Source of the DNA: Haliotis rubra
Lineage: Eukaryota
Assembly: GCF_003918875.1 (NCBI RefSeq)
Contig: NW_025765247.1
Location: 62,001 to 126,000, forward strand
Direction: 5' to 3'
DNA length: 64,000 nucleotides
Position 1 is the first letter of the stretch, and every line of letters starts with the position of its first letter. The position numbers and the translations under genes were made by a program. The notes below the pieces were generated by a model that was given only the letters and a program-made list of their open reading frames with translations, had not been told where the DNA came from and did no database searches. This document shows, piece after piece, positions 1 to 64,000 of this stretch.

Positions 1-123
1 GGTAAACCCTAGGTCATGGGGGAGGAGCTCTCAGACCAGCATCTTGAGCTGCGACTGACAATTAACCCCATGGCACTGGGGAACCATTGCGGGTGGCGGA
101 CGACATGTAGTAATATGTCCACA

Positions 124-360
124 CCCGTGAAGATGCGAGTTAGAAGTAGTCTATAGCAACCAATGCTTGTCGAAAGAGACGACTAACCGGGTGGGGTGGT
201 CAGGCTCACTGATTTGGTTGATGCGGGTCATTGTATCCCAAGGGCGTGGATCGATGTCCATTATGTCAATCACTGGATTGTCTGGTTCAGACTCGATTAT
301 TTACAGACCTCGATCGTATAGCTGGAACAGTGCTGAGGTTGACGTTGAACAACAAACAAA
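124..360 (+). mobile_element. SINE-like family C (non-tRNA structured head)
   Basis: cccgtgaagat...cttgtcg..agagacgactaac...ggattgtctgg..cagactcgattatttacagacc. Confidence 0.8.
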
Positions 361-740
361 CATACAAAGAAATACATGATGACATGCGAACATCCCCCAC
401 CCCATCCCTCCACCCTCCACATGGGTTTTGCCCAAATTCTTTGTACTCGTCTCAAACACATTTGTTCAACATATCCCGGATTACCAAGTATACGTGCAAA
501 AACATTATCATTGGATCCTAGGCTGACATTTTCACGAATAATATGTGATATTAGCTGACATGGTCATGTTTTTTTTCTAGGTTCAAGGTCTAATGAGGAA
601 ATTGGAAACGTTTTGAAGGCCAAGGTGACAGTTGTCAAAGGGGATATCACCAAACAACTTGTGAGTATTTGTAACTTGATTCCAGGTTCGGTTTCAATCA
701 ACACACTGCTACAGCATGGAACATGATGCAGTTCTTTCAG

Positions 741-958
741 GTGGTTGGTTTGCTGCTTCATGCCGAACAGCAATATTCCTGCTATATGTCGGCGGTCTGT
801 AAATAATCGAGTCTGACCAGACAATCCAGTGATCAACAGCAAGAGCATCGATCTACGATGTCAACCAAGTAAGTGAGCCTGTCCACCCGATCCTGTTAGT
901 CGCCTGTAAGACAAGCATGGGTTGCTGAAGACCAATTCTAATACCGGATCTTCACGGG
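741..958 (-). mobile_element. SINE-like family C
   Basis: Reverse complement, ends ggatcttcacggg. Confidence 0.85.
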
Positions 959-2140
959 CGTGAAATTCTGTTAACATTCCATGCTGTTGTACGTTTCGCA
1001 GTTCTTGCTGCAAAATATAATCTGATATTTGCTTTGATACGGTTAACCCAGTCAACCGAGGGGCCATGATTCACTCTGCGGGATGACTTTTTTAAGACAG
1101 TCAGGCATATCGTGAGTTCGAATTCCAGATTCTCAGTATTTTAGCACCGTCTTAAATGACTAAACATAATCGCACATCCTTTACGACATTCCTTCCACAT
1201 CTAGCAGAATGGAAATATTGTTCAAAGCGACAAAACACCCATGATGTTTGTTGCTGAAACTGCGATAAGGTGCATCACACGAATAACTCTGTGAGGATTT
1301 CCGGGTACAGCAGATACTGATTGTCGAATGACCCAACGGAATTAACAAGCTTGGTGACTGTCCGTGCATGCATGCTAGTGCCATCATCCCTCGGATCCGT
1401 AAAGATCCGGGTAAGAATCGATCTTCAGCAAATGCAAGCTTGTCGTAAGAGACACCAAGCCTGATCCTCCGATCCCGTTAGTTGTGTCTAACGTCAAGCA
1501 TTGGTTGCTGAAGACTGAACCGGCTGTTGAGAAACACCCAACTTATTTTCCCTCTGTCGGGAATAAAACTCAACTAAGATAGATGTTGTAGGTACTATGA
1601 CGTGGTAAGTTTAAGACACCTTAACAATGCCTCTTAGGCAGTCGTAGGTTTAGTCGTAAGTCGCTAATGCTAATACAGCTCCGAGAACTAACCTCTACTT
1701 ATGTCATTTGTGTCCAGGTGGATGTGATCGTGACGTCCGCCAGTAAGAACCCTACATATAAGGATGGAACACTAATAAAAGCAGTATCGGTGGCGGCAGG
1801 TGCCGGCCTTCAGAAGGAATACAAGAAGAAGGTTTCTAAAGGCGTGGCATACGGGCAACTTACTGTGACGTCAGGCGGAAATCTTAGGTGCAAAAGTGTC
1901 TTCAATTGCTGTCTTCCTGCCTGGGACACGGTGAAGGGGAACATTAAGGTAAGCTGAGTTTGGGCCTTTTGACCAGAAAACTGTCAACGTTTCACAGTAT
2001 CCATACGGTTCTCTAACCTTTCGTAAATTAATGTCTGGGAGTTATGATAGTGCAAAAGTCGCTTCATGGAACGGGCGCTAGAAAGATAATATTACCAACT
2101 GTGCGTCGTATATGCAACAGAATTTGAGGTGTGGATTTCA

Positions 2141-3105
2141 ATTTTGGATAAAGGTTATTCATGTGTTCATAATACACCTGGATACAAGTTATTCACATGT
2201 GGAAAGTGCACCTGGATACAAGTTATTCATGTGTGGATAGTACACCTGGATACAAGTTATTCATATGTGGATAGCTAGTGCACCTGGATACAAGTTATTT
2301 ATGTGTGCATAATACACGTGGATACACGTTGTTCATGTGTTCATAATACACCTGGATACAAGTTATTCATGTGTGGATAGTGCACCTGGATGCAAGTTAT
2401 TCATATGTTCATAATACACCTGGATACAAGTTATTCATGTGTGCATAATACACGTGGATACACGTTATTCATGTGTTCATAATACACCTGGATACAACTT
2501 ATTCATGTGTGGATAGTGCACCTGGATACAAGTTATTCACATGTGGATAGTGCACCTGGATACAAGTTATTCATGTGTGGATAGTACACCTGGATACAAG
2601 TTATTCATATGTGGATAGCTAGTGCACCTGGATACATGTTATTTATGTGTGCATAATACACGTGGATACACGTTATTCATGTGTTCATCATACACCTGGA
2701 TACAAGTTATTCATGTGTGGATAGTGCACCTGGATACAGGTTATTCATGTGTTCATAATACACCTGGATACAAGTTATTCATGTGTGGATAGTGCACCTG
2801 GATACAAGTTATTCATGTGTAGATAGTGCACCTGGATACAAGTTATTCCTGTGTTCATAATACATCTGGATACAAGTTATTCATGTGTGGATAGTGCAGC
2901 TTGATACAAGTTATTCATATGTTCATAATACACCTGGATACAAGTTATTCAGATGTGGATAGTACATCTGGATACAACTTATTCATGTGTTCATAATACA
3001 CCTGGATACAAGTTTTTCATTTACGAATAATACACCTGGATACACGTTACTGAGATGTGGATAGTACATATTGCTATGCAAATTATTCAGATGTGCATAG
3101 TACAC
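2141..3105. repeat. 34-bp minisatellite (about 28 copies)
   Basis: Unit cacctggatacaagttattcatgtgtggatagtg. Confidence 0.95.
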
Positions 3106-3220
3106 TTAAAAACATATTTTGCAGTCAAGGTGAAAAGAGGTGAAATGAATGTGGTGAGATCAGGTCAAATGAGTTGGGTGGAATGGAATGTGAATACATG
3201 TGACTTAGGTGAGATACATA

Positions 3221-4135
3221 CGAGGGTCGGTCAAAAAGTACGTAGCCTAACTATATTCTCAATGTCCAATGTTTGAAAAGCTTCCATTTTAGTTTGTAGG
3301 AATCATTAGCAAAGTCGTATAAAAAATTTCACATATGTGGGTAATGTGATTAACGAGATATTAGTCATCACAACACATTGGGGTATAATATTTCTAGAAA
3401 AAATGCAGAAAATGAAAAACGATCCGTCATTTAGTACCTCTTGGATAATGGTATGCCGTAGATAATGTCGTATAAAATATGTTAGTATAGTATTGGATGA
3501 CTTCCCGTCATAATCAACATTCAAAGATTTGGATTGCTTGATTTATGTTTAGACAGGGCTGTTTTTTTAAGGACACACCCATTTTAGTCTTTCAAAAACA
3601 TTGTGTCTAGATATTCAAGCTGGCCCTGTTTACAATATACAGAGAGTTGACACTTGTGTGACCATTCAGTATTTACTTTGAACCTTTAGCATCATGTGTG
3701 AAAAAGTCAAAACATTAGAATAAGTTATGTCCTTATGAAATCGTCGTCTGAACGGGGGTGGGTAGTGTCTCCAAAACAAGCTGTTTCAGTAAACATGAAA
3801 GGGGAATCACTTTAACAAGCGATTGTACTTTCAAATTGCTTTTTTATCCACTTTAATATCTAAGTTTGATTCTAGCGGACGTCTACCTATCTCAAACACA
3901 CAAAATGTTTCTTGCATATTTTGTTACCTGAAGTTTGTGGTGCATTTATTCCAGATTTTGCGCTTTTTGGGGGTACCAAGATAAAATTTCAAACAAAATG
4001 GGGATCGTAAGGCTGAAACGTAGCAAAACCAATTTGCTTGAGGTTGACAGATAATATGTAGAAAAATAAAACATAAGAACAGCTGCATTTGTATCATTTA
4101 CTAGGTCAGGCTCACTACTTTTTGACTGTCCCTCG
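3221..4135. mobile_element. Mariner-type non-autonomous element (MITE)
   Basis: TIRs cgagggtcggtcaaaaagta and tactttttgactgtccctcg with TA on both sides; no ORF. Confidence 0.8.
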
Positions 4136-4490
4136 TATAAGAGAAAAGGACTGCAATTTATGTATTTGAAACGCGTGTTTTCAAACCCGTCAATGTATGA
4201 GTATGTGGCAAAGGTGTCCTTTCAGTTGTATATTGAATGGAAAAAAAACTGACGTCGATTGTAGACGATTGCAAATTTGTTGAAATGTTATCTAGACATG
4301 AATAGATTCAGGGCGACTCCAACCCGCAATCAATGGTTTCCGGAAAAGCTTAGGAATGCAAGAGATGAGTTTTATGAAAGTCGTACAGCCAGGTGAATCC
4401 GCGCCTCAATTCACCGTCATCCCTGTTATCAGTGAGTGGTAGAACCACCATGCTGGTAGAATAACAACACTTACTGTTTCATACCAAATA

Positions 4491-5476
4491 CACTCTTCAA
4501 AAAAGAAAGAAAAAAGAAACGTATAAGCCATTTATTTTAAGTTTAAGAGCAATTATTTCGGTCCACAGTCGGAATTATGTGACGTGCAAGGACTTCGTTG
4601 ATGTACCGATTTGCTGTCAAATTCACATGACCCACCACTAAATCAGATCTTTGTGTGCTGGATATCGCTCCTCACACCATGATACTTTCTCCACCGAATC
4701 TGTCGACCTGTCGAATGCAATTAGGGGCAAAACGTTCATCGGTAAACACGCCGGTGAAGAAGAAATCGTGATTCATCACTGAGCCAGACTCCAGTTTCTA
4801 AGGTTCCAGTTCCGGACTTTACGATACCACTACAAGCGATTGCGTCGATGGAAGTCTCTCAAAACAGGGGCGACAACTGGCCTTCTTGGTCGAATCCCCA
4901 CTTTATGCAATCGATTTCTGACAGTTTGGTGGGAAATTCTTCTCAAACCAGGGATGCGTTGTGCAGTCTCCACGGCTGTGACAAGACGATGACGCAAGTG
5001 AGCAGCCCGGATTTTGCGGTCCTGGACTTGGGTGGTGACTCTTAGTAGGTCACAGGCAAGATATGGTGCTCTGATGAACGTTGAAATGTCGGGCAATTGC
5101 AGACTGCGACTCCCCAGCTTCATGTTGATGTTTCGATTGGCGGTATTCAGATGAGGCAGGATGATTTCCTCTTTTCCAGGAAAAACGAATGACAAACTTA
5201 AACACACCGTTTGCCTTTTTATAGTGGTCAATACCGCATGTTTTTCCGCTTACTTGCACGTGCAGTTTGCTTTGCATGTTTTCATGGTGACGTTTTGGCG
5301 AATATTTCTTCAAACGCTTCTAAAACAAGGGGAAAAAGTCAACATTGCCGCGTTTTGGCGCTGTTTACAAAGATGACGTTTTCACTCAAAGATGACGTTT
5401 TTGGAAAGAAAGAGTATATTTGTATTGTTTTTTCCGCAGCTACACGAGTCCAAATTTCTTTTTTATTTGAAGAGTA
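4491..5476 (-). mobile_element. Internally deleted Tc1-family transposon
   Basis: TIRs cactcttcaaaaaagaaa and tttcttttttatttgaagagta flanked by TA. Remnants RISHQTVRNRLHKVGIRPRRP, QSAIARHFNVHQSTIS, RQVDRFGG. Confidence 0.85.
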
Positions 5477-5974
5477 TAGTTGCATTTTCACAACAAAGGC
5501 ATGCACTACTTTCTTCTATAGGAGGTTTAGACAAGGAGCCTCTCTACCAACATGCTTCTTCAAATGTGTTTTTTTACCTGTAGGTCTTCCAGAAAGCAGT
5601 TTTGTCTTGCCTTGAAACGGCCAACGTCTCCAACTACACTAGCATAGCGTTCCCGACGATGGGTTGCGGTCGACTCGGATACCCTCCTCATTTAGCTGCC
5701 AAAGCTCTGTTCGATGCATTCTCCTTGTTTGAAAGGACAACCAAGAGTGGCTTACAGGAAATAAATATCCTGGTCTACGGCACAGAAGAAAAGATATATA
5801 AGGTACTAGTGAGACATAACCGTCTGTCTTGGAGACATTGCAGTTGGTGGTGGAACATTAAGAATAATTGATTAGGCTTAACACTGCTGTGAAGTTATAT
5901 CTCGATAATGTCAGAGCTAACATTTTAATGTAAGACTAAAGCAGAAAGAAACATCCTACTGCCGCGAATATCAT

Positions 5975-6103
5975 TACTACTACCACAATAACAACTACCA
6001 CAACAACAACTGCTACGACGACTACCACCACCACCACCACCACCACCACTACTACTACTACCACCACCACCACCACCACCACTACCACCACAACCACCAC
6101 CAC
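5975..6103. repeat. (ACC/ACT/ACA)n microsatellite running into an assembly gap
   Basis: Direct reading. Confidence 0.9.
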
Positions 6104-6999
6104 NNNNNNNNNNNNNNNNNNNNNNNNNNNNNNNNNNNNNNNNNNNNNNNNNNNNNNNNNNNNNNNNNNNNNNNNNNNNNNNNNNNNNNNNNNNNNNNNN
6201 NNNNNNNNNNNNNNNNNNNNNNNNNNNNNNNNNNNNNNNNNNNNNNNNNNNNNNNNNNNNNNNNNNNNNNNNNNNNNNNNNNNNNNNNNNNNNNNNNNNN
6301 NNNNNNNNNNNNNNNNNNNNNNNNNNNNNNNNNNNNNNNNNNNNNNNNNNNNNNNNNNNNNNNNNNNNNNNNNNNNNNNNNNNNNNNNNNNNNNNNNNNN
6401 NNNNNNNNNNNNNNNNNNNNNNNNNNNNNNNNNNNNNNNNNNNNNNNNNNNNNNNNNCNNNNNNNNNNNNNNNNNNNNNNNNNNNNNNNNNNNNNNNNNN
6501 NNNNNNNNNNNNNNNNNNNNNNNNNNNNNNNNNNNNNNNNNNNNNNNNNNNNNNNNNNNNNNNNNNNNNNNNNNNNNNNNNNNNNNNNNNNNNNNNNNNN
6601 NNNNNNNNNNNNNNNNNNNNNNNNNNNNNNNNNNNNNNNNNNNNNNNNNNNNNNNNNNNNNNNNNNNNNNNNNNNNNNNNNNNNNNNNNNNNNNNNNNNN
6701 NNNNNNNNNNNNNNNNNNNNNNNNNNNNNNNNNNNNNNNNNNNNNNNNNNNNNNNNNNNNNNNNNNNNNNNNNNNNNNNNNNNNNNNNNNNNNNNNNNNN
6801 NNNNNNNNNNNNNNNNNNNNNNNNNNNNNNNNNNNNNNNNNNNNNNNNNNNNNNNNNNNNNNNNNNNNNNNNNNNNNNNNNNNNNNNNNNNNNNNNNNNN
6901 NNNNNNNNNNNNNNNNNNNNNNNNNNNNNNNNNNNNNNNNNNNNNNNNNNNNNNNNNNNNNNNNNNNNNNNNNNNNNNNNNNNNNNNNNNNNNNNNNNN
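6104..6999. other. Assembly gap (N run)
   Basis: N bases. Confidence 1.
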
Positions 7000-8333
7000 A
7001 TAGTAACAATAGCAGCAGTGGTATTAGTTGGTAGAAGTTAACGTTTTAAGTTTTCAGTATAAAGTGCAATAATAAAACTGAAGGAGTTGTCGTTAGTTAT
7101 TGTGCAAATAATTAGTAAATCTTCTTGTGTGAACGTTTTAACGACACATTTTGTTGGTTTCAGATATTTGAGAATGAGAGAAACAACAGGCTCCTTGGAA
7201 CAGTTAAACGGTCGAAGGGTAGGACTCAATGATACTATTTCGATTCGAAATGCCTGTGTACTTATTTGGTCCAGATTTCTGTTTGTTTGAAAAGGATCAC
7301 ATGTTTGTACGCGTGACTCACGGAGAGGGTTACTATAGGGCCTGTAAGTCTCGCGATGTGCTACTGCCGGTACTAAGCTGATTCCCGGCTCAATTGGCGT
7401 GCTTGGCTGTCACAGCTGTTCACAGTCGTAATAGTTGGCTAATTTAGGGATAGTTAGATCGGAAATTTGTTATTCCTGCAAGGATTATTGGTTCCTTACA
7501 GTCAACTGACAACCATGAGACCATTCGAAAGGATATGAAACGTTGTTTGTCACCGAAAGTACTAAGGTCTCGGGAAGTGTCGTGACCTACTTACGGGCCC
7601 GATACACTACCGGGAAATGAGAACGTGCTCGTGTTTGAGGCGGCTAAAAATGAAATAAACAAAATACATGTACTGTTATTACATTGCAATGTATTTAATA
7701 CAGGCATAATACTTGTGTTTATGGACCGTAAGTTAAGTGTTTCGGCGATGTTTCAGCCAATAAATATAAACGAAAATACACACCCACAAGAAATCTCCAC
7801 TAAAAGGTTGCCCAACTCCGTTAATTGAGTACAATTGTTAGTTTCGCTCCCTTTAATTACACAAAAACAAACGTGTGAAACAGTAGCAAACGTATATGTT
7901 GGCCATTGTACAATTCCGACCTCATCATAAGCATGTGTTTAAGAATCTCTATCAAAACAGTGATGATATCAGGTGTTCGCGTAAAGTTCAGCGTATTCTG
8001 CCCCATCGGTGGCACCCATGCATCATACACACACGCAAAGGCTAGTCAATTGTTCAGCTGAAAACGTATGGTATTATATTTGTTATTGCTGCGTCAAATT
8101 TCCTCCACCTGTCTACTGTACAACTTTAACGTTTTGGGAATGTTTGAAGCTTTCTATACAACATTGATTGAAGTGTATACTTTCAGTTTATGTATACAGC
8201 CCGTACTTATCAGTATATTAGAGACTTATGTAGATGTCTGTATTCAGATGTTGGTGATGGAGATGTCACGGGTGTCGAGATTACAGTCAAAGTCGGCGAG
8301 CTGTCCAAAACCATGGTATGTTCTCTCTGTTAA

Positions 8334-8499
8334 GGGGCGGTGGGGTAGCTGAGTGGTTAAAGGGTCCGATCGTCGCGCCGAAGACCCGGGATCGATTCCC
8401 CACATGGGTTCAATGTGTGAAGCTTGGCGGGTGTCCCCCGCCGTGATATTGCTGAAATATTGCTAAATGCGGCGTAAACCTATACTCACTCACTCACTC
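8334..8499 (+). mobile_element. tRNA-derived SINE, family A
   Basis: Pol III A/B-box head, shared body cacatgggtacaatgtgtgaagccc, tail gcggcgtaaa(c)...(CACT)n. Confidence 0.85.
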
Positions 8500-8687
8500 G
8501 GTGTGTGTTAAACTTACAATATTAGTTAATATTTTGCAGCTGACCAGTCATTGTTGTATTCCCTAGTTGGGCAGCAGCAAGTCCCATGTATTTTGTTACC
8601 ACACAGACGGGATTCGAACTACCGACCTACCGCTCTTGGACAGGCACATATCTACTCATCCTCTATATAGCCCTATGCAGAAGAATA

Positions 8688-8853
8688 AGTGAGTGAGTGA
8701 GTTCAGTTTTACGCCGCTTTTAGCAATATTCGAGCAATATCACGGCGGGGGACACCAAAAATGGGCTTCACACATTGTATCCATGTGGGGAATCAAACCC
8801 TGGTCTTCGGCGTGACGAACGAACGCTTTAACCACACTGCTACCTCTCCGCCC
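8688..8853 (-). mobile_element. tRNA-derived SINE, family A
   Basis: Reverse complement of family A; diverged TSD cagaa(g/c)aataa. Confidence 0.88.
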
Positions 8854-8936
8854 TACAGAACAATAAGGATTTAATGTCAATGCATACTGACTGATTCAGG
8901 CATCCCTTCACGAAAATTAATGTCTGAGGGAAAGTA

Positions 8937-9137
8937 CCCGTGAAGATCCGGGTTCGAATTGGTCTTTAGTAATCCATGCTTGTCCTTAGAGGCGACTAAC
9001 GGGATCGGGTGGTCAGGCCTGCTGACTTGGTTGACCCGAAAATAATCGAGTCACCAGGCAATCCAGTGATCAACAGCATGAGCATTGATCTACGTAATTG
9101 GGATACGATGACATGTGTCAACGAGCCTGACCACCGA
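8937..9137. mobile_element. Rearranged family C copy (+ strand head joined to an inverted body); a similar fusion is at about 1397-1516
   Basis: Head on + at 8937-9036, followed by a - strand segment. Confidence 0.7.
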
Positions 9138-9503
9138 TTTTACTCACGGGCTGCGCGACAGACTATGCATAGCAACTGAGTACTGTATTCTCATGGAACA
9201 GGCAGATGTCATAGTGAACACGACCAACAAGGACTTGAGACTCAGCCAGGGAGCGGTTTCCATGGCGATATCTACAGCAGGGGGCCCTACCATACAGAAC
9301 GAGTGCAACAGCCGTTACCGCAAGGGCATCAAATTCGGCGATGTCGTGGACACAGGGGGAGGTAATCTACGCTGCAAGAAGGTGTACCACACATGCCTCC
9401 CAAAGTGGGAGGATTCAAGCGATGCTTTACAGGTGGGCCCTCAGTAATGACCTGATGTAGTCAACAGGCCGTTTGCTGTAACATCGTAACGATGATATAC
9501 ATA

Positions 9504-9546
9504 TGTGTGCGTGCGTGCGTGTGTGCGTGCGTGCGTGCGTGTGTGT
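9504..9546. repeat. (GTGC)n/(GT)n microsatellite
   Basis: Direct reading. Confidence 0.9.
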
Positions 9547-10456
9547 CCGTGTCCGAATAGCAACAAGTTGTATGAAAGATATTTATTTGTCGACACCATA
9601 ATTAGACGTTGACATAACTTAACCTATGGTTAGAGATGCCCGTATTATTGCTTTTCGGATAATTATAATGCAGACAACGGTATGTGCTCTATATCTCTTT
9701 ACTATACAGTACAATACAGAGATTCAAAGATGAGTTGAAAATGTTTACATTTTACGTTTATGATTATTGCAAATTGGATGGGGAGGACTCTTTTTACAGT
9801 TTCAAAAACAACAACTCCACACACAATAATTGGCGGACCTTTCTGAACGGAAAATGGAGCACTTATTACAGAAAAGTGTCCACCATTTCAACCATCTTAA
9901 AGGACTTAAGTCGAAAATATGGTCAATTGTCAACAAGAACTTGCAATTCTGAAGTTGGTATCTTTGCGACTGTTGAAGGATTGTTTATACCTCATGGCAA
10001 TGTCTGAGATTGTGGTGACGAGTTGGTATGGAAAAATAAAAACAACTTTCATGCCATATATTTCTTTTTAGATGTATATTTATTTTGCATTTCATTGTTA
10101 CTATTTCGCAGCAAGCGGACATCAGTGTACATTCTTTCAAACATATAAACGTGCACTTCATATTCAGTATTCTTTAAGAACTTGGATACACCGATGGAAT
10201 CAGTGTTTAGACGCGGGTTCCGATACCTGATCAGGATGCTAACAAATTACTTTTTTCTTATGTAACCACTGAGGATCTAATCAGTATCCCAGAACATCTG
10301 TCTACTGAGCAGTTACAGTCACTGTGGTTATCAATATCCTTTCACTTCGAAACTTGTTTATGACTGAAAGTTTCTTTCATTTTTAACACGGGTCACAATC
10401 AAAACACGCCAGTGTAGTCTGTACTCACGGTAAAAATAGAAAGATCTTTGAAATGA

Positions 10457-11087
10457 TTTAAACAAATTTTATTCATCATGAGTAATGAAAATGATTGGCA
10501 AACAAGCCAAAGGCTTATCTTAATGCCGCCCCAATACAACAGCATTGATTATGTACATATGTATGACAGTTCAACAGTAAATAATTAAGTGACATTGAAT
10601 CTGATGAATGAAATAAAGGTTTACAGTAGGTTTACAGTTATGTATTACATTGTGTTTCAGTACATTACTTCTTAAACTTATTTATTATTATATATTTTTC
10701 GATAAAACAATGAACAGATTTAACAATTTGCAAATTTTAAATTTCCGATGATTGAATATTTCCACATAGTACTGATTTGAGATTGTATCCATTTCTATGA
10801 AAATGGATATCATTTCTTAAATTGTCATAATTTGGACACAGGAAGAAATAGTGTAAATTATCTTCACAAAATGCACCACAGGACCAAGATGGGTCATTAG
10901 ATATAAAACGATTAACTTTGTGCGAGTTTAGATCACTACATCCTAATCGAAGTCTACAGTGCATAATTTGATAGAATCTGCTTCCAGAATTTGGATCATA
11001 GGCAAATTAATACCTGGGTTGTGTGAGATTTTATTTGTGAAAGATTTAGGAGATTGTATTTGTTTAATATCAAGAAAGAATTTGATT
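10457..11087 (-). mobile_element. 5'-truncated LINE 3' end (CR1-group-like C-terminal Cys/His domain)
   Basis: HCRLRLGCSDLNSH...SCGAFCEDNLHYFFLCPNYDNLR; 3' end aataaaatttgtttaaa; diverged TSD-like aagatct..gaaat.a on both flanks. Confidence 0.75.
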
Positions 11088-11822
11088 AAGATCTAAGAAA
11101 TCACCAATGGAGAGTATTATTCTTAGTAGAAACATAACAGTTGCTTTAAACCTCTGCTTTCAGTTTTTGATAAAGACTGTGGACGCGTGTTTACAACGAG
11201 CACCTTCCAGAGGCTACGGGACCATCGCTTTCCCGGCCCTCGGGACCGGCATACTACAGTACCCACCCGAGACAGTAGCCCGGGTGTTCAAAGAGAGAAT
11301 AGCCGCTTTCTCCACAGATAACCCACTGACGTGTCTGAGGGAAGTGATCATTGTATTGTATCACAAGGATGCGAAAACAACAAAGGCTTGTATATTTTAC
11401 ACGTCTAAGTGATACAGCCAAAGCTGGTCAAATCGTCGTTCTGGGGCCATTATAACTATAATTCGTAGTTCGAGATAAGCAGGGCAGTGATCCACATATA
11501 CTCCTACAGCCCTAGGGATCATAAACTTGCAGTGTCGAATTACCCCTCTTTCGAGACAAGTGGAGTTTTTATATTAGTTTGGAAAGATAATACAATTTGT
11601 TCAAAAAGAATTAAGTTGCATAATGAAAAAATAATAAAATAAAAAACTCACATAACTTTCAATGTCAAAGGATAAATTACTGTGTGTTTCGACAGTCTCA
11701 AAGTCATTTTCGGAATTAGAAAACTATGAAGACACTGTACACCTTCGACCTTACTGTCTCGCGGGAAGCCTATAGGCTACCATTCGGAAAGTAAAAGAAC
11801 ATTCTGCTTTGGTAACGATGTA

Positions 11823-13313
11823 TACTGAGTCAAAAAAGAAACTTCACATTCTTTCTTAAGGGCAATTAAAAAAAACAAGAGATGGTAAGATGGTTAAATT
11901 GTTACTATTTCATTGCTGAGATCTGTGTGACACTGACAGTGCCATAATCAGTTCCATTAGGCTACACCGCCGTTCCAAAACATGGGTATACAGAATGTCA
12001 AGTCACAAGAATAAAAATGCGAAATTTCTCAGTTCAATATCGTGTATGGCTGCCCCGCGCATTCACCACTGCCAAACACCGTCTCCTCATCGACTGCCTG
12101 ATGCTTGTGGACACGTGGTTGGGGATTCTGCGCCATTGCTCTTGCAAGGCAGCGGCAAGTTCCTGCAAATTCTGAGGTTGGTTCCTAAGACCACGAAGCC
12201 TTCTCCTAAGTGCATCCGAAACGTGCTCTATTGGATTAAGGTCAGGGGACCTCGATGGCCAGTCCATGACGTTGATTCCAGCGTTTTGAAGGAAATTTCG
12301 TGTCCACATCGAGGTATGCGGCCGAGCATTATCATGCTGGAACTGTACACCTGGACCATGAGCCGCTATGAAAAGAACGAGTTCAGGGGTGAGCACCTGG
12401 TCGCGGCAAGCAGCAGCTGTCAGGTTTCCACGGATGAACAGAAGTCGGGAACGGTTGTTCCCACAGAAAGCACCCCACACCATGCAACTTCCGCCTCCGA
12501 ATCTGTCGACTTCCTGTACACAACATTGGGCATACCGTTCACGACGTCGTCTCCAGACTCTATGCCCGCTGTCCGCGAATCTGAGGGTAAACCTGGATTC
12601 ATCGCTAAAGACGACTCGATTCCAGTCTCTCTGGGTCCATCGGAGGTGACGTTGGGCCCACAGCAGACGTTGACGTTGATGAAACGGCGTTAATTGGCCC
12701 ACGATATGGACGTCGAGAATGGAGATTGGCAGCCCGCAACCGATTTCGAATGGTCTGTGAGGACAGTCGACCTCTAAACATCTCAGCCCTGGTTCGTGTA
12801 GCCGGCAGAAATATGTAACGTAGGTGACGTAGGACGATTTGACGGTCTTCTGCTCGTGACGTCACACGTGGACGACCCGACCTTGGGCGATCAGAAGTGG
12901 TGCCAGTTTGTTGTAGACGACCTCGCAAGTCATACACAGTACGTCAATAACTGATCTTCCCGCTTGCAACATGCCAACGGCACGTTCACGTTGCACATTT
13001 GACAATCGTGGCATTTCAAGTACCGTTAGAACTGTGGTTTAAAAGTGTTTTTTCAATTCTTGAGGCCAGTGCAAACACGTGCATATGAAGAAAACTTCGA
13101 TGCGAAGATCACGTGATCGACTGCACGTGCAAAACCTGATTTGGCAATAACGTCATTTGCACGAGGAATGGATGGGTTTGAGTGGGTTTTGCTAATGTTT
13201 TCCTAGAGTCGAAAGATAGGGATTCCATTTCGGATACATAGATGTATCATCAGAGAAAAATTATTCATTATTTTTCAAATTACATTTTGTGAAGTTTCTT
13301 TTTTGCCTCAGTT
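11823..13313 (-). mobile_element. Tc1-family (DD34E) transposon, near full length; transposase 13014-12034 frameshifted
   Basis: About 25-bp TIRs (actgagtcaaaaaagaaacttcaca) in TA context. Translation gives MPRLSNVQRERAVGML, DRPRSGRPRVT, VFSDESRF, FQHDNARPH, SPDLNPIEH. Confidence 0.93.
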
Positions 13314-13460
13314 AGTATCATTTTCTGTCATGATGTTTGAGGATTAGATAGATCTGACACAAATATGGACGCTGTGATTTTAACGCAATGACAATGTTAT
13401 CGCAAATGTCACCTCAAGTCAGGTTCTTAGCGGATAGTAACAGCGGATAGTAACAGCATC

Positions 13461-14080
13461 TGGTTCCCGATCCAAGCGTTCCTAGCGTCACGAGCCATCG
13501 CAACTATACAGTTTATCATAGGATTACGAATGACGTAGTGCTACGAACGCTGTGTGGATTGGAACCCTGAAACCTACGCCGACGTCACTTAAATGCATGA
13601 TGGAGTTAATGTTTATAGGGGCGATGGGGTAGCCTGAAGGTTAAAGCGTTTGCTCGTCTCACTGAAAACTAGGTTCGATTCTCCACATGGGTACAATGTG
13701 TGAAGCCCATTTCTGGTGTCCCCCACCGTGATATTGCTGGAATATTGCTAAAGGCGGCGTAAAACCATACTCACTTATGTTTAACGTTTGTTTTACAGGC
13801 TTTCAATGAAGCGTTCGACAGCGACCCGAGTATGATCAGAGAACCAACGACCATGGATAGGACGAACAGTGAAGGTACCAAGTCAGCACAAAGACTAATA
13901 CCTGGTTATCAAACCAGCTTCAACTGATAAATATGCCTATAAATATTTGTTATCTGCAGTGTGATTGTACAGACTTTGGTCCCGCTCCACAAGGCGTTCG
14001 TAGCGTGGCGACATTCCTAAGCCTACGATAAACTATAGTTACGACAGGTCGTAACGTTACGAACGCTTTGTGGGACCCAG
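13461..14080. mobile_element. Two related ~105-bp palindromic MITE-like elements (13461-13567, 13978-14080) flanking exon 13799-13874
   Basis: Each is self-complementary (gcgttc(c/g)tagc ... tacgaacgc), and the two resemble each other. Confidence 0.5.
13618..13775 (+). mobile_element. tRNA-derived SINE, family A
   Basis: Matches family A consensus. Confidence 0.88.
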
Positions 14081-14374
14081 GTTCAGTAAAGATGTAACTG
14101 TAGTCGGGCAAATACAATAGTTTGTACTTTTTTGTTTCCGTTTATATGCAAACTATTGACATGTTGACACAAACGGTTACTATGACCGAATGTTTTCGTC
14201 TTGTAGAATTTTGGATTGACCCCCTCAGGATTGAGGTGAAAGTAGGAACTCTGCACACGGAAAAAGTGAACACAATCGTGGTGCCAACTGACAACAAGGT
14301 GTCACTGCGTGGTAAGTGAAGTTCGCAAAGATGAATGAAGAGTAAATGAATACGTTTTTTCCTGTTTTGGTTGG

Positions 14375-14619
14375 GGTTGTTTTTTGTTTGGTCTGTGTTG
14401 TTTTACGCCGCACTCAGCAATATTCCAGCACTGTCTGGCGGCGGTCTGTAAATAATCAAGTCTGGACCAGACAATACAGTGATCAACAGCATGAGCATCA
14501 ATCTACGCAACTGGGATACGATGATATGTGTCAAACAAGTCAGCGAGCCTGACCACCCGATCACGTTAGTCGGCTCTTACAAGTTACTGAAGACCCTTTC
14601 TAACCCGGATCTTCACGGG
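14375..14619 (-). mobile_element. SINE-like family C
   Basis: Reverse complement, full length. Confidence 0.85.
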
Positions 14620-14673
14620 TCTTCTTGTTTTCAGAAATGCTCCAGCATTATATCATGGGGGCTTCAGACATAG

Positions 14674-15030
14674 TACAGTGGAATCTGTCAAATCCGGATT
14701 CTGTGTAATCCGCTTCTCTCCATAATCCGGACTACTCTCTGAGTCCCGGCAAAATTGTTTTTAATTTATCATTTAAGAGTGCTTTATCCGGACTCTCTCA
14801 ATTACGGATTACAGACTAAAATAACAGTCCCGACAATCAACATGCTATGAGAACAATTCTTTGTAATCCAGACGTAGCTGACTAAAATAACAGTCCCGAC
14901 AATCAACTTGCTATGAGAACAATTCTTTGTAATCCGGTTGTAGATGACTAAAATAACAGCCCCAACAATCAACTTGCTATGAGAACAATGCTTTTAATCC
15001 TGTCGCAGGTGACTAAAATAACAGTCCGTT
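14674..15030 (+). mobile_element. Tigger/pogo-like MITE left end with internal 66-bp tandem repeat (about 3.3 copies, 14814-15027)
   Basis: Starts TA-CAGTGGAATC with repeated aatccgga motifs; unit gactaaaataacagtcccgacaatcaac... recurs at 14814, 14880, 14946. Confidence 0.55.
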
Positions 15031-15511
15031 GAATAAACATTTCCGTTACTTCTGCTCCGAATTGCTAATGACTGACAACATTGTATTACGTGGAAATTTA
15101 CAGAGGCAGAAGAATTTCATGTTAACAGACTTTTTCCAATGAGAGTATAAATAATATAATAAAAAACATATTGTCTGGTCCAGACTCGATTATTTAGAGA
15201 CAGCCGCCATAATATATTTGCTACTTTGCTACTTTGCTAAATCTTTGCTACTGCTGTTGATCACTAGATTGTCTGGTCCAGACTCGATTATTTACAGACC
15301 GCCGTCATACAGCTGGAAAACTGCTGAGTGCGGCGTTAAACAACAACCAACCAACCAACCAACATATATAATCTCAAACCTATGCGATCTTGGGTTCGAA
15401 TGTTCGTAAACGTCGGAGAACTGCAACACACTAGGCTTTTCTCCCACATTAAGCTGACACGTCCTGTCTATGTGTCTGAAGGCTGTTCACAGCAGTGTTA
15501 AAAACTATCTA

Positions 15512-15642
15512 CCGTATTTACTCTACTTAGCGCCCGGGCACTAATGTTTTCACCGGAGTTCTCCCGGGACATCCGAAATATATATTTTAGCCTTCCCAGC
15601 ACGACACTATGAGATACCCGGCGCTTATTAGAGGAAATACGG
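15512..15642. mobile_element. Small pogo/Tc-like MITE
   Basis: Ends ccgtatttactcta..agcgcc and ggcgcttattagaggaaatacgg. Confidence 0.55.
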
Positions 15643-16221
15643 AATTACTGTAAATTGTAACGATTGCATATTAATAACTTTACCGTAGCTTTCTAAGACC
15701 ACCGCGATATAATATTTTTTTGAGTCCGGCGTTAAACAACCAACAAACCAACCTCTCTCATACAACCAGTAGTAGACAAATAAAAACTTATCTAGGTGAG
15801 CTAGCACTAGAAATCAAGCTCAGGTCTGGGCTAGTACAAGCAGCCACACATACACACCCATACATGTTGTCATATGAGCAAAATAATCTTAAGTGCTACG
15901 TTAAAGCCCATATCGCATCACCTAACCCATCACACCCACTCAGGCCCTTACGACGTTCTGGTTTAACCCTTAGCGGGCCTGTATGTTATATATATTTTTT
16001 CATTTCTCTTAGCCGTTTTAATCTACTAATGTATATAAAGGACAGTTTGTCTTTTTGTTTCAGGCCAAGTGGCATTTCTGAAGTCCGAGTTTGGGCCTGA
16101 CTGTATGGTTGGAAGTGACCGTAAGTTCTCTCTGCCATTGTATCGCCTTTAGAGTTCAAGTAATGACTTAGACTCCAAACTCTATATTTTCATTAGGAGA
16201 AAAGATCTATTTAGAACTGAA

Positions 16222-16429
16222 TGGTACAATCACAGGCCATCGTGTCTTTGCGAGAAATAAAGATTTTTTAATTTTTTGTAGAAATTTGAGATGACCCCGT
16301 ACTCGAAATGCTTCATATTAGAAAAAGTCATGACGCATTGTACTGTGAAGCATTTCGAGTCGGGGGTCATCTCAAAAGCATTTTGTTAAATCTTCAATCA
16401 TCGCAAAGACATGATTGTCTGTGGGTACC
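16222..16429. mobile_element. Foldback/palindromic MITE
   Basis: Arms tttgagatgaccccgtactcgaaatgcttca and tgaagcatttcgagtcgggggtcatctcaaa, plus outer tgtctttgcga and tcgcaaagaca. Confidence 0.65.
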
Positions 16430-16678
16430 ATTGGCGTATTATTGTATACCGTTAGTTAATGTGCAGATGAAGAATCATATGCTGATATAATGTAAGTGAG
16501 TGCAACATACTTCTTTCTTTTCCATATTGCGAAGCCTGGAAACTTTCCCCCGTAAAGATATACGCTATCATGATGTTAAGTTAGTGTAATGTATTGTATG
16601 ATTTACCCTCTCACAGTGTCTGTAAACATAATTCGTAAATTTGGATATGTAGGTTCATATGTCGGTTAACACTGGAAA

Positions 16679-16940
16679 GGGGCCGTGGGGTAGCCTAGTG
16701 GTTAAAGCGTTCTCCGGTCAGGCCGAAGACCCGGGTTCGATTCCCCATGTGGGTACAATGTGTAAAGCCCATTTCTAGTGTCCCCCGCTGTGATAATGCT
16801 GCAATATTGATAAAAGCGGCGTAAAACCATACTCACTAACACTGGGAACATAGGGTTAATTGGATTTGTACGGAACATCGTAAGGGACATTCTTGCTTTC
16901 GCGACATCTCTATCTTCATGCTAAAGTGCGAACGTGATTA
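16679..16940 (+). mobile_element. Family A SINE plus about 100-bp 3' extension shared with the 24967 copy
   Basis: SINE 16679-16837 followed by aacactgggaacataggg...gtaagggacattct. Confidence 0.8.
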
Positions 16941-17453
16941 TTTGTCTCGGTGCTCGCAGTCTCGTTGTCAGGGCACAATGTTTTTTTTACAAAAGATAAA
17001 AGTTCGTATATCTTACAATATTTCATAATTTGGGTGTATACCATCAGTTTGTCAACGTTTTCTAATCCAGGAGCAAATATCACAAAATCCGGAGCTGTCG
17101 TCGTTCCTGCTCAAAATATGTCCTGCACGAACGTCATGCTTGTGTCTACGGAATATTTCAAGAACAATGTAGAGGAGGTGATCAAAAAGTGCTTCAGAAA
17201 GGCAGAAAAGGAGAAAATCATGTCACTCGCAATTGGCCACGTTATTCCAGGTAACATGTTCATCAATATGCATCGACAATTCGAGTTCCCTGTAACGTTT
17301 GCATATTAGTGCACACAGACACACATGCACGCACGCATGCACGCACGTCACACGCACTCACACAACCATCTGGGGATTCCTGGCTACACTAGGATCAGTT
17401 GATCGTACGAGGCAATGGTCAGTTGGCAGGGGCGGATACAGCTTTTTGAGAAA

Positions 17454-17456
<3 letters not shown>

Positions 17457-17494
<38 letters not shown>
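17457..17494. repeat. (GT)n microsatellite
   Basis: Direct reading. Confidence 0.95.
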
Positions 17495-17496
<2 letters not shown>

Positions 17497-17913
17497 ACTC
17501 TTTTGAGAAAGGGGGTGCACACCACGCACTATTTGAACACTTGCTTATGAGTGAAATACCTTCAGTTCTAATTTGCAGTCCAACTGAAGTGTTCGAAACA
17601 CGAAGAAACTACTAACAGATACTACACCAGAAATATGTTTTGAAACATATGCAGATCTTATCTTTGAAATTATGAACGATATTATTATATCTTCGGCTTG
17701 AATAGATAACACATTTTACGGACAGCCACTTCTTTTTATTCTTTATACGACGTTTCAGAGCTATTTCTTGCTTCTTCGTCACATGATGAACTTCTATAAA
17801 GAATAAAAAGAAGTTGCTATACATAAAGCGTTTCGTGTATTCATGTTCTTCCAACTTCTAAATGCCTTTTAAGAACTTTATCTTCGACTCATTGAAGACG
17901 GATTTGACAATGG

Positions 17914-18161
17914 GTGAGTGAGTGAGTCTGTTTAGTTTTACGCCGCACTCAGCAATATTCAAGCTATATGGCGGCGGTCTGTAAATAATTGAGTCTGGAC
18001 CAGACAATCCAGTGATCAACATCATGATCTACGCTGTTGGTGTGTCATGTGTCATGACATGTGCCAACCAAGTCCACGAGCCTGACCACCCAATCCCGTT
18101 GGTCGCCTCTCACGACAAGCATGGGTTATTGAAGATCAATTCTAACCCGGATCGTCAAGGG
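17914..18161 (-). mobile_element. SINE-like family C
   Basis: 12-bp TSD atttgacaatgg. Confidence 0.88.
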
Positions 18162-18579
18162 TTATTTGACAATGGCTTTGGCGACATAGTCAAAGCGTAT
18201 GACAAAGATTATGAGGACCTAACAATAGTATGCATGCTTTCAACCGTGCTAATTTATTAGAAAACATTCCATGTCTTCAACCTCATGTTTTATAGAATAA
18301 TAAACACTAATTGTTCTTACAGAGCAAGACGACGACGCTAAGGTATTCGCCACTGGCATGGAGAGGGCCATCAAACGACACAAGACTAACCTGAAGGTCC
18401 TTAGTGATGTTCGGATCCTCCTCAACAACACAGAACAAAAGTCCACATTTGATTCCATTTTCCGACAGAACGTTGGTCGCCCAGCTATGAGGAAATCTTT
18501 TGTGCTGTCTCATGAAGATGAGTTGTCTTCACGTACGTCCATTTGATATAACCATCTTCTTTTTCATCATTTGTGTTTG

Positions 18580-19190
18580 ATAGATGGATGGAGGGATGGA
18601 GGTTGTGCAGGTGTTGCCTTCATGTACGCCCACTTAATATAAGCATGACTCTTTGTTATATTTAATGTCCAAGGTGACCGTGTTGGGTAAATGGGTGGAG
18701 GTTGTTGAGGGGTTGCCTTCATGTACGCCCACTCAATATAAGCATGACTCTTTGTTATATTTAATGTCCAAGTTGATCGTTTGGTGTAAAGTTGATCGTT
18801 TGGTGTAAATGGATGGAGGGATGGAGGTTGTGCAGGTGTTGCCTTCATGTACGCCCACTTAATTTAAGCATGACTCTTTATTATATTGAATGTCCAAGGT
18901 GACCGTGTTGGGTAAATGGGTGGAGGTTGTTGAGGGGTTGCCTTCACGTACGCCCACTTAATATAAGCATGACTCTTTGTTATATTTAATGTCTAAGTTG
19001 ATCGTTTGGTGTAAATGGGTGGAGGGACGGAGGTTGTTAAGGTGTTGCTTTCACGTGCGTTTACTTAATATAAGCATGGCTTTTTGTTATATCTAATGTA
19101 TTTGAGGTGGAATAAATGGGTGGAGGTTGTTGAGGGGTTCCCTTCACGTACGCCCACTTAATATAAGCATGGCTCTTTGTTATATATGAT
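18580..19190. repeat. About 100-bp tandem repeat (about 6 copies)
   Basis: Core gttgccttcatgtacgcccacttaatataagcatgactctttgttatatttaatgtc. Confidence 0.9.
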
Positions 19191-19640
19191 GTCTGAGGTA
19201 TCGGCTACGGGTTGGAAACCCCACATGGTTAGAATGTGTGAAACCAATTTCTGGTGTCCCCCCCACCGTGAGATTGCTGGACTATTGTTAAACGCTGTGA
19301 AAAACCCAACTCATTCACAAACTCTATGTTGTGTTCTCAGAATTGGTTTATTTGATTTTTCGTTATTTTGTTCGTAGGCTCCAAACCACAAAGATACCAA
19401 AGTAAGTCCATGAGGTCGGATGATCCGTGCCTGCTTCCACTGCCGCGACTGCGTCTATTGGCCGTGACCAAAGAGCACCTTGAAAACTGCATGGACACTG
19501 TCTCCGTCATCTTGCTGAACAATGTTGTGTCAGATATACAGACAGGTTCGGCCATTGAAACTCTTCCTGACGACAAGGTGAGCTGAGGCGTAGCACTTCG
19601 TTGTCTTTGGACCTTAGTATCCATCCCTTCAAATATTTAA

Positions 19641-19790
19641 GGGCAGTGGGGTAGCCTAGTTGTTACGGCGTTCGCTCGTCACGCCGCAGGCCCGGGTTCG
19701 ATTCTCCACATGGGTACAATGTATGAAGCCCATTTCCGGTGTCCCCCGCCGTGATATTGCTGGAATATTGCTAAAAGCGGCGTAAAACTA
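19641..19790 (+). mobile_element. tRNA-derived SINE, family A
   Basis: Matches family A consensus. Confidence 0.88.
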
Positions 19791-19846
19791 TTTAGCTCAT
19801 GCGCTTGTTTTGTTTCTTGGATTGTGTGCAGCATGACCGAGGTCTT

Positions 19847-20014
19847 GTGAGTGAGTGAGTGAATGAGTATATTTTTACGTCGCTTTTAGCAATATTCATG
19901 CATAATTACGACGGGAGACACAAAAATGGGGTCTACATGATGAACCCAATGTGGGGAATCGAACCCGGGTCTTTGGTGTGAGACCTAACACTTTAACCAC
20001 TAGGCTACTCCCAC
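19847..20014 (-). mobile_element. tRNA-derived SINE, family A (diverged)
   Basis: Reverse complement of family A. Confidence 0.8.
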
Positions 20015-20832
20015 ATGAAGATAACACCCATGATACAAATGGAATACTCTTAACAAGAGGTGTTAAACCAAGCCCACTCACTCACCGTAACCTTAGGTTC
20101 GAATCCAAGTTTCGTCATGATCGTTTTTCTGCACCATGCAATTGCTAATTGTTTTAGGTGCCACGCGTGACCTCCCTCTGCGCGGATCTGCACGTGCTGG
20201 CGCAGGTAGACAAGAGCAACGGGATGGTCCACTTCCACGGCTCCAGAGAAGACGTCATGGCAGCGAAGAGAAAGACTCATGAATATGTCCAAGGTCTAAA
20301 TACGAAGCACCAGACACGGGAACGAGCCGAAACGATTCAGACCAACGTCCAGTGGTGGTACATGACCACTCCGGGAGGGGAACTCAAGGCCTTCCCTCAG
20401 TGACCAACATGCTGCTGGAGCAGGCCTTCAAGGAAGATTTCCCATCGGCTACCTTCAAAGTCTCGGGAGGCATGGTCACTGCTGACTTCCGTACAAATCG
20501 GTTCCACATGTCGCCTACAGAGTCGTTGAAGATGTCTCGGGTTGAGAAGCGTGGTGGGACTTTCTGACATGGTCGTGTTAACACTACGCGAAAAGTATGA
20601 TTTGTGTCAACTTGCAATATATGGGATATTGAAATGTTGTTGATAAGTGCATGTGCTTCTAGATATTTGAGCATGTTTGAATGGAACTGTCCCATCTTCT
20701 GTTTCAGCCAAGTTACGGTGTCATGACGTTTGTAACGGTTATGTTTTAGCAAAATCCCGTTTTCTAATGTTTACTTCGATTTGATGGCGATTTACTTGAT
20801 GCGGGTGTCATATTATATTTCCACCTTCATTT

Positions 20833-20993
20833 GGGACGGTGAGGTAGCCTAGTGGTTAAAGCGTTCGCTCGTCACACTGAAGACCTGGGTTCGATTCCCC
20901 ACATGGGTACAGTGTGTGAAGCCCATTTTTGGTGTCCCCCGCCGTGATATTGCTGGAATATTGCTAAAAGCGGCGTTAAACTAAACTCACTCA
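20833..20993 (+). mobile_element. tRNA-derived SINE, family A
   Basis: Full length; TSD accttcattt. Confidence 0.9.
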
Positions 20994-21789
20994 AACGACC
21001 TTCATTTTGCATTGTTTCGTTGTTTTGTTGCAGCCTAGTGACGGTTTGAAGACGTTTGTAACCTTTTGGGAGGCAGATCCAGTTTTTTAATGTTTACTTT
21101 CTTTTGCCAGGCAATTTAAAAACGTCAACCTTATGTTTGCTGGGAATATTTGAGAACATTTACCACGTTAGAGCCGTATCGTTTAAACTCAATTCAGTCC
21201 TTTTTTATAAAATATTTTATCAGTTCACTGTGTTGTTTCCTAAAACTTTCGGAAACCTCTTTTTTTAAATGTATGCAACCATCTTTTCTTATGGCTTATG
21301 TCATGTGCTGGATGGATTGTGAAATAGCAGACTAGAAGGTAAAACCGGGATACTGGGATAAACACTGTTGAATCACGATAGAACAAATACTGCATAAAAA
21401 CCAAAGGGGAAATACTGTTACACAGTAGATACCGACGACTCCCACTGTAGACTGGTAGAGCTGTTAAATGTACGAATTTGTCTTTCAGCTGCTTTGCCAA
21501 CTCCACCTTCACACACGTTGTAGTCTGGCCTATCATGTGACAACTGGCAGTCATCTTCGGGTCTACTGGGGACACTTAAATGTCTGGTTTATCCTGGACT
21601 CAAATGAACATTTAAGTTGCTAGGGTACAACGACCTTTCTCTTTGGGATCTTTGAAAGACTAACATGGAGAGAAGGCCTTCGTTACTTGTCAGTATTTTC
21701 TTAAACGGAATATTTTGATATTTCTTGATTTGAAATCTGATATGTCTGTCTCTTGTTGAATCATTGATTAACTTTATTAGGTTAACATA

Positions 21790-21997
21790 AACTCACGGGC
21801 GAAAAAACGTCACCAAAATGATTATTTTTATCTTTTATCGTACACTAAGTGATTATTCATATCTGTAGTTCACACTTTCAACATTCAGAATGTTGTAGAT
21901 CCATTAATTTTCCAAATATGATTGTTAAATTTTCAAAATCTGAGTTTGTTGTTTTGTGACAAAAAAAGCGAGGTGACGTTTCTTTCGCCCGTGAGTT
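21790..21997. mobile_element. MITE
   Basis: TIRs aactcacgggcgaaaaaacgtcacc and ggtgacgtttctttcgcccgtgagtt. Confidence 0.75.
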
Positions 21998-22380
21998 ATA
22001 TTTGGAATTACACTTTCTCAATAAAGTACAAATACTAGGAATATTTTGGATGGAGAAGCACCCGGGATCTAAGCGAAGATCTCATAGAGAAACACCTAAT
22101 GGCCAGCACCAATTGCCTCACTCTGTTAGGTTCGAATCCCGGATAGGACTCCGAAATGAACTATTAATTGTACTTACTAAAACACTGTAATCCGCTTAAT
22201 GGCAAACATCATGTATTTGTTTCACATTCATATACCTTATTTCAGTTACATGTTAAATCAGTTTACATCATCCCATTGGTTTCATGAATTATTTTGTTTG
22301 TTCATGGTATTTATTGTAACCAGACTTGCCTAAACGTCAACGTGCAATGTGTATTTCTTGGTTAGCATTCAAGCGTTATA

Positions 22381-22805
22381 TACTACCCATCAAAAGTTTA
22401 GACTCACTAGTGTAAATGTAGCCACTTACTTCAGTCAACTGTTCTAAACTAGATTTTGCATAATATCCCATACTGTTTGAAGGTACTGTTTTCACATGAG
22501 CTGATGTATTGTAAAACGAATTCGTAACGTTGAAAAGATTATTGTCATGAGTTTAATAAATGATGAAACTCAGTGAAAAATGGCGAATTCTTAACAAAAC
22601 TTTACACCAAAACGCAGCTGTTCACATTCGCGATATTTGCACATGCTTTTCAGCAATTTGATCCATGATACCTGTGCAATTCATCAACATAAACTTTGCA
22701 GTTGGTTCCCCCCAGTTAGTGGAGAAATTCATCTCAGATGTAACCATATATATTCATAACATATAGTAAGTGATTCTAGTGAGTCTAAACTTTTTATGGG
22801 GAGTA
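22381..22805. mobile_element. Tc1-type MITE
   Basis: 30-bp TIRs tact(a/c)cccat(c/a)aaaagtttagactcactag with TA duplication. Confidence 0.85.
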
Positions 22806-23007
22806 TATAAGAGCCACCAATACCAATATAGGGGCTATCGTAATATCATTTTAATGCTGACGTTAACCAGTATTCTTGTACTATATACAATAAATATTTT
22901 AGACTTATCTTAGTGTTATTATGAGTTAAAAATACTCAATAGTTGAAATGAACACCATCAAATTGTCATATATGATTTCAAACGATTTTTATATTTCTAA
23001 ATGTATA

Positions 23008-24328
23008 TATTACAGTCAATGTCTACAATCAGGCAATGTGTACAATGACTGATTTAACCAGTCAATGTGTACGTTGTCTGAATTTCCAGGCATTGTGTAC
23101 ATTGCCTGATTAATTAACCTAAATATTGTACATATTGATTGATTGTTGAACAGTGATTATTGAGAAGACAAGAATAGCATGGGTTCCGTTTTATATCAAA
23201 CAGCTCATCAATATGAGTGAAATAGCTAACTGCAGATTCTGATTCTGGCTTTCACCTTCTGATTAACTTCTGATTAATACCTACTTCTATGTAAATGGCC
23301 ACAATCTCCAAACTGTGTTATACGGAATATCTCCGGCAAACAACAACGTCAATAAGAACATAATAGAGTCCCTGCATCAATACATCTTTAAGTCTAAACG
23401 ATTTGACAAATTATACTAACAATTATATGCAATCAATTAATGAAGTGTAGCTGCAAGCTCAATGTTTATAAGCACCTACAACGCACATAGATGATTTAAT
23501 TTGTCGGTTTTTGTATCCAGTTCTTGTGCATTTTGTTTAAATGATATATGTACTGGTGAGGTATTGATATAAGCAGAGTTCTGCTTGTTTACCAAAATAC
23601 CTCCCAAGAACGTAATACTGCCGGAACGTCCTCTTCTCAGCTCCTAGTGAAACCTTGACTTCTTCAATCAAACTAAGGTAATCTCCTTTAGTCAACAAGA
23701 TTGACTTCGAATCGGGCTGTCGTCTGCTCACGAAATGCAGGCTCCATGATGATAACAAGAATGAATGTCAAGTCTAGTAAGAATTTGAAGACTTTATTGA
23801 ATTCTATCAATCTGTTGATGATTTTGTGAACTCTATATCAGCTGAAGCGATTGATGGAACTGTTTATATGGAAAGCGAGTTAGATCAAGCTATCAGTATA
23901 GGTGAGTTGTTATCAGCACCAGCAGTATGAAGCCAGGTAAAGCGCCAGGCCTCTCCGGGATTTCAGTTGATGTCTTTCAGAATGCGCCACCGGTTTGTCT
24001 GAACATGTTGTTGGATTGATTTAATCTTGTATAAGCCTGTGCTCTTAGGAAGCATCATTACTAGGGAAACCTTTGCTTTAAGGAAAGTTGGATTAATCTA
24101 AACTATAAACATTACTTTATTACACGAAGCCTCAGTGATCACAGAACGGAACCCATGCTAATCTTGTCTTCTCGATAATCCCTGTTCAACAATCAGTCAA
24201 TCTGTACAATATTTGGGTTAATTAATCAGGCAATGTACACAATGCCTGGATATTTTAGACAATGTACACAATGACTGGTTATTTCAGTCATTGTACACAT
24301 TGCCTGATTGTAACCATTGGCTGTAACA
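23008..24328 (-). mobile_element. Ginger-type (integrase-like transposase) deletion derivative with about 180-bp TIRs
   Basis: Long TIRs 23008-23190 and 24145-24328; right end ...GTAACA; 4-bp TATA on both flanks. Fragment LLTKGDYLSLIEEVK...RQYYVLGRY resembles the N-terminus of KRBA2/SCAND3-like Ginger transposases. Confidence 0.7.
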
Positions 24329-24966
24329 TATATAGATCCGTTGTCCAATACAGGTGTCCTTATCACACCCTTGTCCATTGCTCCTATTCAGACAATGGTT
24401 AGTTGATCTGTCGGAACTAGTGTGAGGGAATTTGGTTCTGAACATTATTTCAGTTGCAAAACAATTGGTCATTGTTGTCGGGAGTATTGGTGTCATTACC
24501 GGGGATATAATCGAGGGATCTTAGTCGGACCGACCACTGTAGTTAACAACCAGTCCAAGTCAGTCCACTTTTGTCACGTGACTGCGGCCAAACTATTTAA
24601 TTGTTTTGTTTTTTCTTATCTAAGTGGGTAAGGTATTAGTTCGAGAAAAACCTGAAGTTATCATTGACGTTTATTACTTTGATGAAAGCAGGAAAACGTA
24701 GTGATGTGACTGATATTCTGCTTAAAGTGGCCTTAACCAAACTCACCTATGAAGTGAGTCTCTGTCTGAACGATTTGATCTCTGTCTGAACGATTTGTAT
24801 TTGACAACGATGCCAATCTGTCTCAGATAAAACGTTTACTGTGATCAATAAAACAATTTTTGTTCCACTGAGTTCATTTTGGTATGTTTACGTCCGGTAC
24901 AGACACAAACATTACAATTAATTACCCCACAACGGGTATGTCAGACCAGACATAACTTTAGTCGCT

Positions 24967-25272
24967 GGGGGCGATGGGGTAGCCTAGTGGTTAAGCTCGT
25001 CGCGCTGAAGACCCGGGTTCGATTCTCCACATGGGTACAATGTGTGAAGCCCATTTCTTGTGTCCCCCGCTGTGATATTGCTGGAATATTGCTAAAAGCG
25101 GCGTAAAACTAAACTCACTTACTCACTAACACCGGGAACATAGGGATAATGGATTTGTAAGGAATACCGTAAGGGACATTCTCGCTTTCACGATATCTCT
25201 GCCTTAATACTAAAGAGCGAACACGATTATTCTGCGTAAAAGCTGCGTAAAACCATACTCACTCACTCACTC
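24967..25272 (+). mobile_element. Family A SINE plus 3' extension and a second tail
   Basis: SINE 24967-25127; extension as at 16838-16940; then gcgtaaaaccatactcactcactc. Confidence 0.8.
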
Positions 25273-26061
25273 GTGTATAAAATGTGTTTGTCACAGAACA
25301 GTTACATACATGATGCCAAAAAACAACAGGAACTTTGCTGGCTATGGTCTATAATAAGCAAATCAGCCTTAGGTATTCAATTTTACAGTGATCAACAACG
25401 TGAACGGGGAAAACCTGCGCCTGAATGCCATTACGTCCTGGCAGAAATATGTTTGTATGGAGGTTGCTCAATGTCCCATTCAACGACGTGTGAATGTGAT
25501 AGAATAGCAATACATCGCACATACAAACTTCCCCGTGTTCAGCATACACGGGGTTAGAAATGTTACCAGCTTTGTATTCGTATGTTGATGTGCGTCCTCT
25601 TTGAAACAGTGACTCAGTGTGGTAGGCGATTTCCTACTAATCTAACTGCGTAGATGTGCGGTGTATGTATTTATAGAACCGATACAAAAGATTTCCTTAT
25701 TATACCCGTTGTCGTTTGATATTGTGTACATGTTTTAACTGAACATACCGGTTTGTGGGTATATAATGAGACGCTGGAATCATACCAATTAACAACACCG
25801 TCGTAGCCGATGTTACCTTGTCTCTGAAATGGCGCCGTACTGTTTAAGTGGTATGGTGCAAATCTGCTGTATAATTCCCACAGAAGAAGAAGTATCTGTG
25901 CCTGTTTGAAGACAAGCTAGTGCATTTTTGAACGAACTGTTGCTCCTAATGACATGGCAAATAAAAGGTTGGAAAAGCTATTTGCGATAGCTTGTCGTGC
26001 AAATAATATGCTTCATGTCAAGGTCTAATAGTTATTTACAATGGCAATGGATTAAGAGTGG

Positions 26062-26101
26062 CGGATTTTCCATAACATAAACACACTGAAGTTTCGTTTG
26101 C
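26062..26101 (+). promoter_or_regulatory. Candidate kB-like and ISRE-like motifs upstream of gene B
   Basis: CGGATTTTCC (26062-26071) and AGTTTCGTTTGC (26090-26101), 110-150 nt before the ATG. Both are one-mismatch matches to short motifs. Confidence 0.3.
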
Positions 26102-26211
26102 TTTGTACATTAACAACGGCTGAACAAGTGGATTCCTTATTCAGGTTACTGAGGTCGGCTGTTTGTGACTCATCTACGTAACAAGGTTTTATTTTGTGAA
26201 GCTGAAATTGC

Positions 26212-29200
26212 ATGGTCGTGAAAATGAATCCGATAACTGGAAATATCAGTGGGTCAGATACTGACCAGCAAAGGATGACAACCCAGGAGGGGGTTCACTG
26301 GTCACTTTCGGACAGCGAAGCGTCATATGTGAACGTAAGGAAGGATGGGTCAGATACTGACCAGCAAAGGATGACAACCCAGGAGGGGGTTCACTGGTCG
26401 CTTTCGGACAGCGAAGCGTCATATGTGAACGTAAGGAAGGATGGCACTGAACACAGTAAGTTAAAACATGTTTGTATATTTTTGTCTCAGACAAGTGGCC
26501 TTTAATTATCTGTGTTGGTGCCGAAAGATGGCAATATATGCATTATAAACAAACATTCAAGGTGGAGTTGTCAGCGGTGTCCCCGACGACGTGTTGTGTC
26601 CTTTATGAATGTGAATATTTTGGATCCCGACTTGAAAAGAGTAGATGAATAGCTGTTTGAGTCATTCTTATGGCACGGTAATATATAACCGGGGTCCGTT
26701 TCAAAACTCTATCACAACTCAGTGATGTAGTATGTCTGTGCTACAGTACATGATTATCAGTAGACCGAGTGCTGAGACTGTATTCTGAATAGGGCCATGG
26801 GCATGCCAGTGTTAACTTTATGAGAGGGACTTTCAATAAGAAGGTTTTCATTTCAACGGCAGGTAGGATGTGGGTATTACCGGCCTTCGTTTCGCTGCAT
26901 TCAAACATGTTTCCTATCAGTATAAAGACTAAGTGTAAATCCTTGCCACAGGATTAACATCCACAATATGCTGAATACTTCACAGGATAAAAGCGCCGAT
27001 CGTACTTCTCGACGTTCCTCCACGTTTAATCGAAAGTTGTCATTGTTGACAGATGTTCATATAAATAATGCTGTTATTGCACTGTGACGTACATAGGTCA
27101 CGTGAAACTTTAAGTCTTGGAGTTTTTATGTAGCGTTCGATGCTTTCCCCGGAACACATAAATCCATTGTTGTGTTCACCATCATATCAACAAGAGAAGT
27201 TGCAGCGTAATCAGAAATTGTAACATATTGCATGAACAATAGCTGTTTTACACGAGGGTGGCATTACAGGTTACTTGAGAGCGGCATTACCAGTTACATG
27301 AGAGCTGCACTACAAGTCAGGTTACATGAGAGTGGCATTACGAGTCAGGTTACATGAGAGTGGCATTACGAGTCAGGTTACATGAGAGGGACAGTACAAG
27401 TCAGGTTACATGAGAGTGGCATTACGAGTTACATGAGAGTGGCATTACAAGTCAGGTTACATGAGAGGGACATTACAAGTCAGGTTACATGAGAGTGGCA
27501 TTACAAGCCAGGTTACATGAGAGTGGTATTACAAGTCAGGTTATATGGGAATGACATTACAAGTCAGGTTACATGAGATTGGCATTAAGAGTTACATGAG
27601 AGTGGCACTACAAGTCAGGTTACATGAGAGTGACATTACAAGTCAGGTTACATGAGATTACAAGCGGCATTACCAGTTACATGAGAGTGGCACTACAAGT
27701 CAGGTTACATGAGAGTGGCATTACAAGTCAGGTTACATGAGAGGGACATTACAAGTCAGGTTACATGAGAGCGGCATTACCAGTTACATGAGAGTGGCGC
27801 TACAAGTCAGGTTACATGAGAGTGGCATTACAAGTCAGGTTACATGAGAGGGACATTACAAGTCAGGTTACATGAGAGTGGCGTGACAAGCCAGGTTACA
27901 TGAGAGTGGTATTACAAGTCAGGTTATATGGGAATGACATTACAAGTCAGGTTACATGAGATTGGCATTAAGAGTTACATGAGAGTGGCATTACAAGTCA
28001 GGTTACATGAGAGGGACATTACAAGTCAGGTTACATGAGAGTGGCATTACAAGCCAGGTTACATGAGAGTGACAGTACAAGTCAGGTTACATGAGAGTGG
28101 CATTACAAGTCAGGTTACATGAGAGTGACATTACAAGTCAGGTTTCATGAGAGTGACATTACAAGTCAGGTTACATGGGAGTGACAGTACAAGTCAGGTT
28201 ACATGAGCGCGGCATTACCAGTTACATGAGAGTGGCACTACAAGTCAGGTTACATGAGAGTGACATTACAAGTCAGGTTACATGAGAGAGGGCATTACAA
28301 GTCAGGTTACATGAGAGTGACATTACAAGTCAGGCTACATGAGAGTGACAGTACAAGTCAGGTTACATGAGAGGGACATTACAAGTCAGGTTACATGAGA
28401 GTGGCATTACGAGTTACATGAGAGTGGCATTACAAGTCAGGTTACATGAGAGGGACATTACAAGTCAGGTTACATGAGAGTGGCATTACAAGCCAGGTTA
28501 CATGAGAGTGGTATTACAAGTCAGGTTATATGGGAATGACATTACAAGTCAGGTTACATGAGATTGGCATTAAGAGTTACATGAGAGTGGCATTACAAGT
28601 CAGGTTACATGAGAGGGACATTACAAGTCAGGTTACATGAGAGTGGCATTACAAGCCAGGTTACATGAGAGTGACAGTACAAGTCAGGTTACATGAGAGT
28701 GGCATTACAAGTCAGGTTACATGAGAGTGACATTACAAGTCAGGTTTCATGAGAGTGACATTACAAGTCAGGTTACATGAGAGGGACATTACAAGTCAGG
28801 TTACATGAGAGTGGCATTACGAGTCAGGTTACATGAGAGTGACATTACAAGTCAGGTTACATGAGAGATTACAAGTCATTACATGAGAGTCAGGTTACAT
28901 GAGAGGGACATTACAAGTCAGGTTACATGAGAGGGGCATTACAAGTCAGGTTACATGAGAGTGACATTACAAGTCAGGTTACATGAGAGTGGCATTAAAG
29001 TCAGGCTACATGAGAGGGACATTACAAGTCAGGTTACATGAGAGTGGCATTACGAGTTACACGAGAGCGGCATTACAAGTCAGGTTATATGGGAATGACA
29101 TTACAAGTCAAGTTACATGAGAGCGGCATTACGAGTTACATGAGAGTGGCATTACAAGTCAGATTACATGAGGGTGGTATTACAAGTCAGGTTACATGAG

Positions 29201-32200
29201 AGTGACAGTACAAGTCAGTTTACATGAGAGTGACATTACAAGTCAGGTTATATGAGAGTGGTATTACAAGTCAAGTTATATGGGAATGACATTACAAGTC
29301 AGGTTACATGAGAGTGGCATTACAAGTCAGGTTATATGAGAGTGGTATTACAAGTCAAGTTATATGGGAATGACATTACAAGTCAGGTTACATGAGAGTG
29401 GCATTAAGAGTTACATGAGAGTGGCATTACAAGTCGGGTTACATGAGAGTGGTATTACAAGTCAGGTTACATGAGAGTGGTATTACAAGTGAGGTTACAT
29501 GAGAGTGACAGTACAAGCCAGGCCACATGAGAGCGGCATGACAAGTTACTTTACGACTCACTACTTGGATATACAGTCTTCGAATGGCGGATGATACCGG
29601 TAGGGCAGGACACCTGGTGTCATCACTGACTTTGTTTTGTCAATTCACACCATTTTAACAGCTATTTTCCCCTCTGTACCAAAAGGATATGGGGATGGTC
29701 AAGATGGGGTATTGTTTTGCACTGGGGTATAATGTTTAAAACACTGCCTCATAATTGAGAGATTAAAATTTCTCATCTTATAATATCGTTTCATTCTGTT
29801 TTGCTTTGTTCCAGAACGTGGTACTTTCGCTGAGATCGGGATCACTCTTAAAGTAGGAAATTTGGCAATAGTAAAGGTATGAGGGTTGAATCTGACAATT
29901 GGTAATTTCACAAATATTGCTCTGTTTATCACATCTCTTTATATACCACTACATCATATAATTAATGTCTTGCTGGAATATTGCTGAGTACGACGAAAAA
30001 CTAACCTCACTCACTCACTATTTAATGTCTTGGGTCATTCAGAGTTTGTTTTGAATGTGACGTGTATTGGTGTATTATCGCTAACACATAATATAAACCA
30101 TGCATAACCAGTGAGTTATTCTTCATCACCAGGCGGATGTGATTGTCAACTCTACAAACACAGAGCTCGACCTGTCAACATCGGCCATGTCCAGGGCTAT
30201 TGTCAGTGTAGGCGGTGCTATTGTACAGATGCAGTGTAAGGAGCTCTTTCCCCGGGGTATGAAGAATGGTGACGTGGTGCAGATACGAACGTATGTTGGC
30301 AAACTCCGCTGCAAGGAGTTGCATCACTGTTGTCTTCCAATTTATAAACCGCAACAGCGCCATGAAGAGGTAACGTCAACGACGCAGCTTTTGTACAGCT
30401 TTGTATATCAATCTCATCTTCTGCGATACAAACTGTCAAATTTGTTTCTGTAACATCAGTGGTAATGTGTCATGTGTCCTGTCATTAGCACAGCTGTGTG
30501 GTGTGTGCCTGTGGCTAACACCAGTTGTAGTGTGTCATGTGTCCTGTGGCTAACGCCTGTCGTAGTGTGTCATGTGTCCCTGTGGCTAACACCAGTCGTA
30601 ATGTGACACGTGCCCCTGTGGCTAACACTAGTGGTAATGTTTCATGTGTCCTGTGGCTAACATCCATGGTAATGTGCCATGTGTCCCTGTGGCTAACACC
30701 TGTCGTAGTGCGTCATGTGTCCCTGTGGCTAACACCAGTCGTAGTGTGCCATGTGTCTCTGTGGCTAACACCAGTCGTAATGTGACATGTGTCCCTGTGG
30801 CTAACACCAGTGGTAATGTGACATGTGTCTCTGTGGCAAACACCTGTCGTAGTGCGTCATGTGTCCCTGTGGCTAACACCAGTCGTAATGTGACATGTGT
30901 CCCTGTGCCATACACCTGTCGTAATTGTACAGCTTTTGTACAGCTTTGTATCAATTTCATCTTTTGCGATACAAACGGTCAAATCTGTTTCTGTAACGTC
31001 AGTGGTAATGTGTCATGTGTCCTGTCATTAGCACAGCTGTGTGATGTGTGCCTGTGGCTAACACCAGTCGTAATGTGTGATGTGTCCTGTGGCTAACACT
31101 AGTGGTAATGTTTCATGTGTCCTGTGGCTAACATCCATGGTAATGTGCCATGTGTCCCTGTGGCTAACACCCATGGTAATGTGCCATGTGTCCCTGTGGC
31201 TAACACCTGTCGTAGTGTGTCATGTCTCGCTGTGGCTAACACTAGTGGTAATGTTTCATGTGTCCTGTGGCTAACACCAGCGGTAATGTGTCATGTTTCC
31301 TGTGGCTAACACCAGTCGTAATGTTTCATGTGTCCTGTGGCTAACATCAGTGGTAATGTGCCATGTGTCCCTGTGGCTAACACCTGTCGTAGTGTGTCAT
31401 GTGATGGTTTGGCTAACACTAGTGGTAATGTGTCATGTTTCCTGTGGCTAACACTAGTGGTAATGTGTCATGTGTCCTGTGGCTAACACCAGTTGTAATG
31501 TGTCATGTGTCCTGTGGCTAACATCAGTTGCCATGTGTCATGTGTCGCTGTGGCTAACACCTGTCGTAGTGTGTCATGTGTCCCTGTGGCTCACATCAGT
31601 GGTAATATCCCATGTGTCCCTGTGGCTAACACCAGTCGTAGTGTATCATGTGCCCTGTGGCTAACACTAATGGTAATGTTTCATGTGTCCTGTGGCTAAC
31701 ATTAGTTGCAATGTGTCCTGTGTCCATGTGGCTAACACCTGTCGTAGTGTATCTTGTGTCCTGTGGCTAGCACTAGTGGTAATGTGTCATGTGTCCTGTG
31801 GCTAACACCAGTGGTAATGTGTCTAGTGTCCTGTGGCTAACACCAGTGGTAATGTGTCATGTGTCCTGTGGCTAACACCAGTGGTAATGTGTCTAGTGTC
31901 CTGTGGCTAACACCAGTGGTAATGTGTCATGTTTCCTGTGGCTAACGCTAGTGGTAATGTTTCATGTGTCCCTGTGGCTAACACTAGTGGTAATGTTTCA
32001 TGTGTCCTGTGACTAACACTAGTGGTAATGTGTCCTGTGTCCTGTGGCTAACACCAGTGGTAATGTTTCCTGTGTCCTGTGGCTAACACTAGTGGTAATG
32101 TGTCATGTGTCCTGTGGCTAACACCAGTGGTAATGTGTCATGTTTCCTGTGGCTAACACTAGTGGTAATGTGTCATGTTTCCTGTGGCTAACACCAGTGA

Positions 32201-35200
32201 TAATGTGTCATGTGTCCCTGTGGCTAACACCAGTGGTAATGTGTCATGTGTCCTGTGGCTAACACCAGTGGTAATGTGTCATGTTTCCTGTGGCTAACAC
32301 CAGTGGTAATGTGTCATGTGTCCTGTGGCTAACACCAGTGGTAATGTGTCATGTGTCCCTGTGGCTAAAACCAGTGGTAATGTGTCAGGTGTCCTGTGGC
32401 TCACACCCGTGTTAATGAGCAAAATGCCCTGTACTAAACCCACACTGTGATTTATCCTTGCCATGTGATTTGTCAAGGTGTCGATTATACCTGTGGCATT
32501 GAGATGTACTTCCCTGAAGTCACCCCGCCTTAAGGTAATGCGTTAATTGTCCTATGATTACCACATCATTGTTCATGTGTATAATGTCCCTGTGTATAGG
32601 GGGCAGTGGCGTAGCCTAGTGGTTAAAGCGTTATTTCGTCACGCTGAAGACTCGGGTTCGATTCTCCTCATGGTTACAATGTGTGAAGCCCATTTCCGGT
32701 GTCCCCCGCCGTGATATTGCTTGAATATTGCTAAATGCAGCGTAAAACTACACTCACTCACTCCTGGGTACAGGTGTTACGTCGCACAATACATCAGTGT
32801 CTCCAGAAAGCATCTCAAGCAGGACGCAGCACCATAGCATTCCCAGCTCTTGGAACTGGAGTCAGGAACTATCCGCCTCACACAGTGGCAGATGTCTTCA
32901 GAGAAACCATTTGGGAATACATACAACAAAACCCGACTTCTCTCAAAGAAATCATGGTCGTCATCTTTCATAAAGATACAAATATACTTAAGGTAAGTCG
33001 TGTATATTTAATTGTTCTGTACAATAAAACCACGTTCATCTGGATAACATGCTTTCCTTGCGACTATTGTTAATTATACCTGCATACAGTGGACTATACT
33101 CCGTTATTATTATTCATTAATACAGACATGAATTGTTATTCTAAAACTGATTGAACCTTACTTTTGAAATTACATGAAATATTCAGCACCATTTACCGTC
33201 AGAAAATGACATGTTAATTGCTTGTGTGGTAACAGGTAAATAAACAAAATACAACAGAAAATATATATACACCTTTTTCATCGGCGTAAAAAGGTATTTC
33301 AAGACACGTTTGACGGAGATGTTCGATACAGACGATCTACAACCCTAAAACAAGAGCAGATGACGGGTAAGTTTCTTCATAACAGTACAGTTCACTATTA
33401 CTCACCTTCAAATTTGTTGGATGACGGTATTGGTTGTAATATTATCTCTGTCTTATCCGTTGCCTTTGAACTTAGCCCAGTGTCATTGGTTTGGCGTGAG
33501 TCTCATCTATGAGGCAGAGATGTAATTACCATACCAAGACATAGGTTCATTCAACAATAAGTCAGAGATTAGATTGTGGAGCTTCAGCCGAATGTCAAAG
33601 CTTCGAATTAAGACTTTCCCCCATTGTACGTGCGCAGGATCAATTCCTTTGTTTTTAAACCCTTTGTTTTCAGAACACGCCGGCTTTTGTTCCAGAGACC
33701 CCTGTTTCAGAGCTTCCATGTTTCTGAATACATTGATTCACAGTCTCTGTGTCCCAGAATTAATCGATTCACAGTCTCTGTGTTCAAGAATGCATTGATT
33801 CACAGTCTCTGTGTTCCAGCATTTATTAATTCACAGTCTCTGTGTTCCAGCATTTATTGATTCACAGTCTCTGTGTTCCAGCATTCATTGATTCACAATC
33901 TGTGTTCCAGCATTCATTAATTCACAGTCTTTGTGTTCCAGCATTCATTGATTCACAGTCTCTTTGCTTCAGAATCCATTGATTCACAGTCTGTAAGTTT
34001 CAGAATCCCACTTTTCAGTTCCCCATGTTTCAAAGTCTTCGTGTTTCAGAGATTCAATGTTTTAGAGATGCTGTGTTGCAGAAAACCACGTTTCAGACCC
34101 TCCATGTCTCAGAAGCCCTTGTTTCAGAATCCTTGTTATCTCAGCGTCCCTTTTGGGCCAGAATGCCCAGTGTTTCAAGGTCAATCCTATTTACGTTATG
34201 TCTCTGTGTTTCAGAGTTCTTCCACGGCAACGTGCAGCTGGAAGTGAAGCACGGGAACATCCTCAGTGAGTGCGTCGACGCCATTGTTGTCCCCACAGAC
34301 ATCATGGAGGCATCAGGTGAGTAACACCACCCCACCCTCAAGGGTCGATGTCCACTGACCACTGAATTACCATGGACAAGACCATTATAGACAAATAAAT
34401 ATGCAAATGGTACATTTAGGATTATTCATTACCATCATATGATAAGCTTCTTTATATTAACAGACCCGTGAAGATACGGGGTAGAATAGGTCTTCAGCAA
34501 CCCATGCTTGCCACAAAAGGCGACTATGCTTTTAAGAGGCAACTAACGGGATCGGGTGGTCAGGCTCGCTGACTTGGTTGACACATGTCATCGGTTCCAA
34601 ATTGCGCAGATCGATGCTCATGCTGTTGATCACTGGATTGTCTGGTCCAGACTTGATTATTTAAAGACCGCCGCCGGAATATCGCTGAAGGCTGCGTAAA
34701 ACTCAACTCACTCACTCACTCTTTATATTAATAATGACAACATACATTTGTATCCTTGTATAAACACTGCAGGAGGTGGTGAATGGTTTGTTTTGGTGTG
34801 TGGTCCTGTGCACTGATCCAAGGTCACCAATAAGTTAAACTTGAGCAAGGTTGGTCACGAGTCCTTGGATGGTTGATCGTGTTAGACAGTCAGACTCTTG
34901 AGAGTTTCTGGGACTATCCTGCCCCACAACCAAGCACACGTGGCACATGTCTCACCCTAGGAAAGTGAATATGTTGCCACTGTTCACCAAGTACTGAGTG
35001 GTACCCGATGTGATGAGGCTATGATTGGCTATCGTTCTAGCGCCTCACAGATGGGTGTGAAATATGGGAGTTTGAAAACTTAAGTATTCCGAAAAATATC
35101 CATTTAACTTTTTTAAGGAAATTACTTACATATAGGGCAAGGAAAAGTAAACCATTATATATGATTTATGCATAGACAGGACGAAGACCACTCTCTATTG

Positions 35201-38200
35201 TTATATATACTAAAATGATATACTCCTGGGCGAGATTAATCACAGGAATATACTCAAAGCTGGCAAACATGCTACTGCATATTTCATCAAATAATACATC
35301 TAATAACAAATGGCTATCATGTATCGAAGACATACTAATAAAGACGGGAAATAATGATGTATGGATTAATCATGCATTTGTCAATAGGGATTGGATTAAA
35401 TGTAAAGTCAAGAATAGCTTTATAGATCTTTTCATACAAAAATGGCATTCAGATATAGAAGCATCATCAAAGGGTAGGTTTTATGAGGTTGTAAAAAACA
35501 ACACTGATACTGATTTTTATTTACAACACTTACCTGAAAAATATATATTCAATTTGTTACATTTTAAACTGTCAAATCATCGTCTTCCTGTTGAAAGTGG
35601 AGGATGGTACAATATCGATTATGATTATAGAAAATGTACATTGTGCACCTTAGATGTAATAGGAGATGAGTACCACTACCTTTTTAAAACTTTTTAATAC
35701 TTTGTCAATACTTTAACGAAATAAGAAAAAGATTTATTCCTAAAAAAGTTGATTACAAAGCCCTCAATATTTAATATGATTAATTTATTCCAGACAAAAA
35801 ATGTATCTACTTTAATAAGACTTTTGCCGCCATGTGCTCTGTAAATTCAGATAAAACTCCATCATTGTATTATTCGTGTATATGATATCAATGTATGTAC
35901 TTAACCATGTATACGCCCATATGCAATTATTATATATCTCTTGAAAACCTCATCATGCTACATTGTAGCCTTGAGTGAATAAAGTAAAAGAGAACAGACA
36001 ACTTGGGTTAACCGGAGTAATAATGCCTTCGCTTTGCGTATAATTTGTCCACTGAGCAATTTTGAGGTGGATACTGAGCGTTCTACAAATGCAGAGTGTC
36101 TGCCCAGATACCGGTGCACCGTGTTTAACTGAAAGACGTTAAACAAGGACTAGACTAAGTCGGCTCGGTATTAATATAATGTAAGGGACCAGCGATAAAT
36201 CCAGTAATGCAGAAACAGCAACCCAAAAGAACCAGAAAGAAGGTTACCTTCCAAAAAAAACTTAGATTGTTCTCCGAGTCAGACATGAAGTAATTCACTC
36301 AAGCCTGCCGTAACCAACAATGGTTAATACGAATTTATGTTTTCCTCCCTGAGATTTGTACCGTCTATCAAAACCTTCTACCACAGGCCAGCGAGGTGTG
36401 ACGATTTGTTCTATCTTGTACAGTCAAGTCAACAGTATTGTTTTCATCTTTGTCAAGTCCACATATTTTGACAAATATATGTCATAAAATAAAAATATAC
36501 CATCAAATGTGAAAAAAAACCCTCCATGTGCGTAATATTTAATCTCGGTTTAAAACTGGCTGTAAGCCCCTTTTCACTTCGTTTTTGCATGTGTGCTGTG
36601 CTATGTAAATACATATATGTATCTCCTTGTATAATCCAAGTATATTTAAGCAATACTCTCAGGAAGTTTACTGACCGCATGGCTTGCACTTCATACATAT
36701 CTGGGTACAAGTAACCTCCTTTAATTTTACGTTAGAGTCGAGCTTGAAGGCTACGGGAGCCATGATACTGCCTCTGCCCAAACCTCCAGCAAAGACCGTC
36801 ACCACCCCGCGGCAGCCTGTGAAGTACAGCTTGTGGAAGCAGATCAGCAAGTGTCTGTGTAAAGCTGACCGAGACAAAGCAATGTCGCTCGCCATAACAT
36901 ACCAGTCTGGTGAGCCATTAGATATCATTCCTGTATGTGGTGAGAAGGAATCGTTTATGCGTCCTCGCGTTTTATAAATTTACTTTATCTATAAATCAGT
37001 TGAGAACGATACAATACGTTTTGGCACGATACGAGAGAATGTAACCTCAGTGTTTCGACTCTAAATCCCATGGTTAGAACTGGTCTTCAGCAATCCATGC
37101 TTGTAATAAGAGGCGACTTATAGGGTCTGGTGGTCAGGCTCGCTGACTTGGTTGACACATGTCATCGTATCCCAATTGCGTAGATCGATGCTCATGATGT
37201 TGATCTCTGGATTGTCAGGTCCAGACTGGATTATTTACAGACCGCCGCCATATAGCTGGAATATTGCTGAGTGAGGTGATTTATAATGTTGAGAATAACA
37301 TTTAGAATGTTGTGTTATTTCCATGAAGGTAACACACATGAGGATTCCTTCATCTTGGCTTTCAACAAGGCAATAATCAACAACCACGAGAAATTTAAAT
37401 GCCTCCGAGATGTGCGACTTGTCCTCAGTAACCCTGCTGCAGTGTCTGAAGCCGCACAGTTGTTCAAGGATACCCTCAGCCAAGCGGGTGTCAGAAAATA
37501 CTGTATAACGGGTATGGCTCTTCCTGTTAGTTAGCGATGGTTACCATTTTTCTAAAATCCACGAGCACGGTAATAATGCTTTCATCATATCATCTGATCC
37601 AGTCTATATTATATTATATTCGTTTTGAAGTTTTCCGTGAAGATCCGGGTTAGAATTGGTCTTCAGTAACCCATGCTTGTCGTAAGAGGCGACTAACGGA
37701 ATCGGGTGGTCAAGCTCACTGACTTGGTTGACACATGTCATCGTATCCCAGTTGCGTATATCGATATTCATTCTGTTGATCACTGGATTGTCTGGTCCAG
37801 ACTCGATTATTTACAGATTGCCGCCATATAGCTGGAATATTGCTGAGTGCGGCGTAAAACTAAACTCACTCACTCAACCGTTTTGGAGTTGAATTTTTCT
37901 TTTACCATCTTGTAATAATGCTAGCCATTTATTTTACATGTAGGTCCGTCTATCCTGTCCAAGGATTGGTCAGAGGATGTGTGGGATAACATGGACGACA
38001 GTGATGTGACCACTCCGAGGGTCATATCGGGCTCAGAAGCAGAGGAACTGATGGAGATATTCCGGAGCAGTGCCAGAAACACGTTCGATATTGTAGACGT
38101 AGGTTCTAGATGTATTCTTCTCTTCTGATTTACATGTTGGGACAGGGATGGCATAAATGTGTAAAAAGCAGCTGTACAGTGCTACGTCCCCAGCCGAGCC

Positions 38201-39548
38201 AGGATCTGCTGTCTGGGTTCGAGTCCCTGATTAGCTCTCAATATCATCTATGTCTTGGCAATATAGATCTCTTATGATTTTGGAAACGGTTTTGTCGCAT
38301 GTGTTTTAATAATTATTATCAATTTCACCGAAAAAAGGAAATATCTTTGATCTGCATTACCGTGTTCCTTCCTTACACATTACTGAAATACTTCCTTAAA
38401 ATCATACTGAAACAAGTTGATTGTTTATGGTGTTCATATGCAATCCAGCAATGTAATTATCTGTTCTCAGTTGTGCTGATGGAACAATTGTATTGCAGAT
38501 ACTCCGTATCCAGAACAGAGAAAGGTACCAGAAGTACCAGCTGCTGAAACAGTCCATGAACGATAGACCTGAGAGCAACGTTAGACTTCTCTGGCGTGGC
38601 ACCAACGTGGATGATATTGACGATATCAATACACACGGCTTCGACATTGCACATCGTGGTGACAATGGTAAAATATTACATAACTGAAACTTAGTTACTT
38701 TATAACAGTTTTGACATGTATACAGAAAAACCTATCGCATTGAATACGATATTATCACAAAAGATCGTTTTCCAAGAGCAAACTTCATTGTCACATCAAG
38801 TAAATGTTGCTCCATGAAGCTATGAGGCTTCTTTGAGATGGTATAGGCGATTCTACTCAGTAACTGGGTATGCTTTTGAACTGACGAATTATATTTACGT
38901 CATCATCCTTTGGCCGATTGACGTTTCGTTAGCGTGAGGTTCCAATGTTCAAATCTACATGAATCGAACAAACCAAAAATTACCTATTTCAAGATGTATT
39001 ATTTCCAACATCGTGACAATACCGAACTCTTTGATTCCACAAACTGTGAATTAAGTGCGAGGCCAAAGTTTTCCATACATTAACGTCTTAGAAAATCTAC
39101 GTCGGAACGTGACGTTTCAACCATGCCGTGATTATCACTTTAAAAATGGTGACTTTGTGATGTTTCGAAGTACAGACTGATCCTAAATTATTTAACGAAA
39201 TATACTACCCTATCTGCATCTTCATTTGACTTTCATAATTGCATTTTCCAAATCAACTAACTTTATTAATTATTCATAGATACCATCTACGGAAAAGGCA
39301 TGTGCTTCGCCACAGAGGTCAGTTGTGCGACTCAGGACAAATACTGCCATCGAGACTCGAACGGCATTAGGTACATCTACCTATGCCAGGCAATCACCGG
39401 TGAACGCACTAAAGCGGACGAGACGATGGCGCCAGCGATGATCATGATGGATGGACCTCCATCCCAATATATCATTTTCAGAGAAACACATGTATATCCA
39501 CAGTATTTATTTGCAATTAAACAGCTACATGGTGACAATGGTGACTGA
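26212..39548 (+). CDS. Macro-PARP paralog B (PARP9/PARP15-like architecture: macro, degenerate macro, ART), predicted catalytically inactive ART, about 628 aa
   Basis: Exons 26212-26455, 29815-29876, 30133-30369, 32774-32992, 33294-33366, 34215-34316, 36736-36909, 37329-37511, 37944-38098, 38499-38667, 39280-39548 total 1887 nt, all GT-AG and in frame. Motifs ADVIVNSTN, TIAFPALGTG, RIQN, LWRGT, YGKGMCFA, YPQY. Assignment of the first exon is less certain. Confidence 0.82.
26250..26441 (+). repeat. 96-bp in-frame tandem duplication in exon 1 of gene B
   Basis: Copies 26250-26345 and 26346-26441 differ at one synonymous site (TCA/TCG). Confidence 0.95.
27255..29550. repeat. 28-bp minisatellite with 23-bp variants (about 2.3 kb)
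   Basis: Unit ttacaagtcaggttacatgagagtggca. Confidence 0.95.
30455..32410. repeat. 35/36-bp minisatellite (about 2 kb), including a copy of adjacent unique intron sequence
   Basis: Unit gtggctaacaccagtggtaatgtgtcatgtgtcct; about 30385-30530 is repeated at about 30930-31075. Confidence 0.95.
32600..32762 (+). mobile_element. Family A SINE inserted at a 3' splice site of gene B
   Basis: Flanked by cctgtgtatag (32589-32599) and cctgggtacag (32763-32773). Confidence 0.88.
33730..33992. repeat. 31-bp minisatellite (about 8 copies)
   Basis: Unit attgattcacagtctctgtgttccagcattc. Confidence 0.9.
34465..34719 (+). mobile_element. SINE-like family C
   Basis: 12-bp TSD tctttatattaa; internal duplication of the head hairpin. 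Confidence 0.88.
35075..35987 (+). mobile_element. 5'-truncated LINE 3' end (RTE-X-like C-terminus)
   Basis: FKLSNHRLPVESGGW...RKCTLCTLDVIGDEYHYLF; ends in gaataaag. Confidence 0.8.
37067..37275 (+). mobile_element. SINE-like family C
   Basis: Matches consensus; head partly deleted. Confidence 0.8.
37635..37876 (+). mobile_element. SINE-like family C (near-consensus)
   Basis: TSD cgttttg(a/g)agtt. Confidence 0.9.
37944..39548 (+). CDS. ART (PARP catalytic) domain exons of paralog B
   Basis: Three exons translate to VWDNM...ILRIQN...LLWRGT...INTHGF...YGKGMCFA...YIYLCQAITGE...PSQYIIFRETHVYPQYL, colinear with the PARP14-type ART domain. Confidence 0.9.
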
Positions 39549-39685
39549 AATAACTTTGCCCTGTGTAAAAGTAAATGACTGCAACGGGTTTTTGTACATT
39601 CTAAGATTCCTGCGTGTCAATTTGTCTACAGGCAAAACCTGCGCCAAGACTTCAGCATGTCAAGCCTACTCATGTGAGGAAAGCA

Positions 39686-41360
39686 CTGACAGTGCCTGTT
39701 GATAGCGATGTGTATTTGAAATAGTTCATCTTACTGTAGCAGTTACGAAAGTGACAGTGCCTGTTGATAGCGATGTCTATTTGAAATAGTTCATTTTACT
39801 GTAGCAGTTACGAAAGTGACAGTGCCTGTTGATAGCGATGTTTATTTGAAATAGTTCATCTGATTGTTATAGTCATTAACGTGACAGTGCCTGTTGATAG
39901 AGATGTCTATTTGAAATAGTTCATTTTACTGTAGCAGTTACGAAAGTGACAGTGCCTGTTGATAGCGATGTCTATTTGAAATAGTTCATCTGATTGTTAT
40001 AGTCATTAACGTGACAGTGCCTGTTGATAGCGATGTCTATTTGAAATAGTTCATCTGATTGTTATAGTCATTAACGTGACAGTGCCTGTTGATAGCGATG
40101 TCTATTTGAAATAGTTCATTTTACTGTAGCAGTTACGAAAGTGACAGTGCCTGTTGATAGCGATGTCTATTTGAAATAGTTCATCTGATTGTTATAGTCA
40201 TTAACGTGACAGTGCCTGTTGATAGCGATGTCTATTTGAAATAGTTCATTTTACTGTAGCAGTTACGAAAGTGACAGTGCCTGTTGATAGCGATGTCTAT
40301 TTGAAATAGTTCATCTGATTGTTATAGTCATTAACGTGACAGTGCCTGTTGATAGCGATGTCTATTTGAAATAGTTCATTTTACTGTAGCAGTTACGAAA
40401 GTGACAGTGCCTGTTGATAGCGATGTCTATTTGAAATAGTTCATCTGATTGTTATAGTCATTAACGTGACAGTGCCTGTTGATAGCGATGTCTATTTGAA
40501 ATAGTTCATCTGATTGTTATAGTCATTAACGTGACAGTGCCTGTTGATAGCGATGTCTATTTGAAATAGTTCATTTTACTGTAGCAGTTACGAAAGTGAC
40601 AGTGCCTGTTGATAGCGATGTCTATTTGAAATAGTTCATCTGATTGTTATAGTCATTAACGTGACAGTGCCTGTTGATAGCGATGTCTATTTGAAATAGT
40701 TCATTTTACTGTAGCAGTTACGAAAGTGACAGTGCCTGTTGATAGCGATGTCTATTTGAAATAGTTCATCTGATTGTTATAGTCATTAACGTGACAGTGC
40801 CTGTTGATAGCGATGTCTATTTGAAATAGTTCATTTTACTGTAGCAGTTACGAAAGTGACAGTGCCTGTTGATAGCGATGTCTATTTGAAATAGTTCATC
40901 TGATTGTTATAGTCATTAACGTGACAGTGCCTGTTGATAGCGATGTCTATTTGAAATAGTTCATTTTACTGTACCAGTTACGAAAGTGACAGTGCCTGTT
41001 GAAAGTGATGTCTGTTTAAAATAGTTCATCTTACTGTATCAGTTACGAAAGTGACAGTGCCTGTTGAAAGTGATGTTTATTTGAAGTAGTTCATCTGATT
41101 GTTATAGTCAATAACGTGACAGTGCCTGTTGATAGCGATGTCTATTTGAAATAGTTCATCTTACTGTACCAGTTACGAAAGTGACAGTGCCTGTTGAAAG
41201 TGATGTTCATTTGAAGAAGTTCATCTGATTGTTATAGTCATTAACGTGACAGTGCCTGTTGATAGCGATATCTACTTGAAATAGTTTATCTTACTGTACC
41301 AGTTATTAAGGTGTCAGTGCCTCTTAAAAACGATGTCTATTTAAAGTAGTTCATCTCACT
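39686..41360. repeat. 65-bp tandem array (about 26 units): constant 44 bp plus one of two 21-bp variants
   Basis: gtgacagtgcctgttgatagcgatgtctatttgaaatagttcat followed by tttactgtagcagttacgaaa (A) or ctgattgttatagtcattaac (B). Confidence 0.95.
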
Positions 41361-41559
41361 GAATTACTTGCAAATACCAGCAGATCAGGATAGTACTGAC
41401 TTGTGCCTCCACGTGAAACACATAAGAAGGTACTGCAACAACAATGTCATAGATCTTATGTACATTATCCGTTGACTTCTAGAGGAGCAACACATGTAAA
41501 GGTTTTTGTGATGCTTCGATAGTGAACAAACGTTTACGTCGATAAAGAACAATAAAAAG

Positions 41560-41770
41560 CCGGCTTAGAACTGATCTTCAGCAACCCATGCTTGTCGTAA
41601 GAGGCGACTAACGGGATCGGGTGGTCAGGGTCGCTGACTTGTTTGACACATTCATCGGTTCCAAGTTGCGCAGGTCGATGCTCATAGTGTTAATCTTTGG
41701 ACTGTCTGGTCCAGACTGGAATATTTACTCGGTTGCAGCCCTATAGCTGGAATATTGCTAAAAACAAACT
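41560..41770 (+). mobile_element. SINE-like family C
   Basis: Matches consensus. Confidence 0.82.
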
Positions 41771-42894
41771 TTATTAACATCAAACTTATATCTATTTGAA
41801 CATTGTTGTAATTATCCCGAATAATTTATTCATTTAGATTTTCTTTAGTGGTTATACAATGTACACTGCAATAAAGAGGTAAATAAGCTGGAAGCACTGA
41901 GGTCATTTGTCAGAAGTTTCATCCAAATGTGTTCATTAATCTATATCTATGTAGATGCGGACTCAGGTTAGAAATGGCCCCTAACCGCCTACAAAACACA
42001 TGCACATGTAAGAGGCAACGAGATGGATTGGGATCACAGGGGTTGGAATCACTGTTTGGACAATAATTTTTAGAAATAAAAATCTAGACTTTTGCAATTG
42101 TATATTGTTTATATATGTTATGATTAATATATGTTTCAAATTTGAATGAAATCGGTGTGGAAATGAATATTTTAGAAAACTCATTATTTTATGTAGTTAT
42201 TGCCCAAACAGTAATTCGAATCCCTGTGATTGGGATGCCAGGCTATGTGGATTGGGCGTCATTTTACTTCGCCCGAATCGATCGTTGTTCGCAATATGGA
42301 TCACTGGATTGTCTGGTCCAGATTTGATAATTTTGATGATATTGTTGCAATATCATTGAATACGTGGTGAACCATAAATACAATGCCGGTGTTGAGAAAG
42401 GGTCATAATATTTAATTAGTTATAACGGATTCATAGTTTAGACCATGTAGAGATCAAGGCACAATATGCACATATCATAACATCAGGAATTCCAATACGT
42501 CTTTCAAAATACACAAAAGTTGATGTCGGTTCTAAGATACGTGCACGTGAACCTGATGGAATACACCTGTATATACTCAAGTGAGTAAATTCCTTTTTTC
42601 TGGAACACCTGGTGTCATCACTGACTTTCAGTAATTCAGTTATACAGTTTTCACAGCTATTATCCCCCTTTACACCGAAACGGATTTTGTTTCTGAGTAT
42701 AGTCAACACTGACATTGTATATTACTTCCCATAATCATGTTTGTTTAGTTGTTGTTTTGTAAGTCTGAAACTATTCTGATGCAGTTAGCCCACATGTTAA
42801 CCACGAAGATTCAACATCACAATAATCCATAGTGTAATTCGGATATTGCCTACTACAAAGGAAACAATATGTACTAAAAACTCAAGTTTGCAAG

Positions 42895-43055
42895 GAGTGA
42901 GTGAGTGAGTTCGGTGTACGCCGCTTTTAGCAATATTCCAGCAATACCACGGACACCAGAAATGGGCTTTACACAATATAACGATATGGGGAATCGAACC
43001 CGGGTCTTCAGCGTCACGAGCAAACGCTTTAAGCTCTAGGTTACCCCACCGCCCC
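42895..43055 (-). mobile_element. tRNA-derived SINE, family A
   Basis: Reverse complement of family A. Confidence 0.85.
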
Positions 43056-43495
43056 TTTGCACCCACAGCTATTGAGCAACTTATCAACTGGGTAAAGCAG
43101 ACTGCACAAAGTGAAACATGTCATCATTCATGTGTACTTCACTTTGTGAGAGGCATGGACTTGAACAGAATGTACACGTGTTACATGCTGGAAATATAGG
43201 GGACGTAGGTTATGATCCGATGAAATTATGTAATAACAAGAGCAACAATGTTTGATTTATGACTGGATTCTTTATTACGTTTGTCTCACAGCTTGTCGTG
43301 CAGGTGTGTCTAAATGATTTACGACTATAATACATGTTGAAGTAATAACCTGTTTATCTACCTGTGTATTATCAGTATATATGCGCATCGATGTCGTTGA
43401 AATAGAAGCAACACCTAGATGTACATGTGTATGTATATGAAAGAAACCCGGGAAAATATCTTCTACTGCATATTCCTCTTACTCACAAAAAAACT

Positions 43496-43628
43496 GGGGG
43501 CGGTGGGGTAACCTAATGGTTAAAGCGTCGGCTCGTCACGCTGACGACCCGGGTTCGAATCCCCACATGGGCACAATGTGTGAAGCCCATTTATGGTGTC
43601 CCCCGTCGTGTTATTACTGAAAAATTGC
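43496..43628 (+). mobile_element. Family A SINE, 3'-truncated at the hairpin preceding the Crypton region
   Basis: Consensus match stops before taaaagcggcgtaaaac. Confidence 0.82.
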
Positions 43629-43635
43629 GTTGAAT

Positions 43636-43725
43636 TATGGTGGCTGATTAGGGCCGTCTCGTGTTATCGCTTTCTCGCCTCCGGATTTTAAGACGAGAAA
43701 GCGATGGCCCTAATCAGCCACCATA
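43636..43725. repeat. 90-nt hairpin flanked by TTGAAT direct repeats
   Basis: 20-bp and 12-bp perfect stems. Confidence 0.85.
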
Positions 43726-44022
43726 TTGAATCCATATCACCCCGCAGAGGTGTGTCGCTAACCGTCATACACCATGTGGGCTACACTTTTCACTTGCGTG
43801 ATAGATGACTTACCTTTTCCTAATGATATCGTCCATATATCTCCCCTAGGTAGATACCAAACCAATTAAATGTACTCTGTGTGCTCGTGATTGCGAACAT
43901 TCGTCAAAACGCTACCTGTTCATGCCATGATCTCTAACGAGAATGTGCACGCTGTTTCCGAGCATATCAATGCAGTTGTGTGTGCACTTGGTGACAGTCG
44001 TTGGCAAACATTACTACAAAAC

Positions 44023-44457
44023 AGTCCGTTTGGCTCAAAAGCGGACCGATGAATTGCAATCTAACTCGAAAACTAATAAACATAACATACTCAACGCTGA
44101 TCATAATCAAAACATCATACCCACTCTGTGAGGTTTTTGCAGAATGTTTGTCCTAAAAATAATAAAGTTGTTTAACAAACTATCATTAAAATATTGACAC
44201 AGTTCACTGTTTGTTACGAGGGAGGAGTGCAGAGAAAGGGACAGCCAGGTGTTCGAGAAGCACGTTCACAGACAAAGTTATTTATTCATTAACCTGTGCT
44301 GTGCCGTCTCCATCCGTTCTCGGACAAAACTTCTGCAAAAACCTCACAGAGTGGGTATGATGTTTTGATTATGATCAGCTTTTCATTGAGTATTTTATGT
44401 TTATTAGTTTTCGAGTTAGATTGCAATTCATCGGTCCGCTTTTGAGCCAAACGGACT
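44023..44457. repeat. About 130-bp inverted repeat (44023-44153 and 44322-44457) just upstream of the Crypton ATG
   Basis: agtccgtttggctcaaaagcggaccgatg... is mirrored by ...catcggtccgcttttgagccaaacggact. Confidence 0.92.
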
Positions 44458-44468
44458 ATAGTAGGATC

Positions 44469-46417
44469 ATGCTTTCTGACGAGTCTGATGAAGAATTAGT
44501 TCATGCGTCCCAAGTCATAGAGTCCCAGCTTGGTATAGAAAAAACTGCAACAGGTGAGCGTTTTGTTGAAGCGAATTATGATGAAGTTTTAAATCGTACA
44601 TTGGAAGCTATATCTACAAACACTCAACGCCGAGGCAAATTTGCTGTTAACACTTTTCAAGCATAGGCTATAGCTATGAACAATCGCCGAAGTTCACACA
44701 GAAAGTTAACCTGCACATTAGAAAGCATGTCAGAACAAGAACTGGGGTATTTCATGTCTAAATTTGTCGTTGAGGTTCGGAAGCAAAACGGGGAGCCTTA
44801 TCCACCAAAAACACTGCTGCAATTAGTAATAGGGATCCAGTCTCACATTAAACTACAAACCAAGAGAAATGTGCATTTTCTACAAAATGAAGCCTTCGAA
44901 GAGTTTGGCCAGGTGCTTGATGGGGAAATAAAATGATTAACACGTCAGGGTCTGGGTCAGGAAGTTAAAAAAGCCGAACCATTCACAGAACATTTTTCAT
45001 TGTGGAAGTCAAAACAATTAGGAGATCACAATCCAAGGGTACTTTTGCATACAATTCTGTATTTGAATGGAAAGAATTTCAGCTTACGTAGTGGTCAGGC
45101 GCACAGGAAACTGAAATATGTGAACTCGCAGATTTCTCTCAGTAAAGATAACACTGGGCGAGAATATTTGTTTTATCGAGAAGACTATTCCAAAACTGTA
45201 CAAGATGGGCTAAAACATAGGAAACTCAACCCGAAAGAAGTCAAACACTACCCGAGTTTGAATCCAGAGAGATGTCACGTAAGGCTCTATAACGAGTACC
45301 TCTCCCTCTGCCCTACCGGCGACCATGATGATGCCTTTTATCTCGATCCAGGTTTTGCAGTCGCCCACAGACAAATGCTGGTAAAAACCTTTCAAATATA
45401 ATCTAACATATACATTTAAAGATTATCACTTACTGTTATTAATTATGATTTAGGAAGTAATGTTGCCCAGTACTATTCTATACTGTTTTGGTTTAAGTAC
45501 TAGTATTAAATTTTATTACAAAATAGTACTTTCGAATTCGTACCTATTAATTTAGTAGTAATGATCTAATTATGATTTGCATATATATAATTTAAGTAAC
45601 TAATTAAGAGAAATATTTTAATTGACAGTCGGGTGTGTTAAACAAAATTACCAGAGAAAGTAACGTCTGAATCGATCAAGTCATGTGATGTCCCATTGTT
45701 AAACTTTCGCCCGAGTTGGTATTTCCTGAACAAATGTCTGTGATTGGAAACTTCTGTCATTTCTTCCAGTATTTTGCTAATGTTACTAAAATGCGTATTT
45801 TCAGGTACAGTAGGCAGCCCTTAGGACATAACACGCTGCAGAAGATTGTTCCCGAGATGTGTGCCAGGGCGGGTATTCAAGGTTATAAAACCAATCACTC
45901 GCTACGTGCTACAACTGCTACAAGACTATACAATGCTGGTGTAAGTGAACAGCTCATTATGGAGCGTACTTGTCACAAAAGTGTTACAGGTAATGTTATA
46001 CTGGATATTTTATAACTCCAAAAGCCGATTTTAAAGTACAAAAATGAATAATTTACCGTGAAGGTATAATGCAGTCTTTTTAAATGTTTCAATATGAAAT
46101 ATATATGTAAAATATGTAATAGATGTGTAACAGGTAAGTTTTAACTTTTATAAATTGTCTCATTTTTCAAAATAAGGGTCCGTAGTTACACGAGGACGAG
46201 CGGGGAGCAGGAGAGTATGGTCAGTGCTATTCTTACTACCGACCCTGCTTCTTCTGATAAGGATTCTGAGCCGACTGCAGTAACCGAGACAGTAACTAAA
46301 GAAGCCGTCCAGATGGGTAGGAACACTGCCCCTGAAACATCAACTATTGCGGTACCTCGGTCCGCATATCCAGAGCTTAGATTCGAGAACTGTGTTGTCA
46401 ATTTAGTTATGAGGTGA
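44469..46417 (+). mobile_element. Crypton-type tyrosine-recombinase transposon gene (DUF3504/ZMYM-QRICH1-like), pseudogenised, with two introns
   Basis: ORF pieces 44397, 44676 and 45000 share one frame, broken by TAG 44664-66 and TGA 44934-36. Motifs FVVEVRKQNGEPYPPKTL, FSLRSGQAH (R), YSKT (K), KTNHSLRAT (HxxR), TCHKS (H), VRSY (Y, 46187-89), C-terminal FENCVVN. Introns about 45381-45804 and 45990-46176. Small frameshifts near 45345 and 46177. Confidence 0.88.
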
Positions 46418-46544
46418 ACACTGACAATAAATAAAATCTCAAACATTGTGTTTTCTTTCCTAATTTGTTGTGTGTTGCGGTTAGGACTCTTTCCACAGTA
46501 TTAAAGTGCTGAATATTTCTATATTAGTTTGAACACTTCCAATA

Positions 46545-46821
46545 CACGTGCCGGGGTTACTATTAGGAGGTTACTTCTTACGTGCCTTAAATTTCGAAAT
46601 TTCCATCCGTCGCCTCCAACGGCTATTTTACAGAGGGAATTTTCGAACATTGATTCGAGGCGTAGCCGAGAAGCAATATTCGAAAATTCCCGATATCGAG
46701 TGCAGATACCTACGATTCCGAGGCGAAGCCGAGGAAAGGTGAGGTATCTGCACGAGAACACATCTTATTTGTATACAGCGGTGAAAACAAATATACCTCC
46801 ATATAGATACCTCCGCACGTG
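46545..46821. repeat. Nested inverted-repeat module with two CGAGGCGWAGCCGAG-capped hairpins
   Basis: Hairpins 46635-46691 and 46700-46753; outer imperfect IR ending in CACGTG at both ends. Confidence 0.8.
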
Positions 46822-47509
46822 AAGGTTGGGTGTAGCTATGGAAAAAATCAACCTGTTGAAACAATGGAGATATCATACCCTAGTGGTGTATACACATGTA
46901 TCAGCTTATGTCTCTTGAAAAACATGTGTGCGAAAAGTGACAGGTCATGTATAGAAATGTCCAGTTGAGTGAGCACACCCCACTGAATGAAAAATCGCTC
47001 GACTAGACATACATTATGTCTTTCCATTGAAATGGGATGTACACAGGCCAACACTTTACCGAGAGCAGAATTGAAAGACTTTATCAGATGATGGATATGA
47101 ACATTCCAATTGTTAACTCTCCAGCCTCTAGTGCGGTTAGTTTCCAAACTTGACGTCAACTCGAGGCTTATCTTTCACTGTCGATTTCAAAGGGCGTTAG
47201 AGACTCTTGCTCGGAAACAACAGGTATTATCATGACTGTAACAGTTATATTTAAACACACACTTATGACATGATGGAAACCGTTCACCGGACTCTGCTTT
47301 TAGTGAACGTTTTGATTGTAGAGTGAATTTTGTCGCTTTACTGGCGCTCCGTGTTGCACGGCTGAAGCAATATCTCAACAGGAACACCTAATAGTTGTAC
47401 CCATGTTTGGAATCGAACCAGGACCTACGACCTGATGTTGAAACTGTAACACCGACGGTATACATAGGATTAATCACGATGACACCCGGTGTAGGTGTGA
47501 GTGAACAAG

Positions 47510-47835
47510 GACACCGGGTTTTGGTGAAGTGGATGGTAGCTCGTTTCCGGCGCAACCAACGCCGAGTTAGGGCAAACGTAATATGACACCGGGTGTTAGT
47601 GAAGCGGATGGTAGCTCGTTTCCGGCGCAACAAACGCCGAGTCAGGGCAAACGTAATATGACACCGGGTGTTGGTGAAGTGGATGGTAGCTCGTTTCCGG
47701 CGCAACAAACGCCGAGTTAGGGCAAACGTAATATGACACCAGGTGTTGGTGAAGTGGATGGTAGCTCGTTTCCGTTGCAATAAACGGTGTGTAAGGTAAA
47801 CGTAAGATGACACCAGGTGTTGGTGAAGTGCGTGA
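47510..47835. repeat. 75-bp tandem repeat (about 4.3 copies)
   Basis: Unit gacaccgggtgttggtgaagtggatggtagctcgtttccggcgcaac... Confidence 0.9.
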
Positions 47836-48377
47836 AAGTAGTCCGCTGGTAGCGATGTGTTTGGTAAACGATGACTTGACATACCTGTGACATAGTGTTG
47901 GCAAAGCTGTGCATTTCGAACCTGAGACGAATTGACCACTTGAACCGCCTTATATTAAATTGTATCCCGACTAACACCCACTGCCTACTTCGGTAAAGGT
48001 TTGCTGTAACGGTTCATTTTGTATGTACCCCGCTGGAAATGCCGAACTGTAGAAATTCATTTTACACTTCGTGTTAGTAATTCTTTATCTCGAATAACTG
48101 AGTCACATAAAGATATACGGAAATTACCGATGTTTTACGAATGCAAATCGATGGAAGGGAGATAACTCTAAATTTGTTTTTCTTGTCTGTCGTAGGTATT
48201 TGGCTAACTCTGGTTCTCCTTATTACTCAAACAGTTCAAAATTAACATTGAGGTTTTTGGTAATATAAATACATGTTTCCCTGGGGCCCATGGTCAACGT
48301 ACCCTCTATGTACATCAACCCATGTCCCCTTCGTGACCAGGAAACAACTTGTATTGTGTTTACTAAATATATCAATA

Positions 48378-48479
48378 TGACGTCAGGTTGCTACATTTCG
48401 CTGACAACTGAACATTTCCGTGATCTGTCCTATCAGCAAAAGCAAAACGTATTTTCCAGTGAGACGGATGGGGAAAACC
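48378..48479 (+). promoter_or_regulatory. Candidate CRE and Rel/kB-like motifs upstream of gene C
   Basis: TGACGTCA (48378-48385) and GGGGAAAACC (48470-48479). The TSS is unknown. Confidence 0.2.
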
Positions 48480-49254
48480 ACCATCATTTGTTGTATTGTA
48501 TTGACGAATTCAACCCCAAACCAGGATCCTCATTGAATACGGCGTATGGGTTTCATAGAAAGAAAAATAAACACTGCACATCTAGGGCAAACCTAGACTT
48601 GAACAAGTCTCTAAGGTAATGATTAATAGTTTAAATAATAATTTCTAAAGAATATATTAATAACAGATGTGGTCTGTCCCTTTATCTAGACTTACCTATT
48701 CAAAGGATAGAATTATTATAATTGTATGGGCGTAGCACTCAGTACAGCCTTGGAGCAAGGCTAGAGCAAACAGGGAATGTTGAAATATAAATTGAATGGA
48801 CGGAGTAGTCATGCATGAAATTTTCCTTTGACGTTTTCTACACTCGACAAGCAAATTCAAACAGGATATTATATGATACAATGTACGTGTATATATAGAC
48901 ATCCAGCCAATAATACAGGTACAGTTACTGTTATTAGTCACGCAGGTGTGAGAGAATGAAAGCGTAGTAGACCTATTCTACTCCATATCAAGGAACGTCA
49001 TAGCAGGATGTAGTAATGCAGGTTTGTACCGGACGGGGCGTCTCATACACTGACACTGTTACAGAAGTGGGTGTTGTCTACTGACTATCGTTCTAGGTCC
49101 TGCCACGCTTTGGACGTTTGAAAACGGGACGATTGTAGCAAGGTATGAAGTTTACATAGAAGTACGTGTACATGCCTCTGTGAAGGACACTTAACATCAA
49201 CAGGTGCATAGTGAAATCTGGATCAGTGTTATCCATACCGCCATGATGGTGCAT

Positions 49255-49487
49255 GTTTGCTAATAAGAGACCCGTAAGGTGGATGTTTCCTGGGACACTG
49301 TGTGATTCATATGTCGTGTTGGAAGTTTGCTGATAAGAGACCCGTACGGTGGATGTTTACTTGGATACTGTATGATTCATGTGTCGTGTTGGAAGTTTGC
49401 TGATAAGAGACACGTACGGTGGATGTTTACTGGGACACTGTGTGATTCATATGTCGTGTTGGAAGTTTGCTAATAAGAGAGCCGTAA
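49255..49487. repeat. 70-bp tandem repeat (about 3.3 copies) just upstream of the gene C start
   Basis: Unit gtttgctaataagagacccgta...gtcgtgttggaa. Confidence 0.9.
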
Positions 49488-49559
49488 GTAAAATAACTGT
49501 TTTGTAAGAAAAGGTTTCTGCTGAGTAGACGTATCTTTGAAGGACTGATTCCAGCAGCA

Positions 49560-52500
49560 ATGTCCAGCAACCCTATGTACGGACTCTTTGGGGCATCTGA
49601 GGACGAGCCACTGCTTAATGATGAGCAGCTTGGCCTCACAACAGTCCAGTTTGGACACAGTGTCCGGGTCTTTCTGATGAGCAGTGTATCTGAAGATGTT
49701 GCGGATGAAGATATACTTTACAGAAAGTTACTGGTGGGCAATGACAGTGTGTTTGACGATGATGCTGATGACTATATGGCAGCGTTTGGAGACAGCGTTA
49801 GTTCTGCAACAGCGCAACGTGATCGCAAGGGAAGAACGTTTGGCAGCCGTGAAAAGAGGCGAAGCCTATTGTCGTTCTGTTCTGACCGTCGGAAAGGCCG
49901 GGCTGTAAAACCAAGGGATAAAACTCTCCAGATTATCACTTCGGAGATTAGTGATATTATCTCGCCTATTGACAGCTTATCTGGTAAGTGAACGAATAGG
50001 ATTTTACGCCGCATTTAGCAATAATCTAGCACTATCACACCACAAATGGCTTTCACACACTGTATCTATTTGCAAAATTAAACTTTCGCTTTTTTGAACG
50101 CGTTAACCATTAGGCTACCCGACTGCTTATGTCTTGGTATATGTCTGTATTTTAATAGTACATGTCTTGAAACTTCTAACCCTGAACATAACCATCGATA
50201 CGCACGCGCGTCCACATGAGCANNNNNNNNNNNNNNNNNNNNNNNNNNNNNNNNNNNNNNNNNNNNNNNNNNNNNNNNNNNNNNNNNNNNNNNNNNNNNN
50301 NNNNNNNNNNNNNNNNNNNNNNNNNNNNNNNNNNNNNNNNNNNNNNNNNNNNNNNNNNNNNNNNNNNNNNNNNNNNNNNNNNNNNNNNNNNNNNNNNNNN
50401 NNNNNNNNNNNNNNNNNNNNNNNNNNNNNNNNNNNNNNNNNNNNNNNNNNNNNNNNNNNNNNNNNNNNNNNNNNNNNNNNNCTATAACTTTCATTTGTTT
50501 TTCATGTTAAATACTGATTGAAGACAAATTGAAGCATGCAACTGTGTTCACTAGTTCAAGAACATGCATAAAGATGACCATGTATTTTGTTCTAGATTAT
50601 GAATCTCTTCCTGATCCACCATCAGCTGCGTACCTTGAGCTCCTTAGCGGGGATGACCATATTTTGTACACCATTCAGAACCTGGATAGCAACAAGGTGA
50701 AGTTTTTGAAGCAATCCCATACACACAGCATGAAGATAGCAACCTTAGCTCACACTAAATGTGGTGAAATCAGATGGGATGAGAGCAAGGATGATGAACT
50801 GGTTGTGGCACTTGTGAAAGATGATAATACAGATCATCTCGATTCTTCAGACTCCTCGGTTTTCTACATTCAGACATGGAGAGACAACATGGATACAGCC
50901 ATCGCAGATGTCCTTAGAGACATAAAAGTACATCCAGTTACTGTGATGCATATTTTATGGCCAGAAATGAAACAGAAAAAATTATCGAAGATTCTTCCAC
51001 AAACGTCAGATGAAGTGATGGTGAGTCTGTCCGACGACCAGCCAGGATATATTGTTATTGGAGTACAGGACCGAGTGTTACCGATTGTTCAGAATTTATT
51101 GGTGCTGGTTGAACAAGCTGAAGAAGAGCATATCCTGAAGAAGTACGCCCCGGAGCAGGTTCTAAAGGCACCAGAAGGAGCTGGTTCAGGAGAGGAACAA
51201 CAGGAAAGAAAGATTTACGAAGAGCGAGACAAAATCATGTTTCTGCAAAGGCACTGCTCATCGTCAATAGATATAATCAGGAGAGAACTGTCTGTCACTA
51301 TCTCATTTGATCTCAAGTCCAACTGTATCATCATGTGTGGGTCGAAGGCTGAAGAAGCCTTTAGTCGCATCAAAGCTCTGGTCGCTGATGTTAAGATGGA
51401 AGTGTACAAGTCAATGCGAATGGGAGCAAGAAAATATTTCAAATCCGCCACAGGGGAGACGTCAGTCAGGCAAGCTGAAGATAAATATAAGTGTTTCATT
51501 CACAGAAACCTTGAGAGGAGAGGTAGGTAGATTCTCTGTAGATGTGGTTATTTTTGTTCATTATTTATCCTTTTAATAAACAGCCACTGGAGGCCAAAGT
51601 GAAGGCATAAATCCTCCTGGTCTAACTTTGGTCGTTTTTTAGTGGTCTGTAGCCCAGATTTAATTTCTACTAAATAATATTTTGAGTACGTAATATTTTT
51701 AATGATGAATTCGTGTGTTTTATACTCAACATACTGTTTCACTTTAAATGAAAAAGTATTTAATCAAATAAAGTGAATTTAAGATTGCGAATCCTCATAA
51801 CTTTACCTTGCCAATTGAACATTAAAATCTCAGAATTTTATTCAACTTAGGATTAAAGTTGCTTAACAAACGATCATAGTTCCAACTCGCTATTATTAGT
51901 TTGTATTACAAGGGGGGATGCATATTAAATGAACCCCGAGAAGGGTTGGTTTCTACGGTAGTCTAAGTCAACGCTCATCCACACGTGCATTTGTTTCACT
52001 GTTCCAACTACTGCGCCAACGCCACAGATCAACGAGTTCCGATCATCCTTTTATAGAAAGTACACTACTCTTAAGCCCTAACGAATCTCGGATAATAGAT
52101 GCTGGCTCCCAGCTAACAATTTCGTTATGGTTTCGTTGTTACAACGTTATTCTGTCGACTCCCATTTACGTTGTCACAACGTTGTGACGTGACGTTGCAC
52201 AGTGACGTGATGTTAACGTTGTCAGTAAGAATGGAAATTACTGTCACTGTGACCTCAGTACATTTATGGTATGGTAATCACAAAGTATAATATAATAGGG
52301 AAATAATGCACTACTGTCTTGTTTTCTGGATAAATTACGAATAATTCGATGTCACTCTTTTACATGGGTTTCGGGAAAGTTTACCTCCCATAAACGATAA
52401 CGTTTCAGAAACGATGAAACATAACGTTGACTTATAGTCAAAACACAACGTTCTGACAATATGTGTCTACGGTAACGTAGTTAAAATGACGTAATGCTAA

Positions 52501-55500
52501 CGTTGTGAAACCGTTGTGTCATGACGTTACCAATCTACACCCTTCACTTTAACCTTGCGAAATGTTGTGTCATGGCGTTAACAATATACACCCTTCACAT
52601 TAACCTTGTAAAAACGTTATGTCATGACGTTACGAATCTACACCTTTCACATTAACCTTGTGAAAACGTTGTGTCATGACGTTACCAATCTACACCCTTC
52701 ACATTAACCTTGTGAAAACGTTGTGTCATGACATTACCAATATACACCCTTCACATTAACCTTGTGAAAACGTTGTGTCATGACGTTAACAATATACACC
52801 CTTCACATTAACCTTGTGAAAACTTTGTGTCATGACGTTACCAATATACGACCTCCACATTAACTTTGCGAAAACGTTGTGTCATGACGTTACTATACAC
52901 CCTTCACATTAACCTTGTGAAAACGTTGTGTCATGACGTTACCAATATACACCCTTCACATTAACCTTGTGAAAACGTTGTGTCATGACGTTAACAATAT
53001 ACACCCTTCACATTAACCTTGTGAAAACGTTGTGTCATGACGTTACCAATATACACCCTTCACATTAACCTTGTGAAAACGTTGTGTCATGACGTTAACC
53101 AATATACACCCTTCACATTAACCTTGACGTTAACAATGAAAACTTGTGAAATTGTGTCATGACGTTACATTGTGTCAACGTTAACAATATACACCCTTCA
53201 CATTAACCTTCACATGACGTTAACAATACCCTTCACATTAACCTTGTGAAACGTTGTGTCATGACGTTACGAATCTACACCTTTCACATTAACCTTGTGA
53301 AAACGTTGTGTCATGACGTTACGAATCTACACCCTTCACATTAACCTTGTGAAAACATTGTGTCATGACGTTAACAATATACACCCTTCACATTAACCTT
53401 GTGAAAACATTGTGTCATGACGTTACCAATATGTCATTAATGAAAACGTCATGACGTTACCAATATACACCCTTCACAACGTTGTGTCATGACGTTCACA
53501 TTACACCTTTCACTTGTGAAAACGTTGTGTCATGACGTTACCAATATACACCCTTCACATTAACCTTGTGAAAACATTGTGTCATGACGTTAACAATATA
53601 CACCCTTCACATTAACCTTGTGAAAACGTTGTGTCATGACGTTACCAATATACACCCTTCACATTAACCTTGTGAAAACGTTGTGTCATGACGTTAACAA
53701 TATACACCCTTCACATTAACCTTGTGAAACGTTGTGTCATGAACGAATCTACACCTGTCATGACGTTACCAATATACACCCTTCACATTAACCTTGTGAA
53801 AACATGTCATGACGTTAACAATATACACCCTTCACATTAACCTTGTGAAAACATTGTGTCATGACGTTACCAATATACACCCTTCACATTAACCTTGTGA
53901 AAACATTGTGTCATGACGTTACCAATATACACCCTTCACATTAACCTTTGAAAGGCTGAAAACGTTGTGTGTCAGCTGGATTATCATCTGGCTCTGATGT
54001 TTCATATTCAGACCCGGATTCGATTCCTCACATGGGTACAGACCGCCTCCGTGTTGTAGTGGTTATAGCGTCCGCCCGAAGAGCGGAAGGTCGCGGGTTC
54101 GACCCCCGGCCGCGTCATACCAAAAGACGTTAAAATATGGTACTTGTTGGTCCCTGCCTAGCGCTCGGCATTAATGGGTACAAGAAGGACTGGTCGGCTC
54201 GGAGTCAGTATAATGTGTCTGAGTGGGATATTCATGCTTCACTGCGGCATGGTATATCAGTGGGCTAGCACTATAAAACCAGCTTAAGTCTGGGCTAGTA
54301 CAAGCAGCCGCACATACACATACACACGCATGCAAGTCGTCATATGAGCGAAATATTCTCAAGCACGACGTTAAACCAATTTCACCTCACCTCACATGGG
54401 TACAATGTGTGAAGCCCATTCCTTGTGTCCCCCGCCGTTTTACATTCATGCAGCTTCAACTATTTATACTTATTTCATGCACATTTGTCAATGTGAGTTA
54501 TGTTAATGTGGTATGCATTGAAGCATATTGATCATGACGTACATTGCCACATTTAAGAGCAGGGTTAGAATTGACCTTCAGCAACAAATGGCAACAAACG
54601 GGATGGAGTCGTTTGGCTTTGTTGGTGCATGTCATCGTAGCGCATGTTAAGAAATTCACACGCATGGTACCAGTCACTGGGCTATTTATAGACCTCCGTT
54701 ATACATTAGACAACTGCGTTACACAACAAATAGACCTACTTGTCTGGTTCTACAACCTTCCATGCAATACTCCATCACGTATAAATGATTTGTTTCCAGA
54801 AGCGGAACAGTCGGACGGTGTTGCCTCAGCTGACATTGAAGTTGTCCTGAAACTAGGAGATATCGCATTAACAAAGGTAATTAGATGAAGACGGGCCATG
54901 CTCCTCTGACGTGGAACAGATAGATTAATTCAGTGACCATTTACCTTTGTCACAGATGGACCTCAGTTCCCGCTTTGTGAAAAATTGCAATATTTAATGC
55001 TTTATTATGTTTGTTCCGTGAAGATCCGGGTTAGAATTGGTCTTTAGCAACCCATGACTGTAGTAAGCGGAGATCGGGTGACTTGGTAAACACATGTCAT
55101 CGTATCCCAATCGCGTAGATCGATGTTCATGCTGTTGACCACTGGTTCAGACTCGATTATTTACAGACCACCGCCATGTAGCTGGAATATTGCTGAGGCG
55201 GCGTTAAACAACAAAAAACAAACAAATATTATGTTTTCATATGTATTATGTTTTATATTTTGCTTACTAACATGAATTAATCTGTGTTCACAATTTGCTT
55301 ATGACTAGGTGGACGTAATCGTCAACTCAACAAACGAGAGACTCGACTTATCTGGTAGTGAACTGTCCAAGGCCATAGTTAAAGTAGGAGGCGCTGCCAT
55401 ACAGACGGAATGCAAGGAGCTATATCCACAAGGATGCAGAGTTGGGGATGTTGTAAAGACTCGTCCAGGGAAACTACACTGCAAAGAGCTGTATCATTGC

Positions 55501-58500
55501 TGTCTTTCAGACTACAGACGAGAGCATCCCGGTCAGGCTGAGAAGGTGACACTATTTTAATTCCTATAATCATTTATGCGCTGAGGTTTGATTATTCCTT
55601 TACTGAGGTTATCTTCCAAATACATGTAATTTTTTACCAACTGTTAGTATAGGTCATCGTTACACGTGTGACCATGTCAGATGAGGCACCGCAACCTGTG
55701 CAGAGTTAGGTACCTTTTGTACGCCAGAAACCTTGGGTTGTGGGTGTGAATCCAGGTTCGCCCATTTATGCTTGTAGGTTTGTCATTAGACCTGTTCTCG
55801 TGGGTCTCACCAAAATAGTGAACGTCTGAGACATGCGTGACTCCGGGCTTTCCTCCCACATTAAGCTTGCCATTTTGACTGGCAACAGAAATCCTGTTAC
55901 AGGTCGCGTTACCGAAGCTCTCTCACTACTGGGGCGGTGGGGTAGCCTAGTGGTTAAAGTGTTGGCTCGTCACGCCGAAGACCCGGGTTCGAATCCCCAC
56001 ATGGGTACTATGTGTGAAGCCTATTTCTGGTGTCCCCCGCCGTGATGTTGCTTGAATATTGCTAAAAGCGGCGTAAAACCAAACTCAGTCAGTCAGTCTC
56101 TCACTACTAATAAATACTATTTAAACTGGACTTAAAGCCGACTCACTCACTTACTCTCTCACATTAGTGTCATGCCGAAACGACGTGTGGTAGTGCTGTG
56201 TTTTAAATACACGCCACTTGGTTAAACAAAACGGGCGTTTAGGCAGCGTGCTGGCTAAAAGTTAGCGCTGAAGGCTCCTTAATTCGAGTGTCGGTGTTGT
56301 AGCCTAGTAGTTAAAGCGTTCGCTCGTCACTCCGAAGGCCCGGGTTCTATTCCCCATGGGCACAATGTGTGAAGCCCATTTCTGCTGTCCTCTTGTGAAA
56401 TTGCTGGAATAGTGCTAAAAACGGCGTAAAACACAATTCCTTAATTCGAGGATACACATTGAGTGATATTGCTGGTTTATTGATCAAGATTCATTAAACC
56501 TCACTCACTTATTATCCTACTTGCACTTCGTACTGAGAGGAAACCATTATTAATTCCCTAGTTGGTGTAAGAATGTTGATCACACAAGGTTTTGAACAAT
56601 TACAACCGATAACCTGTAAATCAAAATTTACACTGGGATTAAAAATGCCAATGTTTTTTCTCGCATGATATCGAAGGACAAGTATTAAAAATGGCGTTAA
56701 ATATCAACTTATTGCCATCTTGTATTGATATATCCCTCATTTTGCATTACCTGTTTTGAAAATTATGATTTACTTAACCAACTTGTACTGCTATTTTACA
56801 CTGAAATTACATCACCAACGTATGTGTGTGTCCTTCACAGCTTCTAAGGGAGATAATTCTGCAGTGTCTGCACAAAGCGTCTGTAGCTGGTCATAGCAGT
56901 GTGGCCTTCCCTCCCATTGGCACCGGCAAAAGGCAATACCCAACCGATGAGGTGGCAAGAACCTTCAGAGAGGCTATCAAAGACTTCACAAAATCAAACC
57001 ACTTCAGTTCTCTGGCAGAGGTCATGATTGTGTGTTATCACACGAATCAGGACCTATTGAAGGTACAAAAACACATATATTAAAAACAACAATTATCAAC
57101 CAGTCAGATTATGCATAAATATTGATGCTGCAGCTATCAGAAAGAAACCTGAATACATTTCAATTCTGGGAAATGACCAGTCTTGATTCTCTAACAAAAC
57201 TATCAACATGGCGTAAAATGCAAAATGGATGCGAAAACTATTCATGCCAATGCATGATTAATGGTTTCTGAAATGCATTAGTTATAACCAAGATTCAAAA
57301 CATCATTGCTAATTATTGAGAGTCTGACCTTCAACTAAGTTACTTCGGAAAATTGTTACTGTTGTTTGATATAGTAATTGTGTAAGTGATAGTACGAAAT
57401 GTTCCTTACTGAATGTTTCTTCCTACAGATTTTCAAGGATGCTTATGACAGTGAGAAAACGAATCCAAGACACTCCTCCCTTTCAAACATTTCCATGATG
57501 ACAGGTACGGTCATGGTATCACAACCGTTTATAACCTTTAATTTTCTTAATGTCCTCAATGATTAAATCGAATGATGAATTTGACTTTATGTTATGGCTT
57601 GCTCTCTTCAACAGAGTTCCACATAGGCCATGTTCTGCTCATTGTGAAAGAAGGCAACGTCTTTAAGGAGGACGTGGATGTTGTTGTAGTCCCAACCGAC
57701 AACAAAATGTCAGTGTCTTGTGAGTATCTTGTAGGGCGTGTACATGAATTATTTGGGGCGCACAAACCTTTTTTCACAAGTAAATCCGTTTTTGTTACAC
57801 AATATTTAGATCTATCAGAATCATTTTGGTTAATGTTTTCAGGCGAAGTGAAGTGGACCTTTGTACATGAGTTTGGAGACAACACCTTTCGTCAGTGGAA
57901 AGGTAGTTAGAAGATTTCATTTGAAAAAAATGATCGAAAGGTTGTTTTCCATTTCTCTTGGAATGTCAGCACACCATTTCGAGGTACCACTGGACAAATA
58001 GACCCTTTCATTCCTAACTGATCGTCTATCTTATCGTATTCAAACATAAGTATATAAAATATCCATTACATGTTCTGATGCAAAGATCAAAATGGATCCA
58101 AGTGACACATTACAAATTACCCTAACCCATGCAGTCAAACATATAAAACGCTGAACCATCTTGAATTTCGAGTCTCTGCCCAAACATAGAAAAATAGTGA
58201 TAAAACGGATATGAATTCATCATTGAAAATCAGTGAGGACTTAAGTAACAATTTGATTAACTAATATTCTCGCTCATGAGCCGGCCCGATTAGTTAATCG
58301 AGGCAGTTTAAAATTTGAGTTTTCGAAAAACTATTTTACTCATGATAACTGCATGTTGGATTTTGTCAAATCCTTTGTCAGAAACTGGTCACAGTGCGGA
58401 GAGTTTCTGGGCTTTTGGGTTTCCAGAATTACGTGTTATTTATTTTTTTACTCCCAGAGTCCAACATCCGGAAGTCTGGAGGAGTGATGCTGCGTGTACC

Positions 58501-61500
58501 CGGACATCACTGTTCCAGTATCCTGGGCATATCCAGGGACTTCTTTACTGGCGACTTGTTCATGATGATCTGCAAGTGCTTGCGGAAAGCTGAGAAAAAC
58601 AAAGTGACATCCATCGCTATCCCTGTTATGACAGGTGGGTTACTACAACATTCTTTATTCGTGAGAAAAGGGAGAAGGAAGTCCCGACTGATAGTTATCA
58701 TAAAGTGACTGAGGATAAACAAATCCGAATCAATTTGTTGGATTTAATATACTCATGGAAACGAATAAGGAAACACATGGAAGTACAAGTGTTCCTTTAT
58801 TTATTTCCAGAATTTCCACAGTGCAACACAAACCTTGTGAAGAAACCTTGAAAAGAATAACGGAAAGTTGTCCTTTCTTGTGTTCCCTTATGTGTTTCCA
58901 TGAGTATATTAAATCCAACAAATTGATTCGGATTTTGTTTATCCTCAGTCACTTTATGATAACTATCACTCGGGACTTTCTTCTCCCTTTTCTCACGGAA
59001 TGTATATATATTCACAGTCATTGCTGCTCTGCGGTGTTCTTACATTTTGGGGCACATTCTGTGAATTGCGGATGCTAGCAGTAGGGTCGGACACGATTTC
59101 CCTTTCCGAGAACACCCGGTGTCATCTCTAATGTTGAGTGTTCTGATCATATGATATTCACAACTATTGTGCCCTTTACCCAAGATGGCTTGTGTTTCTG
59201 ATAATTGTCAAGAGAGTGTATTCTTTTCCCTGACATTATATATGTCCGTATTATTTTATACAAATCCATGTTTGTATCCAAATAGTTCTATCGTTCTGAT
59301 ATCTGTTGAGTGTCAGTCACATATGAATCATCGCAGTTTTGAAGCCCTTTGATTTTGTTGCAAATTATATACAAATATATGCATGAAGAGAAACCAATGA
59401 TAGATGTTCCGCCCAGGTAACACTAAGGGTGAATCCCTTCCGGCAGTATTGATTAAGTCCGTCAGATGTCTCATGGGCTCACTTGAGTTTGTCCGAGAAG
59501 TCAGGCTCGTCTACACCGACCCTGCAACCATGGTTGCCGCCGTGACGGTGATTGAAGAACAGCTCCCTTCCACATGCGTGGGAAGGTACAGGTTTGCGGA
59601 AACGACCCCGGAACCTCCAGCAGAGGGTAGGTGACAAATAGCCCAGGTGCAGTTACAGTTGGTTATTCAGACGTTTTCAGTTGGAAAGAGCTTCGTTTTA
59701 CGTCCTCCATAACAATGCAGACTTAAGGACATTGTTCTGTGTCGTTTAATGTCAAATCTGTCTTCTATGATACTGGAGCAACCAATATGAAACCTAAATG
59801 AAACCTGTTTTTAAATTCTGGAGAATTACCAAATGATTCCACATTGTGTAAAATGTACATGCAAATATTCATTTCAATGAATCCTCCATCATTCCTGAAA
59901 TGGTTTTACGTGAACAATGCATAAGCTTACATCAAAATCGACTCAAACCATCATTGTTAATTATCGACAGTCTGACAGTTCGCAAACGTAAATACTGTTG
60001 TTTAATAAAAGTGAGTGGGTGAGTTTAGTTGTACGCCGCTCTTAGCAATATTCACCCCCTTCAATTTTTTTTATTGGAGAGGGGGTGTGGGGTGGTTTAG
60101 GGTGGGGGGTGATAACCATTATTGGCATGAGTATATATGGCGGCGGTCTGTAAATAATCGAGTCTGTACCAGACAATCCAGTGATCAACAGCATGAGCAT
60201 CGATCTACGCAATTGGGAACCGATGACATGTGTCAACCAAGTCAGCGAGCCTGACCACCCGATCCCAATAGTCGCCTCTTACGACAAGCATGGGTTACTG
60301 AGGGCCAATATTCTAACCCAGACCTTCACGGGTGTTTAATAGAATAATAGTGTTACAAGTGATAGTACAAAACTGTTCTTACGGAATGTTTAGATACATG
60401 TCCTTGTTGTTATAAGGTTCACAAACGCAGAGTGAAACGGATGACTGTACACTTCAAGGTGGCCTCGCCATGAAAATAGTGTGTAACAACAGGAGGAGTT
60501 TCGGAGAATGTCAGCAGTTCCTAGACAACCTGCTGATGGAAAACCTGTCTGTGGAGACACTGGAGAACCCAACCATCGGCGACCTGACAGAACAGCAGGT
60601 TAGGATCTGGCAAATTATTAAAATATATTCACGAGCCATCCATACGACTCACACATATTGCAGTAATTACTGGTGGGTTGATAATATATGAGTGAGTGAG
60701 TGACGGAGTTTCAGTTTTACGCCGCTCTTAGCAATATTCCAGCAATATCACGGCGGGAGACACCAGAAATGGGCTTCACACATTGTACCCATGTGGGGAA
60801 TCAAATCGGGGTCTTCGGCGTGACGAGCGAACGCTTTAACCACTAGGCTATCCCACCGCCCTGATTATACATATCAAGTAAGCAATACTTCAGACCTTCA
60901 AACAAAGAACAGCCTTAGAAACATTTTTTCAGCCCATAAGTTATAGCAGTATCGAATTAATATAATATGAGAATTATGAAAAACGATTTCACTATCCACA
61001 TGAATCTTTTTAAAAGTGGGAAGTTTATTAATTGTACCTAACATAAGACAGGATATAGAATAACAATTTTGACTTCGAATGATTACAGCCTTATAATCTG
61101 TCTGAGGTGAAGTCCTGACAAGTGCTGATCTTTAAAAAGTCTGAAATTAATAAGTCAGCATTATGCACACAGCTGAAAGGAGTGATATAAAACATTTTGC
61201 ATTCATGTTTCAAGGCTGGTTAAATAGATAATAATTACATAATTACATAATAATGGAACATCAAGTTTCAGGAAATAGAAAACGTTAACTTCAAGAAACA
61301 ACAGAAAACCTTTTAAAAGCAAAAACATATTTAGCAATACTTTAATTCGATAAGATAATATTTGAATTTATAAAACATGAATACCGTTTTGAAGTGATCG
61401 TCGAATACCGTGCAAAATACGATTAGATGTGTTTGCCATCTTTTCTTGAGGGACCTTTGGGGAGTTGTCATTTCATGCATGGGTGCTCGTTTGTAACCCG

Positions 61501-63595
61501 TTGATTCTCAGAATTCAAGGTTAGAAAGAGCAACAAATGATGAACCACATGCACCATCTAGGCACCAGAGGCCATTGGGTCTATGGTTATTGTTTGATCT
61601 GAATTCTCCAAACTCAAAGCTCATAATCATGTTCTTATTCATGAAAAATTGTTTGTATTTTATTGGTAAGTGGTACGTTATGACAGATGACTTCCCGTAT
61701 TACCAGCTTGCAAACTGTCATAGATTAGAAATACGCATTGATGTAGCGGAAAGATTCTGATAGTATCACTTAAATTCCAGGTTCAAGATATACAGCGCTT
61801 GTGTGCTGATATTGACGTGACCTCCGAGGTGGACACCACGAACTGTGTCATTTATCACTCCGGGATGAAGGTTGACGCCATCAAGGCCAAGGGTCAGACC
61901 CAGGAAGTGCTGAAAAATATTGAGTTCGTCCAGAAGAACCTAGAAAAAGCTGAACTTCTTCGTCGTCTTGTGGAATGGTGGTACATCACTGAAGATGGTC
62001 ATGAGATGAGCTTCGCGCCCATGACCAGCATGCTGATTGAAGAAGCTTTCTTGATGAGATCTGCACATCCTACGGCAGTAGTGCAGACAGCGACGTGTAA
62101 AGTCAACATAGACTTTACCTCCATGGATATCAGTTCCCGGGAAAACCCCAACCACAGATTCCAGATTATCAGGAAAAAAGGCCCAGGTAGGTTCACAATG
62201 CAATTTTGTCATGTTTGGTATTAATGTTATTTACGTTTGTTGATGTTCATGTCATACCATGTATATTCCAAATGTATCCTGATTGTTCCTGACATTTATA
62301 TACTTGACAAAGAAAACAGCACACCATGGCGTAGTAAAGACCTCAATTTACACCCGTTGTGTATCTGTTTCTAACAAGCACAAGCAAGGGACCTTTTTCA
62401 AATTTCATTATTCACAACGGCGTCTTTTTTGTTGTAGAATTGTACTAAAAAACAACACAACGTAACCAATTTGCATCGTTTGGCTTGACAAAATTACATC
62501 AGATCCAAATTCAGTATCTTTGGAAGACGCAGAACAAAGTATATCGATTATCCAGACTTAGAGTATGCTTCAATCACAACTAATATGTGAATCCGATTCC
62601 GTATAATTCGATACTCACAATAACCACGAGTGTGAGAATTTCTGTGATGTGAGTTCACTTCCGGAACGAAAATCAATATGTAACCAAGGAAATTTTTGGA
62701 CAAGAATGAAAGTATGACACACTGGAAAAACAAACTTGAATCGTAACAAATGGCATTGATGAGTTTATACTAAAGGAAAGGATGTATCGTTGACTGTTGC
62801 ACCTTCAGCTGTGCCTCTCCCTGACATCTGGGAAGACATGGGAGCCAAGGATATCATCGCGCCAAGGATCAAGGATGGACCTGAAGCTGATAAACTTCGT
62901 CAAATGTTCATGTCCAACGCTGGGAACAAGTATGAGATTATGGGGGTATGTCAGTTGTTAACTGACCCAACTACGTAGAATGTTAAATTAAATTGTTTCA
63001 TAACCTAAAGCATAATATATGCACAGACACGAGTTAAAGCACTGAATACATTAATGATGTAATCAGTGATAGAATATTTCTCAATATAACCCAATTGTCT
63101 TTGTTTGCGCTTTGTTCATCTATATGATGGTGGCCTATAGAAGATGATTCTAGCCCTAATCTTCACGATTATCTTTAAAAACTTCTTTGCCAGGTCGATA
63201 CCTGGTTTTAGCTAAACATTGTGTGATGTTCATATTACAAAACGTGAGTATCATGGTCCTCAAAACATGAAAACATCTCAATAGCACGCCGTGCAATAAC
63301 ATTCCGGTGCAATAACATGCCCGTGAAATGTGACAATCACGTCTTTAAAAGCGAGGACATCGTGATTATGATTTAAATATATGGCATCTAATAAGACACA
63401 TCTTCGTCAACCCTTCCTAGGTATACCGGATTCAGCATAAATACCTGTACGAGCAGTATCAGATACAGAAAGAAGCCATGGAGAAAAACTACCCTCACAA
63501 GAGCAATGAAAGACACCTGTGGCATGGCACCAACGTGGAGGCCATCAAAAACATCAACAAGTATGGATTCAATAGGGGCTACTGTGGAAAGAACG
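49560..63595 (+). CDS. PARP14: Macro-PARP paralog C, PARP14-like mono-ADP-ribosyltransferase (leader, KH-like repeats, macro, degenerate macro, KH, WWE, ART); last exon beyond window
   Basis: Exons 49560-49983, 50596-51522, 54800-54876, 55309-55545, 56841-57062, 57429-57504, 57615-57719, 57843-57902, 58458-58634, 59417-59626, 60417-60598, 61781-62186, 62809-62945, 63421-63595 total 3415 nt, open frame, all GT-AG. Motifs LKLGDIA, VDVIVNSTN, SVAFPPIGTG, VEWWY (WWE), LPDIWEDM, ERHLWHGT, GFNRGYCGKN. The symbol denotes family resemblance, not proven orthology. Confidence 0.88.
50223..50481. other. Assembly gap (N run)
   Basis: N bases. Confidence 1.
52108..53980. mobile_element. Non-autonomous DNA transposon (CCCAGCTAACA...TGTCAGCTGG ends) carrying a 52-bp satellite
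   Basis: Short TIRs at 52108 and 53970-53980; AACGTT-rich subterminal motifs. Confidence 0.55.
52500..53960. repeat. 52-bp satellite (about 28 copies, partly scrambled)
   Basis: Unit gtgaaaacgttgtgtcatgacgttaccaatatacacccttcacattaacctt. Confidence 0.93.
54041..54389 (+). mobile_element. tRNA-headed V-SINE-like element (family B) nested in a family A SINE
   Basis: A/B boxes (tagtggttatagcg, ggttcgaccc); central cataccaaaagac...aatatggtac...ctgcctagcgctcggcatt resembles the V domain; 15-bp TSD cctcacatgggtaca (54026-54040, 54390-54404). A 3' fragment also lies at about 15795-15935. Confidence 0.8.
55016..55226 (+). mobile_element. SINE-like family C
   Basis: TSD tattatgttt. Confidence 0.82.
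55931..56096 (+). mobile_element. tRNA-derived SINE, family A
   Basis: Full length; 12-bp TSD tctctcactact. Confidence 0.9.
56289..56437 (+). mobile_element. tRNA-derived SINE, family A
   Basis: 13-bp TSD tccttaattcgag. Confidence 0.85.
58657..59000. mobile_element. Foldback MITE with about 120-bp inverted arms, just after an exon donor of gene C
   Basis: cgtgagaaaagggagaag...catggaaac is mirrored by gtttccatg...cttctcccttttctcacg. Confidence 0.8.
60011..60332 (-). mobile_element. SINE-like family C with a G-rich insert
   Basis: TSD tgtttaata(a/g)aa. Confidence 0.82.
60690..60861 (-). mobile_element. tRNA-derived SINE, family A
   Basis: Reverse complement of family A, full length. Confidence 0.9.
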
Positions 63596-64000
63596 GTAAG
63601 GCTACTACAATCAAATTGTCATCAGGGCACCATTAAACTCAGACCTGAACATTTAATTCTGTTTATTCACGAATACATGACACGTTTTATGGATAACAAT
63701 TTCTTTTATATTCTTTATCATGACGTTTCATAGCAAATTCACGCTCCTTCATCAGGTGAATGATTCAATAAATGATTCATTTTGATCTGAAAGAGATAAA
63801 TAATATAAATAGAAGTTGTTATTCATATAACGTGACATGTATTCATGTTGGCCCAACTTCCTAATGCCTTTCACGAACATTTTGGTTTATACCCATAAGA
63901 ATCCATCGAACGATGAATCCCTAGTGACGGGGCAGTTTAAATTATACGAAATGTGTAGAAAAGATGTAGCAAAATAATGGAATCATTAGGATGTTTCAGT

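What the first reader, a model, noticed from the sequence alone, without database searches (positions are those of the whole stretch)
581..63595. Tandem macro-PARP trio with apparent division of labour: likely active writer, catalytically dead partner, ART-less reader
Seen: three co-oriented paralogs share one exon scaffold but keep different modules. A has macro x2, pseudo-macro, KH and WWE with no ART. B has macro, pseudo-macro and a dead ART. C has KH repeats, macro, pseudo-macro, KH, WWE and an ART with intact HG. Established: vertebrates cluster PARP14, PARP15 and the inactive PARP9 (with DTX3L) as an interferon-induced antiviral ADP-ribosylation module. Inference: this invertebrate lineage rebuilt an analogous active/inactive PARP system independently by local duplication. 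The B and C macrodomains are clearly sister sequences (VNSTN.LDLS.S..S.AIV.VGGA..Q..CKEL.P.G), and a shared degenerate macrodomain marks all three as one subfamily.
Basis: partly seen in the sequence, partly recalled or inferred. Interest (0 to 1): 0.85.

Follow-up and report, generated by a model that had tools for sequence, protein, structure and literature searches.

The report
Abalone tandem macro-PARP genes, one catalytically dead
This abalone locus holds three neighbouring PARP14-family genes, one probably active, one with a dead enzyme domain and one with no enzyme domain. All three are conserved across abalone species, and the dead one arose separately from vertebrate PARP9.

Summary
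The window is Haliotis, almost certainly H. rubra. It carries three co-oriented, spliced PARP14-family genes.

- **A:** only its C-terminal ~55% lies in the window. It has two macro2-like macrodomains, a degenerate macro3, KH-like and WWE regions, and no ART.
- **B:** 596 aa, with a macro2-like macrodomain, a degenerate macro3, and an ART reading R-C-Q in place of H-Y-Φ.
- **C:** about 1234 aa, with H present in the window and H-Y-M in the H. asinina ortholog. Its last exon lies beyond the window.

All three N gaps fall in introns.

The A→B→C order recurs in H. rufescens, and B→C→a fourth macro gene recurs in H. asinina, so "trio" is too narrow. dN/dS is 0.19-0.29 for all three genes and 0.22-0.36 for B's dead ART, so A and B are not decaying copies.

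Trees place A, B, C and one more abalone paralog in a single Haliotis clade (100/100). An AU test rejects B grouping with vertebrate PARP9 (p = 9e-5). Independent origin is therefore supported. The proposed writer/dead-partner/reader division of labour, and any antiviral induction, remain untested.

A's premature stop comes from a single-C deletion in a C run and may be an assembly error.

The genes are already annotated in RefSeq, and tandem PARP14 clusters are known in invertebrates. Earlier scan notes concern this same window only. Interest is moderate.

The parts
577..21039 (+). Gene A, C-terminal part only (about 613 aa lie upstream of the window). It is an ART-less PARP14-like gene, matching H. 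rubra XP_046558407 and orthologous to H. rufescens XP_048249263. Exons: 577-660, 1718-1948, 5584-5802, 7164-7218, 8248-8315, 9202-9432, 11164-11385, 13799-13874, 14207-14311, 16064-16120, 17071-17250, 18323-18532, 19378-19577, 20158-20400/20558, and a candidate terminal mini-exon at 21034-21039.
   Evidence: Ortholog-guided spliced models. Pfam finds two Macro domains and no PARP in the orthologs. dN/dS is 0.26.
577..5802 (+). A macrodomain 1 (macro2-like), encoded by exons 577-660, 1718-1948 and 5584-5802.
   Evidence: Pfam Macro hits. The best solved-structure match is human PARP14 macro2.
8248..11385 (+). A macrodomain 2 (macro2-like), encoded by exons 8248-8315, 9202-9432 and 11164-11385.
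   Evidence: Pfam Macro at E = 1e-12 and 4e-7. In the macro tree it is sister to the B and C macros.
14207..18532 (+).
   Evidence: A family HMM detects it at E = 7e-12. It falls in the clade with vertebrate PARP14 macro3.
20158..20558 (+). A exon encoding the end of the KH-like region plus the WWE. A 1-nt deletion in a C run near 20391-20397 produces a TGA at 20401-20403. Orthologs and two other H. rubra copies read through to a donor at about 20553.
   Evidence: The Pfam KH_PARP14_8 and WWE hits are sub-threshold.
21034..21039 (+). Candidate terminal mini-exon of A. With the phase-1 G of the upstream donor it reads GCC TAG. It sits where ART exon 1 would begin and aligns with the H. rufescens mini-exon that ends the RefSeq protein.
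26212..39548 (+). Gene B, complete at 11 exons and about 596 aa. It matches the H. rubra RefSeq 'PARP14-like isoform X2' (P0235). Exons: 26212/26224-26388 (donor uncertain, inside a 96-bp tandem repeat), 29835-29876, 30133-30369, 32774-32992, 33294-33366, 34215-34316, 36736-36909, 37329-37511, 37944-38098, 38499-38667, 39280-39545, with the stop at 39546-39548.
   Evidence: The H. rufescens ortholog maps exactly onto 11 exons. dN/dS is 0.28.
29835..32992 (+). B macrodomain (macro2-like). It keeps the adenine-binding Asp and the G-T-G loop.
   Evidence: Pfam hits, alignment A1 and the macro tree.
33366..37511 (+). B degenerate macro3-type domain. It lacks the 57-60 nt mini-exon that A and C have, and its loop-1/helix-1 region is deleted.
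   Evidence: Exon-level paralogy and alignment A4. The AF2 model has pLDDT 80.6, and its Foldseek hits are all macrodomains, including PARP14 macro3 4ABK.
37944..39545 (+). B pseudo-ART domain. The triad positions are R (38595-38597, CGT), C (39303-39305, TGC) and Q (39465-39467, CAA). The second nicotinamide-stacking Tyr is also Cys (39324-39326).
   Evidence: Pfam PARP, PDB alignments to PARP15, triad table and codon coordinates. dN/dS is 0.22-0.36.
49560..63595 (+). Gene C. The first 14 exons lie in the window, and the last exon (about 98 aa, carrying the Y and third triad residue) lies beyond it. It is orthologous to H. asinina XP_067657901 (1234 aa). Exons: 49560-49983, 50596-51522, 54800-54876, 55309-55545, 56841-57062, 57429-57504, 57615-57719, 57843-57902, 58458-58634, 59417-59626, 60417-60598, 61781-62186, 62809-62945, 63421-63595.
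   Evidence: dN/dS is 0.19.
54800..57062 (+). C macrodomain (macro2-like).
   Evidence: Pfam hits. The best PDB match is PARP14 macro2.
57504..59626 (+). C degenerate macro3-type domain.
   Evidence: Family HMM at E = 2e-12, macro tree and AF2 pLDDT of about 90 over this domain.
60417..62186 (+). C KH-like and WWE exons (182 + 406 nt, 196 codons, phase 1 to phase 1). These are exactly the two exons that B lacks.
   Evidence: Sub-threshold Pfam WWE, WWE_1 and KH_PARP14_8 hits.
62809..63595 (+). C ART domain, N-terminal half, with the triad His at 63523-63525 (CAT).
   Evidence: Pfam PARP and PDB alignment. The ortholog triad is H-Y-M, and Foldseek matches PARP15/14/10 ART at TMt 0.92.
6104..6999 (.). 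Assembly gaps, 6104-6457 and 6459-6999, inside A's intron between 5802 and 7164.
   Evidence: Ortholog residues are continuous across them and both flanking exons are phase 0.
50223..50481 (.). Assembly gap inside C's intron 1, between 49983 and 50596.
   Evidence: Ortholog residues 141 and 142 join across it at phase 1.

Best explanation
The window shows part of a tandem cluster of PARP14-family (macro-PARP) genes in an abalone. The genes were made by duplications within the Haliotis lineage from an ancestor with the layout macro2-type, macro3-type, KH, WWE, ART. Each copy then lost different modules.

- **C** keeps the full C-terminal layout and an H-Y-M triad, so it is predicted to be an active mono-ADP-ribosyltransferase.
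- **B** lost exactly the two KH and WWE exons, a loss that preserves reading phase. It also lost every NAD+-contacting residue of its ART (R-C-Q or R-S-L). It keeps an intact macro2-like ADP-ribose-binding domain. It is a conserved pseudo-enzyme.
- **A** keeps two macro2-like domains, the degenerate macro3, the KH-like region and the WWE. It ends in a tiny terminal exon with an immediate stop at the position where the ART would begin. It is an ART-less protein built of reader-type domains.

Shown here: the gene structures, the catalytic residues, conserved synteny, purifying selection on all three genes, and an origin independent of vertebrate PARP9, PARP14 and PARP15.

Inferred only: that C writes mono-ADP-ribose marks, and that A and B act as non-catalytic readers, scaffolds or regulators of that signalling, possibly in antiviral defence as in vertebrates.
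For: Gene models:
- All models use GT-AG or GC-AG introns.
- My B model equals the H. rubra RefSeq protein except in exon 1.
- Domain calls rest on Pfam and PDB searches.

Catalytic residues:
- B has R-C-Q in the window and in H. asinina, and R-S-L in H. rufescens and H. cracherodii. The C ortholog has H-Y-M.
- Among about 170 macro-PARP ARTs, the triad His is replaced only in the B clade, in fish PARP9 and in one further sequence, P0125.

Conservation:
- H. rufescens has A(1392 aa)→B(596)→C(1231), all co-oriented.
- H. asinina has B(580)→C(1234)→a fourth macro gene.
- dN/dS with bootstrap CI: A 0.26 (0.21-0.32), B 0.28 (0.22-0.36), B's ART 0.22 (0.14-0.33) and 0.36 (0.22-0.59), C 0.19 (0.15-0.23).

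Phylogeny:
- On the ART tree B is sister to C at 97/82, and the two join P0007 at 100/99.
- On the concatenated tree the Haliotis clade has 100/100 support, and an AU test rejects B + PARP9 at p = 9e-5.
- The degenerate macros of A, B and C form one clade (98) inside the macro3-type clade.

Other support:
- The conserved terminal mini-exon of A is seen.
- B-type proteins appear only in Haliotis among 5.8 billion clusters.
Against: - No expression, binding or activity data could be reached. Two abalone herpesvirus transcriptome papers do not mention PARPs.
- C's Tyr and third triad residue are not in the window and are taken from the H. asinina ortholog.
- A carries a premature stop in this assembly.
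- A's KH/WWE part is less constrained, with omega 0.50 and CI 0.31-0.82.
- The ART alone does not reject B + PARP9 (p = 0.207).
- The macro3-type domains have lost the G-T-G loop, so they may not bind ADP-ribose.
- dN/dS comes from pairwise comparisons of only two or three species.
Confidence: 0.75

Rival explanations
1. This is ordinary birth-and-death of an immune gene family. On this view A and B are decaying partial duplicates (pseudogenes) of a functional C-like gene and have no function of their own.
For: - A has a premature TGA in its WWE exon in this assembly.
- A has lost the ART, and B has lost KH, WWE and all NAD+ contacts.
- About a third of the 150 related representative proteins also lack an ART.
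- Introns are full of transposons and minisatellites.
Against: - Open reading frames are intact and all splice sites are canonical.
- Order and architecture are the same in H. rufescens, H. cracherodii and H. asinina.
- dN/dS is 0.26-0.29, with upper confidence limits at or below 0.41.
- The dead triad position R is kept in four species.
- The A frameshift is a single C lost from a C run. Divergence downstream of it is not raised compared with a 98%-identical second copy, so it is either very recent or an assembly error.
Confidence: 0.1
2. B is an ancient ortholog of vertebrate PARP9. On this view the active/inactive macro-PARP pair predates the split of molluscs and vertebrates.
For: - Both have a substituted triad His and sit beside an active PARP14-like gene.
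- On the ART alone a B + PARP9 clade is not rejected (lnL difference 16.9, p-AU 0.207).
Against: - The concatenated three-domain AU test rejects the clade (p = 9e-5).
- B's macro, degenerate macro and ART each group with C's inside a Haliotis-only clade.
- PARP9 carries macro1- and macro2-type domains, whereas B carries macro2-like and macro3-type domains (PMC10221186).
- PARP9 is reported only from jawed vertebrates (PMC10221186).
- Patella and Gigantopelta sequences fall outside the A/B/C clade.
Confidence: 0.02
3. A and B are one gene with an internal duplication (macro, macro, macro3, KH, WWE, then macro, macro3, ART), or else a mis-assembly has split one gene in two.
For:
- The two genes are co-oriented and lie only about 5.6 kb apart.
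Against: - B has its own ATG exon at 26212/26224.
- In H. rufescens, H. cracherodii, H. asinina and H. rubra, B's counterpart is a separate protein of 580-596 aa; RefSeq accessions were seen for the first two.
- A's WWE exon splices into a conserved mini-exon with an immediate stop.
- B's domains are closer to C's than to A's, so the complementary losses are independent events.
Confidence: 0.03
4. B's ART keeps some unusual catalytic or ligand-binding activity despite the lost triad, rather than being a pure scaffold.
For: - The domain is under purifying selection (omega 0.22-0.36).
- Arg at the His position is conserved in four species.
- PARP9 was once credited with a DTX3L-dependent activity (cited in PMC10221186).
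Against: - H, both Tyr residues and the third triad position are all replaced.
- The residues at the Tyr and third positions differ between species (C/S and Q/L), which does not suggest a new fixed active site.
Confidence: 0.1

Closest known systems
Vertebrate PARP14 (ARTD8)
   Same: - The order macro, macro3, KH8, WWE, ART is shared.
- C's residues 640-1040 align collinearly with primate PARP14 residues 1217-1609.
- The C ortholog's H-Y-M triad also occurs in Polypterus PARP14.
- The ART fold matches at TMt 0.92.
   Different: - None of A, B or C groups with the macro1-type (hydrolase) clade.
- No RRM hit was found in C or in A's orthologs.
- C has one canonical macro plus a degenerate macro3.
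- C is a lineage-specific paralog, not a one-to-one ortholog.
Vertebrate PARP9 (with DTX3L)
   Same: Both are macro-PARPs with a substituted triad His, both lie next to an active PARP14-like gene, and both are retained by selection.
   Different: - The origin is independent (AU p = 9e-5).
- PARP9 has macro1 and macro2 and a Q-Y-I/T triad. B has macro2-like and macro3-type domains and R-C-Q or R-S-L, so it has lost the Tyr as well.
- No Deltex-like gene was seen in the window (partial scan).
Mammalian PARP15
   Same: - The architecture macro2-type, macro3-type, ART without KH or WWE is the same as B's, which is why RefSeq names B's orthologs 'PARP15-like'.
- PARP15 gives the best PDB sequence matches for both the B and C ARTs.
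   Different: - PARP15 is catalytically active (H-Y-L) and restricted to mammals (PMC10221186).
- B is inactive by sequence and arose within abalones.
PARP13/ZAP
   Same: It is a PARP-family protein with an inactive ART that is kept for a non-catalytic function in antiviral defence (PMC10221186, discussion).
   Different: It has zinc fingers rather than macrodomains, and it is not closely related. It scores only E = 3e-4 against B's ART exon.
Tandem PARP14-like clusters in invertebrates (amphioxus, sponges; Perina et al. 2014 as cited in PMC13224862)
   Same: PARP14-like genes are multiplied locally and sit side by side on one chromosome.
   Different: Those reports, as cited, do not describe a member with a dead ART or a conserved ART-less member under purifying selection. 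I did not read the primary paper.

Membership tests
PARP14-family macro-PARP | At least one macrodomain (Pfam PF01661) | tested here: met
   Pfam finds Macro on exons of A, B and C and on their orthologs, at E = 2.6e-44, 4e-15 and 2e-22.
PARP14-family macro-PARP | C-terminal PARP catalytic (ART) domain (PF00644) | tested here: met
   Met for B and C. Not met for A: there is no PARP hit in the window or in three orthologs. A therefore belongs by descent, not by architecture.
PARP14-family macro-PARP | H-Y-hydrophobic triad typical of active mono-ARTs | tested here: inconclusive
   In C the His is in the window (63523-63525), while Tyr and Met are seen only in the H. asinina ortholog. B does not meet this feature, with R-C-Q. 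A has no ART.
PARP14-family macro-PARP | KH8 and WWE between macro3 and the ART | tested here: inconclusive
   In A and C all Pfam hits are below the gathering score. However, the region is collinear with PARP14 residues 1217-1609 and folds confidently. No fold search was run on these two domains separately. B lacks both exons.
PARP14-family macro-PARP | Macro1-type (hydrolase) domain at the first macro position | tested here: not met
   No macro of A, B or C falls in the macro1 clade (100* support). Both A's first macro and C's macro match PARP14 macro2 best.
Vertebrate PARP9 | Groups phylogenetically with PARP9 | tested here: not met
   The concatenated AU test gives p = 9e-5. The ART-only test gives p = 0.207 and is inconclusive.
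Vertebrate PARP9 | Macro1 and macro2 domain composition | tested here: not met
   B has a macro2-like domain and a degenerate macro3-type domain.
Vertebrate PARP9 | Head-to-head DTX3L (Deltex) partner gene | tested here: inconclusive
   Pfam scans of the larger non-PARP ORFs gave only transposon domains. The scan was not exhaustive and the flanks outside the window were not examined.
Mammalian PARP15 | Macro2, macro3 and ART without KH or WWE | tested here: met
   B's exon structure and domain tree match this layout. Orthology is not met, because B sits inside the Haliotis clade, and neither is the active triad.
Interferon-type antiviral induced module | Induction by virus or dsRNA | not testable with these tools
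   No expression data were reachable. The abalone HaHV-1 transcriptome papers searched do not mention PARPs.

The most novel reading that the evidence does not exclude
Abalones independently evolved a PARP9-like pseudo-enzyme. On this reading B, kept next to the active writer C for the whole history of the genus, acts as an obligate non-catalytic partner of C, for example a heterodimeric regulator or an ADP-ribose-reading adaptor. The ART-less A acts as a multi-macro reader or scaffold. This would make the writer plus dead-partner arrangement of macro-PARPs a convergent design rather than a vertebrate accident.
Probability: 0.25. Interest if true: 0.6.

Novelty: new variant of a known kind. 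Interest (0 to 1): 0.4.

Why it matters
Vertebrate PARP9 and PARP13 are the textbook cases of antiviral PARPs that lost catalysis but are still kept. Why that loss would be useful remains an open question.

This locus offers a second, independent macro-PARP with a dead ART. It has a different domain make-up (macro2/macro3 rather than macro1/macro2), it is under purifying selection, and it lies next to its active sister gene. That makes it a natural replicate. If B and C interact or co-regulate, the writer plus dead-partner design is convergent.

The locus also gives a tractable marker for abalone antiviral genetics, where haliotid herpesvirus is an aquaculture problem.

The genes themselves are ordinary members of a family known to duplicate in tandem, and they are already annotated in RefSeq. 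The value therefore lies in the comparison, not in the discovery of a new system.

Tried and rejected
- **A and B as one gene.** Rejected. B has its own start exon, A has a conserved terminal mini-exon, and B appears as a separate protein in four species.
- **B as a PARP9 ortholog.** Rejected on three concatenated domains. The ART alone was inconclusive.
- **A and B as decaying copies.** Rejected by dN/dS and synteny.
- **A's frameshift as evidence of pseudogenisation.** Weakened. It is one C lost from a C run, and downstream divergence is not raised compared with a 98%-identical copy. My earlier impression of lower protein identity after the shift was an artefact of overlapping tblastn alignments.
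- **ART remnants after A.** tblastn found none at E < 5.
- **Sequence search of the degenerate macro against solved structures.** No hit. Only a family HMM, the tree and a fold search recognised it. That AF2 model used an alignment of macro3 homologs, so it leans towards the macro fold.
- **Pfam calls for KH and WWE.** All stayed below the curated thresholds.
- **Fold search of the 595-residue C model.** ART hits swamped the list, so it says nothing about the KH and WWE folds.
- **Literature on abalone or oyster PARP14 expression.** Nothing usable was found.
- **Identity of the fourth gene downstream in H. asinina.** tblastn with six abalone paralogs gave no match to the part I held.


Full report
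**What the window is**

The 64-kb window is eukaryotic, at about 40% G+C, with many SINE-like repeats and intronic minisatellites. Translated exons are 100% identical to Haliotis rubra RefSeq proteins. These are XP_046558407 (P0158) for gene A and a 'PARP14-like isoform X2' (P0235) for gene B, both from contig QXJH01001319.1 of GCA_003918875.1. The window is therefore abalone, almost certainly blacklip abalone.

**Gaps first**

- The N runs at 6104-6457 and 6459-6999 lie in an intron of gene A, between exons 5584-5802 and 7164-7218.
- The N run at 50223-50481 lies in intron 1 of gene C, between 49983 and 50596.
- Ortholog proteins align without missing residues across both junctions, and the exon phases agree.
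- I did not look up or fill the missing letters.

**Gene models**

I retrieved relatives with a profile of the four first-half macro exons (alignment A1). I then used the closest full-length proteins as guides for a splice-aware mapping.

- **Gene A.** It enters the window at 577, and about 613 residues lie upstream. It runs through 14 exons to 20400/20558.
- **Gene B.** It is complete at 11 exons, from 26212/26224 to 39545. From exon 2 onward my model is identical to the RefSeq protein. Only the donor of exon 1, inside a 96-bp tandem repeat, is uncertain.
- **Gene C.** It starts at 49560 and has 14 exons up to 63595. Its last exon, about 98 residues, is beyond the window.
- All introns are GT-AG, apart from one GC donor in A at 11385.

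**Domains**

*Canonical macrodomains*
- Pfam finds Macro on the expected exons of all three genes and PARP on B and C.
- On the orthologs it finds two Macro domains and no PARP for A. It finds Macro plus PARP for B and for C.
- Each canonical macrodomain is split over three exons with conserved phases.
- The best solved-structure matches for C's macro and for A's first macro are human PARP14 macrodomain 2.

*The 'pseudo-macro'*
- It is real. A family HMM detects it in A (E = 7e-12) and in C (E = 2e-12). B's copy shows only as fragments in its H. rufescens ortholog.
- In a tree of single macrodomains the three copies form one clade (98) inside the macro3-type clade (99). That clade also holds vertebrate PARP14 macro3.
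- An AF2 model of B's copy has pLDDT 80.6 but leans on a macro3 alignment. It matches only macrodomain structures, including PARP14 macro3.
- The G-T-G phosphate loop is lost in all three copies. B also lacks a mini-exon and the loop-1/helix-1 region. Canonical ADP-ribose binding by these domains is therefore doubtful.

*KH and WWE*
- The assignments in A and C rest on sub-threshold Pfam hits.
- They also rest on a collinear BLASTP alignment of C's residues 640-1040 with primate PARP14 residues 1217-1609, and on a confident AF2 model with mean pLDDT 87.5.
- The N-terminal 'KH repeats' of C are weakly supported. That region is nevertheless homologous to A's N-terminus.

**Catalytic residues**

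- B's LLWRGT aligns with PARP15 LLFHGT, and B's YGKGMCFA aligns with YGKGTYFA.
- With the third position the B triad is R-C-Q, and the second stacking Tyr is Cys as well.
- C has HLWHGT in the window. Its H. asinina ortholog has H-Y-M, the commonest triad in my sample.
- Among roughly 170 macro-PARP ARTs, the triad His is replaced only in the abalone B clade, in fish PARP9 (Q-Y-I) and in one further sequence, P0125.

**How A ends**

- In H. rufescens the WWE exon uses a phase-1 donor and splices to a tiny exon about 390 bp downstream, which reads Ala-Gly-stop.
- The window has the homologous acceptor at 21034 and would read Ala-stop.
- This is the position and phase at which C's first ART exon begins. 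The lack of an ART in A is therefore a fixed gene structure and not a truncation by the assembly.
- Separately, the window's copy has lost one C from a C run near 20391-20397, which gives a TGA at 20401-20403.
- Two other H. rubra copies and the H. rufescens gene read through. Divergence after the shift is not raised compared with a 98%-identical copy.
- I cannot tell a very recent truncation from a homopolymer assembly error.

**How B lacks KH and WWE**

- In C the two exons concerned (182 + 406 nt) run from phase 1 to phase 1.
- B joins the last macro3 exon (phase 1) directly to the first ART exon (phase 1).
- This fits a clean two-exon loss from a C-like ancestor.

**Conservation**

- H. 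rufescens has A (1392 aa), B (596 aa) and C (1231 aa) in the same order and orientation.
- H. asinina has B (580 aa) and C (1234 aa), followed by a fourth co-oriented gene with RRM_PARP14_3 and Macro domains.
- H. cracherodii has A and B orthologs.
- B's Arg at the His position is kept in all four species. The Tyr position is Cys or Ser.
- Pairwise Nei-Gojobori dN/dS with bootstrap intervals:

| Gene or region | Comparison | dN/dS | 95% CI |
|---|---|---|---|
| A, whole | H. rufescens | 0.26 | 0.21-0.32 |
| A, KH/WWE part | H. rufescens | 0.50 | 0.31-0.82 |
| B, whole | H. rufescens | 0.28 | 0.22-0.36 |
| B, whole aligned part | H. asinina | 0.29 | 0.20-0.41 |
| B, dead ART | H. rufescens | 0.22 | 0.14-0.33 |
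| B, dead ART | H. asinina | 0.36 | 0.22-0.59 |
| C, whole | H. asinina | 0.19 | 0.15-0.23 |

- A and B are therefore maintained genes.

**Origin**

- A careful ART tree puts the four B sequences (100/100) as sister to C (97/82). The two then join another abalone paralog, P0007 (100/99). Fish PARP9 sits on a long separate branch.
- On the ART alone an AU test does not reject B + PARP9 (p = 0.207).
- On a concatenation of the macro2-type, macro3-type and ART domains, A, B, C and P0007 form a Haliotis clade with 100/100 support. The AU test rejects B + PARP9 at p = 9e-5.
- PARP9's two macros group with PARP14 macro1 and macro2, whereas B's are macro2-like and macro3-type. This agrees with Delgado-Rodriguez et al. 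2023 (PMC10221186).
- That paper also reports PARP9 only in jawed vertebrates, and says the invertebrate macro-PARPs it examined resemble PARP14.
- Patella and Gigantopelta sequences fall outside the abalone clade. A search of 5.8 billion protein clusters with B's C-terminal 362 residues found only Haliotis proteins, within that tool's length and word limits.

**Interpretation**

An abalone lineage made, by local duplication and domain loss, an active-looking macro-PARP, a catalytically dead one and an ART-less one, and has kept them side by side.
- The functional part is inference by analogy. It covers the division of labour, a partnership like PARP9 with PARP14, and antiviral induction. I could reach no expression or interaction data, and two abalone herpesvirus transcriptome papers do not mention PARPs.
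- Tandem PARP14-like clusters in invertebrates are already described (Perina et al. 2014, as cited in PMC13224862).
- I therefore rate this a new variant of a known kind, of moderate interest, and not the 0.85 first given.
- The earlier scan notes that overlap (s1-353950, s1-354016) are on this same window. The scan has not reported this on other DNA.

Noticed in passing
window 44361-46012 (+): Three adjacent ORF pieces carry QRICH1, DUF3504 and Phage_integrase Pfam domains. This looks like a Crypton-type tyrosine-recombinase element, broken by stops, lying between genes B and C.
   Followed up: partly
window 12034-12699 (-) and 4830-5228 (-): Tc1/mariner-type transposase fragments (DDE_3 at E = 4e-12, HTH_Tnp_Tc3_2 at E = 8e-7) lie inside introns of gene A.
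   Followed up: partly
window 2145-3068, 27267-29546, 30451-32417, 39687-41361, 52498-53953: Large minisatellites with units of 34, 28, 35, 130 and 52 bp and up to 83 copies lie in introns and spacers of the three genes. Their six-frame ORFs clutter any ORF list.
   Followed up: no
window 26250-26444: A 96-bp tandem duplication (2 copies, 98% identical) overlaps B's first coding exon and repeats a 32-residue peptide. My model and RefSeq choose different donors within it.
   Followed up: partly
L004 (H. rubra QXJH01001319.1:1-23838) and L005 (QXJH01000822.1): The H. rubra assembly holds two further A-like copies, 96-98% identical in the WWE exon and without the frameshift. One lies at the start of the same contig as the window's copy. 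They may be recent segmental duplicates or uncollapsed haplotigs.
   Followed up: partly
L003:28336-32199 (H. asinina CM074540.1): A fourth co-oriented macro gene (more than 802 aa, with RRM_PARP14_3 and Macro) follows C, so the cluster is larger than three genes. Its relation to the other abalone paralogs was not resolved.
   Followed up: partly
proteins P0133, P0071, P0060 and relatives (Mytilus, Sinanodonta, Ylistrum): A long-branched clade of short bivalve macro-PARPs (about 620-800 aa; one member is 1260 aa) carries an H-Y-E triad, the type associated with poly-ADP-ribosylation, instead of H-Y-hydrophobic.
   Followed up: no
window about 20840-20960 and many other sites: A tRNA-derived SINE with a tRNA-like head is scattered through the introns on both strands and produces most of the high-identity ORF-to-ORF matches.
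   Followed up: no
P0151 (H. rufescens B isoform X2, 517 aa): An annotated isoform of the B ortholog skips the 237-nt first-half macro exon, which would remove half of the only intact macrodomain.
   Followed up: no

Follow-up and report, generated by a model that had tools for sequence, protein, structure and literature searches.

A selectively maintained abalone PARP14-like gene with a substituted triad and a probably inactive ADP-ribosyltransferase domain

The genes for macro-domain PARPs belong to innate immunity and evolve fast, and in vertebrates the inactive members PARP9 and PARP13 play important non-catalytic roles. The vertebrate PARP9 gene is part of a tandem cluster that includes PARP14-like genes. 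The activity of ADP-ribosyltransferase (ART) domains is tied to a triad of residues (tables of PMC2848248). Human PARP14 and PARP15, both active mono-ADP-ribosyltransferases, have the triad H-Y-L, and mutation of H1682 and Y1714 serves as the catalytic mutant of PARP14 (PMC11080071). Human PARP9 (BAL1/ARTD9) reads Q-Y-T at these positions and human PARP13/ZAP reads Y-Y-V. The PARP-like domains of the plant RCD1/SRO proteins are inactive, with triads such as L-H-N or C-Y-K, and are retained for protein interaction (PMC2848248). The nicotinamide site of PARP10/14/15 involves four further positions: a Gly and, counted from the triad Tyr, an Ala at +2, a Ser at +8 and a stacking Tyr at +13 (Table 2 of PMC8002165). 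We used these positions to describe an abalone gene in which the triad is substituted.

The gene, called B here, lies on the plus strand of a 64,000-nucleotide stretch of Haliotis rubra DNA (positions 62,001 to 126,000 of contig NW_025765247.1; hereafter the window), within a tandem cluster of PARP14-like immune-type genes that includes the paralogs A and C. It is already recorded in RefSeq, where the window matches XP_046558411.1. NCBI calls it Haliotis rubra "PARP14-like", with isoforms of 596 and 628 aa, and uses either PARP14-like or PARP15-like for it; the RefSeq label is an automatic name. A search of the literature on abalone or mollusc PARP14 returned nothing relevant, and no paper describing the triad of this gene was found.

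The protein consists of a macro domain, a degenerate macro-like region and an ART domain. Exon 1 (26212..26455) begins with the start ATG at 26212 and was placed by protein-to-DNA matches of P0123 and P0132, its 3' end being set from the GT donor. A 96-nt tandem duplication within this exon (about 26254-26349 and 26350-26445) accounts for the 628-aa and 596-aa isoforms. Exons 2-5 (29813..33365: ~29813-29876, 30133-30375, 32771-32995 and 33291-33365), whose approximate boundaries come from tblastn of P0123 on the window, encode an N-terminal linker and macro domain 1 (P0123 residues 75-190; Pfam PF01661, E=4.3e-16), with PARP14 macro 3 and PARP15 macro 2 as top PDB sequence matches. Exons 6-8 (34208..37511: ~34208-34303, 36736-36909 and 37329-37511) have checked GT-AG sites, and transcript contigs join ~36909 to ~37329. 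Residues 241-400 of P0123 have no match in Pfam and no sequence match in the PDB; the matching exons of the paralogs suggest that they are a degenerate second macro-like region. Exon 9 (37944..38098), with checked frame and splice sites, encodes the N-terminal helical part of the ART and joins the macro-like exon directly, which leaves the protein without WWE and KH domains. The ART core follows in exon 10 (38499..38667) and in exon 11 (39280..39548), the last coding exon, with a TGA stop at 39546-8. The introns checked, those around exons 8 to 10, are in phase 1. In a tblastx comparison of the window with itself interspersed repeats dominate, and single-frame matches alone were usable.

Gene B is transcribed and correctly spliced. 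Spliced contigs from three RNA-like runs contain the joins 36909|37329, 37511|37944, 38098|38499 and 38667|39280, and thus confirm the last five exons; the second and third of these joins are spanned together by contig X2 record 13. Contigs covering 39279-39648 extend the 3' UTR to at least 39648. The evidence consists of assembled contigs, which show junctions and give neither expression level nor strand nor the ends of transcripts. In those contigs whose few differences from the window are fully listed, the codons for R, C, C, A, Y and Q discussed below are unchanged.

Together the two core exons code for an intact PARP-type ART domain of 145 aa. Numbered on P0123, the ART as a whole spans residues 397-596, with Arg484 at the triad His site, Cys516 at the triad Tyr site and Ala524 at the pocket Ser site. 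The domain matches Pfam PF00644 (E=2.9e-16, 60-62 bits for a cut-off of 26.7), and the match stops at about position 121 of the 199 of the profile, the C-terminal half being divergent and shortened. Its top PDB sequence matches are PARP15 and PARP14, with PARP13 and RCD1 also among the matches. The AF2 model of the domain (pLDDT 83.5, pTM 0.82) has two loops of low confidence flanking the pocket (pLDDT 55-69). Superposition with Foldseek gave a fold match to the ART structures of PARP10, PARP15 and PARP14 (TM 0.70-0.77). A macro domain N-terminal to a PARP10/14/15-type ART places gene B in the PARP9/14/15 group, and its ART clusters with PARP14-like proteins.

The preliminary description, made from the sequence of the window alone, had read the frame and splice sites of this domain as intact, and the sequence bears this out: the frame is open over 38499-38667, followed by a donor GT at 38668-9, and continues from the acceptor AG at 39278-9 through 39280 to the stop. 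The structural motifs reported as retained are all present (RIQN, HGF, YGKG and YPQY), as are the altered motifs YGKGMCFA...VSCA and PSQY. At the triad, His is replaced by Arg (LWRGT, CGT at 38595-7), whereas paralog C keeps the His (LWHGT, CAT at 63523-5) and the triad Tyr. The first ART core exon of C, our comparison copy, lies at 63421..63597 on the plus strand and its second ART exon just past the window end (locus L007). In gene B the triad Tyr is replaced by Cys65 (39303-5), and the third triad site is Gln119 (39465-7). The segment after ITGE, in the loop that precedes the last triad strand, is indeed shortened, by 12 residues relative to the paralogs.

The triad His and Tyr are present in all 52 other aligned homologues and in all other ART exons identified in the genome, and their replacement in gene B is therefore not chance drift. 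Two of the four active-site substitutions originally listed fall at variable positions: the third triad site varies naturally among homologues (M/I/L/E/T/K/V), and so does the 'ANYS' Tyr at +7 (PARP15 Y598; Y in 38 homologues, L in 10, another residue in 4), which is Cys72 (39324-6) in gene B and lies outside the four pocket residues. The initial statement that every NAD+-binding residue had been lost was wrong. In the nicotinamide pocket Gly34 (exon 10), Ala67 (exon 11) and the stacking Tyr78 (in DKYC, 39342-4) are retained, and Ser alone is altered, to Ala73 (39327-9). Ala also occupies the Ser position in active human PARP16 (PMC8002165). Because of these retained residues, and of the PARP16 precedent, the domain may still bind NAD+, nicotinamide or ADP-ribose.

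Orthologs of gene B occur in H. rufescens and H. asinina, with the A-B-C gene order conserved and frames intact. We looked in them for the signs of decay that would speak against a maintained gene (stops, frameshifts or a restored H-Y) and found none. Conservation of the substituted residues, which the preliminary description had named as a check for R/C/C/Q as a whole, holds for the Arg, encoded by CGT in all three species. In the order H. rubra, H. rufescens, H. asinina, the triad Tyr site reads C, S, C and the third site Q, L, Q, and the +7 site is C/Y/F across the three; the suggestion that the two new cysteines act as redox or metal sensors thus fails for want of conservation. The pocket Ser site is A in all three, the pocket Gly, Ala and stacking Tyr are retained, and the 12-residue deletion is common to all, as are changes at the family-conserved positions E479, R501, G553 and D576. 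A genomic contig from a fourth taxon has an intact exon 11 with the states S, Y, A, Y and L. The three species differ in the length of the intron between the two ART exons (about 440, 612 and 1100 nt), and in each the exons remain in frame; the blastn comparison of the ART region with the two orthologous loci, in which exon and intron matches were mixed, served only for intron lengths and gap abundance.

The ART core evolves under purifying selection, as had been predicted for orthologs from congeneric genomes: pairwise Nei-Gojobori estimates on the three full orthologs, as distinct from a codon-model likelihood test, gave dN/dS of 0.24, 0.33 and 0.17, with every bootstrap confidence interval below 1 and dS of 0.32-0.92. 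For the same species pair, the ART core has a dN of 0.106 in B and 0.023 in C (4.6-fold) and an omega of 0.33 and 0.12, respectively. Purifying selection is thus weaker on B than on C; the ratio of non-synonymous to synonymous changes differs between the two at borderline significance (Fisher p=0.052). In the tree the gene B clade is fully supported (100/100), with a stem of 1.06 and tips of 0.11-0.12, and is sister (99/97) to the Haliotis PARP14-like proteins P0003 and P0020, which keep H and Y. The domain changed fast on the stem of the Haliotis orthologs and has evolved under purifying selection ever since.

The closest parallel is human PARP9. In both proteins a PARP10/14/15-type ART comes after one or more macro domains, and WWE is absent; both have replaced the triad His, with presumed loss of activity; and both are encoded within a tandem cluster that also holds PARP14-like genes. 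They differ in that PARP9 keeps the triad Tyr, which gene B has lost too, and has replaced all four nicotinamide-pocket residues (PMC8002165), of which gene B keeps three. Unlike in PARP9, the second macro region of gene B is too degenerate for a sequence match in Pfam or the PDB. The loss would be lineage-specific, because the sister Haliotis paralogs keep H and Y, and the inactive-looking state would then have arisen independently of vertebrate PARP9, judging from the sister group in a tree that holds no vertebrate PARP9. PARP13 is likewise a protein of innate-immunity type whose PARP-fold domain has a replaced triad His, and gene B would share its non-catalytic role. The ART of PARP13 is paired with CCCH zinc fingers and WWE rather than with macro domains. 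It has retained the triad Tyr and has other residues in place of the pocket Gly and stacking Tyr (PMC8002165), the opposite of gene B. By sequence and structure, the best matches of the ART are to PARP15 and PARP14. Gene B shares the PARP15 layout of two macro regions and an ART, but relative to both enzymes it lacks His and Tyr of the triad as well as the pocket Ser, and its loop is shorter by 12 residues; relative to PARP14 it is also without the RRM, KH and WWE domains. The RCD1/SRO domains resemble it as lineage-specific PARP-fold proteins with substituted triads, a status of pseudoenzyme that its residues suggest for gene B as well. They belong to another kingdom, have different substitutions and a WWE-PARP-RST context, and are without macro domains.

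Gene B thus has the features of maintained pseudoenzymes of the PARP9, PARP13 and RCD1 type, namely a substituted triad, three syntenic orthologs, dN/dS of 0.17-0.33 and spliced transcripts. We consider it likely that it is an expressed, selectively maintained abalone gene whose ART, changed at the triad, is now an inactive, non-catalytic module. This is also what the preliminary description had proposed; maintenance is borne out by expression, synteny and dN/dS, and the loss of catalysis is suggested by the residues. The gene would have originated as a duplicate of the PARP14-like genes next to it. In its ART the triad His and Tyr have given way to R and C/S and the pocket Ser to A, the loop ahead of the last triad strand is shorter, and the domain would no longer transfer ADP-ribose. 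It could persist as a folded module for scaffolding, partner binding or regulation, next to a macro domain 1 that would read ADP-ribose. In function, gene B would accordingly correspond to vertebrate PARP9 (macro-macro-inactive ART), with an independent origin. If so, a mollusc tandem cluster has given the same outcome independently: a duplicate that lost the triad His and Tyr, changed fast and was kept by selection. Such a gene would be a lineage-specific counterpart of PARP pseudoenzymes already known rather than a new class of system. It may bear on abalone antiviral responses, and together with its neighbour C it offers a natural comparison pair for the role of the PARP fold once catalysis is gone.

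Part of the evidence could be read differently. In the fold, the sites of the triad His and Tyr match those taken by Arg and Ser in R-S-E enzymes. The ART of gene B, with an Arg in strand 1 and Ser or Cys in strand 2, might be alive in an R-S-E-like way, binding NAD+ or a related ligand and possibly transferring ADP-ribose by altered chemistry. The conserved pocket Gly, Ala and stacking Tyr of the three orthologs fit such a reading, as does the change of Ser to Ala found in active PARP16. H. rufescens and the fourth taxon do read R...S at two triad positions, and purifying selection on the domain suits ligand binding as well as it suits a scaffold. However, of the R-S-E signature (Arg in strand 1, Ser-x-Ser in strand 2, Glu in strand 5) the Arg is present and is followed by C/S/C, which is not a conserved Ser, and by Q or L in place of the catalytic Glu. 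The shorter loop and the changes at E479, R501, G553 and D576 also argue against it, and we know of no member of the PARP family that has switched to an R-S-E-like solution. Human PARP9 and PARP13, with their substituted triad His, are listed as inactive (PMC2848248, PMC8002165). We therefore regard an ART that is not dead as rather unlikely. The more specific proposal that the clade swapped H-Y for an Arg and Ser/Cys pair at the same fold positions while purifying selection kept the nicotinamide pocket, which would make the domain a binder of an NAD+- or ADP-ribose-like ligand acting as a sensor or as an altered-chemistry transferase, seems to us quite unlikely. Were it true, gene B would represent, inside the PARP family, a natural intermediate linking the two great classes of ART signature.

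At the other extreme, the ART exons could belong to a recently disabled copy that drifts neutrally, its frame open by luck. The 4.6-fold higher dN relative to C points in this direction. So does the excess of non-synonymous changes among ART-exon variants between individuals (4 of the 5 in an incomplete listing), which is compatible with weak constraint or with diversifying selection. Against this stand the Arg and the deletion, common to species at dS 0.6-0.9, the frame intact in three species and, for exon 11, in the fourth taxon, and the confidence intervals of dN/dS, well below 1 and excluding it. The gene is also transcribed and correctly spliced, and the copy is old, since its nearest paralog in the genome is only about 40-46% identical. 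The shared Arg, the intact frames and dN/dS below 1 therefore lead us to reject recent neutral decay, to which we give next to no credence.

The preferred reading of a maintained, non-catalytic module takes the 596-aa product as the protein under selection. The ART exons might instead be constrained mainly through another transcript, for example a read-through from upstream gene A (last coding exon at about 20150-20400), the real protein then being a full-length PARP14-like one with this ART. The gene models of A in H. rufescens and H. asinina are without a PARP domain, and the checked introns of B are in phase 1, so that a join would be in frame if the relevant introns of A are in phase 1 as well. 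Yet the transcript contigs examined join the ART exons to the macro-like exons of B itself, and the NCBI models treat A and B as separate genes in three species. A search for A-to-B junctions within 33701-39700, a span that makes it a weak test, saw none, and we hold such a transcript to be very improbable as the main source of constraint. A read-through from A to B would alter the context of the protein and leave the conclusion on the ART as it is.

Gene B, a PARP14-like gene, lies in an intron-bearing window that is part of a 1.38 Gb eukaryotic genome. Its ART core is encoded on the forward strand by two exons: the first (38499-38667) has an open frame followed by a GT donor, and the last coding exon, preceded by an AG acceptor, runs from 39280 to a TGA at 39546-39548. 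The two-exon product of 145 residues matches the Pfam PARP family (PF00644, E=2.9e-16), and the solved structures closest to it by sequence are human PARP15, PARP14, and PARP10. When the last exon was searched against 1.84 billion representative proteins, two matches stood out (66-67% identity), and the rest were at or below 47%. A word search with the best match then retrieved three Haliotis proteins, from H. rubra (P0123; XP_046558411.1, "PARP14-like isoform X2", 596 aa), H. rufescens (P0001, "PARP15-like", 596 aa), and H. asinina (P0124, "PARP15-like", 580 aa). The two ART exons of the window are identical to the ART of P0123, and gene B is already annotated by NCBI in H. rubra. Pfam identifies in P0123 the PARP domain and one macro domain (macro 1, residues 75-190), whose closest matches are PARP14 macro 3 and PARP15 macro 2. 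Residues 241-400, the counterpart of macro-like exons in paralogs, have no match in Pfam or the PDB, and the protein has no WWE or KH domain. Exon 1 contains a perfect 96-nt (32-codon) tandem duplication (26254-26445); isoform X1 (628 aa) has both copies and X2 one. There is no obvious GT-AG pair in this exon able to excise a copy, so X2 may come from an allele without the duplication.

The preliminary description reported that this ART had lost every NAD+-binding residue. Its literal readings are correct, as confirmed by the codons and by the HMMER alignment of B with PARP15 (LLWRGT/LLFHGT, YGKGMCFA/YGKGTYFA, VSCA/ASYS): the codon at the triad His site is CGT (38595-38597) in B, giving LWRGT, and CAT (63523-63525) in the downstream paralog C, giving LWHGT. 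Nicotinamide-site residues have been tabulated for every human PARP (PMC8002165, Table 2); in PARP10/14/15 they are the Gly after the triad His and, counting from the triad Tyr, Ala (+2), Ser (+8), and Tyr (+13). We compared these sites in B of H. rubra, H. rufescens, and H. asinina, in this order, with 52 other aligned homologues. The triad His and Tyr, invariant in the 52, are R/R/R and C/S/C in B, and the pocket Ser (S in 47, A in 4, C in 1) is A/A/A. The pocket Gly (52 of 52), the Ala (50 of 52), and the stacking Tyr (Y in 43, F in 6, L in 3) are retained in all three. The "ANYS" Tyr counted in the preliminary description is the variable +7 site (PARP15 Y598, according to a PDB entry title), which is C/Y/F in B and Y in 38, L in 10, and other residues in 4 homologues; the third triad site is Q/L/Q in B and M, I, L, E, T, K, or V elsewhere. 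Judged from this alignment, the robust losses in B are the triad His, the triad Tyr, and the pocket Ser. Because Gly, Ala, and Tyr are kept, the +7 site is variable, and Ala replaces the pocket Ser also in the active PARP16 (PMC8002165), the loss of every NAD+-binding residue was an overstatement. The family has 31 columns with conservation of 85% or more; of these, 10 are changed in all three orthologs and 15 are unchanged in all three, the unchanged ones being mainly glycines and the YPxYL end. Paralog C (L007/L016, G000:C357:126358-126642) and P0003 (L003), the nearest paralog, have intact His and triad Tyr, and carry Leu at +13 ('...DVLS', '...KELS') where B has the stacking Tyr. Only 3 of the 52 homologues have this Leu, so paralog C, too, may depart from a standard enzyme.

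Orthologs of B lie in H. rufescens and H. asinina between the same neighbours, A upstream (a long macro protein without PARP domain) and C downstream (a macro and PARP protein). The expected conservation of R/C/C/Q held for the Arg, encoded by CGT in all three orthologs, and not for the other states: the triad Tyr codons are TGC, TCT, and TGC, and neither cysteine is conserved, so the redox or metal role proposed for the cysteine pair fails. A 12-residue deletion is common to the three orthologs, and in a genomic contig of a fourth sample, close to H. rufescens, the last exon is intact and carries the H. rufescens states. The ART exons are in frame in the three species, with an intervening intron of about 440, 612, and 1100 nt, and non-coding alignments of the locus are rich in gaps. 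Over 143 codons of the ART core, pairwise Nei-Gojobori estimates agree with the anticipated dN/dS below 1, with omega of 0.24 (bootstrap interval 0.14-0.38, dS 0.70), 0.33 (0.19-0.60, dS 0.32), and 0.17 (0.09-0.28, dS 0.92); by the same method, omega is 0.09-0.16 for macro 1 and 0.18-0.21 for the macro-like region. As a control we used the ART core of C, with intact His and triad Tyr. Between H. rubra and H. asinina, dN is 0.106 and omega 0.33 in B vs 0.023 and 0.12 in C, and the non-synonymous to synonymous counts differ at a borderline p=0.052. The ART of B is thus relaxed relative to that of C, yet clearly constrained. Neutral decay of the domain was rejected.

Three small runs are RNA-like, their contigs omitting introns that the DNA run covers. 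Transcript contigs, which carry neither expression level nor strand, were compared with the window over 33701-39700. A 390-nt contig joins 38666/7 to 39279/80, more than one joins 36908/9 to 37328/9, a single contig crosses both 37511|37944 and 38098|38499, and another (39292-39648) extends into the 3' UTR. Every junction found has GT-AG sites. Two contigs covering the R, C65, C72, A73, Y78, and Q119 codons have few differences from the window, all at other positions, so these states are present in RNA. B is transcribed and correctly spliced; an A-to-B read-through product may also exist. Contigs of other individuals differ from the window in the ART exons at least at 38574, 38577, 38585, 39456, and 39474 (S26R, N27D, a synonymous change, P116T, and I122V); of these five variants, four are non-synonymous.

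The AlphaFold2 model of the B ART (55-sequence alignment; pLDDT 83.5, pTM 0.82) has the expected strands and helices, and its confidence is low only in two loops, the shortened one and the one past the first triad strand. Foldseek matches it to the ART domains of PARP10, PARP15, and PARP14 (TM 0.70-0.77). Model confidence and matches together indicate that the predicted ART fold is kept.

A maximum-likelihood tree built from 55 ART domains unites the three B orthologs in one clade (100/100 support), whose stem measures 1.06 changes per column, vs 0.11-0.12 at the tips. The sister of this clade (99/97) groups the PARP14-like P0003 of H. rubra and P0020, the C protein of H. asinina. As the midpoint root is for display only, the direction of change is read from the 52 other homologues, all of which have H and Y. 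The nearest ART paralog in the genome is 40-46% identical, and the R or C states are absent from all other ART exons found there. B would have arisen by duplication of a PARP14-like gene, gone through a burst of change in which, among other things, the His was lost, and then evolved more slowly under constraint.

With residue states unique in the family, conservation across species, purifying selection, transcription, splicing, and a retained fold, B is best explained as a maintained, expressed protein. Its residues make a catalytically inactive ART most likely, and the domain would have a non-catalytic role, as scaffold or reader, next to macro 1, which probably reads ADP-ribose. B would be a mollusc analogue of PARP9 and PARP13, of independent origin. 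On a less favoured reading, the nicotinamide pocket that B retains would, together with the pair formed by Arg and Ser/Cys, still bind NAD+ or a related ligand.

The H. rufescens (1392 aa, L024:1-6237) and H. asinina (1381 aa, L025:1-6741) models of A lack any PARP domain, so the absence of ART exons after the WWE exon (~20150-20400) of A (~1-20400) seems conserved and not an assembly defect. In H. asinina, the macro-like exon of B (P0124 residues 321-378) has a ~90% identical copy inside A (L025:5122-5289 vs L025:15977-16162), which suggests that the two genes underwent gene conversion or recently exchanged exons. The introns of B contain SINE-like interspersed repeats (34450-34720, 37100-37280, 37635-37876) whose summed depth is enormous in both the DNA and the RNA-like runs, with joints and loose ends numbering in the thousands. 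Elsewhere in the genome, contig C2633 carries several PARP10/12-like ART copies (L014 and L020, G000:C2633:1384767-1385123 and 1419837-1420190; also L013 and L018) in long frames without interruption (648 and 1168 aa), with repeated Cys-rich units (CFETLVSCAACPSC...) after the ART copy; these copies look like a tandem family of genes with few or no introns.
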